Shown one piece after another: positions 1-64,000 of a stretch of DNA of 64,000 nt. Position numbers and translations under genes: made by a program. The DNA comes from Prorocentrum cordatum. Its lineage: Eukaryota. The notes beneath the pieces were generated by a model. That model saw only the letters and a list, made by a program, of their open reading frames with translations, was not told the origin of the DNA and made no database searches. Positions within the stretch are counted from its first letter, which is position 1. Each line of letters begins with the position of its first letter. The stretch is from positions 1 to 64,000 of the forward strand of contig CAUYUJ010000320.1 of assembly GCA_963575745.1 (NCBI GenBank), given 5' to 3'.

Positions 1-30
1 TCATCATCATCCTCATCCTCATCCTCATCC

Positions 31-66
<36 letters not shown>

Positions 67-136
67 ACATCATCATCATCATCATCAGTATCATCATCAT
101 CAACATCACCATCACCATCACCATCCTCATCCTCAG

Positions 137-174
<38 letters not shown>

Positions 175-841
175 CCATCACCATCATCATCATCATATGC
201 ATCATCGTCATCATCATCAGCATCGTCATCATCAGTATCATCATCATCACCATCACCAGCATCAACACCAACATCATCAGCATCATCATCATCATCAACA
301 TCATCATCATCATCATCAGCATCGTCATCATCATCAGCATCATCATCCGCAGTATCGTCCTCATCCTCAATATCCTCCTCCTCTTCATCATCATCACCAT
401 CGCCAGCATCATCACCATCCTGCCCCTCCTCCTGTTCCTCCTCCTGCTCCTCCTGGCCATCCTCCTCCCCCTGCTCCTCCTCCTCATTCTCCTCCTCCGC
501 CTCATCATCATCATCATCATCATCCTCATCATCATCATCAGCAGCAGCATCATCATCAGCATCATCAGCGTCATCATCATCATCATCATCAGCATCATCA
601 TCATCATGATCATCATCATCATCTTCATCATCATCATCATCCTCAGCATCATCATCATCAACATCATCATCAACATCATCATCCTCATCCGCCTCCTCCA
701 CCTCATCCTTATCCTCATCCTCATTTTCCTCACCATCCTCATCCTCATCCTCATCCCCACCCTCATCTTCATGGCCCTCCTCCCCCTCCCCATCAGCATG
801 TCCAGTATCATCACAATCATCGTCACCATCACCATCACCAG

Positions 842-907
<66 letters not shown>

Positions 908-2082
908 GATCATCATCATCATCATTAGCATGACCATCATCATCATCCTCATCATCAGAACGACCATCCTTACACTCCTCATCCTCATCATCATCAGCAT
1001 CACCACCACCATCGTTATCATCATCACCATCATCATCCTCATCACCATCAGTATCACCACCATCATCATCGTCATCAGCATCATCATCATCACCGCCAGC
1101 ACCATCAGCATCATCATCATCATCACCGTCATGGTCATCATCGTCATCGTCATGGTCTGGCATTGCCATTCTCATCGTCATCGACATCGTCATCATCATC
1201 ACCATCCGTATCCTGATCCTCATTCTCATCATCAACATCATCGTCATCGTCATCGACATCGTCATCCTCATCACCATCACCATCACCATCATCGCCATCA
1301 GCATCAACATCACCATCATCACCGACATCCGCATTATCATCCTAATTCTCACCCTCATCCTCATCGGCATCAGCATCAACATCGGAAAAACCATCATCCT
1401 CGTCATCACCATCATCACCATCACCATCACAAGCATCATCATAACAATCATCACCATCATCACCATAGTATTCATCAGCATCTTCATCATCAACCCCATC
1501 GTCATCGTCAGCATCACCATCACCATCGTCTCATCATCAGCGTCATGACCATCGTCATCGTAACGTCATCCGCATCGTCATGGTCAGCATCGTCATCGCC
1601 ATGGTCATTGTCATCGATATCGTCATCGTCATCAGCATCCTCACCCCCATCCTCATCCTCATCGTCATCGTCATCGTCAGCATCGCCATCGTCATCATCA
1701 TCCTCATCATCATCATCGTCGTCATCATCACGATCGTCATGGACAATGTCATCGTCATCGTCATCGCCATTGCTATCGTCATCGGCATCGTTGTCATCAT
1801 CATCAGCATCATCCGTGTCGTCATCCTCGTCATCATCGGCATCATCATCACTGTCGTCACCATCATCATGGTCATCAAAATCGTCACAATCAGTTTCATC
1901 GTCATTATCATGGTGATCATCATCGCCATCGTCAGCATCATCATCGTGGTCGTCATCGTTATCGTCATCATCATCCGAATGGTCATCGTCAACGACATCA
2001 TCGTCGTCATCACCGTCATCGTGTACACCATCGTCACTGTCATCATTACCATCATCAACATCATCAATATCATCATCCGCAC

Positions 2083-2118
<36 letters not shown>

Positions 2119-2207
2119 TATCATCATCGTCATCATCGTCGTGATTATAAGCATCATCATCGCCATCATCGTTATCACCACCGTCATCGTCAGCATCATC
2201 GTCACTG

Positions 2208-2241
<34 letters not shown>

Positions 2242-3026
2242 AACCATCATCATCAACACCATCATCATCGTGATCATCATCATCGTCATCGCCGTCATCG
2301 TCGTCATCGTCATCGTTATCAACATCCTCATCGTCATCGTCATCGTCATTGCCACTGACATGATCATCCTAACCGTCATCGTCATCATCATCGTTCTTAT
2401 CATCGTCATCGTCGTCATCATCATCAGTAAGATCATCGTCATCGCTTTCATCAGCATCACCATAATCAGCATCATATTCATCGTCAGTTCTGTTATCGTC
2501 ACCCAAAATTTCATCATCGTCATCGACATCGGCATCGACATCGTCTCAGTTGTCGTGGTCGTCGTCGTCATCACCGTCGTCGTCGTCATCATCATCCTCA
2601 TCATCATCATCGTCATCGTCATCGTCGTCGTCCTCATCATCGTCATCATCATCGTCATCATTATCATCATCGCCATCGTCATCATCGCCAGCGTCATCGT
2701 CATCACCATCGCCATCGCCGTCGTCAGCGTCTCTAGTGTCATCATCATCATCACCATCCTAATCACCATCGTCGTCATCGTCGTCGTCATCATCACCATT
2801 CCCGCGCTCATGCTCACAGTCATCGCTATCGACATCGTCATCGTCATCGCCCTCGTCATTGTCAGTGTCATCGTTAACGTCATCGCCCTGGTCCTCGTCC
2901 TCGTCTTCGTCCTCGTCATCGTCATCCTCGTCGTAATCGTCAGTGTCATCATCATCGTCATCATCACCGTCATTGTCATCAGTATCGTCACTGTCATCAT
3001 CATCATCATCACCATCATAATCATCG

Positions 3027-3058
<32 letters not shown>

Positions 3059-3270
3059 GTCATCGTGATCGTCCTCGTCATCGTCTCCATTATCAGCATC
3101 ACCATCATCGTCGTCACCGTCATCGTCATGTTATCAGCATCTGCATCATGATCGTCATCATCATCATCATCACTATTCACATTCTCGTCCTCATCGCCAT
3201 CGACATTGACATTGTCATCGTCCTCGTCACTGTCAACGTCATCGTCATCGTCCTCGTTTTCGTCATCGTC
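1..3270. repeat. Degenerate (CAT/CGT)n trinucleotide satellite
   Basis: Continuous catcatcat/catcgt runs; the poly-H/I/S/M ORFs here are artefacts. Confidence 0.95.
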
Positions 3271-3379
3271 CTCCGCCCACCGAAGGTCGGTCGGCCCTGG
3301 GGGGTGATAACACTAAAAGCCGCTCCCCAGGCAGCACCGTTTGGTGCGCTGGGCAGGACCGTCGCCCGCGCGCCGCTGG

Positions 3380-3732
3380 CCCTCCTCATCCTGCCCCTCC
3401 TCCTCGATCTGCTCCTCCCTCTCCTCCCTTTCCTCCTCCTCCTCCTCCTCCTCCTCCTCCTCCTCCGCCTGCTCCTTCTCCCTCTTATCACTACGTGATG
3501 GCGGAAATCCTGGAAATCCTCCCTCCCCCTCCTCCTCAGCCTCCTCCTCCTCCTCCTCCTCCTCCTTCTCGTCCTCTCCCTCCTCCTCCTCTACTCCTCC
3601 TCCTCCTCCACCTGCTCCTCCTCCCCTCCTCCTCCTCCTCTCTCCTCCTCCTCCACCTCCTCCGCCCTCCTCTCCTCCTCCTCCTCCTCCTCCTCCTCTC
3701 CTCCTCCTCCTCCTCCTCCTCCTCCTCCTCCC
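3380..3732. repeat. (CCT)n microsatellite
   Basis: Seen directly; similar CCT/GAG tracts recur throughout the window. Confidence 0.9.
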
Positions 3733-3879
3733 GCTCACACACACACAACCTGAAGACAAAGACAACTGGGTTCGGCGAGCGCTGCCTATCGAAAGCGCAG
3801 GAAGAGCAAGGCAAGCAAGGGGGGCAAAGGAGAGCAGTGACAGCGACGATGGCGAACGAAGGGGATGCTCTCTGAAGTC

Positions 3880-5206
3880 CGCCACCACCTCGCGACCCAA
3901 GTATGGATCCACGGGGACATAGAAAGGCTGTAGGGCAGCGGGAAGCACACGAGAGGCCCATTCGCCCCTCACTTCAGGATACTTGGCCCCGATCTCGCAA
4001 GCAAATTAGGCGGACAATCTTTAGCACGTGCCGTGGTCCATTGGCCATTGCCCTGAACCCCCTGGAGAATCAAGTGCTGATGATCCCCCGAACACTTTCC
4101 TCCACCAAGCTGTGAGTTCATTGTGGCCTCCAGGTCGGGAGCACGCACGCACAAGAACGAGGTTGGCTTTACTGCCTGAGATCCACTGCAACACTGATGC
4201 ATGTCCAGGGATCGGAGTCGACAGCTTTCAGGAAAAGCCAGATGGAAGGAGTCCGGAGACTATGAATTTCAGCAGATGTTCAGCAGCGTGGGTGCTGCTA
4301 TTAGTACGAACGCACAAACAAAAAGACTCGGCCGAGCAAGGCATTGCCAACGCGCACCGGGCCCCGCCTCCTGAAGCTGAGCCTCTTGGGGCCCCACGGT
4401 TCCAGAGGGGGATGGGGGGGGGGGGGCTTGACTCCACGGCAAGCTTGGGCCTGGCAGCAAACCACGTGGCGCATGGTGGCCCAGATACTGTTCCACATGT
4501 ATGGCCATGGTTGAATATCTCCCGACACCACGCAACGGCTTAGGAGAGGCCAGATCTCACCAAGTAGCGCCGCTACCTCAGTCTCGTGATTCACCATAAC
4601 CCTGAAACGTATGTTCCCGCCTTCCCGCGTTCTTGATCAAGGAAGTCCTGGAGGCCCCGAGATCTACGATGCCCCGAGAAGCCGTGCAACAATGCATTGA
4701 TGCTCCCCTTCCTGGGCAGAAGCGGGCCACCCGCGAACGGCGATGGCTTCTCGCCGGCAGCGCCTGGCTCTGGCACCTCCACGACGGTGGCAGCGGCAGG
4801 GGCAGCTTCCAGTGGCGGCGCAGCAGGTGGCGGCCCTGGGCCCCAGGCCTTGTGACTGCTGCCCCTGTGCGCCTCCGAGGTGCGCTTCGGCTGAGAGCCT
4901 AACCCACGCTCGCAGCAGACATGCATGGAGACCTGCTGCGGCTGGGGGCCGGTCGCCATTCCCGCCTCCAGCGTCGAGCTCGGCGCCCGAGGCAACGTCG
5001 GCGAGGAACCCCGTCGGGATTCCCTGGGGGCCTGCCGGTCCAGAGCGGCTTCGAGGCACCGCTGGGCCACCGTGTCGGCCTGCGCCAGGCACTGCCTGCT
5101 GCTGCGCCTAGAGCAGTCTGGCCATTCCTTGACGGATGCCTCTCGGGGCACCTGCCTCTCAAGTGAGAACTGCCCACCCAGCGTCGGCATCTAACAGAGA
5201 GACAAG

Positions 5207-5244
<38 letters not shown>

Positions 5245-5690
5245 CTGGTGCATGCTTGGCAAGTCGTGCAACGTAGCGTAGGCGCGCCACTACTTGAAAT
5301 CGAGAACTCCCAGTCTTCTGGCCAGGCACATTGCATGCAGGTTGGCGCGTTTACCTCTCCCCGCTGCCCAAGGGCGGTTCCAGGGCGGCCCTGTGAACTC
5401 CGAAATGAAGTCCCCTGAGCCTGAGCAATGTCCTTGGCGCGAGTCCGCTCGAGATGGCACAGTTGTCGAGAAGCCCGAGATCGAGTTGGCTTCAGCATAT
5501 CGAATCCTAAGCCCATCGCTTGGAATGCTGATCTCGCCTAGCACGTCCCACCTGGGTCTGATGTCCCCCGACACACTAGCGACTCTGCGAGCCACCTCGG
5601 CCGCCATGTCTCCCGCGTCATTGATGATGGCGCCCGAGGATTTTTCACGACCCTTCTCACGGCGATCGGGGCCCCACGCTCCCGGGAGCT
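3880..5690 (-). pseudogene. Decayed 3' part of a retroelement (probably a LINE) with a C5 cytosine-methyltransferase-like domain
   Basis: Ordered, frameshifted minus-strand motifs: LLHGFSGHRRSRGLQDFL (~4650-4695, motif-I-like), PPLEPWG..VRVGNALL, EHL, HQCCSGSQAVKPT, C..H..LQG..G.WTTARAKDCPPNL. These resemble DNMT domains of dinoflagellate retroelements. Confidence 0.55.
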
Positions 5691-5859
5691 GACAGAAAAC
5701 GCTCGCCCAGTCCCCAGACCTGGAGATGGACGGCTTTGAAACCTGACCCACCAGGGGCAAACGCCAACGCGTTCTCGTCGAGACTCGTCGCGGCCCTCGC
5801 CTTCGGCGAGACTCGTCGCCTGCGCGGCGACGGCTACCGCTCGGGCGGCGCTTCCGCTC

Positions 5860-6230
5860 GTCCCAACTCGTGCTCCCGCTGCAGCGCTGGCGTCATTATT
5901 TCCAGTGCCATGCCACGGCATGGTCTGCGGTCGTTCCAAATAGGCCCCAAAATCTAGAAAATGGCCTCCCCCAAAAAAACATCGGAAGTGATTCCACATT
6001 CGGTGTCGATTCGTGTCTCTTTTCGGCCCGCAGAAGCCCCCCCACTTGGGGGCGTCGCCACGCCATGCTATGTCATGCTACGCGTTGAAGTTCAACACCA
6101 TGCTATGCAATGTAATGCTATACCATGCTACGACATCAAATTGTGCGAATAGAGAGGAGATCTACGCCATGGTAACGGATGGGAGGGAGGGTAGGACGTC
6201 AGATCTGACGCGAGCGCACCTAATTTGGCC
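5860..6230 (+). repeat. Interspersed repeat; opposite-orientation copy at ~20218-20760
   Basis: acgccatggtaacggatgggag...gcgagcgcacctaa and gctcccgctgcagcgctggcgtcatt both appear reverse-complemented at 20220-20300 and 20560-20745. Confidence 0.7.
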
Positions 6231-6956
6231 CTTCCCCCTCCTCCTCCCTCTCCCTTCCTTCCCCTTACCCTGCTCCTCCTGTTCCTCCCCCACCCCCCCC
6301 GGTCCATCCCGATTCTTGGGCCTTGAAACTAAGTCCTCGCCATCACACCCCCTTACGTGCCAGCTGAACGGGCTGGGCATGTCGCCTAAGACTTCGCACC
6401 CAGTGATAATCTCGAAGCTTGGAATGTGCAGCAGATTCGCCGATGGAGGGCGGGCGGGTCCTGCTCAAACTGTCGCCTCAACGCCGCTCACGCTCGTGGT
6501 TGCAATTCTGCAACATCTTCAAGGATCGAGGGCGGGTGCTGTTTTATGTGTCCCCCGCCTGAGCGCCGCGCACATTCGTCTTAAACGCTTACAACAACTA
6601 CGTTGGTGAAGGGCGGTTCGTTTTCAGAACGCGGTTCTCGTCTCAGCGCCGCGCACATTTGTGCGAAACGGTTGTTACCAATTCCATCCCCATCCCCCTC
6701 CGTCGCCCTCCATCGCCTCCCACCCTTCCCCTTCCCTTTCTGCGTCCTCCATCCGATCTCCTCCTCTTCTTCCTCCTCCTCCTTCCTATTCATGCAGCCT
6801 CTTTCTCCTCCTGCCCACTTCCTCCTCCTCCTCCTCCGCTACCGCCTCCCTCCTCCTCCTCCTCCTCCTCCTCCTCCTCCTCCTCCTCCTCCTCCTCCTC
6901 CTCCTCCGCCTCCCTCCTCCCCCTCCTCCTCCTCCGCCGCCTCCTCCTCCTCCTCT

Positions 6957-6978
6957 TCCGTAGCCATTTTGGCTCAAG
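6957..6978 (+). other. Perfect dinoflagellate spliced leader (DinoSL) at the 5' end of the LINE
   Basis: TCCGTAGCCATTTTGGCTCAAG, 22/22 match to DCCGTAGCCATTTTGGCTCAAG. Confidence 0.97.
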
Positions 6979-7115
6979 ATGCTTTGTTCCACAGGGGAAC
7001 AAGTGGATACCGCTAGTCCGCGGCCAGTGCCAGGGCGCTTCTGCCCGACAGTTTTGTTCCCGTATCTCCTGGCCCTGTGGCTGGCCTCGTTGCTCTCCCG
7101 AGCAGGCGAGGGACC

Positions 7116-8231
7116 ATGGCGCCAGGGGGCCGCGGCGGTGGCGAGGCCAAGCCCGACTGGCACTGCCGTTTCTGCAAGTACGAGCGTGGGCCCAAGATCG
7201 GGATGCCATGCATCACGTTCGGCTCCAAGCAGCTCTGCCACTTCTGCGGCGGCGCCAAGGACCGCACCTTCCTGGGCCACGTCCGTGGGGAGGAGGGGCT
7301 GCGCCGTGGCCACAGTGGCACCACGGGTGCTGGTGGTGGCGCAGGGGCCGCTGGGCAGCACCTCGCCATGCAGAGGGAGCTCACCAGGCTGCGGGAGGAG
7401 CTCAAGACCCTGCGGGCGGAGGGCAAGAAAGGCCCCGTGGCGGAGGCGCCCAGCGGCGCTGACGCCGAGGAGGGCTCCGAGGGAGGTGATGAGCAGCGCA
7501 AAATCGAACATCTTGACGGCCAGCTACGTGCGCTGCGAGGCCTCTCCGACCCAGGGAAGGACATTCTCGACACGATCGAGCGGCTGGCGGCCCAGCGGCA
7601 GGCCTTGGCAGAGCAGGTGCGTGCCAAGAAGCCCGTTGTGGCGCAGCTGCTCACTCTCCAGAAGAAGCTCAAGTCCAAGCAGGACGCCATCAGCAGGCAG
7701 GACGCGGCGGTGGCCAAGGCGCAGGAGGCGGTCACCGCGGCGCAGGCTGCGCTGGAGGCCGAGCGCGAGAAGGGCACGAAGCTGCGCGCTGACGCTGCTG
7801 AGCTGGAGGAGCAGGTGCGGGCGCTCAGCGCCCAGGTGCCCAGGCCTCCCGACGCGAAGGAGTCCGTGGGGGACACAGGCGGGGCGCCGAACCTCGACGG
7901 CTTGGCCGACCTGCTCAAGGAGCTGGGGGCGTCGGGCGAGGTCACCGAGAAGTTCTTGGCCCACCCCAAGATCGCGGCGTCTTTCGGCCCTAGGGCTGCG
8001 ACGCGCGTTCGGCCTGCTGGCGATGGGGATCCTGGTGGCGCGGCGGCGCCGCCGCCTGACGCCAAGAGGCTGCGCACGGCGGCTGACAAGGCGCCCCTCG
8101 AGCAGCTGCGCGACAGCATCGCGGCCGCTGGAGTCCAGGCCCCCACCGGGCCAAGGCGCACCAGATCGCCGCCGCCGCCAGTGCGTGGGCCTACCGTGCC
8201 TACTCGGCGTCAGGGGCCGTGCTCAGTATGA
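7116..8231 (+). CDS. LINE ORF1: RanBP2-like Zn finger plus coiled coil
   Basis: WHCRFC-x-CHFC near the N-terminus, long A/E/K/Q helical segment; first ATG in this frame after the SL is at 7116. Confidence 0.8.
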   Translation: MAPGGRGGGEAKPDWHCRFCKYERGPKIGMPCITFGSKQLCHFCGGAKDRTFLGHVRGEEGLRRGHSGTTGAGGGAGAAGQHLAMQRELTRLREELKTLRAEGKKGPVAEAPSGADAEEGSEGGDEQRKIEHLDGQLRALRGLSDPGKDILDTIERLAAQRQALAEQVRAKKPVVAQLLTLQKKLKSKQDAISRQDAAVAKAQEAVTAAQAALEAEREKGTKLRADAAELEEQVRALSAQVPRPPDAKESVGDTGGAPNLDGLADLLKELGASGEVTEKFLAHPKIAASFGPRAATRVRPAGDGDPGGAAAPPPDAKRLRTAADKAPLEQLRDSIAAAGVQAPTGPRRTRSPPPPVRGPTVPTRRQGPCSV

Positions 8232-11200
8232 TGATGGGTGTTTCAGGTAATGAAAAGTGCGGTGGCAGTGCGGACACTGTCAAGGGTGTGTTGACCACGG
8301 TCAACGTTTCATGTGCGAGAGGGCTGACCGAGTACCTCGCAGAGGACCCGAAGGGAGACATCTTCGGCGTGCAGGAGCATCGCGTCTTGGGTGGCAAATT
8401 GTGCACCCTGCAGGGCCAGGTGAAGGACTTGGGCTTCCACGGCCTGTGGGCCCCAGGCGTGGCCACAGGCGGTGGCCCGCTGGGCGTCTCGAGCGGCGTC
8501 GCGCTCCTCACGCGCAACGTCATCCCCGTGACGGCGCCGCCCTTCACGCCCTCCCACGTCCTGGAGGAGGCGCGCGCGTTGGCGGGCCACGTGCACTGGG
8601 GTGTGGAGGGTGGCCTCATCGTCATAGTGGTCTACTTGAGGCACTCCGTCGGCATGGGCGACGACTACTCGGACACGGTCCACGAGCTGCAGCGCTACCT
8701 CAGGGTGCTCAACGCACGCGGGCTGGACTGGGTCGCCATGGGCGACTGGAACATGGAGCTGGAGGAGCTGAAGGGGCCATGGCTCGAACAGGTGCGTGGC
8801 GTCCCGATCGCCCCGTCGGGGCCGACCTGCTGGCAGACGGTGGAGGGCTCCTGCTTGGACTACCTCATCGCGGCGCCGAACCTGGACCCGAGGCTAGGCG
8901 AGGCTTGGGTCGCGACGGATGCGGCGCTGCACCCACGCGTCCCCGTGCACGTGAACCTGGCCACGGTCGACCGCGAGGCCTTTGTCAGGGTCGCCGTCGA
9001 GCCGCGGGGGTTCACCGCGGTGCCGCCGGCGGGCGCGGCGCCTTTCCCTCATGACCGAGGGTGGCGGGCGGCGCTGCAGCAGGTCCTCGCGGCGGAGGAG
9101 CCTGGCCCCCTGGCGCAGGCGTGGGGCGCTGTCGTCGGCGTGGCGGAGGCCGAGCTCTGCAGCCGCTGGTACTTCGTGGGGGCTGAGAGGCGGCAGCACA
9201 CTGGCAGGGCGGGCGAGCCTGTCTTCAAGCTGGCCCAGCCGACGTGGCAGCCGCCGCGACGGAGGAAGCTGTACGACCCGAAGGTCAGCGCCCACATGGT
9301 GGCGGCGCGGTGGGCTCGGCATCTGGATGCCGCCCGCACGCGCTTGGTCAAGTTGCTGGCGTGCGACCTGGACGACCGCATTGAGCTGGCCGTGGACCTC
9401 ATCCTCGAGACCCACCGCTACTACGGCAACGTGGCGAAGTCGCACCGCGTGCTCGGCCAGCTCTCTGAAGACGTCGCGCAGTGGCTCTTGGGCGGCGTGG
9501 CCCAGATGAGCAGCGGGATGCGGGCCGCCAAGGTCGAGAAGATCGTGGCGGAGGCCGAGCGGCTCACCAAGCGCTACAATGGCGAGCGTGAGAAGGAGTG
9601 GCGTGCGTGGGCTGCCAAGAGCCTCACAGGCGGGGCGAGTGCTGCACACCGCTTCACGAGGCTACCTCCTGAGGCTGAGGTCCGTGGGGCCACCGCGCGG
9701 GCCAGCCCGCGCCAGCTGGCTGACCGCGAGCTCGACGGATGGAGGGACGTGTGGACCGTCCATGGGCAGGGCGCCCTGGAGAAGCCTCCTGACTTTGACG
9801 ACTGGGCCGAACTCCCGCGGATCGTCGGTCACCTCTGACGTGCGGCGCTGTGTGTCAAAGAGCGCACGGCGGTGGGCCAGACGGGCATTGCCCCGCGGGC
9901 CCTCTGGCACCTCAGCGACATCGGCCTCTACGTGCTGTCGGCGCTCTTCAGCCAGTGCGAGAGGTTGGGGGTGTGGCCGACTGACAGAGTGTACACAGTG
10001 CTGGTGCGCCTGCCCAAGGCGAGCGGAGGATGCAGGCTGATTGCCCTTGTGAACTCCTTCCTCCGTCTGTGGGCGAAGGCGCGTTCGACGATTTCGCGTG
10101 CCTGGCTCGACCAGGCGGACGTGCCCAATCTCTGGGGCACTGGTGGAGCTGGCAGGACCTCGACGGCAGCAGCTTTCCACCACAACCTAACGGCTGAGAT
10201 CATGAACATCAATGGAGGGCACAGCGTCACTGCGCTCCTGGATGCGTGGAAGGCGTTCGACAGCTTGATTGGGGGCAGGCTGCTGGACGAGGCTCGGGCC
10301 ATGGGGTTTCCACTCCGCCTCATGTGGGCCATCCTCAGGTACCACCACCTGCCGAGGCGCATCAAGGCGTTCGACTCGATGTCGGAGAGCTTCACGGCGC
10401 ACCGGGGCATCCTGGCGGGCTGCTCCCACTCGATGGCGGTGCTGGTGGTGGCGACGGCGCGGGCCTTGCGGCGGCTGGCGACGTACGACGTGATCCCGCG
10501 CACGCTCGCCGACGACACCTCGGCCCAGTGGATCGGCACGGACCTGCGAGGCGTGCGCGTCCTGTGGCTGGCCGTCAAGCGCTTCAAGCACGAGGTCGGG
10601 GACGTTGGCCTCTTGCTGCAGGAGCTCAAGTCGGGCTGCGTGGCGACGTCCAGGCAGAGCCGCGATGCAGCGGCGCAGTTTGCCAGGCGGCTCAGGATGG
10701 GCTCGCAGCCGCACATGAGGAACCTGGGCCACGACCTGAATGGGACCAAGGCCTTCAAGAAGGTCGTCAAAACCAGACTCGAGAACGTGAGGCCGCGGCT
10801 GAGGCGTGCGGCGAGGCTGCGCCGAGCTGCGGGAGGGCGTGCGGCGCGCCTGTGGCAGACGGGCCTGCTGCCTGCTGCCGCCCACGGGGCGGCGGTGAGC
10901 GGCGCGGCCCCCTCCGAGCTGGCCGCGTTGCGCTCGGGGGCGGCCCGGCTCGCTGGGGCCAAGGGCCGCGGTGGCAGCAACGCGCTTTACCTGGCCAGCG
11001 AGCGGAACCCGTGGTACGACCCAGTCTACGCGGCGACCGTCGAGCCGCTCATGCACTACGCCGCGGTCGTGTGGCAGCAGGCTGTGTCCATGAGTGCTCT
11101 GGAGAAGGCCTGGCGCGTGACGCTGGGCAGAGTCGAGGCGGGCGAGGACAAGCTGACGTGGGCGTCGGCACGCGGGCCGCTCAAGGTGGTCGTCCCGTCG

Positions 11201-13170
11201 CTCAAGCGGATCGGCTGGGTGATGCTGTCGTCGGCGCTGATCCAGCCTGACGCGGGGCCAGTGATTTCGCTCCTGGCCACGTCGCCTCGCTTTTTTCGCG
11301 ATCTCCTGCGGCAGGGGATCCAGCGTTGGCAGATGCGCCAGATTGCCTCTCACCATGATGCGGCCACGCCTCTATGGCCGCGAGGCCTGCGGGCTTGCGT
11401 GGGCGGGGGGGGGGGGCGACGGTTACTGGGGCGGGGAGGGTCGGAGCTCTGCGCAGCCTGTGGTCTGGCTCCCTCTGGCCAAAAGCTAAGTTGTATAGCA
11501 AAGGAATGTGTGATGATCAGAAGTGTCGAGCGTGCCCGCATGAGGCCGAGACGCTTGGCCATTGTTTCGTCGAATGCCCAGCGCTGACACAGCGCTTGTT
11601 GGATGATGAGGAGGATTGTGGTCTCGATCCCAAGTTGGCCTCAACTCGCGACGCCATGTTGGAGCATGGGCCGATCGGAGTGGGCCGCCAGGATGTTGAT
11701 TCGTTTGCCCTCCCGGTCGGGACCCCTAGGTGGCCCAAGGTTGAAGTGCCGCCGCCTCCTGAGTCGCCTCCTTGCTTCTTTTGGGGAGATTGGGAGTCGG
11801 ATCCCGAACAGTGGAGTGATTGTGTTTTTACTGATGGCTCGGGATACCACAACGAGTATCCTGAGCTCCGTCGGTGTGGATGGTCTGCTGTCATGTTGAA
11901 TGCCAATGGAGTCCCCACTCGTGCGCTGCATGGCGGGCTCGCAGGCGCGCAGCAGACAGTAGGCCGTGCAGAGCGCGTTGCGGGCCTCAAGGCCCTTCAG
12001 CACATGCCCTCGGTCCAGTGTGTGATTTCTGACTTGCTGGAATTTGTGCATGAAGGCAAGCTGTGGGGCCAAGGCGAGAAGGAGGTCCTCACTGATGCTA
12101 GCCGAGCATACCCTGCAGTGTGGCGCCAGCTGGTGGCGCTGAAAAGAACGCCGCCTGCCTTTGCATGGGTCCCTTCCCACAGGACTGAGGATGAGGTTCT
12201 CTTCCCCGCTCCTGAGGACCCTCCGCCTCCTCCCTACCTCTTGGTCGTGGGGAATAGCTGGGCCGACTTTTTCGCTAAGCTGGGAGCCCTCTCGGTCAAG
12301 CTCCCAGAGGCCCACGCTAGATTCTATAAGGACTCGCTGTCAGAGGCTGCCCAGTATGCCAAGTATTTGTTTTGGGCGGTCCAGAGAAGCTGTCAGCTCG
12401 AGCTGTGGTCTGAGAAAGCTGTTCTGACGGCCGCCCCGAGCAGGACTCCCAAGGCTAACGGAGCTGGAGTGGTGCTGCTGATACATGAGCACGACCTCAT
12501 CGAGATTCGTAGGAGGCTCATGTGTCGTCGATGCCGTCGCACTGCGAAGACCGCCGAGGCTCGCAGGCAGTTGACTGGAGGCACTGATAGACGGTGTGTG
12601 CCTTCTACGATTTCCCGAATGCAGGCAAATCTGATCGAGGCTGCCGCCAGTGCCGCCGCGAGGCCGCCGACGGCCCGCTGGGGTTCTGTGGGGGGGCCGC
12701 CTGGTGGCCCTGTGGGTGCCCGTGGGGATGGGGCCTCGGCTGGGTCGGTTCCTGTTGCCGCTGGGCTTGGGTCGGCTGCGGCTGGGGGCTCGGCCGGGGT
12801 GCGCTGGGGGGGGCCTGTGCCTGCCCGCGAGGGCGGGGCTGGGGCGGCGTCTTTGGCCTCTGAGGAGGCCGTGCGTGAGGGGCCTGTGCCTGCCCGCGAG
12901 GGCGAGGCTGGGGCCCCTTTTGGGGGTGCCGCGGGCTCTGGGGAGCCCGCGGTGGCGGAGTGGTGTCACGCGCCTGGGGGACACGACGTCACCGCCACGG
13001 GTACTGTCGTCTGGTGTCGGCGGTGCGGGGCCTACGGGTCCGTCAGGGTGGGGAAGGCCTTCAGCTCCCCCTGTCCTGACCCCAAAGACTTGCCCAAGAG
13101 CAGGAGGTCAGTCCCCAGTGCTCTCCAGAGAGGCAAGCACCCCAAGACTGGGAAGTCCCTCACTGGGTGA
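8228..13170 (+). pseudogene. LINE ORF2 (AP endonuclease, reverse transcriptase, Zn knuckle, RNase H, C-terminal Cys motifs) with two lesions
   Basis: APE: TVNV, QEH, GDWN, LDY. RT: LPK..RLIAL, DAWKAFDS, GILAGC, LADD. CRAC..H...C knuckle. RNase H: FTDGSG, QTVGRAE, ISD, WVPSH, GNSWAD. In-frame TGA at 9836-9838; frameshift in the G12 run 11405-11416. Confidence 0.9.
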
Positions 13171-13427
13171 CTGACGGCTTGGGGGTTTAACTTTCCCTCT
13201 TAGAGTGGTGTCTGTGAGCAGACGCTTTCTCTTCAGTGCTTCCCTGCTTCCCTCCTCCTCCTCCTCCTCCTCCTCCTCCACCTCCTCCTCCTCCTCCTCC
13301 TCCGCTACCGCCTCCCTCCTCCTACGGAGGGCCTCGGGGCCCGCGCTCCTTGGGGGGGGCGGCCCCGCGCCCTCCACGCCGCGCGGCCGGGAGGTCGCGG
13401 AGGAGGAGTCACTTGGGCCCGCCTGGC

Positions 13428-13470
13428 CTCGTCGGGCGCGCCGAGCCCCAGGTTGGACAGGTCCAGGAGC
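13428..13470 (-). CDS. Probable LRR exon of the host gene (LLDLSNLGLGAPDE)
   Basis: CAG acceptor; phase matches exon 18835-18894; LxLxxxxLG LRR-like pattern. Confidence 0.5.
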
Positions 13471-13486
13471 CTGGAGGAGGATGTGG

Positions 13487-13592
13487 GATGATGGTGATGA
13501 GGATGAGGATGAGGATGATGATGAGGATGAGCATGAGGATGAGGATGAGGACGAGGATGAGGATGATGATGATGATGCTGCTGCTGCTGATC

Positions 13593-13635
<43 letters not shown>

Positions 13636-13640
13636 GGATG

Positions 13641-13671
<31 letters not shown>

Positions 13672-13672
13672 C

Positions 13673-13723
<51 letters not shown>

Positions 13724-13995
13724 AATGATGATGACGATGATGATGATGCGGAGGAGAAGGCGGAGGAGGAGGAGGACGAGGAGGATTAGAGGGAGGAGGA
13801 GGAGGAGACGGAGGATTGGGAGGAGGAGGAGGAGGCGGAGCAGGGGATGGGAGGAGGAGGACGAGGAGGAGGAGGAGGAGGAGGAGGAGGCGGCGGAGCA
13901 GGAGGGGGAAGAGGAGGAGGAAGAGGAGGAGGAGGAGGAGGAGGGGGAGGAGGAGGGAATAACATCCACAGAAGAGGAGGAGGATAAGGAGGAGG
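13487..13995. repeat. (GAT)n followed by (GAG)n microsatellite
   Basis: Seen directly. Confidence 0.9.
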
Positions 13996-14195
13996 TCTAT
14001 AGATCGCGGGCGTTCTGACGCCGCGGGCGAAATCGGCGCCCTCACAGCTCGGCAAGAAGAGAAGGTCGATGTTTGGCATGGTACGCGCGCTCGACAGGAA
14101 AGGTTCCGCGCCGGTGTGTACACATGAATTTGTTCTACCATGTTGAATTGGTGTGAGGGCCTGTCATAGAACAAGGCGGAGGACGAGGAGGAGGG

Positions 14196-15014
14196 TCCGT
14201 GGCCACTTCGGCTCAAGCCAATTTGGCTCCAGATGTCGCCGTGTATGGGGCCCCGGACCATCACCTCAAGGCAAAGTTCAAGGGGGCCCCCGCCTGGTGC
14301 CACAGCGACATTCACCAGGCCTCCATTGAACGGGTTGTTCTTCCTGCTCTACTGATCACCGACAAGGAGGTGGGAGGAAGGGCAGCGATTGTCACGACGC
14401 CTCCCGCAGAGATTTCCAATTATGATGCGGAAGTGCACCTGAGGGACGAAGAATGCCCAGAAACTGACGCATTGCAGCAAGTGCAAGCAGCGTTGCCAGC
14501 AGGCGGGTGCAGCTCAACCGACAGCGAAGGCCCCTTCGAGGGCACCAAGTGTCGGAGATGGTCGTGGAGCCGCAGTCCGTCGCGAAACCTCCCCGTCAGA
14601 AGCACGCGTGGCACAAAGACGCGAAGGACCTGAAGAACAAGGAGGCAAAAGACGAGGAGCCCCTGGTCATGCCTCAGGAAAGTCGACCGGCATCTGCACG
14701 GATGGCGACTCCATGCGAAGGTCGCCTCTGTCCATTGTATCGGCCCCTCAGTGCGCACGCCACTAAGGAGGATAAACAACGAGTACTACAAGCGTGTGAA
14801 GTCCAAGCACCAGCTTCCCCAGCAGCAGTACAAGCTGCAGTGGCTGATGGACGAGAACTGCGGGGGCACGATCAGGACCATCGGAGTGTGCCGCCGCATG
14901 CTGATTTCGGAGAAGCGCGGGATCGAGCAGATGGCTTGGGTCGAGGCGGCCCTCCGCAGATCCAGGAGCATCATAGACGCATGGGCCCACGAAGGAGAAG
15001 AAGCTAAAAGATAG
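14196..15014 (+). pseudogene. Retrocopy of an unknown gene headed by tandem relict spliced leaders
   Basis: TCCGTGGCCACTTCGGCTCAAG (19/22) immediately followed by CCAATTTGGCTCCAG (13/15 to the 3' part of SL); broken coding-like frames downstream; 3' end uncertain. Confidence 0.6.
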
Positions 15015-15848
15015 CGGATCAACAGCTGTCGCGACATCAATCCGCGAAAGAGCATTCCTCCGCACTGAGGAAGAGCATGGAGGAGCTGAGGGAGGCCGCG
15101 GAGGAAGGGAAGCTCGACGCAGCCATGGCCGTGGATCGCAATGGCTACACGCAGCCGCCACGGCTATGACCATCGCCAGCTTCGGGTTTCGCGGGTTCGT
15201 CTGCTGGGCATTCTCCCGCAGCGCCAGGCACGGCGCCCGTGGGCAGGCGGCCTTCGGCTGGCTCGGCAGCCCAAGGCGAGAGTCCAACTTTGAAATGCAC
15301 TCCCCCGCATCCTTGCAGCTGCTACGAAATGTAAACCGCCTGTGCGCGTCGCTAAGACGAGAACCGCACGTTGCAAACCACCAGCCCTCCATCCTTGAAG
15401 CCGTTGCAGACTTTTGAGACGACTGTGCCCGGCGCTGGGGCGAGAGCCACCTTCTGAAAAGTGCACCACCCCACCCTCCTGACTATCGCAAGCGTTTGAG
15501 ACGGGCATGCGCAGCGCGAAGGCAAGATCCGCATTTAGAAACGGAACCGCCCCCTATCCTTCTAATTAACTGTTTCGGGCGTTGGCAGAACTGGGTTTAG
15601 TGGGACCTGGTTTAGTGACGTGTACTGGGGGGCGCCATCACCCGAAAAAACACAAGCTACGGCAGACCTGGTTTAGTGATTCTGGCCAATGTAGGGGCTC
15701 CGAAGCCCTACCACTAACTGGATCCCCTTACCTGGGGTCCTGGCTATACCCGACTGTTGCGCGGCGCTGCGCCCCACTCGGAGAACGACCGCCCACCTAT
15801 CCTTGCAGCCGTAGCGCAGCGCTCACTCGAGAGCAACATTTTGAAAAT

Positions 15849-18109
15849 TATCCCAGTGCGACCCTACCTAGGAGTTGGACCCCCTAGGAAAGCAGCATTA
15901 GTAGTAACAGTAAAGCTAAGCTAAAGCTAAGCCACAGCTAAGCTAAAGCTAAGCTAACGCTAAGCTAAAGCTAAGCTAACGCTAAGCTAAAGCTAAGCTA
16001 AATATAAGCTAAAGCTAAGCTAAAGCTAAGCTAAAGCTAAGCTAAATCTGAGCAAAAGCTAAGCTAAAGCTAAGCTACAGCTAAGCTAAGTCTAAGCTAA
16101 AGCTGAGCTAAAGCTAAACTAAAGCCAACCTAAAGCTAAGCTAAGGCTAAGCTAAAGGCTAGGCTAAAGGCTAAGCTAAAGGCTAAGCTAAAGGCTAAGC
16201 TAAAGGCTAAGCTAAACGCTAAGCTAAACGCTAAGCTAAAGCTAAGCCACAGCTAAGCTAAAGCTAAGCTAACGCTAAGCTAAAGCAAAGCTAACGCTAA
16301 ACTAAAGCTAAGCTAAGTATAAGCTAAAGCTAAGCTAAAGCTAAGCTAAAGCTAAGCTAAAGCTGAGCAACAGCTAAGCTAAAGCTAAGCTACAGCTAAG
16401 CTAAAGCTAAGCTAAAGCTAAGCTAAAGCTAAGCTAAAGCCAACCTAAAGCTAAGCTAAGGCTAAGCTAAAGGCTAAGCTAAAGGCTAAGCTAAAGGCTA
16501 AGCTAAAGGCTAAGCTAAACGCTAAGCTAAACGCTAAGCTAAAGCTAAGCTAAAGCTAAGCTAAAGCTAAGCTAAAGCTCAAGCTAAAGGTAAGCTAAAT
16601 CTAAACTAAAGCTAAAGCTAAAGCTAACGCTAAAGCTAAAGCTCCCAGGGGACTGGGGGAACCGCTCCCAGGGGACTGGGGGAACCGCCCGGGGCGCTTT
16701 CCACTGCCCGGCCCCTTTAAGCTAGAGAGTAAGAACCCTTCTAGGCAGAGCCTAGGTAGGGAATTATCCCAGTGCGACCCTACCTAGGAGTTGGAGCCCC
16801 TAGGAAAGCAGCATTAGTAGTAACAGTAAAGCTAAGCTAAAACTAAACTAAACCTAAGCTAAACCTAAGCTAAAGTTAAGCTAAAGCTAAGCTAAAGTTA
16901 AGCTAAAGCTAAGCTAAAGCTAAGCTAAAGCTAAGCTAAAGCTAAGCTAAAGCTAAGCTAAAGCTAAGCTAAGCTAAAGCTAAAGCTAACCTAAAGCTAA
17001 TGCTAAGATAAAGCTAAGATAAGCTAAGCCAAGCTAAGCTAAGACGAGATAAGCTGAGCCAAGCTAAGGGGGCGCTATGCTACGCTATGCTACGCTATGC
17101 TAAGCTATGCTATGCAATACTGTGCTATGTTATGCTATGATGTGCTATGCTATGTCATGCTATGCTATGCTACGCTAAGCTAAGCTACATTAGGCTAAGC
17201 TAAGCTAGGCTAAGCTAAGCTAAGCTAAGCTAAGCTAAGCCAAGCTAAGCTAAGCTAAGCCAAGCTAAGCTAAGCCAAGCTAAGCTAAGACGAGATAAGC
17301 TAAGCCAAGCTAAGGGGGCGCGACTGGGGAAACCGCGGGGCGGGGACTGGGGGAACCGCCCGGGGCGCTTTCCACTGCCCGGCCCCGTTAAGCTAGAGAG
17401 TAAGAACCCTTCTAGGCAGAGCCTAGGTAGGGAAAAACACGCCCGTCTGCCCGTGCAGCTGCTGCAAATCTCAAGCCAGGCCTGTCCCTGAGGAGTATTC
17501 AAAAATAGTAAAGTATCCCAGTGCGACCCTACCTAGGAGTTGGAACCCCTAGGAAAGCAGCATTAGTAGTAACAGTAACGCTAAGCTAAAGCTAAGCTAA
17601 AGCTAAGCTAAAGCTAAGCCACAGTTAAGCTAAAGCTAAAGCTAAGCTAAAGCTACGCTAAAGCTAAGCTAAAGCTAAGCTAAAGCTAAGCTAAAGCTAA
17701 GCTAAAGCTGAGCAACAGCTAAGCTAAAGCTAAGCTACAGCTAAGCTAAAGCTAAGCTAAAGCTAAGCTACATCTAAGCTAAAGCTAAGCTAAAGTTAAG
17801 CTAAAGCTAAGCTACAGCTGAGCTAAAGCTAAGCTAAATCTAAGCTAAAGCTAAGCTAAAGCTAAGCTACAGCTAAGCTAAACGCTAAGCGAAAAGCTAA
17901 GCGAAACGCTAAGCTAAAGCTAAGCTACAGCTAAGCTAAAGCTAAGCTAAAGCTAAGCTAAAGCTAAAGCTAAAGCTAAAGCTAAAGCTCCCAGGGGACT
18001 GGGGGGAACCGCGGGGCGGGGACTGGGGGAACCGCCCGGGGCGCTTTACACTGCCCGGCCCCTTTACGCTAAGAGAGTAAGAGCCCTTCTAGGCAGAGCC
18101 TAGGTAGGG
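15849..18109 (+). mobile_element. Three tandem copies of an element with an internal (AAGCT/AAAGCT) satellite and 11-bp (sub)terminal inverted repeats
   Basis: Units start TATCCCAGTGCGACCCTACCTAGG at 15849, 16765 and 17514, and end CCTAGGTAGGG at 16761, 17432 and 18109. Confidence 0.8.
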
Positions 18110-18834
18110 AAAAAATAGCCTGGGGGCTTTCTTTGGACTATTTTCGGGCATCCTGGGAGTATAGTTTGAGTATTCTTATTTTTTCGGCCAAAGCCCCCCT
18201 GTAGGGGGACAGGCCCGGCATGATGCGAATATCAAGCTTCGGGATCATATCTGATGAGGAAGCCTCGGGCGAAACGCCCGGCCCGCCCTGCCAGCACGCC
18301 TGGGGGCCCGAAAGGGAGGAGCTGTTCATACAGCAGGGGCTCGACCACAAGAGCTCCCCCACACAAGAACCCCAACCCTGAGGCCCCAGGACGTCCATCG
18401 ACCTTGGGGCGCGGGAACGGCACACGCCGTCCACAGGAGAACCAGCGAGACCCAGGAGTCCCAGGGCACCCTGGAGGCAAGCAGGGCGCTTCTTGGCATG
18501 GGCCTCCACTGTACGTTGGAGCTCTGGGACGCTGCCGACCCCGCGCAGAGGAGGAAGAGGAGGAGGAGGAGGAGGAGGAGGAGGAGGAGGAGGAGGAGGA
18601 GGAGGAGGAGGAGGAGGAGGAGGAGGGGAGGAGGAGGAGGAGGAGGAGGAGGAGGAGGAGGAGGAGGAGGAGGAGGAGGAGGAGGAGGAGGAGGAGGCCG
18701 AGGAGGAGGAGGAGGAGAAGGAGGAGGGAGGAGGAGGAGGAGGAGGAGGAGGAGGAGGAGGAGGAGGAGGAGGAGGAGGAAAGGGGATAGGGGGGAGAAA
18801 GGGGGAACAGCGAGGGAGCTGAAGGCCCCGGAGC

Positions 18835-20419
18835 CGCAGTCCAGCCGCCCCCGCCAGCAGCCCCCGCAGCGCGGCCGTGCCCAGCGCGCTCAGCCTTAGG
18901 CTGGGCATGTCCTCCTACAGTAGAGGCCTCCTAGATGGGGTCCGAGTAGATGGGGTCCGAGTAGATGAGGCCTCCTAATCAGATGGGGTCCGAGTAGATG
19001 GGGTCGAAGGATCGCGCCACATCGCAAATGCATCACCGATGTATCGGCGATGCATCGGCGATGCATCGCAGACGTCGGCGACGCATCGGCGACGCCGGAG
19101 TGGCGAAAATCGGGCTCCGCATCGAGCCGCATCATCGATACATCGACGATGCAGCGCGATCCTCGGACCCCATCTACTCCGACCCCATCTAGGAGGCCTA
19201 GATACAGGCGGCTTCTGGAACAAAAATGAAAAAGAGCCACAAATATTCAAAAATAGTATCAATAATAGGACAATCGGCCCCAGACTTTTTTAAAACATAT
19301 ATATAGTGTTATATATATACACACATATATGTATGTATGTATGTGTATACATATATATATATATGCATACTGCGACTATTTTTGAAGATTCCTCCTGTAG
19401 AGGGCCACGCCCGACTTACGAGCTCAGCCTCGGCTGGCAGTCGAAGTCCCACTCGGCCCGCCGGGCGGACAGCGCCCGCCCGAGGTGCCCGCGCCCCAGC
19501 ACGAAGGCGTTGCGGTAGAACGCGTCGTTCAGGCGCCCGCTGAGCCCCTCGGCGCCGCCCCAGAAGGCGGCCGCCCCCTGCGCTGGCCCGCCCTCGGCGA
19601 GGCCTCGCCCGCAGAGCTCCCGCACGAAGAGGCACTCCTGCCGGAGCGGGCGATCGGGGGCGGCGTCCGTGCCCAGGGCGCTGTCGCGCCCCAGGAGGAG
19701 GAGGAGGAGGAGGAGGAGGAGGAGGAGGAGGAGGAGGAGGCCCCCCGGAACAGGACGAGTCCAGGATGAGGGGCCCGCGCCTCGCTCTGCAATCGCCCAG
19801 GCTGCGAAGCGCCACTCGCTTTCGCGCCCTCGCAGTGGCCCTGCAGGGCCCGGTGCAGGGAGCGCTGGCGAGTCGGCTCGCGCGGCCGCCTCTCCCGGCG
19901 CCTCCCGGCGCCAGGAGGTGCCCCTGTGTATCGAAGAGTAGCGCCCCGGGGGCGGGGCCGAAACCGGCTGCCTGCAGCAGACTTCGCACCCTCCCCCCCC
20001 CCTTCCCTGTCCCTGCCCCCTTTCGACTGGCCCCATCCTGGAAACTCAGGTGGCGGAACTGGAACTCGCCGGTGTCGCCTCGTGACCCTGGGCAAGAGGG
20101 ACCTTCGGCTGCACGGTTTGCCCCAGGGCCGTAGGCGACCCGAGGAGGAGGAGGAGGAGGAGGAGGAAGAAGAGGAGGAGGAGGAGGAGGAGGAGGAGGT
20201 GGAGGAGGGGGGGGGACAAGCTAGGTGCGCTCGCGTCATGTCTGACGTCCTACCCGTCTCTCCCATCCCTTACCATGGCGCTGATTTTCTCTATCCGCGG
20301 ACGCGTGTCGTAGCGGACCTGTGGCTCCGCGCGCGCGTGCGTAGTGGGTGGTGGTGCGCGTGCGTGCGTGCGTGCGTGCGTGCGTGTGTGCGTGGTTGTG
20401 GTGGTGGTGGTGGTGGTGG

Positions 20420-20450
<31 letters not shown>

Positions 20451-22729
20451 GCTACTGCTGGTGCTGGTGCTGGTGGCGGTGGTGGTGGTGGTGGTGGTGG
20501 TGGTGGTGGTGGTGGGTGGTGTGTGTGTGTGTGCGCGTGTACTGTGGCATGGCACGGGAAATGACGCCAGCGCTGCAGCGGGAGCACGAGTCGAAACGGG
20601 CGGAAGCGCGGAAATGAGGCCAGCGCTGCAGCGGGAGCACGAGTCGGAACGAGCGGAAGCACGGAAATGAGGCCAGCGCTGCAGCGGGAGCACGATTCGG
20701 AACGAGCGGGGCCCGAAAATGAGGCCAGCGCTGCAGCGAGAGCAGCATTTTGAAACAAATGCAGGCGAAAACCCAACTCCCGGGAATCCTGTGTGTAAAA
20801 AAGCAGGACGCGGGGGGGGGTCGGCTACTCCCAGCACGCCATCAGGGGAAGAGGGAGAGTAGTATTCATATTGAGTAATTGTAGAGGAGGAGGAGGAGGA
20901 GGAGGAGGAGGAGGAGGAGGAAGAGGAGGAGGAGGAGGAGGAGGAGGAGGAGGAAGAGGAGGAGAAGGAGGAGGAGGAGGAGGAGAGGAGGAGCAGGAGG
21001 AGGAGGAGGACGTGTCGCCCAAGCCCTTCGGAGAACACCCCCATCTTCGGCGCGTGGCAGGCCAATCGCTGCGCCCGGTTCGACAGAATAGCAGCCTGCG
21101 TGCGTGGGGTGCGGCCCCCGCGCGCCCGCCGAACGCCCCGCACCGCGAGTCCACTCCGCCAAAGGGTCACGCCTACACCCATGCGTGGAGCTAGGAGGAC
21201 TTCAGGTCACGGCAGGTTCGTGCGGCGTCGGCGCGCGCAAAAGTTTCTGACACCGCGTCGATCGTTCCACCTTGAATCGATCGCGGCCCCGATCGTTCGA
21301 AATTGAATTCAACCGGGTCCGATGACGCTACCGTGAACATCGGTGCTTCCGCGCCGCAGCATTCGACCTTGAACGCCTTCGCCAGCGTCGCCAGCGGGCC
21401 AACGTCGCATGAACCTACTGTCAGAGCATGGACTTCACTCGAAGCGTTTTCTTGAACAGTGGTCCGGGTCCAGATGTACCACCAAAGACCCAGCGGCAGA
21501 CAGGCTCAGAGGAAAAGCGCCCAGGCTCCGGCTGGCCCAGCCTCTTGGGCTTTCTGCCATACGGCATCTGGAGTCCACGGGAGTTGCTGCTCGTTCTGCT
21601 GAGGTCTCTGCTGGGTGCCCGCGCAGCCGATCGCCCAGCGTCAGGATCTTGACCACGGGCACCTCCCCGCGGTCCACCAGCTCGGACCAGAGGCCCTGCA
21701 GGTCGGGCCGGTCCGCGAGCGCACGGCGCACGTCGCCCGGCTGGAACGTGCGCCGCTTCGCCAGGTGGTTCGCGGCCGCGATGGCCTGCAGCATCTCCAG
21801 GCAGGGCCCCGCGCGCTGCTCCTCTCGGGCTCTCGAGGGGCAGGGTCCGTCTTAGCAGGGGCAGATGAGCAGCCTGCGAGAAAACCAGGCCAGAACCATC
21901 CTTCCGAGCACCCGTCCCCAGGATACACAAGAGGGTACAACAAGTACGAAAAACACTGGGGTACCCTCCCCGAACTGACCTCGACCTTGACAAACAGAAG
22001 AACACGAAACGGCACAAACATGAACTGTTGGCGCTCCGCGCGGGTTTCTTGGATCCGCGCTGGCCCCCCTCCCTGGCGCGCGGAGCGCGTCAGGAGCGGC
22101 GCCGAAGGCGCTGCCCAGGGGGGCTCCAGCGCCGATCCAAGAGATCCGCGCATACCTTCAAGAATTTCTGTTGATGGTACACGCGAGGACATACTACGGG
22201 GCAGTTCTTATTACATGGGATTTTAAATGTAGGATTTCAAATGCATGATTAATGTATGAGTAAATGTATGCATGAACTCATCGTTGTTTTTAATACTAGA
22301 TCCCTGCATGTCTAATACATGATCCGCACGCGGAGCATGTATTAAAAACGGCCCTGTACTAACTTGATGTGTCGTCCTCCTCGGAGGCGTGCGCCCGAAG
22401 CGAACAGATAGAACAACCATGTATATATCGTTTCCCGCGCGGCGTGGCCCAAAAGCGCCGGCCACGACGCACATGCTATAGGATTTCTCGGTGCGCGCGT
22501 CGCCCATTGGGGGGGGGGGGGCGACGCACAGATAGTACGAGTATGTTGGGGCGACGCCGATCCAAGAGATCATGTCAACGCCATTCTTGGTTCTCCGATC
22601 CTCGCCCCCAGCGAAGTGCCGCCGCAGCGCGGCGCGCACGCCCAGATCGTACAGCTCGAACGCGTCGCGCGGCAGCTCGCCGGTGCCCGCGCCCAGCACG
22701 CACACGAGCACGGAGAGGAGGACGGGAAC
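18835..22729 (-). CDS. Host gene exons after the NACHT core (helical domain, winged helix, start of LRR): 22601-22729, 21635-21821, 20038-20078, 19429-19637, 18835-18894
   Basis: VPVLLSVL..ELP..FELY and GEFQFRHLSFQ|ECL (FxHxSFQE NACHT-associated motif split across an intron); junctions are phase-compatible. Confidence 0.7.
18897..19418. mobile_element. TIR element making up nearly a whole intron (introner-like)
   Basis: TIRs TAGGCTGGGCATGTCCTCCTACAG / CTGTAGAGGGCCACGCCCGACTTA; flanking 12-bp direct repeat CG(C/A)GCTCAGCCT; related copy at 26715-26872. Confidence 0.65.
18921..19202. mobile_element. MITE (TAGAGGCCTCCTAGATGGGGTC...GACCCCATCTAGGAGGCCTAGA) with 5-bp TSD TACAG
   Basis: Long TIRs, internal CATCGGCGATG repeats, TACAG at 18916-18920 and 19203-19207. 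Confidence 0.85.
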
Positions 22730-23189
22730 CTCGACGGGGAGGGGCAGGAGGGGCAGGAGGAGGAGGAGGAGAAGGGGGAGGAGGAAGAGGAGGAGGAGCA
22801 GGAGGAGGAGGAGGAGGAGGAACAGGAGGAGTAGAGGGAGGAAGAGGAGAAGGAGAAGAAGGAGGGCCAGTGTAAACTCAAGAATCACAAACGATGCTGG
22901 AATAGTTAAATCCTCCCTCCAAGCTCCCTCTTCATAGGCCCCTACAACGGTTCTATTCCACTGAGGGAACTGCCTCGATGGAAGAAAACTTTTTAAAGAC
23001 CCTGACGCATGCCAAAACATTGTTCTCGGGATTTCAGCGCCGCGGATCAACCTGACTGTTGCGTCTTGACGATCCTGAATGGTGCCAAAACGCCATTCCT
23101 GGGACTTCAACACCGCGAATCAACGTAACTATTGCACCCTCGTGCCCCGGAGTCCTTCCAACACACAAGTTCTGGTACGTTGACCATGG

Positions 23190-23660
23190 GATTCCGTGAA
23201 ACTCTTGCAACATAAAAACGAATGTGCGTCGCGCTACAATGAGAACCACATTTTGAAAAGGAACCGCCTTCCATCCGTGTACGCGGCGCTCAGGCGAGAG
23301 CCACATTTAGAAAATCACTTGCCCTCAACCCGTGAAACTCTTGCAAATGTTTAAACGAATGGACGCGGCGCTAAGGCGAGAGCCACTTTTGAAAACGACC
23401 CGCCCTCAACCCGTTAAACTCCTGCAATGTTTTACAACGAATGCGCGCTGCACTAAGGCGAGAACCACATTGTGAAAACGACCCGCCCTCAACCCGTGAA
23501 GCTCTTGCAAATGTTCAAAACGAATGTACAAGGCGCATTTTGAAAACCACCCGCCCACAACCCGTGAAACTCTTGCACATGTTCACACGAATGGACGCGG
23601 CGCTAAGGCGAGAGCAACATTTTGATAACGGCCCGCCCTCCATCTGTGAAACGGTTGTCA
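23190..23660. repeat. ~80-bp tandem minisatellite; related units at ~6550-6680 (-) and ~15270-15550
   Basis: Repeated gcggcgctaaggcgagagccacattttgaaaacgacccgccctcaacccgtgaaactcttgcaa. Confidence 0.7.
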
Positions 23661-23844
23661 TGTATTAGCTTCAAGGTCACGAATGGAGAGGAAGTCTCAG
23701 GCGGAACGCCCGGCCCGCCCTGACAACTGGCCTCGGGGTGCGACAGGGAGAAGTTATTAATAAGGAAAAGGAATGGAGGAGGAGGAGGAGGAGGAGGAGG
23801 AGGACGAGGACGAGGGGGACGAGGAGGAGGACGGGGACGGGAAC

Positions 23845-25281
23845 CTCGACGACCTCGCCGAAGACCTGCAAGCGGGCCTCGAGCGCGGCGTCGAAGTCGG
23901 CCTCGCAGTCGCTTAGCTTCAGCAGGGGGCGGAGCAGATCCTTCTGGCCCTCGAGGAGGGCCTTCGCCTCCTCGCACCCGGACATGGCGCGCTGGCGCAG
24001 TCCGCTGCAGGCAAGGATGCGCTCGAAGAGCTCATTACCCTGCAGCTGCTTGCGCGCTATCTGGTGCTGCTCGTCTCCGCTGAGAGGCTGCAGGTGCATT
24101 ATCACAAAGTCGCGGGCGTACAAGCGCTTGCGGACGCCCTCCGGCCGCGACGTGAGGACCAGAGGCATGCCCATCGGCACCAGCGTCTTGGTCACGAACT
24201 CCTCGACCGCCTGCTTCAGGTTCGCGGCCTCGTCCACGCCGTCCAGCATCACGACCAGAGCGCGCATATCGAACGCCTGCGTCAACATGGCCCGCGTGGG
24301 AGCGTCCGTGAACTCGCGCCGGATGTAGAACAGCACCAGGTCCGCTCCGCCGGGCTCTGGCTCCGGCGACGTGGCGGCCTGGCGATCCCGCAGCATGCGG
24401 GCGAGCTTCTGGATCGGGATCAGCAGTGGCACCAGGCGCACGGGGTCCTCGCAGGGCTGCGCCCTGGGCGCACTCAGCTCCTGCGCCAGCAGGAACTGCA
24501 GCTGCTGCATCGACCAGCTCTTGCCTGTGCCAGGCCCTGCGCAGACCAGCACTGGCTGGCGGCAGTGAGCACCCTGCGGCCGCCTCGCGTTCGGCCTAGT
24601 CAGCAGGGGCACGAGGCCGGACACGTCGCGCACGGCGGCGAACGACGCGTCCTGGACCCCAGCGATGGGCCGCGCCTTCTTCAGCAGGTTGGCCGCCAGC
24701 GGCGGCGTCGACGATCCGTCGGCCAACTTCACAATGCAGCGGCCGCTTCTCTCCCGGTGCTCCACGAAGCCCTCGCTGCCCAATGCCCATACGCGGTCCT
24801 GGACGGAAATGTCGGTTCCGGCGACCCACTCCAGGTCGTCAAAAGACATGTGCGCGATGGCCCCTGCATCCCTCGCTGCGCTGTCGTGTGTCTCCATGGT
24901 GAGCCTCACGAGCTGCTCCGTGACGCTCAAGCGATTGCTGGTGATGGCGTCCTCGATGAAGCGGCCATCTTCCACCAGCTGCCTGCAGTACGCCGCGCGT
25001 GCAGCCTCGAAGCTCTCCGCGCTTCCACAGCGCTGCGGGCAATGGTTCATCTCGTTCAAGTCCAGCTCGACCTCCGCTGCGTCGCCGCTCAGCCGCACGC
25101 GGTGGAGGCTGCCCGACCCTGCCGCCGGCCCGCCCGTCACCCTCGCGTCGAGCAGCCTGCCCCCGTGGACCACGAGGAGGTCCTGCCCCTCCTCGTACGC
25201 AAAAGCGCTCGCCTGCACCACGGTGCCGGGCGTGGGATCCACCATCCTCTGCTTGGAGGTGTTGTCGACCCGGACCATGAC
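23845..25281 (-). CDS. Host gene exon: NACHT/STAND P-loop NTPase
   Basis: Walker A AGPGTGKS, Walker B VVMLDGVDE, sensor-1 LTSRP; CAG acceptor at 25282; 479 codons. Confidence 0.85.
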
Positions 25282-25667
25282 CTGTCGGGTGTTGTCAGAA
25301 GTGCCCCTGGCCCAAGGGCTGCCCCAAGCTTCTCGCTCCATTCTGGAGCCCCTATGGGGCCCCCTGGGCCTCGTGAGGGGTGCCCTGGATGCCGTCTGGA
25401 CCACCCAGGGCTGAACCTGAACGGTGTTTTTAGATTTCGTTTTGTGTTCGTTTTCCCTCGTTTTGTCTTCAATCCGCCTCTACCGCAAAACGATGACGAA
25501 ACGAAAACGGCCCACAAAATCGCCAAAAACACTGTTTATGTCCAGTCCTGGGCCACCCCGAGAATCCTGGGGGTACCCTTTGGGTCAAGGGCACTTCTAG
25601 CACCACCCGATGACCTGGCCGCTCTGCAGGAGCCGCACCACCGTGGCGCAGCAGCCGTGCCGATTTC

Positions 25668-28600
25668 GACTACACGCAAGAGTGACCCTGGGTAAGAGTG
25701 ACCTTTGGTGCGCGGCCTTGTGGGGGCCGCGGGGGGGGGACCAAACACGAGCGCGCCAGACGCTACCACCGCATCACGCTCGGCGATCGGAGGGCCCAAT
25801 TGGGCCCGCACCCAAGGTCATGACTACCTACCAGACCACCCCAACCCAACCCGAAGACCCGAATTTCGGGTTGGGGGGGGTATGGGCTCCATATGTGTTT
25901 TTTCGATGATCCCGGACCCCCCCCCCACACTGGAAGTGGACGGCAACTTGAGGCCTTCGGGTTGGGTTGGGGTGGCTTGGTGGGTGGTGAGGTCACTCCG
26001 GCGGAAGGGCCACTCTTGCGTGTAGCCGACGCTTCGCCTCCTCGCACAGCGCCAGGCGCAGCCCCGGCTCGGAGGCCGCGTAGGCCAGCACCGTGGGCCG
26101 CACGCGCAGCCGCAGCACGGAGGCGGGCGCCTCGCACCCGCCGCCGCCCTGCGGAGCACCGCCTCGGGCCCGCCCCCTGCTGTGGGCGCCCGTGCCCTCC
26201 GGGGGAGGCCGTGCCCTCCGGGGAGGCCTCGGCCCCAGCGGCCGACGCCGCCTCCGTCGGAGCGGTTCGCGGCAGCCGCCCCCGCGCGGAGGGTTCCAGA
26301 GGAGGGGGAGGAGGGGGGGGGGTTCAGGGGAGGGGGTTTGGGGTCCCCCAGGGGCTTCGAGCCCTCCGTTTTGACGAGGTTCCGAGGGCCCTGGGGGGCT
26401 CTCTGGAAAACCCTCCCCAAACAACCCCCATCTGGAACCCTCCGGCCCACGCCTCGAGGGGGCTGGGCTGGTGGCGCCGTGACCCGCTGGGGAGTGGGGG
26501 TAGGCCCGGACGATGCTGACCTGCGCAGGGCTCCGCCGCAGGGGGATCTGCACGTTGCAGTCGCCGTCCGCGCCGAGGATGCCGGTGCTGTCCTGCCAGC
26601 ACTCGTTGCTCCAGAACAGGCGGGCTCCGAACCCGTCCGCCAGCGGACGCGCCGACGCCGCGGCGTCCGCAGTGTAAAGCTCCCCCACCTCCTGGTGAGG
26701 GGCAACGGCAGGGTTAGGTCGGGCATGTCCTCCTACAGGCGGACTTTGGAAGAAAAATACAAACGAAAAACAGGCAATAGCTACCATTGGTCAGAAGAGC
26801 ACGAACGTCACCAGACTGACTGTGTTTTACTATTCTTGGAAACTCCTCCTGCCAAAGGACATGCCCGACGTAAGGGTGGGGGCCGGACTGGCAAACGGAG
26901 GGGGGAGACACCGACCTGGATCGACCGACCTGGAGGAGGAGGAGGAGGAGGAGGAGGAGGAGGAGGAGGAGGAGGAGGAGGAGGAGGAGGAGGAGGAGGA
27001 GGAGGACCGGGGGGGAGACATCGATCTGGACTCGGCGAAACAGCGCCGATGCATCGGCGAAGTAGGCCCCGAGAGCGAACACGCACGGTCGGGGGCGGAG
27101 CGGGGCCATCCAGCCCCCCGGCGGCGCGGCCTCCATGGGCGAGTGGGGGTCGCGATACGATCCCCCCGAGCCTGTCGGGAGGCCACATGCGAACCCTACA
27201 GGGCAGTTTTTAGTACATGGGATTTAAGCACACATAGGATCTTTAATACATGATTCATGTATGAATAAATGTATGCGTGAACTCATCATTGTTTTCAATA
27301 CGAACCCCTGCATGTTTAATACATGATCCGCACGCGGAGCATGTATAAAAAAGGGCACTGTACCCCCCCCCCCGTAGAAATCGTAGGGTGGTGGGGTAGG
27401 GTTCGCATGTGGCCTCCTACCTGTCCCACCCCCCCCCCCAAGAGATCCGACGCTCTAGAAAAACATTGGAGCGCGGGCGGCTTGGGGCCGTCTTCGGCCT
27501 TCAGGGGGGGGCCCTCGCCAAGTCTCGGGGCCGTCAGCGAAAAACACCTCAGGCTCAAAAAACCGCTGGGAAGTGGCCCAGACCTCTGGGGCCCACGGAT
27601 TCGAAAAACTTGGAGCAGCCGGATGTCTGGGCCCAACCGAGGCAAACGGTCATCGTGCTGGGAGCAGGGGGTGGGGAGGCATGAACTGCATGAACAATAG
27701 CCCCGCGGCTGCAATGCACGATGCCTGCGGCCGCCTGCGCGTCATGGCATCCTCATCCCTCCCGGCCCCAGCCTCCCAGCCCGATGGCTGTGCTCCTGAC
27801 CAACGTTGCCCCCGACTGAAGGGGCCACAGGGCACACAAATAAATACACACAAACAAACAGATCCCCCATATTTTACAATATTTTCGGGGTTTTGGTCTT
27901 CCCCCCCACTTCCCATATTTTCCCACATTTCCTGGGGAATCGAGAATGAATCGTGTCTGTGTGATTCTCTTCCTCCTGACCGACTCCTGCACCGCGCCGC
28001 CCACGGAGCACAGCAGCGGCCCGGTGGCGTTCCGGGACACGTCCGCCAGGACCCCCTTGACGCTGAAGACGTAGCAGTCCGCCCACCGGAAGAGGAGGCG
28101 CAGGTCCTGGTGGCGGCCCAGCCCCGTGCGGCACTCGCGCAGGCCCTCGTCCGACCTATAGGAGAAGCACAAGCGGCATGCACAGGAACGCTCGGCGCTC
28201 CGCGCGGGTCTTTCTCGGATCTGCGCTGGACCCTCCTCCCCTTGCGCGCGGAGCGCGCCGGGCGCGGCGCCAGAGGCGCCGCCGGGGGGGGCCCAGTGCG
28301 GATCCAAGAAATCAGCGCGGAGCGCCACAAGTTTATGTTTATGGCGTTTTTCCTCCGTCGACGACCGCTGCTCCAGGAGCGCGGACGGGAGCGAGTTCTC
28401 GAAGGACCAGCGGCGCCACGTGCGGTTGATGGACTCTTGTTCGCCCGCGAGCTCCTGCGCGAGCAGAATGGCCTCCTCCTCCGCGGGCTTCTCGTGCCAG
28501 CCGTGGGCAACGAGGATGTGGCTGGCCCGCACCGTCGTCGACAGGATGCCGCGGTTCTTCTGCCGCGCCAGGAGCAGGTGCCAGCCCGCGGCGGTCTCCA

Positions 28601-29210
28601 CCGGGCCCAGGACCTTGCCGAGCTCCAGCTCCTCGGGGGGGGCCCAGAGGAGCGGGCCCACGGCGGAGGGAAGAGGTGGACTGAGCATGGCCAAGACGTC
28701 GCGGGGTCTTGTCGGTGCAGATCTTGGTCATGGCCCATGCTGGCCGTTCGGCTACACGCAAGATTGAACCTGGACAAGAGTGACCTTTGGTGCGCGGCTT
28801 CTTGTGGGGCCGCGGGGGGACCGACCACGACTGCGGAAGACGCTACTGCCGCATCCCGTGCGGCGATCGGGGGACCCCAGTGGGCCCGCACCCAAGGTCA
28901 CCCTGGCGAAGGGTCACTCTTACGTGTAGTTGAGCCGTCGCCGGCCCGCGAGGATGATCCACGAATTGATGCTGGCCAAGACGGACAGTGACCAAGCGCG
29001 GCACCACGTCTCTGCATTCGGTCTTGGTCATGGTCTTCATCTCTTCCCTGACTACCTACCAGACCACCCCAACCCAACCCGAAGACCCGAATTTCGGGTT
29101 GGGGGTAAGGATTCCACACGTGTTTTTTCGATGTTTCCCGACCCCCCCCAACTGGAAATCGAGGGTAAATCTGAGCCTTCGGGTTGGGTTGGGGTGGTTT
29201 GGTGGGTGGT
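25668..29210. repeat. Two TIR families, each present twice: CTACACGCAAGAGTGACC... (25668-26026, 28750-28930) and ACCACCCCAACCCAACCCGAAG... (25823-25990, 29050-29210)
   Basis: Inverted termini and near-identical pairs seen directly; the second family is nested in the first at 25.8 kb. Confidence 0.7.
26040..28155 (-). CDS. Host gene linker exons of unknown function (27987-28155, 26521-26691, ~26040-26149)
   Basis: Coding-like composition, AG acceptors, phase-compatible joins. Confidence 0.5.
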
Positions 29211-29582
29211 GATTCCCCTCCAAGAAGCTTCCGCTATCGCGGACCTCGTGGGTCGACGCTGGACCCCCTGGCCCCGCGCCCCTTCTGTGGCGGGTGCGGG
29301 GAGGGGGGGGCCAGCGCCGACCCCAGAAATCCGCGGCTGTGCTTCGTGCGCCATCGTGCGGCGGGCAACCCGATCCTTGTCGAACAGGGCGGCCTCGATG
29401 GCTGGGTGCATCTGGCCCCTCTCCACGTCGCCGAGGTCGCCGCCGACGTCCCTGGTGCCGAGGCAGGCGGAGTACGCGCGCGCGGCCGCGTCGAAGTCGT
29501 CGGGAAACGCCAGGCAGGGCGCGAGGGCGCGGCAGAAGGCCTCGGCGTCGAGCATCCCGGGCGCCCAAGCGCGCTCGCGCTC
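28366..29582 (-). CDS. Host gene exons 29376-29582 and 28366-28631: parvulin/PpiC-type peptidyl-prolyl isomerase domain
   Basis: YSAC....GGDLGDVERGQMHPAIEAALF|..LGKVLGPVETAAGWHLL, then VRASHILV. Confidence 0.75.
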
Positions 29583-30682
29583 CTGTGAGCACGCTTTTTT
29601 CTGGTTCGCGCAGCATCCACTGGCGCTACGTGATCGTCACCGTTGCGGGAGGCGGCCAAGCCAGGAATGCCGCACGCGATGTCATCGGCAGCGAAATGCC
29701 CCAGGAAGGGAGGGGAGGGCAGTAGAGGGGATAAGGGCGTTGTGCGGAGACCCCCACGCGGCACTGAGGGAACAGGGTCCTGAGGGAAACGGGTACTGAA
29801 CCCCAGGCTTTCCCCCAAAATAGCTTGTCCCCTAGAGTAGTCTTGCTGACGGTCCTGGGGACCAGGAAGAGCCTGTGGGAGGCCGAAGGCAGCGAACAAA
29901 ACTCAGGACACCTTTCACTCAGGACATATTTTCCTCATGCTGTCTCTGAGTAAGACAATTATCGTATTGGGAGGACGGGGTTTGGAGAATACAGGGTATG
30001 AGCAAATGCACCCGGATGCAATGAACGACACCTTCGCCCGCCTACGTCTAGCGAAAGGGAAATGTGTTGTTACCGCAGCGCATGTGCCGCCAATCCAACA
30101 CCGCGCAAGCTTCCTAAGAAGCGGGTTGCAACCAGCAGCCTACTTCGTGGCCCTCTCGGCGCCCTGCGAACTTCCCAAGACGCAGGTTGCATCCTGCAGC
30201 CTGCTTCGTGGCCCTCGCAGGGCCCACTTGGAGCCCCGCCGAGGCCTTCGGTGGGGCCGTCCAAGAGCCCTCTTGTGTGTGTTCTGGGCCCTCTCAAAGC
30301 CATCTTGGACCATCTCATGTGTTGAAGCGACGCGGCGAACACTGGAGGTGGACCAAGGGCATGAACAATGATGGGCGTTTCTGGTAATTGCCCTGTGAAT
30401 AATGCTTCTTGTATCAGGTTGCGCATTGCGATTCGTTGCGGATGCGATGAGTGGGAACGTCGTTTCCAGCGATATGAACGCGAAGAACCAACCCAAGTTC
30501 AAGCAGAAGTACCAGCGCAATCGGCAGGCAACTCAAGCTGCAGCGGAGTTGGAGGATGCGACGGCCCATGCCCGTGCACATGCCAGTCTAAGAAATACCT
30601 TCAACAAACGCGACACCACATATGATATGATCAATTCTCCCAACCCCAGCCTCCCAACCCGATCATTGTCTTTCTGAATCTC

Positions 30683-31675
30683 CTGGCCGCCCTCGTCGCA
30701 CATGCCGGGCGGCGCCGACGCTGGCGCCAGAGCGGACTGCTGCAAGCCCCAGAGGTCCTCTAGCTGCGCCAAGCCAGGCGGCTCTCCACCGCAGAAGGCT
30801 GCTGTGAAGTATGCCGTCCTGCCCTTGTTGCACATCAGGTCGCCTGGAGCGAAGAAATTATCCCAGAGGAGGCAGAAGTCGCCGCTGCACATGTCCTGGC
30901 TCCGGAGCCACGCGAGGAGCCCCTTGTACCTTGCTGCGGCACTGTCGGAGAGGGAGCATACCTGGTCCACTGCTTCCTTCGTGCACGACATAATATCTGG
31001 CATGCACCTGCAGAATGTGCAGTCAGGTTCCAGCTTGGGCAATGCAGCTTGCAAGGTGTCCGAGGCCTCCTCCAGCTCGGCCCGCAAGCTGGAGACCAAC
31101 CTTGCGACGTCCTCCAGGGTAACATTCACTCTTTTATTCAGCACCTCCGTCCCAGCAGCATCCTTTGTGATACTGCGGCGCACGTTCAAGAAGCACGGCC
31201 ACAGCTCGTGAACTAGCTGCTGGGCCTTATCCCGAGCACCGTGAAAGAACACGTCGAGAACAAAGTGTCGCAGGTCCCTGCCCTCTGAGTCCTTGATACC
31301 CTCCAGCATCGCTAGGGCCTGCAGATCGAAGCCATCTGCCTGCCCGCGGCCCGTGCCTCCGTTCAGGTGGTTGCCCACCGCGAGGACGATCCCCAAGAGA
31401 GTGCTCAGCGCTTCTGCGCTGTGGAAGCAGTCGATAATGTCGAGAAAACTCTCGAGGGCCCGCGCGCACTCCGCGGCCCGCTCTCGACAGCTGCGAGCAG
31501 CGCTCCAGCAGGAGATCTGCTCGCGACACAGGGGCAGCGCACCCAGGGCGCCGCAGAAGTCGCGCAGCTGCGCCGGCGCATGCGGGCACGCCGCCCCGGC
31601 GCCGCTCGGGCCCCTGCACAGGTGCTCGCGCACGTCCGCGAGCTCCTGGGTGCTCAGGGCCCCCTCGTCCAGGTC
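30683..31675 (-). CDS. Host gene exon: formin FH2 domain, C-terminal part
   Basis: LLGIVLAVGNHLNGGTGRGQADGFDLQALAMLEGIKD matches the FH2 GNxxN..RG.A.GF motif; TAG acceptor, GA donor, phase 0. Confidence 0.85.
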
Positions 31676-32256
31676 CTAAGGGGGGACGCCCACAGGCCAC
31701 GGCGCCGGGCCCGGCCAGGCTCGTGCGAGGGCCCGGGGTCGGTGCCGCTGCCTCCTCGGCCAGGGCCTGAGGGCGTATATAGGCATGGGCCTCGGGCCGA
31801 AGACTGGAAGAAGAGCACACTGCAGAAGCACAAGCCATAAACTTTTGGAGGTCCGCGCGGATTTTTCTTGGATCTGCGCTGGACCCCCCTCCCCTTGCGC
31901 GCGGAGCGCGCCAGGCGCGGCGCTGGAGGCGCCGACGGGGGGAGGGCCCGCGCGGATCCCAGAGATCCGCGCGGACCGCCACAAGTTTATGTTTTGTGGC
32001 GTGTTTCCGTCTTCGGCCCTCGTCGACCAAGTCCTGAGGGCGTAGGCACCGACCTTGGGCCAAGCATGGGCCCGGGCCAGGATGAGTGGCGAGGTCTTGC
32101 TTGTGCGGGTCCCAAGAGTATACACCACCACCACCTCTACTCCTCTTCCCTCCTCGTCCCTCCTCTTCATCTCCTCCATCGTGGGAGAGGGAGGGGGCGA
32201 AGGAGGTGGTGGTGGTGTGTAGTGTTTCCCCCCCGTAACTTGACACCCCCGGAGTC

Positions 32257-34500
32257 CGCTACGGCCCGCACCACCTCCGACGCGGGAGGCAGCCTCCCGA
32301 TGGCCACGACGGCCTGCCGGTCCTCAGGAAGGAACTCACGGAAGCTTTTGGTCGTCCCCACGGCAGGCAGGAAGGAAGCTTTTGGTCGTCCCCACGGCAG
32401 GCACGGCAGGCAGGCAGGAAGGAAGGAACTCACGGAAGCTTTTGGTCGTCCCTCACGGAAGCTCAGGAAGGAACTCACGGAAGCTTTTGGGCGCCCAATC
32501 CCGCGCGGATCAGGCATAATAAGAGGAAGCGCCATGAAGATGAACTTTTGGCGCTCAGCGCGGAGTTCTTGGATCTGCGCTGGACCCCCCTCCCCTGGCG
32601 CGCGGAGCGCGCCAGGGGTGGCGCCGGAGGCCGCCGGGGGGGGGGGGCAGCGCGGATCCAAGAAATCCGCGCGGAGCGCCAAAAGTTTATGTTTATGGCG
32701 ATTTTGCTTCTTCGAATAAGGCGTTTCTCTCACACGGCGCTGCTACTGGGCGCTATTGGGTATCATTGAACACTATTCCCGCACGAGCGGGAACTTCCGT
32801 GGCATGAATAAAAAACGAGTCCCGAGGGTAGCAGGCACTGGGGCCCGGGGTCTCCACTGGGCCCGCATCAAAGGTCCCTCCGGCGAAAGGTCACCCTTCA
32901 CCTCTACGGGTCTTGAGAACCCCGCCCAAATACGGTGTAATTGATTCTATCTTCGGCGGCCTTATTCGCGGAACTGAATATTCGTTGTTGCTGGCGGCAC
33001 CCGCCGCCCAACAGCGGCGCCGACAGCTACGACCACGACTGCGACTACGCCTATGAGATCCCAGACATCCGACGTCTCGATTTTTTCGAGACACGGGCCC
33101 CCGACCTCCTCCCGACCACTTCCCCAGGACCCGATGTTCATCCCGAGTCGCTTCTTGACGGTCCAGAAGCCGGGCGAGGGCCCCGAGAGGGCGAAAACGA
33201 CGAACCATGGCCGACTCGATTTTGTCCGAGACGCCCGACGTCTGGGATTGCGACTACGACGACTCGAGACAGGTCCCCCGAGGAGGCAACTTTGGGTGAC
33301 CCAAAAGGGGGTCCAGCTGAAAAGAGGGTGGTGCAATAGATTTGGCGCATTTGTACTGCAAATGCATTGCGCCGGAAAATTGTATTGCCTTGTATTGCAA
33401 GTGTGATGCATTGCACGCGAAGGTCCAGCAGTACACATTTTGCGCCCTGGAATGCGCTGCACGACCCTAAGTGCATGGCAAGCCCCACACATCTCTTGCA
33501 CCAGATCTCTCGCACCACCCCCCTGTCGCCGGACCCCGTTTTGGGCCAAACCCGAGCAACGCAGCCGTTTAGCAGGGACCGACCGTCCCGGTACTCCTAT
33601 AGCCCTACCAGGAAATGCTCTTAGAACCCAACAAAGTTCTAAGAGCAAAAGCAATGCTCTTTGAACATAAGCCCGATGTTTTAAAGCCAAGCCGTCCCAG
33701 CCAGAAATGTTCTAAGAACATTTCGTGGAAGGCAGGCCCATGGGCACGCCAGGACGCTTCGCCGCTGCCTGAAGCCGGTCCTCCTCGGAGGTCTGCCTCC
33801 GCAGCTCTGGCACGGCGGCGAAGGAACAACAGCAAGAAGAAGGAAAAGAAGAACAGGAACAACAGCAACACCAACACAACACCCCCCTGTCGCTGGACCC
33901 CCTTCTGGGCCAACCCGAGCCGCGCAACACGGTTAAAACAGGGCTAGGATCGGGATAAATCGCTCCAGAGCGTTCCGGAGCGCTCTCAGAGCGTTCTGGA
34001 ACGCCCTGGAGCGGTCGCGGCGCCCAATACATCCTCCAAACCCGCCGATTCTCAGACTGGGTAGTCGAAGCCAATCTGGCGCCAATCTGGCAGGCCCAAT
34101 CTCGCAAACGGGGGCAATCTGGCGAGGGAGCCAACGCGAATCCAGTCTGGCGAATAACCCAAATCATCCAGTGTGGCCAGGCCAGATTGGCCCTTGGGGC
34201 CCAATCCAATCTGACAGTCTGGCCTTCGACTACCCAGTCAGAGATTTCGAGTTATCCCGATCCGATGTTGTCCCGATCTTCGCGTCGTTCTATGGACCCC
34301 CTTCTGGGCCAACCCGAGCCGCGCAGCACGCTCCTCCTCGGAGGTCTGCCTCCGCAGCCCCGGCACGGCGGCGGGCACCTCCTCCCCGGGGCGCCGCGAC
34401 CGGAACCGGCGCAGGCGGCCCTCCAGCTCGCCGGCCGGCAGCCGCGCGCGGCAGTCCGGCACCGCGTCCCACACGGTGGGGCCCAGGGCGCCCTCGGCGG
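32257..34500 (-). CDS. Probable upstream FH2 exons (~32257-32360; ~34400-34500)
   Basis: EFLPEDRQAVVAIGRLP and GPTVWDAV..LPAGELE resemble the FH2 N-terminal (lasso/knob) motifs; boundaries approximate. Confidence 0.45.
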
Positions 34501-35974
34501 GCACAATTGAAGGGGCCCTGGGACACACACAAATAAGTACACACAAATAAAAAGATATTCCCCATCTTTTCCAAGATTTTCTGGGTTTTTGTCTTCCCCC
34601 CCACTTCCCATATTTTCGCATATTGTCTGGGACATCGACGGTTCATTGTGTCTGTGTGCTTCTTTCCCTCCTGAACAATAAGGAAATTATCCCAGACAGG
34701 GGGCGTCTCGAACAAAAACCGAGGGGCGGAGGGATGAGCATCTTCGTCGTCTCTGGCCTCCACGGGGGCCCTCGCCGGGCCTCGGGGCCGTCAACAAAAC
34801 GGCTCGAGATGAAACATCGGTCCCGGGGAAGTGGTCGGGAGGTCGGGGGCCTGTGTCTCGAAAAAGTAGAGACGTCGGATCGATGTCTGGGAGGAAAATC
34901 GGGGGGGGGACGCAAGGGTAGGATGGCAACGGACAGGGTAGAGAATCAGTGTCCCTGGCGATGGCAGTAAGGGTACAGCTCCCGCAGCGGGTTACCCTGG
35001 CGCCTCCCGGCGCTGGGAGGTGCCCATGTAATATCAATGAATGGGCCCGGAGGGGCGGAAAAGCCAGCTGCATGCAGCAGATTTCAGAATCCCCCCTTTC
35101 CCTATCCCCCCTTTTCGCGCGGCCCAAGACAAGCGGGCCTAGAAGCCCAGAGATCCGAGGACATGATTTTTTCAGTGCGGCGTTTTTCCCTGGCTTTCGC
35201 CCTCCAGGGCCCATTCGCGAGCCCAGGGGCCATGCAAAACGGGTCGGGGATGAAAACCGCGCCCCTGGGGAAGGGGTCGGCACCTCTGGGGCCGCGGGTG
35301 TTGCTACACGAGCCCGAGGTGCCCCCACAGGAGTTCCAAGGAGGCCACCGCGGCCCCTATAGAGCACCCCTCGCGAGGCCCAGAGGGCCCCAGGCGCTCC
35401 ACCACAGAGGGGGACGCTGGGAGCACCAATTTGGGCCAGGGACACCCCTCTGCAACCTCCGAACTGGGCATCGCTCGGACGTCCATTCCCTGCGTTTCTT
35501 TCGGTTTCGTGCGCGTTTTTTTTTTCGCCAAACGATCAAGGATGCTCCTCGGTGGTCCTCGCCGAAGAAAAAGTGCACACGTCCGAACGACGCCAAGGGA
35601 AGGGAACGGGCCCCGAGACCCTGGCGTCGCAGCTCCTGCTCGCCGCGGGCGGCGTCGCTGCCTCCGCCCGGGCCCCGCGGGGCCCTCACCGCGGCTCGGC
35701 CCGGCGGGGAAAATCCGGCAGGGGTGGGGCCCGGGGCCCCGGTGGTGACTTTTCTGTCCCAGAGGTCTCTTTTTTCAGAAAAAGTGAAAATTTTCAAAAC
35801 CACTGTTTTTTTTCAAACGCCCGCGAAAAGTTGAAAAAAAACGAAACAACCTTTTTTATTCATCCTGGAGGCCCCGAACACCAGTTTTGCAGGCCACGCC
35901 GCCATCACATGGCCCAAATAAGCGTTTGCACGAGTGGAGAATCGAGATGACCCGTATATTTACATACAAAGTTG

Positions 35975-36262
35975 TATGTGTGTATGTATGCATGCATGCA
36001 TGCATGCATGCATGTATGTATGCATGCATGCATGTATGCATGCATGCATGCGTGAATGCATGCATGCATGTGTTTGCATGCATGCATGCATGCATGTATG
36101 CATGAATGTATGTATGTATATATGTATGTATGTATGGATGGATGGATGGATGGATGGATGGATGGATGGATGCATGTTTGTTTGCATGTATGCATGCATG
36201 TATGTTATATATATCTATACACATATATATATATATATACAACTATATATATATATATATAC
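35975..36262. repeat. (ATGC/ATGT/ATGG/AT)n microsatellite
   Basis: Seen directly. Confidence 0.9.
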
Positions 36263-36480
36263 ATTCAGAGTGCACTGTCATGCGTATATCGAATAAACAC
36301 GTATCGGTTCCGTGGCTTGTGGCCGCTGTGGTCGTGGTCCGTGGACAGATGGGGGTGTTGTTCTATTCCACCTCGCCCTATTCCACCCTCCACCTCGCCC
36401 TATTCCATCCTCCTCGCTGGCTGCCTGCGCTAGCATCAAGGCGTGCTAGGCGCCTGCGCAAGCGCCCAGCGGGCCACTGT

Positions 36481-36824
36481 ATGGCGCTGCGCAGGGCCAT
36501 GCTGACGCGGGACCGCGGCGGGCAACTTTCGGGCAACTTTCGGGCAACGTTCGGGCAACTCGGGGAAGTTGCCCGAGCGTTGCCCGAAAGCTGCATGCGG
36601 TCTTACCCACCCCCTCCTCGAGAGGAGGGGGGGAGGAAGAGTTGGAGGAGGAGGAAGAGGAGGAGCTCCTAGGAGGAGGAGGAGGAGGAGGAGGAGCAGG
36701 AGTAGTAGGAGGAGGGGGGCGACGATGACGACGACGAGGGCGAGAACGATAACGAGGGCAAGGGCGAAAAAGATGACAACGACGCCGACGCCGATGCCGA
36801 CGCCGACGCCGCCGACGACAACGC

Positions 36825-36910
<86 letters not shown>

Positions 36911-38346
36911 ACGAGACGACGTTCGGATCCAACCCCCATCTCCGCGCGAGGACAACAACAGCAACATCACGGGTATGGTGCGCAGCAGTGCACATGCAGC
37001 ATCGTCGAGCTCGGCAGCGACGAGTGCGGCAGCATCGGTCGCGCAGGCTTTCCCTAGGGTGGAAGGGAAACGCGATGTAGGATGAGGCATGGATGGATGG
37101 ATGGATGGATGGATGGATGGATGGATGGATGGATGGATGGATGGATGAGGAGGAGGAGGGAGGGGCTCGAAGAGGAGAGGAGGTGGAGGAGGAGGAGGAG
37201 GAGGAGGAGGAAGAGTGTAGCTTTGGTCGGGTTCCCTTTACAGGCACAGTTGGGCATAGTGGAGCCGAGAGTGTACAATCGCCCGATCGACTTGAGCAGC
37301 GACGACGAGCCGCTGTCGAAGATTCCCCGAATGTTAGGCAAGGCAGATGACAACAACGGCAGCGACAGCATCGGCAAAGATCTCGAGGGCATCATCGCAG
37401 CACAACCAGTCGAACAGATAGACAGCAGCCCGCAGCCGATCAGCAGCCCGCAGCAGATCTTGCCCATGCCCCTCTCGGACGCGCAGCCCGAGGGTCACAT
37501 GGGCATTCCCGAGGCGCGAGACTGTTGAAACACCTTCAGGAGGAGGCGGAGGCGGAGTTGGAAGGAGGATGATGAGGAAGGAGGACGATCAAAGGGTAAG
37601 GATGAGGATGAGGAGGAGGAGGAGGAGGAGGAGGAGGAGGAGGAGGAGGAGGAGGGAGGAGGGGGGGGCATGACAATCATATCAAGGGCGCCGTAACGGC
37701 GAGGAAGACGAGGCCCAGACCGATGGCGACGACGAGGACGACGACAATGTCACACATATAAGGTGATGAGGATGATGACGATGCTGACAATGAGGACGGC
37801 ATATATAACGATGTCGTCATCCTCCTCATCAGCTTCGTCCTGGTCCTCGTCCTCGTTCATCTCATCCTCCTCCTCACTCTCCCTCCTCATATCCCCACCG
37901 CCCTCCAAATTCACCACCTCTCTCTCCCCCTCTCTCTCTCGCCTCCACGTTATCCCCCGTCGGAGGCCGAACCATATGCCGACTTATACGACGACGAAGG
38001 GGAATACGACATGGTGGGGGTCGACGTCGAATCGAACGCGATCGGGTCGGCGTGGGGATCGGTCTCCGACGAGGATAGTGCTCCTCACCCCCCTCCCCTT
38101 AACATAACCCTCTTATCTCCTCCTTCTCGCGAGAAGCCGCCGAGCTTACCGCATAGCCCATTCGGACCGTTCCCGCAGGCAGCCGACATTAGCGATCAGA
38201 TCGAGCCAGCCGACCAGCACATCAAGGAGGTGCAGCCCATCGAGTCAACCCTGGCAGAGCCAATCGACGGGCCAACCGAGGAGGATACTGTACCAGGGGA
38301 CCCGCCGCCCGTCGAGCAGGCCAAGAAGGCTCGTGTCACGGAGTGA
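36481..38346 (+). CDS. Cargo gene A, acidic and low-complexity, unknown (exons ~36481-36510?, 36951-37046, 37244-37513, 37966-38073, 38179-38346)
   Basis: Phase-0 AG|G junctions with GC/GA donors between microsatellite introns; ends KKARVTE*; start uncertain. Confidence 0.4.
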
Positions 38347-39206
38347 ATCAGGAGGAGGGAGGAAGAGAAGGAGGGAGGAGGGAGGGAGGGAGGGAGATGA
38401 AGAGGAGAGGCATGAGGGAGGAAGAGGAGGAGGAGGAGGAGGAGGAGGAAAAAGGAGGGAGGGAGGGAGGCGGAGAAGGAGGAGGAGGATAAGGAGGAGG
38501 AGGAGGAGGAGGAGGAGAAGGAGGAGGAGGAGGAGGAGGGGAGGAGGGGAGGAGGAGGAGGAGGAGGAGGAGGAGAAGAACGAGAAGGGAGGAGGGATGG
38601 ATGGAGGGAGGTGCACGGGAGGGGACGGGGGAAGTGGGACAATATTTATGGGGGCGGAGGTCGGGGGGAGAAGCGCTTAATCCCACGGCCCGCCCCCGCG
38701 CGAGGCATTACCTGCGACTGGTCCCGATGACATGGAGCTCATCCAGCGGATGTTCGAGACAGAGGCCAACCCCGACCCGCCCGTTGCACCCACTTCTTCT
38801 ATGTGCGTATCCGTTCCCCTCTCGCTCCCTCCCCTCCGACATCATCCCCCCCAGACTCGTTCACTCTCGTGAACCACCATCCACCATCCACCATCCACCA
38901 TCCTCCTCCTCCTCCTCCTCCTCCTGCCCGTGGTCTTCCTCCGCCTCCCCAACCGTTTCCCCATCCTAGTCATCCGCCGCCTTATCTTCCTCGATCGTCT
39001 GCCCTCCCCGCTATCTTATTCGTCATCCCTCTTCCACCCCCCGTCGACGTGATCGTCCGTCGCCCATCATCTACCCTCCATCCTCTTGTTTCCATCCCCT
39101 CTCTTCCATCCTCTGTCCTCCATCCTAAGTGTTGTCGTCCTACATCATCCCTCATCCCTGCTCTATCCTCCCTCCTCCGTCCTCCCTCGATCCTCCATCC
39201 ACCCTC

Positions 39207-39228
39207 TCCGTAGCCATTGTGCCGCAAG
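39207..39228 (+). other. Relict spliced leader directly before the ATG at 39229
   Basis: TCCGTAGCCATTGTGCCGCAAG, 19/22. Confidence 0.8.
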
Positions 39229-41517
39229 ATGTCGTCCCCTGGAGAGGATACATATGTGATATTGGGACCGCTCGCACAAGCCCTGCTCCCACACGCAACC
39301 TCCAGCAACTTTTGCACATACAAATACGATGGCGGCATCGACCGCAAGTGCATCGAGAAGCACGTCAGCCTGATCAAAAGCGTTGCCCAGGTGGCCCAGT
39401 TGACAAATGTACCGCCCCCATGTCATCGTACGAATGGGGACGAGGACAATGAGGATGATGAGAAAGATGAGGAATATTGGGAGACGATGATAATGATTAG
39501 GACGGATAGATGATGGAGGCGACAGGGGGAAGGGGGGAGGATGATGAGGAGGAGGAGGAGAACGAGGAGGAGGAGGAGGAGGATGAGGAGGAGGAGGAAG
39601 AGGAGGTGGAGGAGGCGGAGGAGGAGGAGGAGGAATAAGGATGAGGAGAGAGGGATGCATGATGACCTAGAGGGCGATCGCACACATTATATACATATAT
39701 ATATATATATGAATGTATACATGTGTATGTTCACATACGTAGATATATGAACATATACATGTATACGACATGCAAACATATTTACATATGATCTATATCC
39801 CATAATCACATATCTGTGTATCGACATCGTCATATACATACGCGTGTGCTTATTCATAGACGCGGATGTGACTGGTGCTAAACAATGAAGGGTGCACCGT
39901 GGGATGGTTGAGGGTTATGAGGACGATGGTGACGATGCTGATGGTGATTATGATGAGGAGGAGGAAGAGGATGGGGAGGAGAGGGAGGAGGGGGAGGAAG
40001 CGCAGCACCAGCAGCAATTATAAGGGGATTGTGATCAGTATAGCGTAATTAGCGCAAGACTCGGAGGAGGGGGACGAGGGGTGATGAACGGAGGGAGGGA
40101 GCGGGATGAGGGAGGGGAGGAGGGAAGCTCCCAGAGGGGAGCGAGGGGGGGGTGGAGGAGGAGGGGGCGAGGTAAAGTGGAGGATAAATGAGAGAGGCGT
40201 AGTTTGCTTTCGCTTCAGGTGAAGGGCACACTGGCGTTCAAGAGGGACCAGTGGATGCAGGCGCTCAAGGAGGTGGCCAAGGAGAATCTCAGTTTCAGGA
40301 GCCGAGGGGAGCAAGCGACGTGGCAGACCGAGCTGCAGAAACGTCTCTCTAAGATGTGCCGCCACGCGGGCCAGTACCTGATCAAGGAATCGCCGCCGAA
40401 GTGGTTCAGAGCCTTGAAGATCCCGAGGCCGCGCATAGTGGACGACGACAACGGCGACGAGGACTCGGGCGACTTCGAGATGCAGGAGGAGGACGCCGAG
40501 GAGGAGAACCCTGATGACTTTGATCCTGACAGCGAGCTTGCAGATGACGAGGCCACGGGCAGGGCGAACGCGGAGACCAAGGCTGAGCAGAAGTCCGAGA
40601 CCAAGAGCGCCGAGAGCAAGAACCCCGAGACGAAGTCCGAGCCCAAGAGCGCCGAGAAGGAGTCCAAGCCGCAGGTGCAGTACGACCACGGGTACGATGC
40701 AGACGCCCGCTGCGCTTTCAGGACGCGCAAAGGCGGCAAGAAGGTCTACCACCCAGAGTACGCGATCAGCATGCACGAGCCGCCAAACGCGAAGATGACG
40801 GACAGCATGTCTGCGACCTTCAAGAACACTGATGGCACCTTGGAGACGGTGATGGTGGCCCAGATGACGGTCGCCAAATGGCGGGCGAGTGCCGATGGCA
40901 AGAAAGAGCCAGTCGACGGTGGCGGCGCAGGTGGCAAGAAAGATCACCACCCCATGAAGGCGACCAAGGGGCGTGCGGCCGACAGGCAGGGCTGGGTTGG
41001 CACGGACAAGGATGGCACTAAAGTCGAGGCGTTCATCCGCAGCGACGACGCCAAAGGCAAACCTCCCAAAAGGCTCGCCGTCGTCGCGGTGGACGGCCAC
41101 GCCGTGGTGACCATCAACGTGCAGCACTTCGAGGAGACCGCCGAGAAGAACAAACAGGCGGCTGGCTTGGCGTGGGCATCAGTCATCGCGGAGAAGCTGG
41201 CAGCAGGGACGATCGATAAGGACGAGGCCATCAAAGCTAAGATGGAGAAACTGTCGGAGAGCGGCTTCGAGTCGCGCGTGTCCAAAAAGAGGCCAGCGGC
41301 AGCGGTCAGTGCTTCGGCAGGTGCTTCAGCTACAGGTGCACAGATGAAGAGGCCAGCGGCAACGGTCGAGGCCGACACGCCGACACCTGCAGCTTCAGAG
41401 GGTGACGGCACGCCTGCTGCTGCGACCCCACCGCCCAAGAAGAAGGCGGAGTCGCCGATCGCTCGCAAGACCCAGCTGTCGCCGCCGACTCCTTCATCGG
41501 ATGAGGTGTCGGAGTGA
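39229..41517 (+). CDS. Cargo gene B, unknown, ~486 aa (exons 39229-39390, 40219-41517)
   Basis: GT-AG phase-0 intron; long open exon with strong GC3 bias; acidic tract and two KRPAA motifs. Confidence 0.7.
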
Positions 41518-42407
41518 CGTGAGCACGGCGCGCATGCGAGCCCGCCTGCTTAGACTAGAGCCGTGCATATTGGAAAGGGTGGAGGACGGGACTGGAGGTA
41601 GGAGGAGGAGGAGGAGGAGGAGGAGGAGGAGGAGGAGGAGGAGAAGGAGGAGGAGGAGGAGGGAGCGTCGACATCAGGAGGAGGAGGAGATGAGGAGGAT
41701 GAGGAGGATGAGGAGGACGATGAGGTGAGGCAGATATGGATGACAGGATAAAGGCACTTGACACTAGTTCGGCATCATGGGACATGCTGCATGGCTAGTC
41801 ATCGGACTGCCACCTATTGCAGCCAGACCGCAAGTTCCAAGCGATGCGGCGACGTCGAAAATCAACAAACAGAGGGCTATCCAGGCTGGCACTGACACGC
41901 TGGCTACACACATATGTATATCTATATATATATACACAAACATCTAGACATACACACATACACTGTCTATGGATATGCAGCGTGCTGTGAAGTTGCGCGA
42001 GTTAGACACGCACCGAAAGGGGTGGACAATGACATATACACACACACACACACACCGAAATGTACCCTGAGGGATAACACACGGTATACATATGTAGCGA
42101 ACTAGTGGTATGTCTCTGTTGGTGTATACATAAACATCGATACACGCGCATAGAGAGATATTCAGCTAGAGGGTGAACTATCAGTAGGTGTGTTTATATA
42201 CATACATATAGGGAGAGCGAGAGAGAGAAAGAGAACGCAACTCACACGCACGCACAACATATGAATACCGAGGTACATATACGCATATCTCCCCCCATCA
42301 CTCTCCCCGTCCACTGCCTCTAACCTCCATTCCCACCGAGCCCTTCTACTCTCCCGATCCCCGTCGTCGACGCCCACCTCCTCCTCCTCCTCCTCCTCCT
42401 CCTCCTC

Positions 42408-42458
<51 letters not shown>

Positions 42459-42501
42459 CCTCCATCCCTCCCTCTCCCTCGATACTATATATATATATAT
42501 A

Positions 42502-42533
<32 letters not shown>

Positions 42534-42583
42534 TCCCTCTAACTTGTATCTCGGGCCTGACTCAAGTAAGTCGCGATCACATC

Positions 42584-43270
42584 GCGGGCAAGTGTCGGGC
42601 AAGTGTCGGGCAAGTCGCGGGCAATTCTCTGGCAAGTCTCGGGCAAGGTTCGGGCAAAATTCGGGCAAGTTTCGGGCAAAGGTCGGGCAAATTTCGGGCA
42701 AGTCACGGGCAAGTTTCGGGCAATTCTCGGGCAAGTTTCGGGCAAGTTCCGGGCAAGTTTCGGGCAAGCTTCGGGCAAGTGTCGGGCAAGTTTCGGGCAA
42801 GTTTCGGGCAAGTTTCGGGCAAATGTCGGGCAAGTTTCGGGCAAGTTTCGGGCAAGTCACGGGCAAGTTTCGGGCAATTCTCGGGCAAGTTTCGGGCAAG
42901 TTTCGGGCAAGTTTCGGGCAAGTTTCGGGCAAGTTTCGGGCACGTGTCGGGCAAGTGTCGGGCAAGTTTCGGGCAAGTTTCGGGCAAGTTTCGGGCAAGT
43001 TTCGGGCAAGTTTCGGACAAGACGCGGGCAAGTTTCGGGCAAATTTCGGGCAAGTTTCGGGCAAGTCGCGGGCAAGTTTCGGGCAAGTTTCGGGCAAGTT
43101 TCGGGCAAGTTTCGGGCAAATATCGGGCAAGTTGCTGGCAATTCTCGGGCAATTTTCGGGCAAATTTCGGGCAAGTCGGGCACGTGTCGGGCAAATGTCG
43201 GGCAAGCCGCGGGCAGGCCGCGGGCAAGTTTCGGGCACGTTTCGGGCAACTCCCCCGAGCAATTCGGGCA
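42584..43270. repeat. 11-bp tandem satellite (TTTCGGGCAAG)n
   Basis: Seen directly; further arrays at 36519-36590, 47120-47412 and 50595-50997, and a GGGCAAAAACC variant at 46256-46403. Confidence 0.95.
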
Positions 43271-43655
43271 GCTCTCTGGGAAGTGTCGGCTGCGGCTTCT
43301 CCCTCATGCTGCTCGGGTCGTTCCCCCCGCGGGCACGCCAGGTGACTGGCGTCGCGATGAACCCGCACGGCTCCCCCGTGACCATCCAGGCGGGCGGTGG
43401 GCGCGGGTTCCCGTGCCACCTCACCCTCATCGGTCCTGCCCGAGCTCCGCCTCCCTCCCCCCCTGCTCTCCTGCTCCTGCTCTCCTCCCCAAACTGTTGC
43501 TTACCCCATAATTACCCTCCTCCGAGGTCTTTGCCATCCTCGCACATTCCCCTCCTGCTCCTTTCCCCCTCTCCTTCATCCCCATCCTGAGAAGGAAGAG
43601 GGATGAGGAGGTGAGGGGTAGCCGTCTAGAATAAGTGGTTGACGATAACTCAATC

Positions 43656-45087
43656 ATGCGTGCGGCAACGGCTGTTAGCAGAGCTGGGCGGACAGGGGGG
43701 CATGTTTGGCAGCGCTCTGATATAACATCAGCGCAGGCGCAAGGCTTCGAGAGCAAGTTGCTGGAGGCCTTCAAGAAATCGAACATTATGCAGGCGGAGG
43801 CCACAGACGATGGCGAGGCAGCCCCAGCTGAGGAGGATGATGACAGGGACTTGAACCTCGAGGCAGCGGCGGCGGCTGGTTTCGACATCGGCAGCCAGAC
43901 CCCCCTGGGGAAGAGGTACGCTCTCTTCCGTCGCAACTGCGCCGAGGAGACGGAGCGCTACAACTTGTTGGACCCGCACGGCAAGAAGAAGAGGGTCAGA
44001 GAGTGGGTGAAGGAGCAGTTCGACGAGTACCAGGATACGTTTACGACGATGATGACGACGACGGCGGCGGCGGCGATGACGACATGATGATGTTGATGAC
44101 GACGACGACGACGAAGGCGAAAACGATGACGACCCCCTAGACCAGAAACCTAGAAACCAAGGGGTAGGGGGGCAGAAACTGATAAGCAACGGGTGTGGTT
44201 TTGTTCATCTGCAGGAGAAGCGGGCCAAGATCAACGAGCGGGTCAAGCGGGATACGACGACTGGCCAGTGGATGACGTTCGAGGGTATGATCACCGCTGA
44301 GATGGGCGGCGGAGGCGGCCCTCCCACGAAAGCGGCAGCGCAGGGGGCCGTCAACCGATGCATGTACCTCATCAACAAGGGGCCCAAGCACGTGCGCATC
44401 AATGTGGAGAGCAAGCGCATGGAGTTCAAGAGGAAGACTGATACGGAGACGGTGGATCACGTGAACATCAGCCGCAGCACCAGGCTCGAGACGCGTGACG
44501 CCGTCAGGCAGTCTGGTGCGGCAGTTCAGACTCCAGCGGCAAAAGCAGGTGCAGCTGTGGAGCATACGCCAGACCCCGTTCAACGACCGACTGGCGCTGA
44601 AGCTGCAGCTCCTCCGAAGCCATCGTCACCGAGCTCGGGATCCAAGGCAAGCAAGGGCAAGGGCAAAGACGGGAAGGGAAAGGCAAAGGGGAAGGCGAAG
44701 GCAAAATCGAAGGCAAAGGCCGCCACCCCGAAGTTGGTGGAGACAAAAGCGAAGCACGTCGTGAAGGAGTTCTCGGCTGTGCTACAGAGATCCAAACACC
44801 TCGTCACCACCATCGAGAAACCAGACAGCAAGCTGTCCTGGGCCAACACGGACAGGTTCAAGGGCAAGCTCGTCCGCAAGATTGACGCGACCCAGGCCAA
44901 GATCTCAGAGTACACGGACTTGGAGAACCTCATGCTCTACAACTACGACTTGTCGGAAGCCTTCCTCAACGACGTGCACGGGTCGCTGTCGGCGGTCGAG
45001 GAGTTACAGGAGTCCATCACGTCCCTGGACCAGTGCTTCCAGAAGATCCAGGACCTCGAGAACGACGAATTCCCGTCCCAGGAGTAG
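43656..45087 (+). CDS. Cargo gene C, unknown, ~416 aa (exons 43656-44033, 44215-45087)
   Basis: GA-AG phase-0 intron joins FDEYQ|EKRAK; Lys-rich KGKGK linker and C-terminal helical region; start uncertain. Confidence 0.65.
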
Positions 45088-47119
45088 ATGCCGTGCTGGT
45101 GAACACGTTCGCCCGCGTCGCACACAGCATAGCTGTGCCCGCCTGACCCCGCTGAGAGGGGCGCTGCTCGGCCAGGGAGTGGATGAGGGTACCATGGCGA
45201 GTGAGGATGACGGCGACGCAGATGCCAATGCTTGATGCAATGGCAATAATAGTTACATCATCGATGACAATGACGAAAACGGTCATGACGCCGACGGCGA
45301 CACTAATGACGATGACGACGACGGTCATGATGGTACGGCTTGGTGTCTCTCGATCCTCCTCCCATTCATATTGCCTGGCTCGTTCTCCCTCTCTCCATCT
45401 CTCCCTATATATCTCCCTCTCTCTATATATATACATATATATATCCCTCGAAATCTCTCCAACGATATCTATCCATCCTTACATTCTCCCCATATTCCTG
45501 TCCCCTGTCTCTTCCTCTATATCCCGTTTCCTCTCCACCCCGATACCCCCCTCGCCGTCCTCCATCCCTGTGGTTCGTCCATCCCTCCATCTCTCTATAT
45601 CTCCCTCACTCTCTCTCTCTCTCTCTCATTCTCCCTCTCTATCTGTTTTATATATGCTTGTATCCCTCCCCACACCTCATTCCTCTCGCCCCCCTTGACT
45701 GTTCCTCTCTCTCTTTCTCTCTTTCGGAGTGCGGTCCTGGAGCTGATAGCGGTGGCATCTCGATGCCTGGGACTGGCCAGAACGACAGGATGAGGATGAC
45801 GATGGCGAGTGGAACGACGAGGGTGAGGGCAAGCAGGAGGGGAAGAGGATCAGGGACGGGCGAATGTATGCAGGGTGGCAGCAACAGCAGACGGGAGGTA
45901 CACAGAGGATGAGTAGGCCGAGGGGAGGGCCGAGGAGGAGAAAGGCGATGGAGAGGTAGTGGATGAAAGGTCGGGCAAGAGCAGGCTTTCGCCGCTAGGA
46001 TGCAGTTTGACAGCTCCCGCCGAGGGGCGTCGGGCAGCTTTAAGCCCCCGAAGAGGGGTGTCGGGCACTTGCGGCGATCGACCACGCGGCCTGCGACGCT
46101 AGTATCGACGCTGGGCGGGGGAGCTCAGAAGAAAAACAACGCTCGGACTCTCACATTGATGAGTTGGGGGGCGCTCAGAGCTGTCTAATTCGAGTAACTC
46201 TTCTCAAGAACGCCGACCTGTCGGAAATTATTACCTTCTCTGGGGCACAAAAAAGGCCGGGCAAAAACCGGGCAAATCCCGGGCAAAAACCGGGTAAAAA
46301 ATTGCCCGTGGGCAAATCGCCTGAGACATCCTCGGAAAATGGCAGGGCACGGGCCGGGCAAAAACCGGGCAAAAACCGGGCAAAAACCGGGTAAAAAATT
46401 GCCCGCGCTAGATGTGACTCGGAAGCGCCCCTTGGCGGCTCCTGGACCCATATGTAAACGCAGCGTAGCCCTCAATAAAGATAGGGGAGGGCATATTTGA
46501 AGGGAAATGAGAAAGGGAAAGGATGGGTGAGGAGGAAATTGAGGAGAAGGAGGAGCCCAGGAGGGAGGCGAACAGGAGTAGGGCGAGGAGTAGAACGGCG
46601 CGGGGAATGTCTGGAGGCACGAAGAAGGCATGGAAGAGATGGAGCAGGAAGATGGGGGCGCCTGTGAGCGCAATAATCGTGACTACCAACCCCCGTGACT
46701 ATCACGCAAACTCTCCTTGAAATGAGTTTATCCTCTTATTAAGAATTCCTCCTCCTCCACCTTCCCCTTCACCTCCTCCTCCTCCTCCTCCTCCTCCTCC
46801 TCACCCTCCTTCTCCTCCTCCTCTCCTCTGCCCGCTACGACTGCATGCCTCCTCCTGCTCCTCCTCATCCTCCTCCTATTTCAAAACCTTCCCATCTCGT
46901 GCAACTCCTCGCTCTCACGATCGGCCTTTGCAATTTGCCCCTCCGTTCTCGAGCCATCATGACGGTCGTTACCTACATCGGTGCCCAGCGCGACCACTAG
47001 GACGCGAGCGCCGAGGCGCGTGGGGGGAGAGGGGGATGGGAGGAAGGGGCGGGCGGACAGTTGTTCAGCGAAGCTCGACGAGCAACTCTCCGATAGTTGC
47101 AATCAAGGTTTGGGCCAAT

Positions 47120-47412
47120 CTCGGGCAACCAGCGGACACGTTTCGGGCAAGTTGACGGCAAGCTGCAGGCAAGTCTCAGGCAAGTTTCGGGCAAATTACA
47201 AGCAAGCTGCGCGCAAGTGTCAGACATCTAGCGGACAACCATCAGGCACGTCTCGGGCAAGTTTCGGGCAAGTCTGGGGCAAGGTGTGGGCAAGTTGCAA
47301 GGTGCGGGCAACGTGCGGGCAAGTATCGGGCAGACTGCGGGCATGTCTCGGCCAAGTATCAAGCGAATACCAAACGATTTGCAGGCAATTGACGGGCGAG
47401 CTTCGGGCAAGG
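47120..47412. repeat. Degenerate (TTTCGGGCAAG)n array
   Basis: Seen directly. Confidence 0.75.
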
Positions 47413-47753
47413 TGCAGGCCAATGTTGGATAAATAAGTGTCGAGCACTTCTCCGCGCTGTTGTGGAACACCTCCACGGGACGGGGTGCCTTCGCCCGCGC
47501 GACCACGTGGAGGCAGCCCAGTTCGGAGCCCCAGGCTGGCGTGAATCGACGTTGAGGCGCGGAGAGCGCGCTGGAGACGGACTCCTGCGACGCGGGAAAG
47601 ACATCCCCTCCGATCAATGTTTTTGCACCCCTGTTTCCTTTATTGATGGATCGGTTCGGCCGAAACATGGCGGAGAGAAGTTGGGGTATGATATGGGGAT
47701 GTCATTCCTGTCGTTGCCGCGGTCGTTGCCCCCCCCCCCCCGAGTGTTTGCTG

Positions 47754-47775
47754 TCCTTAGCCGTTTTGGCTCAGT
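47754..47775 (+). other. Relict spliced leader upstream of the transposase ATG
   Basis: TCCTTAGCCGTTTTGGCTCAG, about 10 nt before the ATG at 47786. Confidence 0.65.
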
Positions 47776-47785
47776 CATTCGCGCG

Positions 47786-50435
47786 ATGGTGAAGCGAGCC
47801 CGCCAATCCCCCTCGCCGCCATATCGGCGATTCAGTTGGGAGTGCGATGGTCCAGAATCGTCTGGGGGCCAAGGCGGATCGGGTTCGAGAACCGCCGATT
47901 CTGGCGATCTGGAGGAGCACCTGTTGCGCCTGTATGCAACAGGGCGCCTCGACTCCAAGGCCCTTTGCTTAATCTGCTTTTACGCTGTCAAAGCTGGGGC
48001 CAGAGGTGAACTCTTGGAGGCGCTGCAGTTCGGTCCAGACAAACAAAGTGGTAAATATGCAAAGCATCTGAAAGACGTCTTGCCCGAGCAAGTTGCGGCG
48101 CCCGAGTGGCACTGGTTACAGCTACCCGTGACGCTGAAAGGGACTCGAACTTCAAAAACCTTTCCATGTGCTCCTCCGCACGAGTGTCTGGAGGCGGAGC
48201 TCGAGCATCTTCATACTGTTGGGAAAAATGTGGACGACATTGCTAATGGGACAGATTGGGCTACATCATTCTACAACCATGAGCATTGCAATGTTCCCGA
48301 TGATCCGCGTCCAGTGTTTCCAGTTGCTGTATATTTAGATGGCATAAAATACACTCGTTCGATTGGCCCTGGAAGGAGCGACTCGCTGACGGCAGTGACT
48401 TGTTACAACTTGGCTACGCAATCTCGGCATATCATCGCGGTGCTGAGCAAAAAGGAAGCATGCAAGTGCGGCTGTCGTGGATGGGACTCGCACTGGTCAA
48501 TATTTAACTACGTGCGGTGGTCGATGGAGGAAACGAGGGTGTCAACGAACGAGGGGCAGCACAACAACCCACGCATGCAAACACACGCATACACGCGCAC
48601 GCGCATTCACACGCACACGCACACGCACACGCACACACACACACACACACGCAGATACGCACGCACGCACGCACGCACGCACATACACACACACACACAC
48701 TTGCACACACACACACCCACACACGCACACACGAACACACACACAAAGACGCCCTCACACAAATACACACACATATCCCCCACACACACACACACACACA
48801 AACACGCAAACACATACAAACACACACACACACACACAGTTTTGATCGCATCGGGCTGGAAGCACCCCGTAGCCGTCGTAGTCGGGCAGGCGGCGCGGAC
48901 TAATTTGGCGATGCGTTGATCGCGGCAGTATCGAGAGGTCAAGCACCTGTGCCGTCAGCTCACGGCGCTGCGTTCATTGTAAGCGGGGCGCCAAGCACAC
49001 ACACACATACATACATACATTACATACATACAAACACACACAACCACACACACAAACACACACACATACAGGACGGGGGGACTGACGGGGGAATTCATGC
49101 TTGTTGGCACCCCAGGCGGCCACGAAAGGCGTGCGGCCCCATCTCAGGTGGGATGGCACTCCCTGGGACCATGGGTCAAAGTCAGGTGAACTTGTGGGCA
49201 GCCCGATGGCCGCTAGATTTCTTTTGGTGCAGGTAAAAGGCGACTGGATGGAGCTCAGCAGCACAATGGGGTTCCCGACGTGGTCATCGGTATTTGCCCC
49301 ATGCTTTCTTTGTGGCTGCACGAAAGAAACAATGTATAAGTTCGGCAACATCACATTAGAGCATTCGGACTGGGGTAAGAGAGCGAACTCGTATGATGAC
49401 GAATGCACTAATCATGAAACAGTGGTGAACGTTGATTCTCCTGAGGTCCGAGATCTAATCATGGAAACAGGTCTCCTCAGGTTGGCCAAAGACAGAAAGC
49501 AGCTAGGGCGAGTTCTTGGCGCAGCCCTCCCTGCGCTGGGGTTGCAGAAAGGAGACAGGCTAGATCCGTCCATGGAGCTTTCCGACACGTCGAAGTTTGA
49601 GACGAGAAGTTTACCGTTTGTTTGTGTCTTCTGGCGGCCTAAGTACGACGAAAAAAAACGGATCGCTTCGTGGGTGCTCCGCCGCAACCCATTATTCTGC
49701 AGAGAGCTGGGGACCTCGCCCGATGCTGTCCTACACTTAGACACTCTTCACACTTTATACTTAGGCGTATTTTCATCATTCGTGCTGGCTGTGATTCTGT
49801 GTTTGGTCAACGCAAACGTTTACAATGTTGAAGGGCCACAAGAGGTGGTTCGGGCAGTGACCCTTAAACGGATGTTCAGCGATTACAAGCAGTGGTGCGA
49901 TAGAAACAATATTAACAACAGCTATCAGTTATCTACACTCACGCCAGCAATGATCTATCACAAGAAAGGCCCCCCAGAACTGAAAACCAAAGCTGCCGAA
50001 ACGGGAGTGCTTCTCAGGTGGGCGCAAGATTTTTGCACGAGGCCTGGCGTCACGCCGCAATTCCGAGAGCGGGATATCCTCGGCGCGGCGGGCACCTGTC
50101 TCGTTGACTACATGGCGATACTTCGTGAATGTGGCATTCGTGTTGAATGGAGCTTGTGTCAACGACTCATGTTTTTATGCCTCAGGCATATATCATTGAT
50201 GGAGGATGCAGGGAACGAGCATCTGCCCAAATGCCACATGTTCGTTCATGTTACCCAGAAGATCCATGTCCAGGGGAACCCGCGCTACTACAGTACATTT
50301 TTGGATGAGTCGTTGAACCTTGTCATTGCAAACATGGCAGCAGCTTCTCATAAACAGAACTGGGAACTATCGATTATGCAGAGGGCACGCTTGCTACCTA
50401 TTGTGTCGGAGAACGCTGCGTTCGCAATTGTATGA
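47786..50435 (+). CDS. DDE transposase-like protein, CMC/Plavaka type, ~687 aa (exons 47786-48529, 49116-50435)
   Basis: VYLDG, KGDW, PCFLC, LDTLH (DxxH), [19 protein letters not shown] in the expected order; GA-AG intron filled with (CA)n gives WSME|AATKG in frame. Confidence 0.75.
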
Positions 50436-50594
50436 AGACCGATCGGGGAACTCATCGCCACCTTCACCACTGTCATCGTCATCACTACGGGGAACGGGAG
50501 AGTGACGGGAGGAGGGAAGGAGGGTTAGGAGAAAGGGGTGACAAGTGAGGGCTCAGGATAGCGGAAGCCAAGGCAAGGCACGCAGCTCGAGGCA

Positions 50595-50997
50595 ATGCTC
50601 GGGCAAGTTTCGGGCAACTGCACGCTTCAATATTCTTCTCTAGGGCAAGTCTCGGGCAACGTTCGGGCAAGTCTTGGGCAATTCTCGGGCAAGTTGCGGG
50701 CAATTCTCGGGCAAGTTTCTGGCAAGTCTCGGGCAAGGGGCAATGATCGGGCAAGTTTCGGGCAAGTTTCGGGCAAGGTGCGGACAAGTCTCGGGCAAGT
50801 TTCGGGCAAGTTTCTGGCAAATCGCGGGCAACTATCGGGCAAGTTTCGGGCAAGTCTCGGGCAAGTGTCGGGCAATTCTCGGGCAAGTGTCGGGCAAGTT
50901 TCGGGCAAGTGTCGGGCAAGACGCGGGCAAGTTTCGGGCAAATTTCGGGCAAGTTTCGGGCAAGTTTCGGGCGAGTTCCGTGCAACTCTGGGGCAAC
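50595..50997. repeat. (TTTCGGGCAAG)n array
   Basis: Seen directly. Confidence 0.9.
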
Positions 50998-51142
50998 GTT
51001 CGCAACGCGTCCGGGCCGCTCCAGATACATGTGGGAGCAACTCTGGTAACGTCTGATCGAGTTCGGGAAGCAGCAACGCAATTATGTTCGGATTCCCCCC
51101 GGGGCCCCATCGCCTCGGCACCCTCTGCTCCCGCAGGCCGCC

Positions 51143-54100
51143 ATGAGCGCCAGCCCCGCCGCGAAGTCGAAGAGGAAGGCCGAGATGGAGGGGGTGGGCG
51201 TCAGCGACAAGAAGAAAAAGGGGATCGATCTTGGCGACGTCGACGAGGTGACCGAGAGCACCCTGAACTATCACGACGGCGACTGGCAGGACAGAGAGCC
51301 CCTCTTTTCGAAGGTCGAACCGATGATGCGGGGAAATGGTTTCGGGGTCAAGTGATTGGCTCACCAGTGGGTGGTACGAGGTACGAGTGGTCGCCGCCGA
51401 ACTCACGGACTCAGCTCGAAACGCAAGTCGAGGCGCGTCTCTAGGTCTCTCGTCGCTCTCCCCTATCCCTATACACATATGTATGCACGTGTCATCTATG
51501 TTTAGTCTCTCTCTCTCCCCCTCTCTATATACGTACATGACTACATGTATGTATGTCACGATCGGGGGCCATACATGAAACCTTACCCCCTTAGGCCCAA
51601 CGGAACTCCAATATTGCCCCAAGAGGACTCCCCCCCAAAACGAAGGGACCGATAGGGCGTATATATCAAACCCTACCCACCCACCCACTCACCAAAAAAC
51701 AAATATAAGTTCAGGTGCCAATGTGACGCCAGTACAGCCCCACTTGAGACGGGGCCGATACGTAAGGTTAAAGGTCCAGTTCCCAAGGCCAGGAACCATG
51801 CATGACCTCCCCCCACAGACCCAGCGGCACCAAGGGGGGCAAGAAGGCGAAACCCGACAGGATTTAAGGTGTAGTTCCCGAGGCTTCGTGCATATGTTGA
51901 ATACCCCTCTCTCTCACACTCTCTTTCTCGGTGTGTATACGTATGTGTATACACACACTTTATATGCATGTGTGCTTATGCGTTTATGCAGCTCGTTTGC
52001 CTTCGCCCCTGCCCGCCCCTATCGCGCTACCCCGCCAGTAGGAACTGGCGAAGCAGATCATCGGAGACGCGGGTGCCACGCCCCCCGCCCACCTCAACGT
52101 TCTCTCCATTGGCTGCGGCATGAACACGGGGGCGATCGCGATCAAGGAGGCTCGGGCGCTGCGAGATGGGGATGGGGAGGACGAGGAGGAATGATGAGGA
52201 GAACGAGGAAACTTAGATGGGTAGTGGGAGCCAGACACGGCTAAGGTGACGAGCTGAGGATGGCCGAGAGAGGATGGGCGGGAGGAGGAGAGGAACGGGG
52301 ATGAGGAGAGGGTATGGCGAGGAAGCATCGGAAACCAGTGCTACAAATAAAACAATTGAGCACGACACGAGACGCTCTCCTCCCACCTCATTCCCTTTCC
52401 TGCTCCTCATCGTCACCATCCAACAATGTGTTCCTCCTCTGCCATCCCTCGCCCTTCCTTTACTCCCCTACCCCACTCCCTCGGATTCGCCGCCATCCTC
52501 GCGACCAGCCCCTCCTGTATCGCCCCGAACGCGACCCCCCGCCCCCGCAGATGGGGATCAACGTGACAAACTACTGCTACGACATCCTGGCGTGGCTGCA
52601 GCGGCAGGCGTTGTGGGTGGCAGGCGGCGACGATACCCACGTGAAGGTGCCCTGCGACTTCACGAAGGACGCGGAGGGGGGTATCGTTTGTGGCTGCACT
52701 GCTCTGGAGCAGAGACGAGGAGGCTGAGGACAGGATCTGAGGAGGAGAATGGAGGACGGTATGAGGAGGGAGCAGCGCAAACAACAGCAGGAGCAGGAGT
52801 CGGAGCCGACTAACGTAGACGAAGTCGATGTGCATGGGGTGGCAGGCGCAGCTTCTGGTCGACCCGAAAATTCAACGCGATAGCACGGCGGTGTCGAGGT
52901 CGGAACAGGTTTCGTGCCGAATACGAAAGCCAACCAGATGGCTCCTGCCATTGGCTGATGTGACCATGCGGTGCGTGAGACAAAATACATGTCTCTCTCT
53001 CTCTCTCCCCCCCCCCCCCGACCTCGAACAATACACAGACAACGCTGATCGAGAGAGAGATGAGAGGAGATGCGAGGTGATGATAGGATGTGAGAGGAGC
53101 TGCGAGGAGAGAGGAACACGAACGACAAAAACAGAGGTAGGGGACAATCGGTGGAACGTATTTTACACATGTGCGTAAACACATGCGCATATATGCGTAT
53201 GCGTTCATGATCCTTCATACGCGTATACCAGTACGACTACCTGTGATACAAATCAAGAAACATATGTGCACATACATACGTGTACGCATGCATATATACA
53301 TACGTACGTACGCACGTACGTACATACATACATGCACACATACATAATTACATACATACATCCATACAAACATACATACATACATACACATACATACATA
53401 CATACATACACACATACATGTCTACACGCATACATTCATGCATACATACATACATACATACATAATCACATACATACATACATGCATACATGTTTGCATA
53501 CATACATACATACACATGTATCTACATACCCACATACATACATACATAAATACATGCATGTTTACATGCGTGCATACATGCATACACACATACATGCATA
53601 CGTATATACATACATACCTGCATTACACTACATTACATTACATTACATCACAACACACTACATTACAATACATGACATTGCATTCCGTTGCGTTACAATA
53701 CATTACATTACACTACATTACACTACATGACATTATATACACACATGCATGCGCTCATACATATATACGTACACCTATGCATCCATACATACATGCATAC
53801 GTGCATGCATACAAACATACATCGGTATAAACATATCCGTAGATGTGCCTAGTTTGAGGGTGGTGTTAGTATACTCAGTTGGGTCGGTGTTGCATCGTTT
53901 GTCTGAGCTGCGGCGTGGGCATGCCATGAGCATTCGCTCGGCATGTATTTCTATTGCCTTGAGGGGCCGTCGAATCGCTTGAGTGTTTCTCGCGCGTGCC
54001 GCCCCTGCGCCTGCCAGGAGAACCTGGACCAGATCCCCGACGCGCAGGTGATCATCACCGCGCCAGACTCCACGCCGTTTGCTTTTCACGGCCAGGAGCA

Positions 54101-54848
54101 CGCCCAGAAGTCAGAGGGTGACAACGAGTTCCTATCGGCGATGGAGTGCATTGTGAACCAGGCGCGCCGAGACCGAGGCTCGCTCGAGATCTTTATAATC
54201 GAGACCAAGCTTAAGCTAGCAGAAGTTCCTGCTGGACGTGATATAAGCCAGGCCGATGAAGTACTCGAATATTTGACCGCCTCTCTCGGAAAGGACTGGC
54301 TCGTTTGGAAGTGGCTGCTTGAATCGGAACGTTTAGGGCTCCCCCAAGCCCGCTCCAAGATGCACATTTGCGGCAGGAAGAAGAATAGATTCAAGGGGGC
54401 GACAGAACCAGAATTGCGCCCCGAGCAATTCCGCGTGACACAGATTCCGCTGGCAGACATTCTCGACAACAAAGCCCCGAAAGCCCAGGTCACCGATCTG
54501 AGTGAGACCATGCGCGCAAACCTAGCCTCGTATAAGAAACTATGCAAGGATGATCCCGATGGTAGCATTTTCGTTGTCGACGTGAGCAGGCCTGCAGATG
54601 CCAAGCCGAGGGCCAACATGTGCCCCGAGATCACGCCAACCAGCGGTGCCTTGTTCGTGTTTCAAAAGGGATCGCGCGACTTCCACCGATTCCTGCAGCC
54701 AGCAGAGCTGCTCATGCTTCAAGGGTTTCCCCCAGAGGTCTTGAATAATCTTGCGAAGGCCAGGGTTGTTCAGGCCGCAGGCTCTGCGAGTTCGATGGCC
54801 TGCATTGGCCTTAGCGTGGCGTGCTGCTTGTTGGACCGCCTTTCTTAG
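51143..54848 (+). CDS. C5 cytosine DNA-methyltransferase-like protein with degenerate active site, ~400 aa (exons 51143-51289 or -51313, 52042-52149, 52551-52667, 54018-54848)
   Basis: Motif I LNVLSIGCGMN, II YDI, III CDFT, IV ITAPDSTPF (no PC), VI IIETK, VIII GLPQARSK, IX RFLQPAELLMLQGFP, X AAGSAS; all junctions phase 0. Confidence 0.75.
53160..53822. repeat. (CATA/CATTA)n microsatellite in DNMT-like intron 3
   Basis: Seen directly. Confidence 0.9.
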
Positions 54849-55352
54849 GATATGAGCGCATGTGCCTATCCGACAGCGTCGCAACACATATCATGGTAGC
54901 CGTTGTGCTCATGTATACCGACAAGTATTGATATTGAATTGGGGAGGTATCGACCATACGTATACACAAACATGGAAGCACATGTGGGGGAGAGGGAATG
55001 ATGCGGCTTGGCGTGTATGCATATATACATATATATACACCTGTACAAGTCGGTGCGTATATCTTCGCATATGTGCGCATGTACATCGACATATAAAGAA
55101 ATCGATGATGATGTGGGAGGGGGAGGCGTGCACACACGTATTATATACATATATATAATGCAGTTTAAGAAGTCGAACGGTGATGAAGCACACTACCGAG
55201 TTGGCCAACAAGTGATAATACTCAGTACACCTTGACTCTGTTGTACAGGTGTGCACGCGGGCAGCCTGTATAATTGTCCATGGGCCGACGACGACTACTC
55301 CGTAGGCCATTTAGTGGCTTAAGTGCATTTTTGTTGTTTTGCCGTGCAGGAA

Positions 55353-56156
55353 ATGGAACCCGCTGCCAAGGACACATCCCAGATCGAGATTCGTTCCAGT
55401 ACGGAGACATGGACACGATATCCTTACACGCGGCTCATTCTTACAGACTTAGAACAGCAGCCACAACCGAGCGGAGACGATGAAGATGCAGTCCGATTGC
55501 ATGAAGATACGTGCAGGCACACGAAAATACTATGTGATGGCGGCGCGTCAGGCCCGTTCTTTGGAGTCAGCGGATTTGTCGGTTCGAAGTTTACGCCATT
55601 CGCGCAGCTGCGAGAAGGTATCAACTACTCCCTGGTATTCTGGGGAAGCCCCCACTGGGGGGAGCACGCTCACGATAATTCAAGCAAACAATGGAAGTCG
55701 CCAGGTGACTTCAAAAGCAATAGTTTCGAGTCTATGTCATGGAGTGCGCCAACGGCATTGATAGCAATGACATACACCAACGAACACAAGGTCGAATATT
55801 GGAGCCCGACATACAAGACCGACAGATCTCAGCCAGAACTCCGAGAACCGCGACAATTAATAGTTGCCCCATGCTACAACCATGGCTACGTACCGTTGTC
55901 GTCAAGCACCCAGTACCGAGAGATGACACGTGATCATGTCAATGTGGCGCTGTTGGTCCCAGGACGGTTTCGAACTCTCGTAACCTACAGACCCGATAAT
56001 GTGACCATCGACCTAGGAGTTACTCTCTTTCGCACTTTACAGGCGATCCAATGCACTACGGACCAATACGCAATCGAGCTGGGAGGCCAAAGCTTTTCAT
56101 TGGGATTCGAGTTGCACCTTGCAAAGATGGAGCTCGACAAATGGGAGTATGAATAG
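55353..56156 (+). CDS. Cargo gene D, unknown, ~267 aa, single exon
   Basis: Non-repetitive open frame; degenerate SL-like TCCGTAGGCCATTTAGTGGCTTAAG at 55299-55323 upstream. Confidence 0.6.
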   Translation: MEPAAKDTSQIEIRSSTETWTRYPYTRLILTDLEQQPQPSGDDEDAVRLHEDTCRHTKILCDGGASGPFFGVSGFVGSKFTPFAQLREGINYSLVFWGSPHWGEHAHDNSSKQWKSPGDFKSNSFESMSWSAPTALIAMTYTNEHKVEYWSPTYKTDRSQPELREPRQLIVAPCYNHGYVPLSSSTQYREMTRDHVNVALLVPGRFRTLVTYRPDNVTIDLGVTLFRTLQAIQCTTDQYAIELGGQSFSLGFELHLAKMELDKWEYE

Positions 56157-56792
56157 TTGATATATCAGGACGTTGTCCAACACCTATAATTCAACACTTG
56201 GTATCAGGACGTTGCTTATATGGAACTGAAGTTGATCAACAACTACGGTGATCAGCAGATTGAACTATCAGTTGAAGATGTGATGGAATTGAAGTTGATC
56301 GATGCTTATCTATGGGAATGGAGTTCATCAATACTTACTTGAATGTGTTCGACACTTGCATAAAGTGATTTTCAAATCGCAGCTCAGGTTCAACAGATAT
56401 GTTGGCCAATGGGCCGCCTCTCAATTTGCAGTCAGGTTTCGGTGCACAGGCGCTCGAAAGGACACAGCGCCCTTTCAAGACTGATCGGCCTCCTGGCCAA
56501 GTACTTGCAGGCGAGTTCAGCTGTTGCGTCGGATATTCGGGTCAAAACGCACCCGTGGATTTTTCGTCGTCGTCGTCGTGGGAGGTCCTGGGGCCGATCC
56601 TTGGGAATATCACGCCTAAGCGAGGCGCAACTGCTGGAAGACACCCCGCGGCGAGAAAACCTCCAGGAACCAGCGGAACCCCTCCTCCTTCTCCTCCCCC
56701 TCCTCCCCCCCTGCTTCCCTCCTCCTCCCTCCTCCCTCCTCCTCCTCCTCCTCCTCCTCCTCCTCCTCCTCCTCATCCTCCTCCTGCTCTCC

Positions 56793-56814
56793 GCTGTAGC
56801 CATTTTGGCTCAAA
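56793..56814 (+). other. Relict spliced leader after (CCT)n, near the right TIR
   Basis: GCTGTAGCCATTTTGGCTCAAA, 20/22. Confidence 0.8.
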
Positions 56815-57044
56815 TGGTTGTTGTCCGTGCATAACGCAGAGAATCGTGCGCGGAAAAATTTTCAAGACCCAAAAAATTTCAGAAAAAATTTTCCGAAAAG
56901 TCAGCCGTTTTGAAATTTTCAGTTTTTTCTGAAAAAAAAGGACCTCTGGGGTGGTGCTCCAGGAACCGACGCGTTGCTCTGTTATGGAATGTTGGGTGTA
57001 TTGGTGCGGCGCTTCTCAATGCTAGCTTTCTGGGATGTTTCGTT

Positions 57045-57082
<38 letters not shown>

Positions 57083-57974
57083 GCTCTTTTTGCAGCGTCG
57101 GGTCTCGGGGAAGGGGACATGGGCCCCGAGGGAAACGGGCCCAGGACTCGGAGGCGGCCCCGGGAGGCTGGGGTAGGCCCAGGGGAACATCGGTCCACAG
57201 CGGGGGGGGGGGAGGCGAACCCGCTCCTCGATATCGATCCCCAGACCCCGCCTGAGCTGGGGTCGAAGCTGATCACCTTTTCGGGCCGCGTCCAGCCGTG
57301 GCGTCCAGGAGGGCCCTGTTTCCCCCAATCCTGCTGCACAGCCCCCGACCCAGACATCCGGCCGCTCCAAGATCTTCGATGCCAGGGCCCCGGAGGCCTG
57401 GACCACTTCCCTGAGGCCGGTGTTGTTGTCCTGCGTCGTGCTTGGACGGTCCCGAGGCCCGGTGAGGGCCCCCGGAAGCCGAAAATGGCTCCCCCTCCTC
57501 CTCCTCGTCCTCCTCCTCCTTCCCCTCCTCCTCGTCCTCCTCCTCCTTCTCCTCCTCCTCCTCCTCCTCCTCCTCTTCCTCCTCCGCCTCCTCCTCCTCC
57601 ACAAACCACCCGCCCACATTATTCCGGAGCGTCGGACCTCTGGGTCCAAAACCCTGGGCGCTCGTCGTCGCTCCAGTGGCCCGCGTGGGCCCCCCCCCCC
57701 CCCCCCTCTGGGAGCCCTGGGGGGCAGTGAGCAGAGAATTCGCCTCGGGACGAGGAGCTGGCATTGGGGCATGCCCCAGAAAGAGGAAAAGGAGGAGGAG
57801 GAGGAGGAGGAGGAGGAGGAAGAGGAGGAGGAGGAGGAGGAAAAGGAGGAGGAGGAGGAGAAGGAGGAGGAGGAGGAGGAGGGGGAGGACGAGGAGGAGG
57901 GGAAGGAGGAGGAGGGCGAGGAGGAGGAGGAGGAGGAGGAGCAGGATTTCTGTGGATTTCTCTCGGGACGCAGT

Positions 57975-58054
57975 CCCGTCCACGCGAAGGTCCTGGTGCC
58001 CAGGCCTCGCTCGCCGCGCGGACTCGCGGCGGCCGCGCTGCGCGGACCCGCGGC
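57975..58054 (-). CDS. Possible upstream exon of the host formin gene (…GLGTRTFAWT)
   Basis: TAG acceptor; R.F.W resembles the first FH2 Trp motif; weak. Confidence 0.3.
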
Positions 58055-58074
58055 CTATCTGTGCGTCTGGGCGA

Positions 58075-58272
58075 CCCCGTTTGGGCCCCCAGACCTTCTC
58101 TCTTCTTTGCGACTGGCAGCCCCCGTCTGGGCCCCATAGTCTTTGCGACTGGCAGCCCCTTTGGCCCCCGGACCTTTTCTTCCTTTGCGACTGGCAGCCT
58201 CCTTCTGGGCCTCAGACCTTCTCTTGCTTGCGACTGCTAGCCCCTTTTGGCCCCAGACCTTCTCTCTTCTTG
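58075..58272. repeat. ~43-bp tandem minisatellite
   Basis: Repeated ttgcgactggcagcccc..tgg(g)ccccagacctt. Confidence 0.7.
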
Positions 58273-58532
58273 CCCGCGCTCAGCACCTGTGTCGGCGGCC
58301 CCGGCGCAGCCGAGAGGATCATCAACTTTTGCTTCGGCCCCCAAACGGGGTGGTGATGATCCTCTCCTGTTTCTGGGCTCTGGGCTCTCCTACTGGGCTC
58401 TCCGACCTTTTGCTGTTCGTCAACAGGCCATTTCCCTGGATCCGGCCAGGACCATCCACCCCTCGTCCGTGTCGGCCTACGCACAGGCTGTGCGTGCCCC
58501 CTCTTCTTGTCCACATGCTGCTGTTGTGCCAA

Positions 58533-60050
58533 TTACTTTCTACTTGGTTCAGGTAGGCCTTCAGGTTGTGCGCCCGCCATGCCTCTCGAAGCCTTCCTGT
58601 CACATGCTCTTTGTAATTTCTGACTGACCCTCGGGTTGCCGTCCGCCTCAGGCCTCACGACGCTTGCCGCGCAGTGCCAGCAGAACCATGTGTTCGCCCT
58701 CGTTGCGTGTCTCACGTCATGTGTGGGGTGTGTAGCCGTCGTTCCTGCCAAAGTTTGATGTCGTCGGAATCTAGCTCCTTCCGATGTCTGTTGGCATTTC
58801 TTCTTAAGCCATTGTTTCAGGACCTTCTTGCTGTGGCCATAGTTCGCACATGACTCGGCACACGATCTGCATGTCCATTTGCGTTGCTCTCGGGTAATCT
58901 CGTGCGTGGTGCTCGCAATCAGCTGCTCCATGTCTTCTTCGTCTCCCCTTCGCCTTTATTATTTTATTTTTGCTTTCTGGGCACTGCGCAACTGCTTCTC
59001 GTCCAAGGTCATGGTAGGGTCTTTCTCAATGGCTTGCGCCGTTGCCCAGCATATTCTTCTCCTGCTCAAGTACCCCGCCGCCTTGGCCCAGTCGTAGCAG
59101 TCCTGCTCGCTCTTGGGGATGTTATGCTGCTCCGCTGCGCCACCTGCCAGTTCGTCTGCTCGTCTATTGCCCCCCCATGCAGCTCATGGGAATTTCTTGA
59201 GCTGTGCTTCCTCCCAGTCCACGTGGCTTCCGGTGTGCATGACGTTGATGCGTGCTTCGCCTCGGCTGCCAATTGCCTTCCCGAGCTGTCTCCAAGAGGC
59301 CGCCGTTCGCCCCCTATGGATGCCTCGTTACGGTGCTTCAGATTCCTCCATCCACGGCAATGCGCGTCGGAGTCCGCCCAGGAGGCGGCAACTGCAAGTC
59401 GCCCTCCGTCGTGCCTTATGCTGGCGTTGTTCAGCTCGGGGGAGGTATGCCTCGTAACCGTAGCGCTGGTAGAAGTTATGTTCATTCTTCTGTGTGCTTT
59501 GCCAAGTGCCCTGTGGCTGCGTAGTCCTTGTGCTCGGTCTTCTGGCTGCGCGTTTCCCATTTCCCGTGGTAAACCGCATCCAGCACTTCGCGCTTGCATG
59601 GGCCGTCTGCACCGAAAGCTGCTGCTCGTCGGGCTCTTGTCCAAGCACCTCCGCATGCCGCAACCAGCAGGGCCCCATAGTCCTGATACGTGCCGTCCTT
59701 CTTCACCATATTAATCTGCCTTCTGACGTCCGTGAAGTCTGCTCCTCGTTCAAATCCCATCACCGCTGGTGTCGAGCTGCTTCCTCCCAGGCGTTGCGCT
59801 CAACATCCTTCATGACTTGGTTGATCACGTCGGTCGGGTTCTCCTCATGGCCGTCGTCCGTTGCCCTTTGGTCACAGATGCTGCCCGCCCGCCTCGCAAG
59901 CGATGTCGGGCCCCATCCTAGCTCGCTCAGTTGCAGGATCAGGTCCCTGATGATGCCTCTTCTCTTCTTTCACCGTCCCCATATGGTGCCCTGCTGCATT
60001 CTTCAGCTGATGATTACCCATGCTTTGTGGACGGACTCGTGCACTTCAGG
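58533..60050 (-). pseudogene. Decayed LINE 3' region (RNase H plus C-terminal Cys motifs)
   Basis: HTGSHV...GNRRADELA (RNase H end), WTCRSC, HPTH..WFCWHC; same layout as the end of ORF2 at 11.8-13.1 kb. Confidence 0.65.
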
Positions 60051-60899
60051 ATGTCGCGCCCAGACCTCTGGCGCCTCTCGAACAAAAATCGAGGCGGAGG
60101 TTTTGGGGAGTCGTCTTCGGCCTCTCGGGGCCCTCGCCGGGCCTCGGGACCGTCAGAAAAAGGCTCGGATGAAAAACGGGTCCCGGGGAAGTGGTCAGGA
60201 GGTCGGGGGCCCGTGCCTCGAAAATCGGGGGCCCGTGCCCCGAAAAGTCCGAGACGTCGGATGTCTGGGGATCTCTGGCCAGCCTGGAACAGATCCCTAT
60301 CCCTGCAGATTGGCATCGGGAGAAGCCCGAGGCGGGTGAATCTCTGGGCCCCGCACTCGGGGGGGGAGCAGGATCGTGAGGAGGACGACGGTAGCTCTCG
60401 TCCAGTGGGGCGGGGGGGTCATCGGGAGAGGCGAGGGCGGGGAGGGAAGGGAACCCGTGGGCAACAGCAGGTGGGAAGAGGCGCGCTCCCGCGAGTGGAG
60501 CTCCTGGGGGGCGGAGGCGGCCCCCCATGCGAGCGGTTCGGGAGCAGGCGGGCCGGAGGCGCTTGCAGTCTCGAGCGAGCTTCCCCGCGCGAGGTCGCGC
60601 GCTAAGTGCCCTCCTCCTTCTCCTCCTCCTCCTCCTCCTCCTCCTCCTCCTCCTCCTCCTCCTCCTCCTCCTCCTCCTCCTCCTCCTCCTCCTCCTTCTC
60701 CTCCTCTCCTCCTCTCCTCCTCCTCTCCTCCTCCTCCTCCTCCTCCTCCTCCTCCTCCTCCTCCTCCTCCTCCTCCTCCTCCTCCTCCTCTCCCCTCCCC
60801 CTCCCCCTCCCCTCCTCCTCCTCCTCCTCCTCCTCCTCCTCCAGCGAGAGCACAAAACAGCTACGACGGCAGCAGGAGCTTCGAGTGGAGTCAATACGA

Positions 60900-63430
60900 A
60901 GACAACAGCTACAAGCTGAGGAAGAACGATGGGAGGAACTCACACCATGCGAATGGACAGGAAACCCCACGCCAGCGATCAGCAGTGAGGAGAATAAGGC
61001 AACAGCCCCGAAGGGTGGCGAAAGCCACCGGGCCGAGCCATCTACTCCTCGCGGAGGTATCACAACTATGGAGCAGGAGGACTGGGACCCCTTCGACGAG
61101 CTGGACGACCACCTGAGCATGGATGAGCACACCCATGAGTCACCACTGGAACCGACAGCTGAAGGGTCACCAAACGCAGAACAACTACTTGAGCAGCTCG
61201 GAGGCGAATCAGAAGGTGAGGGGGAGACTCAGAAGAGGCAGAACAACAAAAACCCGTTTTCCAAGAAGTCGGGCACCCAACTACCTACTACGTGTATGGA
61301 TGATCTCTGTGTATGCGTCTCACAGCTACCACATCAGCAAGCAGCACTACGCAGCAACCCGCCCAATAACATCATGGAGAGCGCAGCTTTCCAGGCCACG
61401 GCCGACGAGGCCGTGAAACTGGGACACGATTGCGCGAAGCTCGTGCAGGACATGGAGAACTTCTACTGCGCGGCATACAGCATCCCGCTCAAGGAAAGAA
61501 AGGTGTTCAAGGGCAGGGGGCTGCCGAGAGAGCTGACGGAGAAGGAGCAAAAGGCAAGAGGGCCCAGATATGCGAGGTACGCAGACCACCAAGCGGATTG
61601 GTGGAACAGGACGGCGAACACGCTGAACATCTTGGAGCAGTTCAAGAATAGAAACAGAGGCAGAGATATGTAAGACAACGCAGTCAGGACATGCAGACTT
61701 CTCGCAGTCGAAGGACTGCCGCCTCTGGGACACAACACCTCGCCAACGGCAAGGCTGCACACGAAGATATGGACAACGATATTGCGTACCATCGACAAGC
61801 AAGAGGTGGACATCATAGAAGGCATGCGCATACAGGCTGAGCAGCAAGCACACAGAACAATCAAGGAGGATAGTGCAAGGGGAAGGAAGGCAGGCACCAA
61901 GTGGCTCACTCACGGAAACGGCTAAGGAGTCACCAGGAAAGATGCACAACGTCACGAAAGACGTCAAGCGCTACGAGAAGGAAGTGCGGCACCAGACGGA
62001 CAAGCGCCACACATCAATTGGCAAGCTTAACACCAAGCTGGGGATATTCGAGGACATCTGGGGCAAGGGCCACAGCGAAGAGGACGTCGCGCTCCTCCGT
62101 GGCCTGCGACAGGCAGCGGCCGCGACACCCACGCCGAGATGGACACTGGAGCAGGTGGACCAGGCCATACAAGGAGCACCCGACAAGGGCAAGGGAGCAT
62201 ACCAGATGCGCATGTCGGACTTGAGGAGGCCCCCACCACAGGGCAGAGCCAGCTTCGTTTACATGTGCGACGGATGTGAGGAGGCGATCGCTTGGCCATG
62301 GCAGGTATTGGTGGCGATCATAATGCTCGAGCCGAAAGGTGACAGCCAATGCCGCCATGCGATCAGCACGGGTGGAGACAGAGCACTGGCGCTACTCAGT
62401 CGGTTTGGGCGCTGTTGGGAAGTGCGGAAACGGGCAATGCAGGTCAAGATGCCCAGGAACGCGGCGTTGCCTGGGCAGGGCTGTTTGAGAGAGGCCATGC
62501 TGGAGATCATCGGCGACGAGTCCGCGGACGCGCTGGGGGCGACCACAGCGGGGGCGCTCATCGACGCCGAGAGATTCCACCGCAGCGCCGGGTTCGGCTT
62601 CGCGGCAAAGGCAGCCCAGTACTACAACTTCCCACCGCGGATCCCGGCTATGGCGATGCTCCAGCACATGACACCGCGAACGCTCGGACAGGAGGCCTGC
62701 TACAGCCAGCGCACGCCGGCCAGCAAGTCCCCGCTTGCAGGCTCGCGCCGCAGCAGCAACCTGGCGAGGGCCCTGGTATGCATCGCGATCAACCGACACC
62801 TGAACGACGAGCCCAGCTCCAACCCGCGGATCTGGTTCGACGACATCAGCCTGGGAGCGACGGGGGGCACAGCATCGACGGAAAAAGGACATCGCCATGC
62901 ACGTCGCCTCGCTAACGGAGCAGCTGGAAAGACGGAGCAGCTGGAAAGAAGCAACCTGACGATAGCAGATAAGTCGGCGGTGTTCGTCCCCGCGGCAAAG
63001 AGCACAGCCAACATCGCGAGGGGGCTCGCCGAGAGGAAAATCAAGGTTAAGCCAGTCACAGAAGGACGCGACCTAGGGCTTCACAGAACAGCTCGCCTAA
63101 TCATGGCAGGGAAGAGCGAGCAAGGCAGGAAGACGCTTCAACATGACCGGCCGCGAGATGAGGCAGTTGAACACCAAGCAGACTAAAGGCATAGTAGAGC
63201 AAGGAGCCATGGCGTCATTGCTCTACGGATGCAGAGCATGCGGAAGCTCACCATCGGAGCTGAAGAACATCAGGAGGCAGTGCATGCGGTAAGGCAACGC
63301 GGAGAACCTGGACGGGGAGGTGCGTGTGCACGCTGCTCGCACTTGAGGGCAGCGGTCCAGTACGGACAGCACTGCGAGCCCAGCCCCAGGGCCGGCTATC
63401 GCGTTTAGTCGGGCCTGTCCCCACACAGGC
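60900..63430 (+). pseudogene. Decayed LINE reverse transcriptase region
   Basis: WPWQ..MLEPK..GGDRALAL, LIDAERFH, PLAGS, IWFDDI; stops and substitutions. Confidence 0.7.
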
Positions 63431-63545
63431 GGAATTTGGACGAACAAATTGTGAAACAAAGCAAAAGCTATCCCCAAAGCCTCAAACATACCCAGAACAA
63501 ATCGTCCCCAGACTATTTTTTTACAATCTTTGAGTATTCCTCCTG

Positions 63546-63790
63546 TAGAGGCCTCCTAGATGGGGTCGGAGTAGATGGGGTCGGAGGATCTCGCCGCATC
63601 GCTGATACATCGGCGATGCATCGCCGATGCATCGGCGATGCATCGGCGATGCACTGGAGACGTCGGCGATGCATCGGCGACGTCGGCGTGGATGAAATTG
63701 GGCCCCAAATCGAGCCGCATCGCCGATGCATCGGCGATGCCGCGCGATCCTCCGACCCCATCTACTCCGACCCCATCTAGGAGGCCTAGA
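63546..63790. mobile_element. Second copy of the TAGAGGCC MITE with 5-bp TSD TCCTG
   Basis: Long TIRs; TCCTG at 63541-63545 and 63791-63795. Confidence 0.85.
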
Positions 63791-64000
63791 TCCTGTGGGA
63801 CGACAGGCCCGACGTAAGGCGATGGCCTCGCCCCGAGCCGCCGCTGTCGACGGCCCCGCGCGCGGCCCCGCGAGGGGCCCCGGAGGCCGAAGCAGGCGGC
63901 AAAAGAGAAAGCCCGCCTCGAATTTTGCTCGAGAGGCGCCAGAGGTCCCCAGACCTCCTGGCGTCGTGAAAAAATCACGACGGGAGGTTTTCCGTTATTT

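Follow-up and report, generated by a model that had tools for sequence, protein, structure and literature searches.

The closest described systems are formins (mDia1, DAAM1, FMNL3, INF2, Bni1p and the apicomplexan Formin 1), parvulin-type PPIases (Pin1, Par10 and SurA) and animal NLRs (NOD2, NLRC4 and NLRP3), and a gene on the minus strand of a 64,000-nt stretch of Prorocentrum cordatum DNA, hereafter the window, shares features with all three. Like the formins, it encodes an FH2 domain that scores above the Pfam cut-off and whose predicted fold matches crystal and cryo-EM FH2 structures. It differs from Diaphanous-related formins in that no FH1 polyproline tract and no GBD, DID or DAD was found in the window gene, and in that parvulin and NACHT-LRR follow the FH2. 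Its relatives have two FH2 domains per chain, whereas we know of no described formin with two in one chain. With the parvulins it shares a Rotamase domain above the Pfam cut-off and a cysteine and two histidines that are invariant in 15 members, although the 'HILV' strand stands after the domain body in this family. The likeness to animal NLRs lies in the nucleotide-binding, helical and winged-helix fold, in the Walker A, Walker B (DGxDE) and TSRP motifs and, among its relatives, in a C-terminal LRR. Sequence identity to these NLRs is only 10–16%, however, the N-terminal portion consists of FH2, parvulin and ~450 residues of beta-rich modules rather than a CARD, PYD or BIR death-fold, and the LRR tail was not recovered in the window. 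No published description of FH2+NACHT was found in the literature, in keeping with the first-pass annotation, which did not recognise the architecture.

A single open frame across 16 exons

From 34517 down to 13428 on the minus strand, 16 exons form a single open frame. Joined, exons 1–14 amount to 4205 nt, or 1401 codons uninterrupted by any stop; the other two frames hold 8 and 35 stops. The extended model, which adds to these a predicted exon 0 and exons 15 and 16 (all three from the public models P0171 and P0025), comprises 4374 nt and 1458 codons, again with 0 stops, and its 3′ end is open. The first-pass annotation had counted about 15 minus-strand exons free of internal stops; strand and open frame were right, and the count becomes 16 in the interval that it described plus predicted exon 0 at 36500–36454. 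Four of its junctions proved exact: GGQ/ERE (30683/29582), FDK/ELE (29376/28631), FQ/ECL (20038/19637) and LR/LLDL (18835/13470). A fifth, ~26040/25281, is really two introns flanking an overlooked 49-nt microexon (25663–25615), and 13428, taken as the gene boundary, is a splice donor (G/GC) with no stop codon, not the end of the gene. Splice sites along the gene are of the form G/GA, G/GC or G/GT ... AG/G, which we take to be the dinoflagellate pattern; the intron upstream of the microexon, between exons 8 and 9, lacks an AG acceptor. In the protein, FH2 is followed by the parvulin PPIase, a beta-rich region, two small beta modules, NACHT with its helical and winged-helix domains and, last, the first part of an LRR.

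RNA joints and pieces supported exons 1–14. One 4503-nt spliced contig of run X1 joins the FH2, parvulin and NACHT exons, as does one 3763-nt spliced contig of X2 (polyA RNA-Seq), a run from a different study. Fragment contigs of X7 carry the joints, and in X17 five joints are supported by one raw read each, FH2-to-parvulin and microexon-to-NACHT among them. The gene was expressed and correctly spliced in all four runs. RNA runs contain 0.33–0.41 of the words of 23800–31700, near the exon share of that stretch. As an alternative to its own proposal, the earlier annotation had considered an FH2 exon stopping at 30533; the contigs instead splice out the intron 30682→29583, including the in-frame stop after the FH2 exon, and the bin 29674–30340 had zero depth in 4/4 runs. 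Spliced, in-frame RNA thus links FH2, parvulin and NACHT in one product, as had been claimed. Because contigs drop rare forms, alternative isoforms are possible, and there may be a minor NACHT-only isoform that is separately trans-spliced.

Public proteins 100% identical to the product are from Prorocentrum cordatum, where the annotation has two adjacent models, neighbours also in accession number, on a single 115,388-nt contig: P0171 (FH2+PpiC, 752 aa) and P0025 (NACHT, 701 aa, flagged partial). Residues 26–739 of P0171 and 701/701 residues of P0025 equal our model exactly. Were these separate genes, the bridging contigs would have to reflect chimeric assembly or polycistronic RNA left unprocessed, and it is true that the models split exactly at the bridge, that the intron after exon 8 has no AG acceptor and that a contig spanning two genes need not prove a single transcript. 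However, contigs of X1 and X2, two runs that belong to different studies, splice across the bridge by way of the microexon and keep the frame, and one X17 read spans the joint from microexon to NACHT. P0171 reads through the exon 8 donor and then stops, and it ends there only because that donor went unrecognised. Exons 6–9, moreover, have their homologue in the uninterrupted stretch between the domains in ~2200-aa single ORFs from other genera, and no stop interrupts the 1458 codons. We regard two neighbouring genes as very improbable. The fused locus is, with high confidence, one protein-coding dinoflagellate gene, and the public annotation splits that gene in two.

The FH2 and parvulin half

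The window gene encodes a single FH2 formin domain, and it is complete (Pfam match in ORF 30533–31675, minus strand: E 7.1e-19, 68.6 bits, cut-off 34.8). Exon 0 (36454–36500) is predicted only, from P0171, and supplies the start codon and 15 codons before a G/GC donor. Exon 1 (34334–34517, AG/G acceptor at 34518) encodes the N-terminal FH2 part, the lasso/linker region; it has a weak profile match to the FH2 N-terminus (E 0.008) and an RNA joint at 32320/34332 in X1, X2 and X7 plus one X17 read. The 22 FH2 codons of exon 2 (32257–32322) lie between GA-AG introns, with RNA joints 31672/32254 and 32320/34332, and the main FH2 exon, exon 3 (30683–31675, 331 codons, Pfam FH2), is covered by RNA contig pieces 30680–31672. 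Visible in exon 3 is GNxxNxG...GF, presumably the conserved formin motif. In an AF2 model of P0171 the FH2 part had a pLDDT of 80–94 and residues 1–74 fell below 50, the lasso region being poorly modelled; the fold matched mDia1, FMNL3, INF2, DAAM1 and Bni1p (E down to 5.9e-9; 28 matches at E≤1e-3). The nearest solved sequence is the 5051-aa 'Formin 1' (9ya0; E 3.3e-5). In relatives with two FH2 domains it is the second, FH2b, with which the exon 3 domain groups (support 0.993), and profile and sequence searches found no counterpart of the other, FH2a, anywhere in the window up to 64000.

The parvulin/Rotamase domain (29052–29636, minus strand; Pfam E 3.4e-5, 25.2 bits, cut-off 21.7) begins in exon 4 (29376–29582, Pfam Rotamase), which is connected to exon 3 by RNA joint 29579/30680 in X1, X2, X7 and one X17 read. 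Exon 5 (28366–28631, with RNA joints) encodes the C-terminal strands and, after them, a conserved 'SHILV' strand; it is 61–66% identical to relatives. Residues C470, H489, H517 and H537 are invariant in 15/15 family sequences. The Pfam match spans only profile positions 22/33–96, and the 'HILV' first strand is placed after the rest of the domain, not before it; exon 5 aligns weakly to Pin1 and, at E 0.0011, to SurA where parvulin domain 1 meets domain 2. This strand order, together with the best alignment at the tandem-domain junction of SurA, indicates either a circular permutation of the parvulin or what is left of a tandem pair.

The NACHT half and its incomplete LRR end

Between the parvulin and NACHT lies a linker and beta-rich region to which no family was assigned, comprising exons 6 (27987–28155; profile E 2.5e-15) and 7 (26521–26691; E 2.6e-14), both with RNA joints. 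Exon 8 (26033–26148; E 1.8e-9) has RNA joints 26147/26520 and 25663/26033, and microexon 9 (25615–25663) bridges to the NACHT exon, with joint 25276/25610 seen in X1, X2, X7 and one X17 read and joint 25663/26033 in X1 and X2 only. Exon 10 (23845–25281; profile E 2.4e-204; RNA piece 23848–25276) encodes two beta-rich modules ahead of NACHT, the NACHT nucleotide-binding domain itself and helical domain 1, with an NLR-like fold. The NACHT match (ORF 23677–25479, minus strand) is just under the Pfam cut-off of 26.7 bits at 25.4–25.8 (E 1.4e-5), and its motifs are intact: Walker A GPGTGKS, Walker B LDGVDEA and TSRP. Exon 11 (22601–22729; RNA piece 22599–22732), a helical region after NACHT, has the same sequence as P0025; exon 12 (21635–21821; RNA piece 21631–21819; profile E 5.8e-24) is the winged-helix region, and the 41-nt exon 13 (20038–20078; RNA joints 19635/20036 and 20074/21631) leads to helical domain 2 in exon 14 (19429–19637; RNA piece 19422–19635; profile E 1.3e-20). 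The AF2 model of P0025 (pLDDT 87, pTM 0.82) had its best PDB matches by Foldseek in NOD2 (E 3.9e-8) and NLRC4 (E 7.6e-8), both at a probability of 1.0, among 83 matches at E≤1e-3. As a predicted fold, the NACHT half is a NOD2/NLRC4-like module.

The first-pass annotation had described NACHT-WH-LRR; NACHT and winged helix stand, and of the LRR the window holds only the first units, in exons 15 and 16. Exon 15 (18835–18894; profile E 0.016) starts the LRR region and is based on an exact P0025 match; exon 16 (13428–13470), an LRR-like 'LLDLSNL' unit, exactly matches the last 15 residues of P0025 and ends at a G/GC donor without a stop. The ~130 LRR residues present in relatives were not found downstream of 13428 (best match E 2.2). 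The opposite strand carries, at 6963–13170, a LINE-like element whose ORFs encode endonuclease, RT and zf-RVT; it sits where the missing tail would be expected. On these two grounds the window copy may lack the sensor end.

The architecture might thus be real in the family but decaying in this copy, rearrangement and a LINE-like insertion having removed FH2a together with the greater part of the LRR tail, and the remainder being transcribed without its ancestral function. Besides the retroelement and the unplaced C-terminal residues, the absence of FH2a from a window whose FH2 groups with FH2b speaks for this, as does the partial flag on the public NACHT model. Yet all 1458 codons are open, catalytic and nucleotide-binding motifs are intact, and four runs show expression and correct splicing. 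By arithmetic from piece coordinates, the X1 contig continues ~202 nt past exon 16, a stretch for which no placement was found. The missing exons may simply be located past the retroelement or not within the window at all, as dinoflagellate introns tend to be long. We consider a decaying copy unlikely.

Conservation and a possible signal-gated formin

A search of other dinoflagellates for FH2+NACHT, which the first-pass annotation had proposed, recovered full-length relatives of ~2150–2280 aa (Durusdinium, Cladocopium and further transcriptomes; for example Durusdinium trenchii, 2162 aa, and Cladocopium sp., 2244 aa) that have two FH2 domains, the additional one in front, and then parvulin, NACHT and LRR arranged as in the window gene. 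A profile built from five of them matches 12 window segments colinearly over profile positions 604–2065. FH2+Rotamase+NACHT occurs in 5/10 relatives scanned; a sixth, P0001, shows FH2+Rotamase, and the NACHT exon aligns to it at 55%. The same domain order in full-length ORFs of other dinoflagellates indicates that the fusion is conserved and not a mis-join. The NACHT itself is 30–40% identical (E 1e-36 to 1e-61) to that of a protist and algal NACHT-LRR clade, which includes Prymnesium parvum P0014, the CAP-Gly-NACHT protein P0023 and the EF-hand-NACHT-LRR proteins P0013 and P0030, and in which many members have RNI-type LRR ends. FH2 or Rotamase was present in 0/40 long representatives of that clade, and the only scanned proteins to show FH2+parvulin were the close dinoflagellate relatives.

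We tentatively propose that the protein is a signal-gated actin nucleator controlled by a STAND switch. At rest, the NACHT-LRR half would keep it monomeric and closed, like ADP-bound NOD2 and NLRC4, thereby standing in for the GTPase-binding and DID-DAD autoinhibition of Diaphanous-type formins. Sensing of a ligand or signal, which may be a pathogen or an internal cue, by the LRR end would lead to nucleotide exchange and NACHT oligomerisation, which would gather or free the FH2 domains so that FH2 dimers nucleate actin where the signal is sensed. The adjacent parvulin is probably a proline-directed binding or isomerase module.

A housekeeping cytoskeletal organiser, rather than a sensor of non-self, is a somewhat doubtful alternative, with the NACHT NTPase serving as a nucleotide-timed scaffold for actin in division, cortex or theca remodelling, or feeding. 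Identity is 41–57% across free-living Prorocentrum and symbiotic Symbiodinium, Cladocopium and Durusdinium, with one main architecture, and such conservation resembles a single-function gene more than a fast-diversifying immune receptor family; expression in all four runs examined points the same way. The structural kinship, in contrast, is with autoinhibited immune NLRs that have LRR ends, and the wider NACHT clade shuffles its N-terminal modules, as is typical of sensor families. One fused gene, encoding what may be a gated formin, is the explanation we moderately favour.

FH2-parvulin-NACHT-LRR is a conserved but undescribed combination in which FH2 would occupy the position that a death-fold or enzymatic effector has elsewhere among NLR-like proteins. 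Judged from sequence, the varied N-terminal modules of the protist NACHT clade, including the microtubule-binding CAP-Gly pair of P0023, fit the logic of a switch plus an exchangeable effector.

A single transcript joins the FH2, parvulin and NACHT exons

The window is GC-rich eukaryotic DNA in which three long open reading frames on the minus strand carry the Pfam domains FH2, Rotamase and NACHT. To place these frames on transcripts, positions 15000–34999 were compared with four RNA runs, three of assembled contigs (X1, X2 and X7) and one of raw reads (X17, sampled at ~12%). A 4503-nt contig of X1 and a 3763-nt contig of X2, a polyA RNA-Seq run, lead from FH2 through both parvulin exons and four small exons into the NACHT exon and the exons that follow it, with every intron spliced out, and X7 contains identical joints in shorter contigs. 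The X17 reads cross five joints, with one read per joint, including 29579/30680 between FH2 and parvulin and 25276/25610 between the microexon and NACHT. Sampled words of the interval 23800–31700 were present in the RNA runs at fractions of 0.33–0.41, close to the share occupied by exons, and in no run did the fraction exceed one half. The first mates of X17 over the exons lie almost all on the plus strand, which indicates minus-strand RNA if the library is of the usual stranded type.

Splice sites were placed by shifting every joint inside its stated ambiguity. The donors obtained were G/GA (7), G/GC (6) and G/GT (4), and the acceptors were AG/G in 15 of 16 introns; donors and acceptors of these kinds are the dinoflagellate pattern. 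Intron 8 (26032 to 25664), which is spliced out of the X1 and X2 contigs, has no AG at the positions allowed for it (GC..AA, AG..AA or AA..GA). The intron that follows the NACHT exon carries a 10-nt direct repeat at its ends; allowing for this, it is an ordinary GT-AG intron. Exons 1–14 joined at these sites give 4205 nt and 1401 codons with no stop, against 8 and 35 stops in the remaining frames. Extended by the annotated exon 0 and by exons 15 and 16, the model comprises 17 exons (36500–13428, minus strand), 4374 nt and 1458 codons; it is again free of stops and its 3′ end is open. All four junction peptides read from the DNA in the first-pass annotation proved correct in this model; the annotation overlooked a 49-nt microexon at 25663–25615 (exon 9).

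Two alternative gene structures bear on this model. If the FH2 exon ended at its in-frame stop codon, the intron containing that codon should be retained in RNA; it is spliced out, and none of the four runs has any depth in the bin 29674–30340 within it. If NACHT were instead expressed from its own spliced-leader start, leader-like ends should appear near it; none was found among 24 of 392 loose ends, and the leader motif occurs within the window on the plus strand only. A minor NACHT isoform with an internal spliced-leader start is possible. We regard it as very likely that the exons belong to a single gene.

Public models divide the gene at intron 8

Protein searches returned two public models that are 100% identical to parts of this gene, a 752-aa protein (P0171) to the FH2 exon and a 701-aa protein (P0025) to the NACHT exon. 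Both are named 'unnamed protein product [Prorocentrum cordatum]', and they bear neighbouring accessions from a single contig of 115,388 nt. Residues 26–739 of P0171 match the RNA-based model, after which the public model misses the odd donor of exon 8 and runs on to a stop. P0025, which is flagged as partial, matches from the NACHT exon through the last codon of exon 16. The public annotation thus cuts one gene in two, at the intron where its model fails. Several Symbiodinium models are also truncated or partial, and domain surveys of proteomes therefore under-count the architecture. Because full-length members of the family are already public with generic labels, for example 'Peptidylprolyl isomerase', the sequences cannot count as new; it is the FH2–NACHT architecture that appears to have been unrecognised so far.

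The formin domain corresponds to the second FH2 copy of its relatives

The FH2 frame (30533–31675, minus strand) passes the Pfam threshold from exon 3 alone (PF02181, E = 7.1e-19, 68.6 bits against a cut-off of 34.8), matching positions 149–367 of the 372-position profile, and the FH2 domains of related proteins score up to 208.9 bits. A profile search placed exons 1–3 colinear with positions 70–464 of the relatives' FH2 profile. The AF2 model of P0171, built from 15 aligned sequences, has an overall pLDDT of 66.8, with values of 80–94 from the FH2 knob to the post and below 50 in the lasso and linker (residues 1–74). Foldseek matched this model to the FH2 structures of mDia1, FMNL3, INF2, DAAM1 and Bni1p (best E = 5.9e-9; 28 matches at E ≤ 1e-3), and the closest solved sequence to the FH2 of the window is a 5051-aa 'Formin 1'. 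No FH1 polyproline region was found N-terminal to FH2, where the annotated N-terminus consists of 15 residues from a predicted 5′ end followed directly by FH2; an FH1 may lie farther upstream. The N-terminal leads of the relatives are short and rich in Gly, Lys and Pro, with a run of four prolines in one of the six examined.

FH2 domains work as dimers that nucleate actin and cap barbed ends. Eight related proteins (P0001, P0005, P0007, P0008, P0010 and P0180–P0182) carry a pair of FH2 domains per polypeptide; the two, FH2a and FH2b, fall into separate clades. Such a tandem in a single chain could form an intramolecular formin dimer. Phylogenetic analysis of FH2 segments placed the window FH2 with the FH2b copies of P0001 and P0010 (support 0.993) and the FH2a copies apart from FH2b, beside formins with a single FH2. 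The gene in the window shows FH2b only.

The parvulin segment has an unusual strand order

The Rotamase frame (29052–29636, minus strand) reaches 25.2 bits against a cut-off of 21.7 (PF00639, E = 3.4e-5) from exon 4, and the same domain scores 30–45 bits in the relatives. No part of the family is better conserved than the parvulin segment, in which Cys470, His489, His517 and His537 are invariant across 15 sequences; these are candidate catalytic positions by reference to the Par10/Pin1 motifs and an alignment with SurA. The strand order departs from the canonical one, in which the β1 strand 'HILV' comes first. The Pfam matches begin at profile positions 22–33, and within residues 441–545 of P0171 the 'SHILV' strand (residues 531–540 of the model) comes after the C-terminal His strand (515–526). 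Exon 5 (28366–28631) aligns best with the junction between the tandem parvulin domains P1 and P2 of SurA (E = 0.0011). Given this late 'HILV' strand and the alignment to the SurA junction, the domain either has undergone circular permutation or is what is left of two tandem domains.

The parvulin segment is followed by a β-rich region of ~140 residues that has no assignable family. Two candidates for this region are not claimed, namely a PIH1 N-terminal domain (0.87 in the ESM Atlas, under the bar of 0.9) and a C2 domain (Foldseek probability of 0.1–0.3 only). A search of the ESM Atlas with the modules preceding NACHT gave no match.

The NACHT region is predicted to fold as an NLR-type switch

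The NACHT frame (23677–25479, minus strand) scores 25.4–25.8 bits in Pfam (E = 1.4e-5), just below the cut-off of 26.7, which is exceeded by the relatives P0010 (29.7 bits) and P0026 (31.4 bits). The motifs Walker A (GPGTGKS), Walker B (LDGVDEA, of the form DGxDE) and TSRP are present in exon 10, and Gly250, Gly252, Lys253, Asp346, Gly347, Asp349, Glu350, Arg378 and Pro379 are invariant across 42 sequences. The AF2 model of P0025, built from these 42 sequences (pLDDT 87, pTM 0.82), is ordered as two small β modules, a P-loop domain, helical domains with a winged helix, and the first β-α units of a leucine-rich repeat (LRR). Foldseek matched it to NOD2 (5irm, E = 3.9e-8), NLRC4 (4kxf, E = 7.6e-8) and NLRP3, NLRP7 and NLRP14, with 83 matches at E ≤ 1e-3. 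The predicted fold has the NBD-HD1-WHD-HD2 arrangement of solved NLRs. Within the window, LRR sequence was found in exons 15 and 16 only, whose ~34 residues form the first LRR-like units; among the relatives, LRR_4 reaches 30.3 bits in P0004 (cut-off 27) and is weaker in P0009, P0010 and P0001.

The three-domain chain recurs in dinoflagellates

Among longer proteins, the NACHT frame matched 23, and the ten best of these are 46–61% identical. The combination of FH2 and NACHT proposed in the first-pass annotation was borne out beyond this species, as a Pfam scan of these ten found FH2, Rotamase and NACHT in one chain in five (P0003, P0005, P0007, P0008 and P0010; 1861–2223 aa). P0001, a 2281-aa frame of a Trinity transcript, has FH2 and Rotamase and aligns to the NACHT exon at 55%, and four of the ten are shorter models with Rotamase and NACHT or with NACHT and LRR. 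Named members of the cluster come from Durusdinium trenchii (2162 aa) and a Cladocopium sp. (2244 aa). Several long relatives lie on contigs that barely exceed the open reading frame (for example, 2191 aa on 7021 nt) and therefore represent intron-free transcripts. The relatives are colinear with the minus strand of the window, and a profile of five of them matched the window in 12 segments whose order is strictly kept (profile positions 604–2065; E = 2.4e-204 to 0.026).

In the wider NACHT family, 929 cluster representatives match the NACHT exon at E ≤ 1e-3. A Pfam scan covered the first of two batches (40 and 38 sequences) of at least 600 aa among the 146 representatives that this search had newly found. 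None of these 40 has FH2 or Rotamase; they bear EF-hands, F5/8-type-C domains, kinase-like APH domains, RNI-type LRRs or no known domain. Among the sequences scanned, the FH2–parvulin front thus appears to be a dinoflagellate speciality, placed on a NACHT-LRR chassis that is widespread in protists and takes interchangeable modules at its N-terminus. P0023 (JGI, 1356 aa), a more distant NACHT relative, has two N-terminal CAP-Gly domains, which bind microtubules; after FH2, this is the second instance of a NACHT chassis with a cytoskeletal module.

Ends of the gene and neighbouring repeats

Exon 1 begins mid-codon directly after an AG acceptor, and therefore at least one exon lies upstream; the annotated 47-nt exon 0 at 36500, which is predicted, fits as that exon. 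A relaxed tblastn and three profile searches of the whole window for an upstream FH2a or FH1 gave low-complexity matches only, and the minus-strand frames at 36300–38000 are microsatellite-like. The FH2a region of P0001, compared with shorter proteins, found none from P. cordatum and one unnamed match. A repeat of ~150 nt is common to 34520–34700 and 27800–27990 (minus strand). The first copy is located at the 3′ end of the intron preceding exon 1, the second at the 5′ end of that following exon 6. Both copies adjoin splice sites, one frame reads '...MGSGGED.NPEN...', and the repeat may be an introner-like element.

At the other end, the relatives have ~130 further LRR residues past the end of exon 16. 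The X1 contig extends about 202 nt past this exon, by arithmetic on the coordinates of its pieces, and the mRNA therefore goes on beyond it. Searches of positions 1–13427 with the sequences and profile of the relatives gave no convincing match to further LRR exons. A candidate at 4235–4131 is unsupported (E = 2.2, and 8.6 in another search), and a match to P0010 at 9598–9455 (E = 1.9) falls within a retroelement.

This LINE-like element (6963–13170, plus strand; Exo_endo_phos at 8087–9835, RVT_1 at 9839–11584 and zf-RVT at 11359–13170) lies antisense to the gene just downstream of exon 16, in the expected place of the LRR exons. An exact 16-nt spliced-leader relic at its 5′ end (6963–6978) suggests retroposition of a trans-spliced transcript. 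The 5.4-kb intron that separates exons 15 and 16 contains two tandem leader-like relics (14202–14232, plus strand) with two mismatches each. Other leader-like sequences are present at 56799 (one mismatch) and at 39213 and 47760 (three mismatches each). Six such matches in the window, against 0.6 expected, are all on the plus strand.

In three intronic stretches (32342–33008, 25672–26338 and 21670–22336), contig depth in the RNA runs sums to very high values, reaching 430 in X1, and there are numerous loose ends as well as cross-joints (for example, 22083 to 28273 and 32625 to 22554). These features suggest dispersed repeats that are expressed, not segments of this mRNA. Long triplet microsatellites of the GAG, GAT and CCT types fill introns at 13200–14050, 18540–18800, 19690–19750 and 20300–21100 and produce spurious long open reading frames in all six frames.

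Discussion

Formins and NLR-like STAND switches are each well understood separately, and we know of no described protein that joins both. In searches of the open full-text literature, no title or beginning of an abstract concerned an FH2–NACHT fusion or dinoflagellate NACHT proteins, and the items found on NACHT and NLR together with Symbiodinium, as far as their titles and the openings of their abstracts tell, all dealt with animal hosts or fungi.

NACHT-LRR proteins are nucleotide-gated switches in which activation leads to oligomerisation and brings N-terminal effectors together. Because FH2 domains act as dimers and NACHT-LRR proteins are oligomerising switches, the most economical reading by analogy is that formin activity would be gated by a STAND switch, which would replace Rho-GTPase and DID-DAD control; we put this mechanism forward tentatively, at somewhat less than even odds. 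The trigger may be either a non-self or an internal signal, and the predicted parvulin domain might isomerise proline motifs or merely bind them. A dinoflagellate receptor of NLR type that has the cytoskeleton as its output is the more doubtful proposal, and we consider it rather unlikely. Here a ligand would cause NACHT oligomerisation, the FH2 domains would cluster, and actin filaments would be seeded where detection occurs. In the relatives, the tandem FH2a–FH2b would be a single-chain formin 'dimer' that is freed by the switch.

If true, this would be a class of effector not known from STAND proteins and a way of regulation not known from formins, with possible use against viruses or parasites or in host–symbiont contact. 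As the fusion is conserved, one recombinant protein could test whether NACHT oligomerisation gates actin nucleation. To our knowledge, no immune-type pathway has been described in dinoflagellates, and the family would give molecular work on intracellular sensing a first concrete starting point in a group that includes coral symbionts and bloom formers.

Follow-up and report, generated by a model that had tools for sequence, protein, structure and literature searches.

The gene at positions 51143-54848 on the plus strand of the analyzed stretch of 64,000 nucleotides (the window) is predicted to consist of four colinear exons, all of which are open, running from an ATG at 51143 to a TAG at 54846-54848 and encoding a 400-aa protein. 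This protein is homologous from end to end to domain-only C5 DNA methyltransferases, which form a large family in marine eukaryote data, and its catalytic motifs are degenerate, including a Ser in place of the motif IV Cys. We lean towards the view that it is a non-catalytic C5 DNA methyltransferase paralogue of the DNMT3L/DRM3 kind, which has been retained and binds DNA or partners. DNA methylation in dinoflagellates is highly unusual, and their DNMT genes are greatly expanded in number; the locus would represent a spliced, 400-aa, domain-only paralogue within a C5 DNA methyltransferase family that has expanded in this group.

The features of the locus and its surroundings are listed in Table 1. 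The predicted introns all have GA or GC donors, and two of the three acceptors read AG|G. In particular, the putative donor of exon 1 is CAG|GA; exon 2 is bounded by the acceptor TAG|G and the donor GAG|GC; exon 3 has the acceptor CAG|A and the donor AAG|GA, or GAC|GC with the alternative end; and the acceptor of exon 4 is CAG|G. PMC10666404 gives the donors of P. cordatum as GT 24.7%, GC 51.4% and GA 23.8%, with AGG acceptors at 79.7%, and by these figures the GC and GA donors of the model are of the usual type. Codon bias was strong in exons 1-3, where GC3 was 0.86-0.92 against a GC2 of 0.39-0.47 (exon 1, GC3 0.92 and GC2 0.39; exon 2, GC3 0.86; exon 3, GC3 0.92), and the GC3 of exon 4 was lower, at 0.67. 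When exon 4 was shuffled by mononucleotide, none of 20000 sequences was free of stops. Additionally, an AG lies 6 nt 5' of the ATG, and judging from the sequence it could be a spliced-leader acceptor.

Table 1. Positions of the features discussed, in window coordinates (motif residues are numbered within exon 4).
Feature	Position	Strand	Description
Transposase-like gene	47921..50435	+	Two open frames, 47393-48919 (residues 177-401) and 49086-50435; CA-rich microsatellite between them
11-bp satellite array GGGCAAGTTTC	50599..50996	+	~150 bp 5' of the start codon; surrounding feature, outside the gene model
Exon 1	51143..51289	+	ATG; Lys-rich N-terminus; last residues DGDWQ; 3' boundary uncertain, frame open up to 51352
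Exon 2	52042..52149	+	Motif I region, LNVLSIGCGMNTGAIAIKE
Exon 3	52551..52667	+	Motifs II-III region (YD ... CDF); alternative end 52670
Exon 4 and stop codon	54018..54848	+	Motifs IV-X and target-recognition domain; 276 aa (54018-54845)
Motif IV, P16-D17-S18	54063..54071	+	Ser (TCC) for the catalytic Cys, Asp for the Pro of PC
Motif VI, E62-T63-K64	54201..54209	+	In place of ENV; Glu retained
Motif VIII, Q110-A-R112-S-K114	54345..54359	+	In place of QxRxR; second Arg replaced by Lys
Motif X, G255-S256	54780..54785	+	In place of GN

The exons were matched to a family profile built from 11 close relatives. Exon 2 aligned to profile positions 41-62, which hold motif I (E 0.009), exon 3 to positions 65-96 (E 0.38; +19 bits alone) and exon 4 to positions 106-391 (E 6e-63), and motifs I to X are therefore colinear, as the three exons occupy ascending positions of one profile. 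With exons 2 and 3 placed ahead of exon 4, the score against the family rose from 205.3 to 246-250 bits, a gain of 41-44 bits, whereas 1000 random stop-free fillers taken from outside the locus gave a mean of 205.6 bits (sd 1.2, maximum 214.3), a gain of 0.3 bits. An earlier null of 500 fillers, from a pool that included the locus, had a single outlier at 238.0 bits. The highest family score, 249.7 bits, was obtained with exon 2 ending at 52149, and the resulting junction, ...IKE|MGIN, corresponds to ...RELGIK in relatives. Exon 1 contributes just 2-4 bits, and a W-x-x-A/L-A-+ stretch in it can be aligned to the N-termini of relatives. The first residue of P0148, a Prorocentrum cordatum protein, is the exact equivalent of the exon 4 start; Prorocentrum cordatum is the source given for a protein with 97% identity. 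These results agree with the earlier note, which had read the locus as four spliced exons of a C5-methyltransferase-like gene, its motifs I-X correctly ordered and its frame free of stops.

When the four exon translations were compared with the 64-kb window by tblastn, no paralogue was found. A separate out-of-frame stretch at ~52004-52066, RPCPPLSR...NW, resembles motif IV (E 0.05-0.06 among the locus's own ORFs); it was rejected as a chance likeness because it is not colinear, overlaps exon 2 in another frame and falls in a C-rich tract.

The search with exon 4 revealed 147 relatives at E <= 1e-3, the best of which beyond its own 90% cluster had an E of 5.5e-45. All 14 relatives that were scanned passed Pfam PF00145 with 42-107 bits, while exon 4 alone scored 14.3 bits (E 0.029), under the 22-bit cutoff; the PF00145 test suggested in the earlier note thus succeeded for the relatives and failed for exon 4 itself, whose membership is transitive. 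The family profile matched M.HaeIII at 3e-35 and M.HhaI at 6e-32. A direct sequence search of the PDB with exon 4 gave chance-level rows only (E 0.31-0.48), and a word-indexed protein search with exon 4 returned P0001 only. The same kind of search with a profile of the degenerate clade described below returned P0001, P0011 and P0041 only, with no further clade members, and a single-protein scan of metagenome contigs found four loci with 25-42% identity across short parts.

Structure prediction covered exon 4 alone (motifs IV-X), and the AlphaFold2 model had a pLDDT of 93.3 and a pTM of 0.88. Foldseek returned 127 matches to this model at E <= 0.001. As the earlier note had anticipated, C5 methyltransferases led these matches; the best were DNMT5, M.MpeI, M.HhaI, M.HaeIII (including the C71S mutant) and DNMT2, with a probability of 1.00 and TMq of 0.53-0.66, and DNMT5 was the closest. 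By this model, the predicted fold of exon 4 is that of a methyltransferase with a target-recognition domain.

Comparison with 86 active relatives revealed that most of the differences at conserved columns lie in the catalytic motifs. The active rows retain GPPCPPFS, ENV, QxRxR and GNAM, where the protein has APDSTPFA, ETK, QARSK and GS; all four replacements listed in the earlier note (PC by PDS, ENV by ETK, RxR by RSK and GN by GS) were seen. The motif IV column is Cys in 100% of the active rows, and both Arg columns of motif VIII and the Asn of motif X are also invariant (100% each); in motif VI, the conservation is 100% for E, 89% for N and 94% for V. Overall, 33 of the 52 columns that are at least 70% conserved in active rows are retained, and the changes are concentrated, with 16 of 29 such columns altered in motifs IV, VI, VIII and X compared with 3 of 23 elsewhere (Fisher p 0.003). 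E62, R112, R191, R224, LQGF and the hydrophobic core are retained in exon 4. In exon 2, motif I reads IGCGMNT, compared with PC(C/A)G(L/V)(D/E)T in the family, with the GxG present, and exon 3 retains the acidic residues of YD (motif II) and CDF (motif III); in M.HhaI, the corresponding motif I-III residues serve in SAM binding.

The motif IV Cys is required for C5 methyl transfer, as attack at C5 needs a thiolate in the HhaI mechanism. From the change of Cys to Ser, together with replacement of the Pro, of the N and V of ENV, of the second Arg and of the Asn, we infer that covalent C5 methyl transfer, and with it methyltransferase activity, is lost. The protein could instead still be an enzyme, either as a Ser-dependent or nucleophile-independent SAM transferase, on another substrate, or through an mRNA edit of TCC to TGC that restores the Cys. 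The SAM site and the flipped-base pocket may survive, since the protein retains E62, R112, the GxG and the acidic residues of motifs II and III, and nuclear mRNA editing is mentioned for dinoflagellates in PMC10666404. However, four catalytic or cofactor motifs are affected together, which goes beyond the Cys; the thiolate requirement is established; the Pro of PC and the motif X Asn are gone; and the same Ser occurs in P0036 and P0148. We regard continued enzymatic activity as the least probable of the explanations. The earlier note had also raised an altered chemistry connected with 5-hydroxymethyluracil, in favor of which no result was obtained, and PMC11572971 ascribes this base in dinoflagellates to a different enzyme.

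On the question in the earlier note of whether paralogues share the loss of the Cys, the motif IV Ser is common to the near-identical copies P0148 and P0036. The protein groups with P0148, P0024 and P0011 in a clade with an SH-aLRT of 96, the sister of which is the active P0002. The two diverged fragments of this clade have 51% and 40% identity to the protein and show a degenerate motif wherever one is covered: P0024 has ES at motif VI, and P0011, as well as P0041, has GS at motif X. Identity to these fragments was higher at family-conserved columns than at other columns (37/59 compared with 18/59 for P0011, and 22/29 compared with 10/31 for P0024; each p < 0.001). Motif IV, in contrast, is visible only in clade copies at least 91% identical to one another, so the loss of the Cys may be recent and older members of the clade were possibly active. 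Outside the clade, P0031 (369 aa, full length) is degenerate in all four motifs and P0030 is a further dead copy; both belong to dead lineages independent of this one.

Large dinoflagellate gene families are expected to shed dead copies, and a young, non-functional duplicate, which has lost its active site and drifts with a frame still open for lack of time, is a possible but less likely account of the gene. Such a duplicate would fit the record of the Cys-to-Ser change exclusively in copies at least 91% identical, the score of exon 4 under the Pfam cutoff and the shortness of the related fragments P0011, P0024 and P0041, which could be pieces of broken genes. It would also fit the private changes at columns that are 100% conserved, namely R114K in the present copy, where P0001 and P0148 have R-S-R and keep the second Arg of motif VIII, and D to G in the VVDVS of P0148; by their sequence, changes of this kind in single recent copies suggest relaxed constraint. 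Moreover, between the two copies comparable 5' of exon 4, differences are about as frequent in the start of the exon (4/45 residues) as in the intron read-through beside it (2/25). The lower GC3 of exon 4 relative to exons 1-3 also counts against a retained paralogue.

Several results argue against drift alone. A long tree path (0.47 + 0.35 + 0.46 substitutions per site) separates the present copy from the split from P0002, yet not one stop or frameshift is found in 400 codons, and the splice signals are intact in all three introns. When random drift was simulated to 28% amino-acid divergence, with indels ignored, exon 4 stayed free of stops in just 5 of 400 runs. The focus of the changes on the catalytic motifs and the degeneration of motifs VI and X in members at 40-51% identity are likewise not what such a duplicate would predict. 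From the intact 400-codon frame, the losses in catalytic motifs with the core kept, the degenerate clade and the drift simulation, the gene is probably kept by selection. Of the earlier proposal of a pseudo-enzyme kept by selection, the loss of catalytic residues in a preserved fold was borne out directly, and these four lines speak indirectly for its retention.

With the fold kept and the catalytic residues lost, binding of DNA or of a partner enzyme without methylation is the most likely role of a retained non-catalytic paralogue. With its fold, structural core and conserved target-recognition residues kept, such a pseudoenzyme would still bind DNA and possibly SAM. It may assist active paralogues or compete with them, along the lines of DNMT3L or DRM3; alternatively, it may be a sequence-specific DNA binder, for which the engineered Cys71Ser mutant of M.HaeIII, crystallized with DNA, would serve as the model. 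By analogy with these proteins, DNA or partner binding is a plausible function. A broader reading, which we consider unlikely, is that the Prorocentrum clade as a whole turned non-methylating while still binding SAM and flipping bases; its members would then be regulators of active DNMTs, as an independent invention resembling DNMT3L and DRM3, or sequence-specific readers of cytosine or modified bases in nucleosome-poor chromatin, and the conversion would have happened at least twice in the family, in this clade and in the P0031 lineage.

Among known systems, the protein shares with the bacterial-type M.HaeIII and M.HhaI (PF00145) the fold, the motif order I-X and a target-recognition domain that follows motif VIII and precedes motif IX. 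The nearest single analogue is M.HaeIII C71S (PDB 3ubt), which according to the entry title was crystallized with DNA and whose sequence reads GPPS; the Cys-to-Ser change engineered there occurs naturally here. A literature search on this mutant returned nothing. The protein differs from M.HaeIII and M.HhaI at further positions as well, namely the Pro of PC, the N and V of ENV, the second Arg of RxR and the Asn of GN, all of which are replaced, and its gene is eukaryotic, with four exons, the fourth of which scores under the Pfam cutoff by itself. The likeness to mammalian DNMT3L and Arabidopsis DRM3 is that of paralogues with lost catalytic residues beside active paralogues in the same genome. 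DRM3 is described as a catalytically mutated DNMT paralogue (PMC2965745) and DNMT3L as an inactive cofactor, and both assist active enzymes. The present family, however, belongs to another branch of the superfamily, nearest in sequence to M.HaeIII and M.HhaI, and is of independent origin; the protein lacks ADD and UBA domains, and it is likened to DNMT3L and DRM3 from its sequence and predicted fold.

Among dinoflagellate DNMTs, de Mendoza et al. 2018 (PMC5890265) describe expansion of Dnmt5, Dnmt6, Dnmt3 and an orphan lineage, as well as Symbiodinium retrotransposon DNMTs in which key residues are conserved and introns are absent. The present gene resembles the host-type DNMTs of that source in being multi-exon and is domain-only in a large multi-copy family; it differs from the retrotransposon type in having lost the key residues. 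A literature search for catalytically inactive dinoflagellate DNA methyltransferases found nothing relevant. Provided that it is retained, the non-catalytic paralogue would be a candidate for a regulator or a reader of DNA in dinoflagellate methylation, and it would parallel DNMT3L and DRM3 independently; a merely drifting duplicate would be an ordinary case. Because exon 4 alone falls under the cutoff and only a partial gene model is public, such copies are missed or miscounted in DNMT surveys based on PF00145, and surveys that catch them would count them as active enzymes.

The position of the gene, which starts ~700 bp 3' of the transposase-like gene on the same strand, raises the explanation that it is cargo or a partner of a DNA transposon, in which a methyltransferase decoy protects the element from host cytosine methylation. 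Retrotransposons with DNMT domains are described for Symbiodinium in PMC5890265, but those DNMTs are intronless and conserved at key residues, unlike the present gene. Neither terminal inverted repeats nor CACWGTG ends enclose the two genes: the inverted repeats in 43000-57000 were all of low complexity, and CACWGTG was absent near the locus, its two matches in the 64-kb window lying at 7311 and 9994. The intervening satellite lies ahead of further open frames of the window as well, and was found on the same strand at 42595-43249 and 47104-47357. Same-strand neighboring genes are, moreover, the rule in dinoflagellates. We consider the transposon explanation very unlikely, and no result favored the decoy or anti-silencing role that the earlier note had offered for the gene.

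The transposase assignment of the neighbor, which the earlier note had made outright, is itself weak. No Pfam match was found in the ORFs of the window or in 13 relatives of this gene. The AlphaFold2 model had a pLDDT of 90, and the best 39 Foldseek rows were all RAG1 core, with an E of 1.6e-3 and a TMq of 0.42 at best, which weakly suggests a RAG1-like transposase fold. One family HMM spans both open frames (positions 2-206 and 187-622), and 46 relatives were found. D157, D219 and E305 are nearly invariant in the family, and a protein atlas gave no more than a lead to Plavaka (0.92, 162 shared features).

Compared directly with the databases, exon 4 of the window copy (motifs IV to X) scored 14.3 bits against Pfam PF00145 (E 0.029), under the 22-bit cutoff, and the PDB sequence search returned only chance-level rows; the exon sequence alone therefore fails as a methyltransferase. 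The three small exon pieces had no Pfam match. In contrast, 14 of the 14 relatives scanned passed the PF00145 threshold (42-107 bits). With exon 4 as query, exhaustive HMMER searching revealed 147 proteins at E ≤ 1e-3, of which 45 reached 1e-10 and 9 reached 1e-30, and a 93-sequence profile matched M.HaeIII (3e-35) and M.HhaI (6e-32) in the PDB. By homology, settled through these relatives, the window gene is a member of the C5 methyltransferase superfamily.

Most of the relatives were on short, unnamed contigs of marine origin; one cluster was named site-specific DNA-cytosine methylase by its source, and two relatives were annotated as Prorocentrum cordatum partial proteins. P0148, a P. cordatum partial protein, was 97% identical to exon 4 and began exactly at its proposed first residue. 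Identity to the window copy was 99% for P0001, 91% for P0036, 51% for P0024, 46% for P0041 and 40% for P0011, all from one EukProt set labelled Pyramimonas. This set (Pyramimonas sp. CCMP1952: P0001, P0011, P0024, P0030, P0036 and P0041) thus includes proteins 91-99% identical to the window, and one of its proteins sits in a 90% cluster with a P. cordatum protein. By these identities, P. cordatum or a species very close to it is the most likely source of the window, and the Pyramimonas label probably reflects foreign (dinoflagellate) sequence in the set. In P0036 the sequence runs on through the intron that precedes exon 4, and its source was therefore DNA or unspliced RNA.

The AlphaFold2 model of exon 4, built with the 93-row alignment, showed a mean pLDDT of 93.3 and a pTM of 0.88, the sole weak stretch being residues 21-40 in the loop past motif IV. 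Foldseek revealed 127 PDB matches at E ≤ 0.001, and the top rows were the C5 methyltransferases DNMT5 (1.8e-11, TMq 0.63), M.MpeI, M.HhaI, M.HaeIII, including its DNA-bound C71S mutant, and DNMT2. The fold proposed in the earlier note was thus recovered.

The catalytic motifs were compared with the 86 rows of the family alignment that we classed as active, after setting aside the window copy and P0148, P0024, P0011, P0041, P0030 and P0031. Motif IV was GPPCPPFS in the active rows (Cys 100%) and APDSTPFA in the window copy; motif VI was ENV (N 89%, V 94%) and ETK, with Glu kept; motif VIII was QxRxR (both R 100%) and QARSK, with RSR in P0001 and P0148; and motif X was GN (N 100%) and GS. All four replacements read earlier from the sequence were therefore borne out. 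The window copy kept 33 of the 52 columns that were at least 70% conserved in active rows, and the 19 changes were concentrated in motif IV with its loop, VI, VIII and X (16/29 versus 3/23 elsewhere; Fisher p 0.003). The hydrophobic core, E62, G107-L-P-Q110, R112, R191, R224, E230 and LQGF were kept in exon 4; exons 2-3 retained a GxG in motif I and the acidic residues in YD (motif II) and CDF (motif III). C5 methyl transfer requires the motif IV Cys as its nucleophile. Because this residue is replaced, the window protein is predicted to be unable to methylate cytosine C5 and, as it fails four defining catalytic features, the gene is not to be classified among the family's enzymes. We give the least credence to the alternative that altered chemistry, or editing of the codon, leaves the protein an enzyme.

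Four open stretches were found in the order previously proposed. When every open frame of 50900-55100 was compared with a profile built from 11 close relatives of full length, three colinear matches resulted, to exons 2, 3 and 4. The exons were joined by coordinates with a script, and the joined products were scored against the family profile: exon 4 alone gave 205.3 bits, 224.6 with exon 3 and 246.1 with exons 2 and 3. In 1000 controls, exons 2 and 3 were exchanged for stop-free sequence drawn at random elsewhere than in the locus, and the mean was 205.6 (sd 1.2, maximum 214.3); a first null that did not exclude the locus (n = 500) reached 238.0. Adding exon 1 gave 248-250 bits, a contribution of only 2-4 bits, and its donor was the weakest point of the model, as the open frame and codon bias extend beyond 51289. 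The exon 2/3 product (...IKE/MGIN...) agreed with the relatives' ...RELGIK..., and the exon 3/4 product was ...DFTK/ENLDQIP.... GC3 was 0.92, 0.86 and 0.92 in exons 1-3 (GC2 0.39-0.47) and 0.67 in exon 4; among random 117-nt window pieces, 5% had a GC3-GC2 gap at least that of exon 2, and 3% at least those of exons 1 and 3. None of the three introns had a GT donor, which is normal for the organism by the P. cordatum genome frequencies tabulated in PMC10666404 (Table 2: GT 24.7%, GC 51.4%, GA 23.8%; AGG acceptors 79.7%). The four-exon model, with junctions predicted from homology, codon bias and splice signals, yields a 400-residue product, matching the earlier estimate. Intron 1 contained AT-rich TG/CA-type tracts, and others lay downstream of the gene. 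An out-of-frame stretch, RPCPPLSRYPASRNW, resembled motif IV with the conserved Trp 12 residues past the Cys (E 0.05-0.06, local ORF search); it was not colinear with the gene and is probably a chance likeness.

Features of the methyltransferase-like locus and its surroundings
Feature	Position	Strand	Remarks
Neighbour, first frame	47393-48919	+	residues 177-401; profile positions 2-206
(CA)n / (ACACACGC)n CA-rich tract	48581-49070		splits neighbour gene
Neighbour, second frame	49086-50435	+	profile positions 187-622
Methyltransferase-like gene	51143-54848	+	four open stretches
Open stretch 1	51143-51355	+	ATG at start
Open stretch 2	52042-52194	+	exon 2 (motif I), profile positions 41-62, E 0.009
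Open stretch 3	52542-52727	+	exon 3, profile positions 65-96, E 0.38
Open stretch 4	54018-54845	+	exon 4, 276 aa, TAG directly after; profile positions 106-391, E 6e-63
Motif IV Ser codon	54069-54071		TCC
Junction 1/2	51289/52042		donor CAG/GA; acceptor TAG/G
Junction 2/3	52149/52551		donor GAG/GC; acceptor CAG/A
Junction 3/4	52667/54018		donor AAG/GA (alternative GAC/GC at 52670); acceptor CAG/G
RPCPPLSRYPASRNW stretch	~52004-52066		frame of 51875; in C-rich tract immediately ahead of exon 2 and extending into it
(CATA)n microsatellite	53287-53822		~130 copies; fills intron 3 with the next
(CATTA)n microsatellite	53621-53735		~23 copies
11-bp satellite GGGCAAGTTTC and variants	36529-36587, 42595-43249, 45971-45978, 47104-47357, 50599-50996	almost all +
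Long CCT/AGG/CTC triplet arrays	56680-58270		downstream of locus
Inverted-repeat arms	57489-57600, 57778-57946		imperfect; formed by triplet arrays
42-bp tandem repeat	58076-58273		after triplet arrays

In a quick IQ-TREE tree (47 rows, 300 columns; P0001 and P0036 left out), the window copy grouped with P0148, P0024 and P0011 (SH-aLRT 96), with the active P. cordatum paralogue P0002 as sister (support 88). On starred branches, the label of degenerate motifs required at least two changes. P0031 fell in another starred group among active proteins, and P0030 and the short P0041 had no resolved position. The motif IV Ser was documented only in the window copy and its near-identical copies P0148 and P0036; none of the three diverged fragments (P0024, P0011, P0041) covered motif IV. 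Motif VI was ES in P0024 and motif X was GS in P0011 and P0041; the N-terminal 14 residues of P0011 had no credible alignment and were unused. P0031 (369 aa, full length, three cluster members) had APPA for GPPC, IIQAP for ENV, HHRGM for QxRxR and SQ for GN, and P0030, of the same family, also had degenerate catalytic motifs. Both stand elsewhere in the tree, and loss of catalytic residues seems, from these alignments, to be recurrent in the family.

Identity of P0011 and P0024 to the window copy was concentrated at the positions that vary least among active enzymes (37/59 versus 18/59 and 22/29 versus 10/31 respectively, each p < 0.001); for P0041 the figures were 16/23 versus 10/24 (p 0.08). 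Under unconstrained point substitution to 28% amino-acid divergence, approximately one lineage's part of the window-P0024 distance and with indels ignored, the exon 4 frame stayed stop-free in 5 of 400 runs. Together with the clade and its degenerate motifs, these results argue for constraint on fold and frame that continued once the motifs had at least partly decayed. However, each recent copy had a private change at a very conserved column (R114K in the window copy, D to G in P0148), the exon 4 start differed between two copies at 4/45 residues, similar to the adjoining intron read-through (2/25), and the diverged fragments may derive from broken genes. The earlier proposal that the gene is kept by selection has partial and indirect support; only distant DNA relatives were found for dN/dS. 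A young duplicate that is drifting is a serious rival, which we consider the less probable reading.

The observation of the earlier note stands, and its interpretation is supported in part. We lean, somewhat above even, towards a non-catalytic paralogue: a C5 methyltransferase copy that would have lost catalysis while retaining its DNA-facing and structural parts, and that may bind DNA or assist or compete with active paralogues. DNMT3L and DRM3 are precedents for such a role, as is, for DNA binding, the C71S mutant engineered from M.HaeIII, of which a crystal structure with DNA exists. A narrow literature search found nothing relevant on catalytically inactive dinoflagellate DNA methyltransferases, which is not proof of absence. 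The window gene would be a new, independently arisen case of an already known kind, dead DNMT paralogues. Very large gene families are, however, expected to shed inactive copies.

It is improbable that the methyltransferase-like gene is carried by a transposon and serves it as an anti-silencing decoy. Both frames of the neighbouring gene are, by profile match, halves of one conserved gene with 46 relatives, and the second-frame model (pLDDT 90) matched no solved structure other than the RAG1 core (best 39 rows, weak; best E 1.6e-3, TMq 0.42). The protein atlas gave a Plavaka lead. The neighbour is a plausible candidate transposase; its RAG1-core matches were consistent but weak, and the family had no Pfam domain. 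No terminal repeats joining the two genes were found, which speaks against the cargo reading and left the decoy proposal unsupported. PMC5890265 describes expanded DNMTs in dinoflagellates and transposon-borne DNMTs whose key residues are conserved.

The satellite core TCGGGCAA had 82 matches versus 2.9 expected. Arrays immediately preceded the open frames at 44080, 47393 and 51143, as though they marked spacers within a cluster of genes on one strand.
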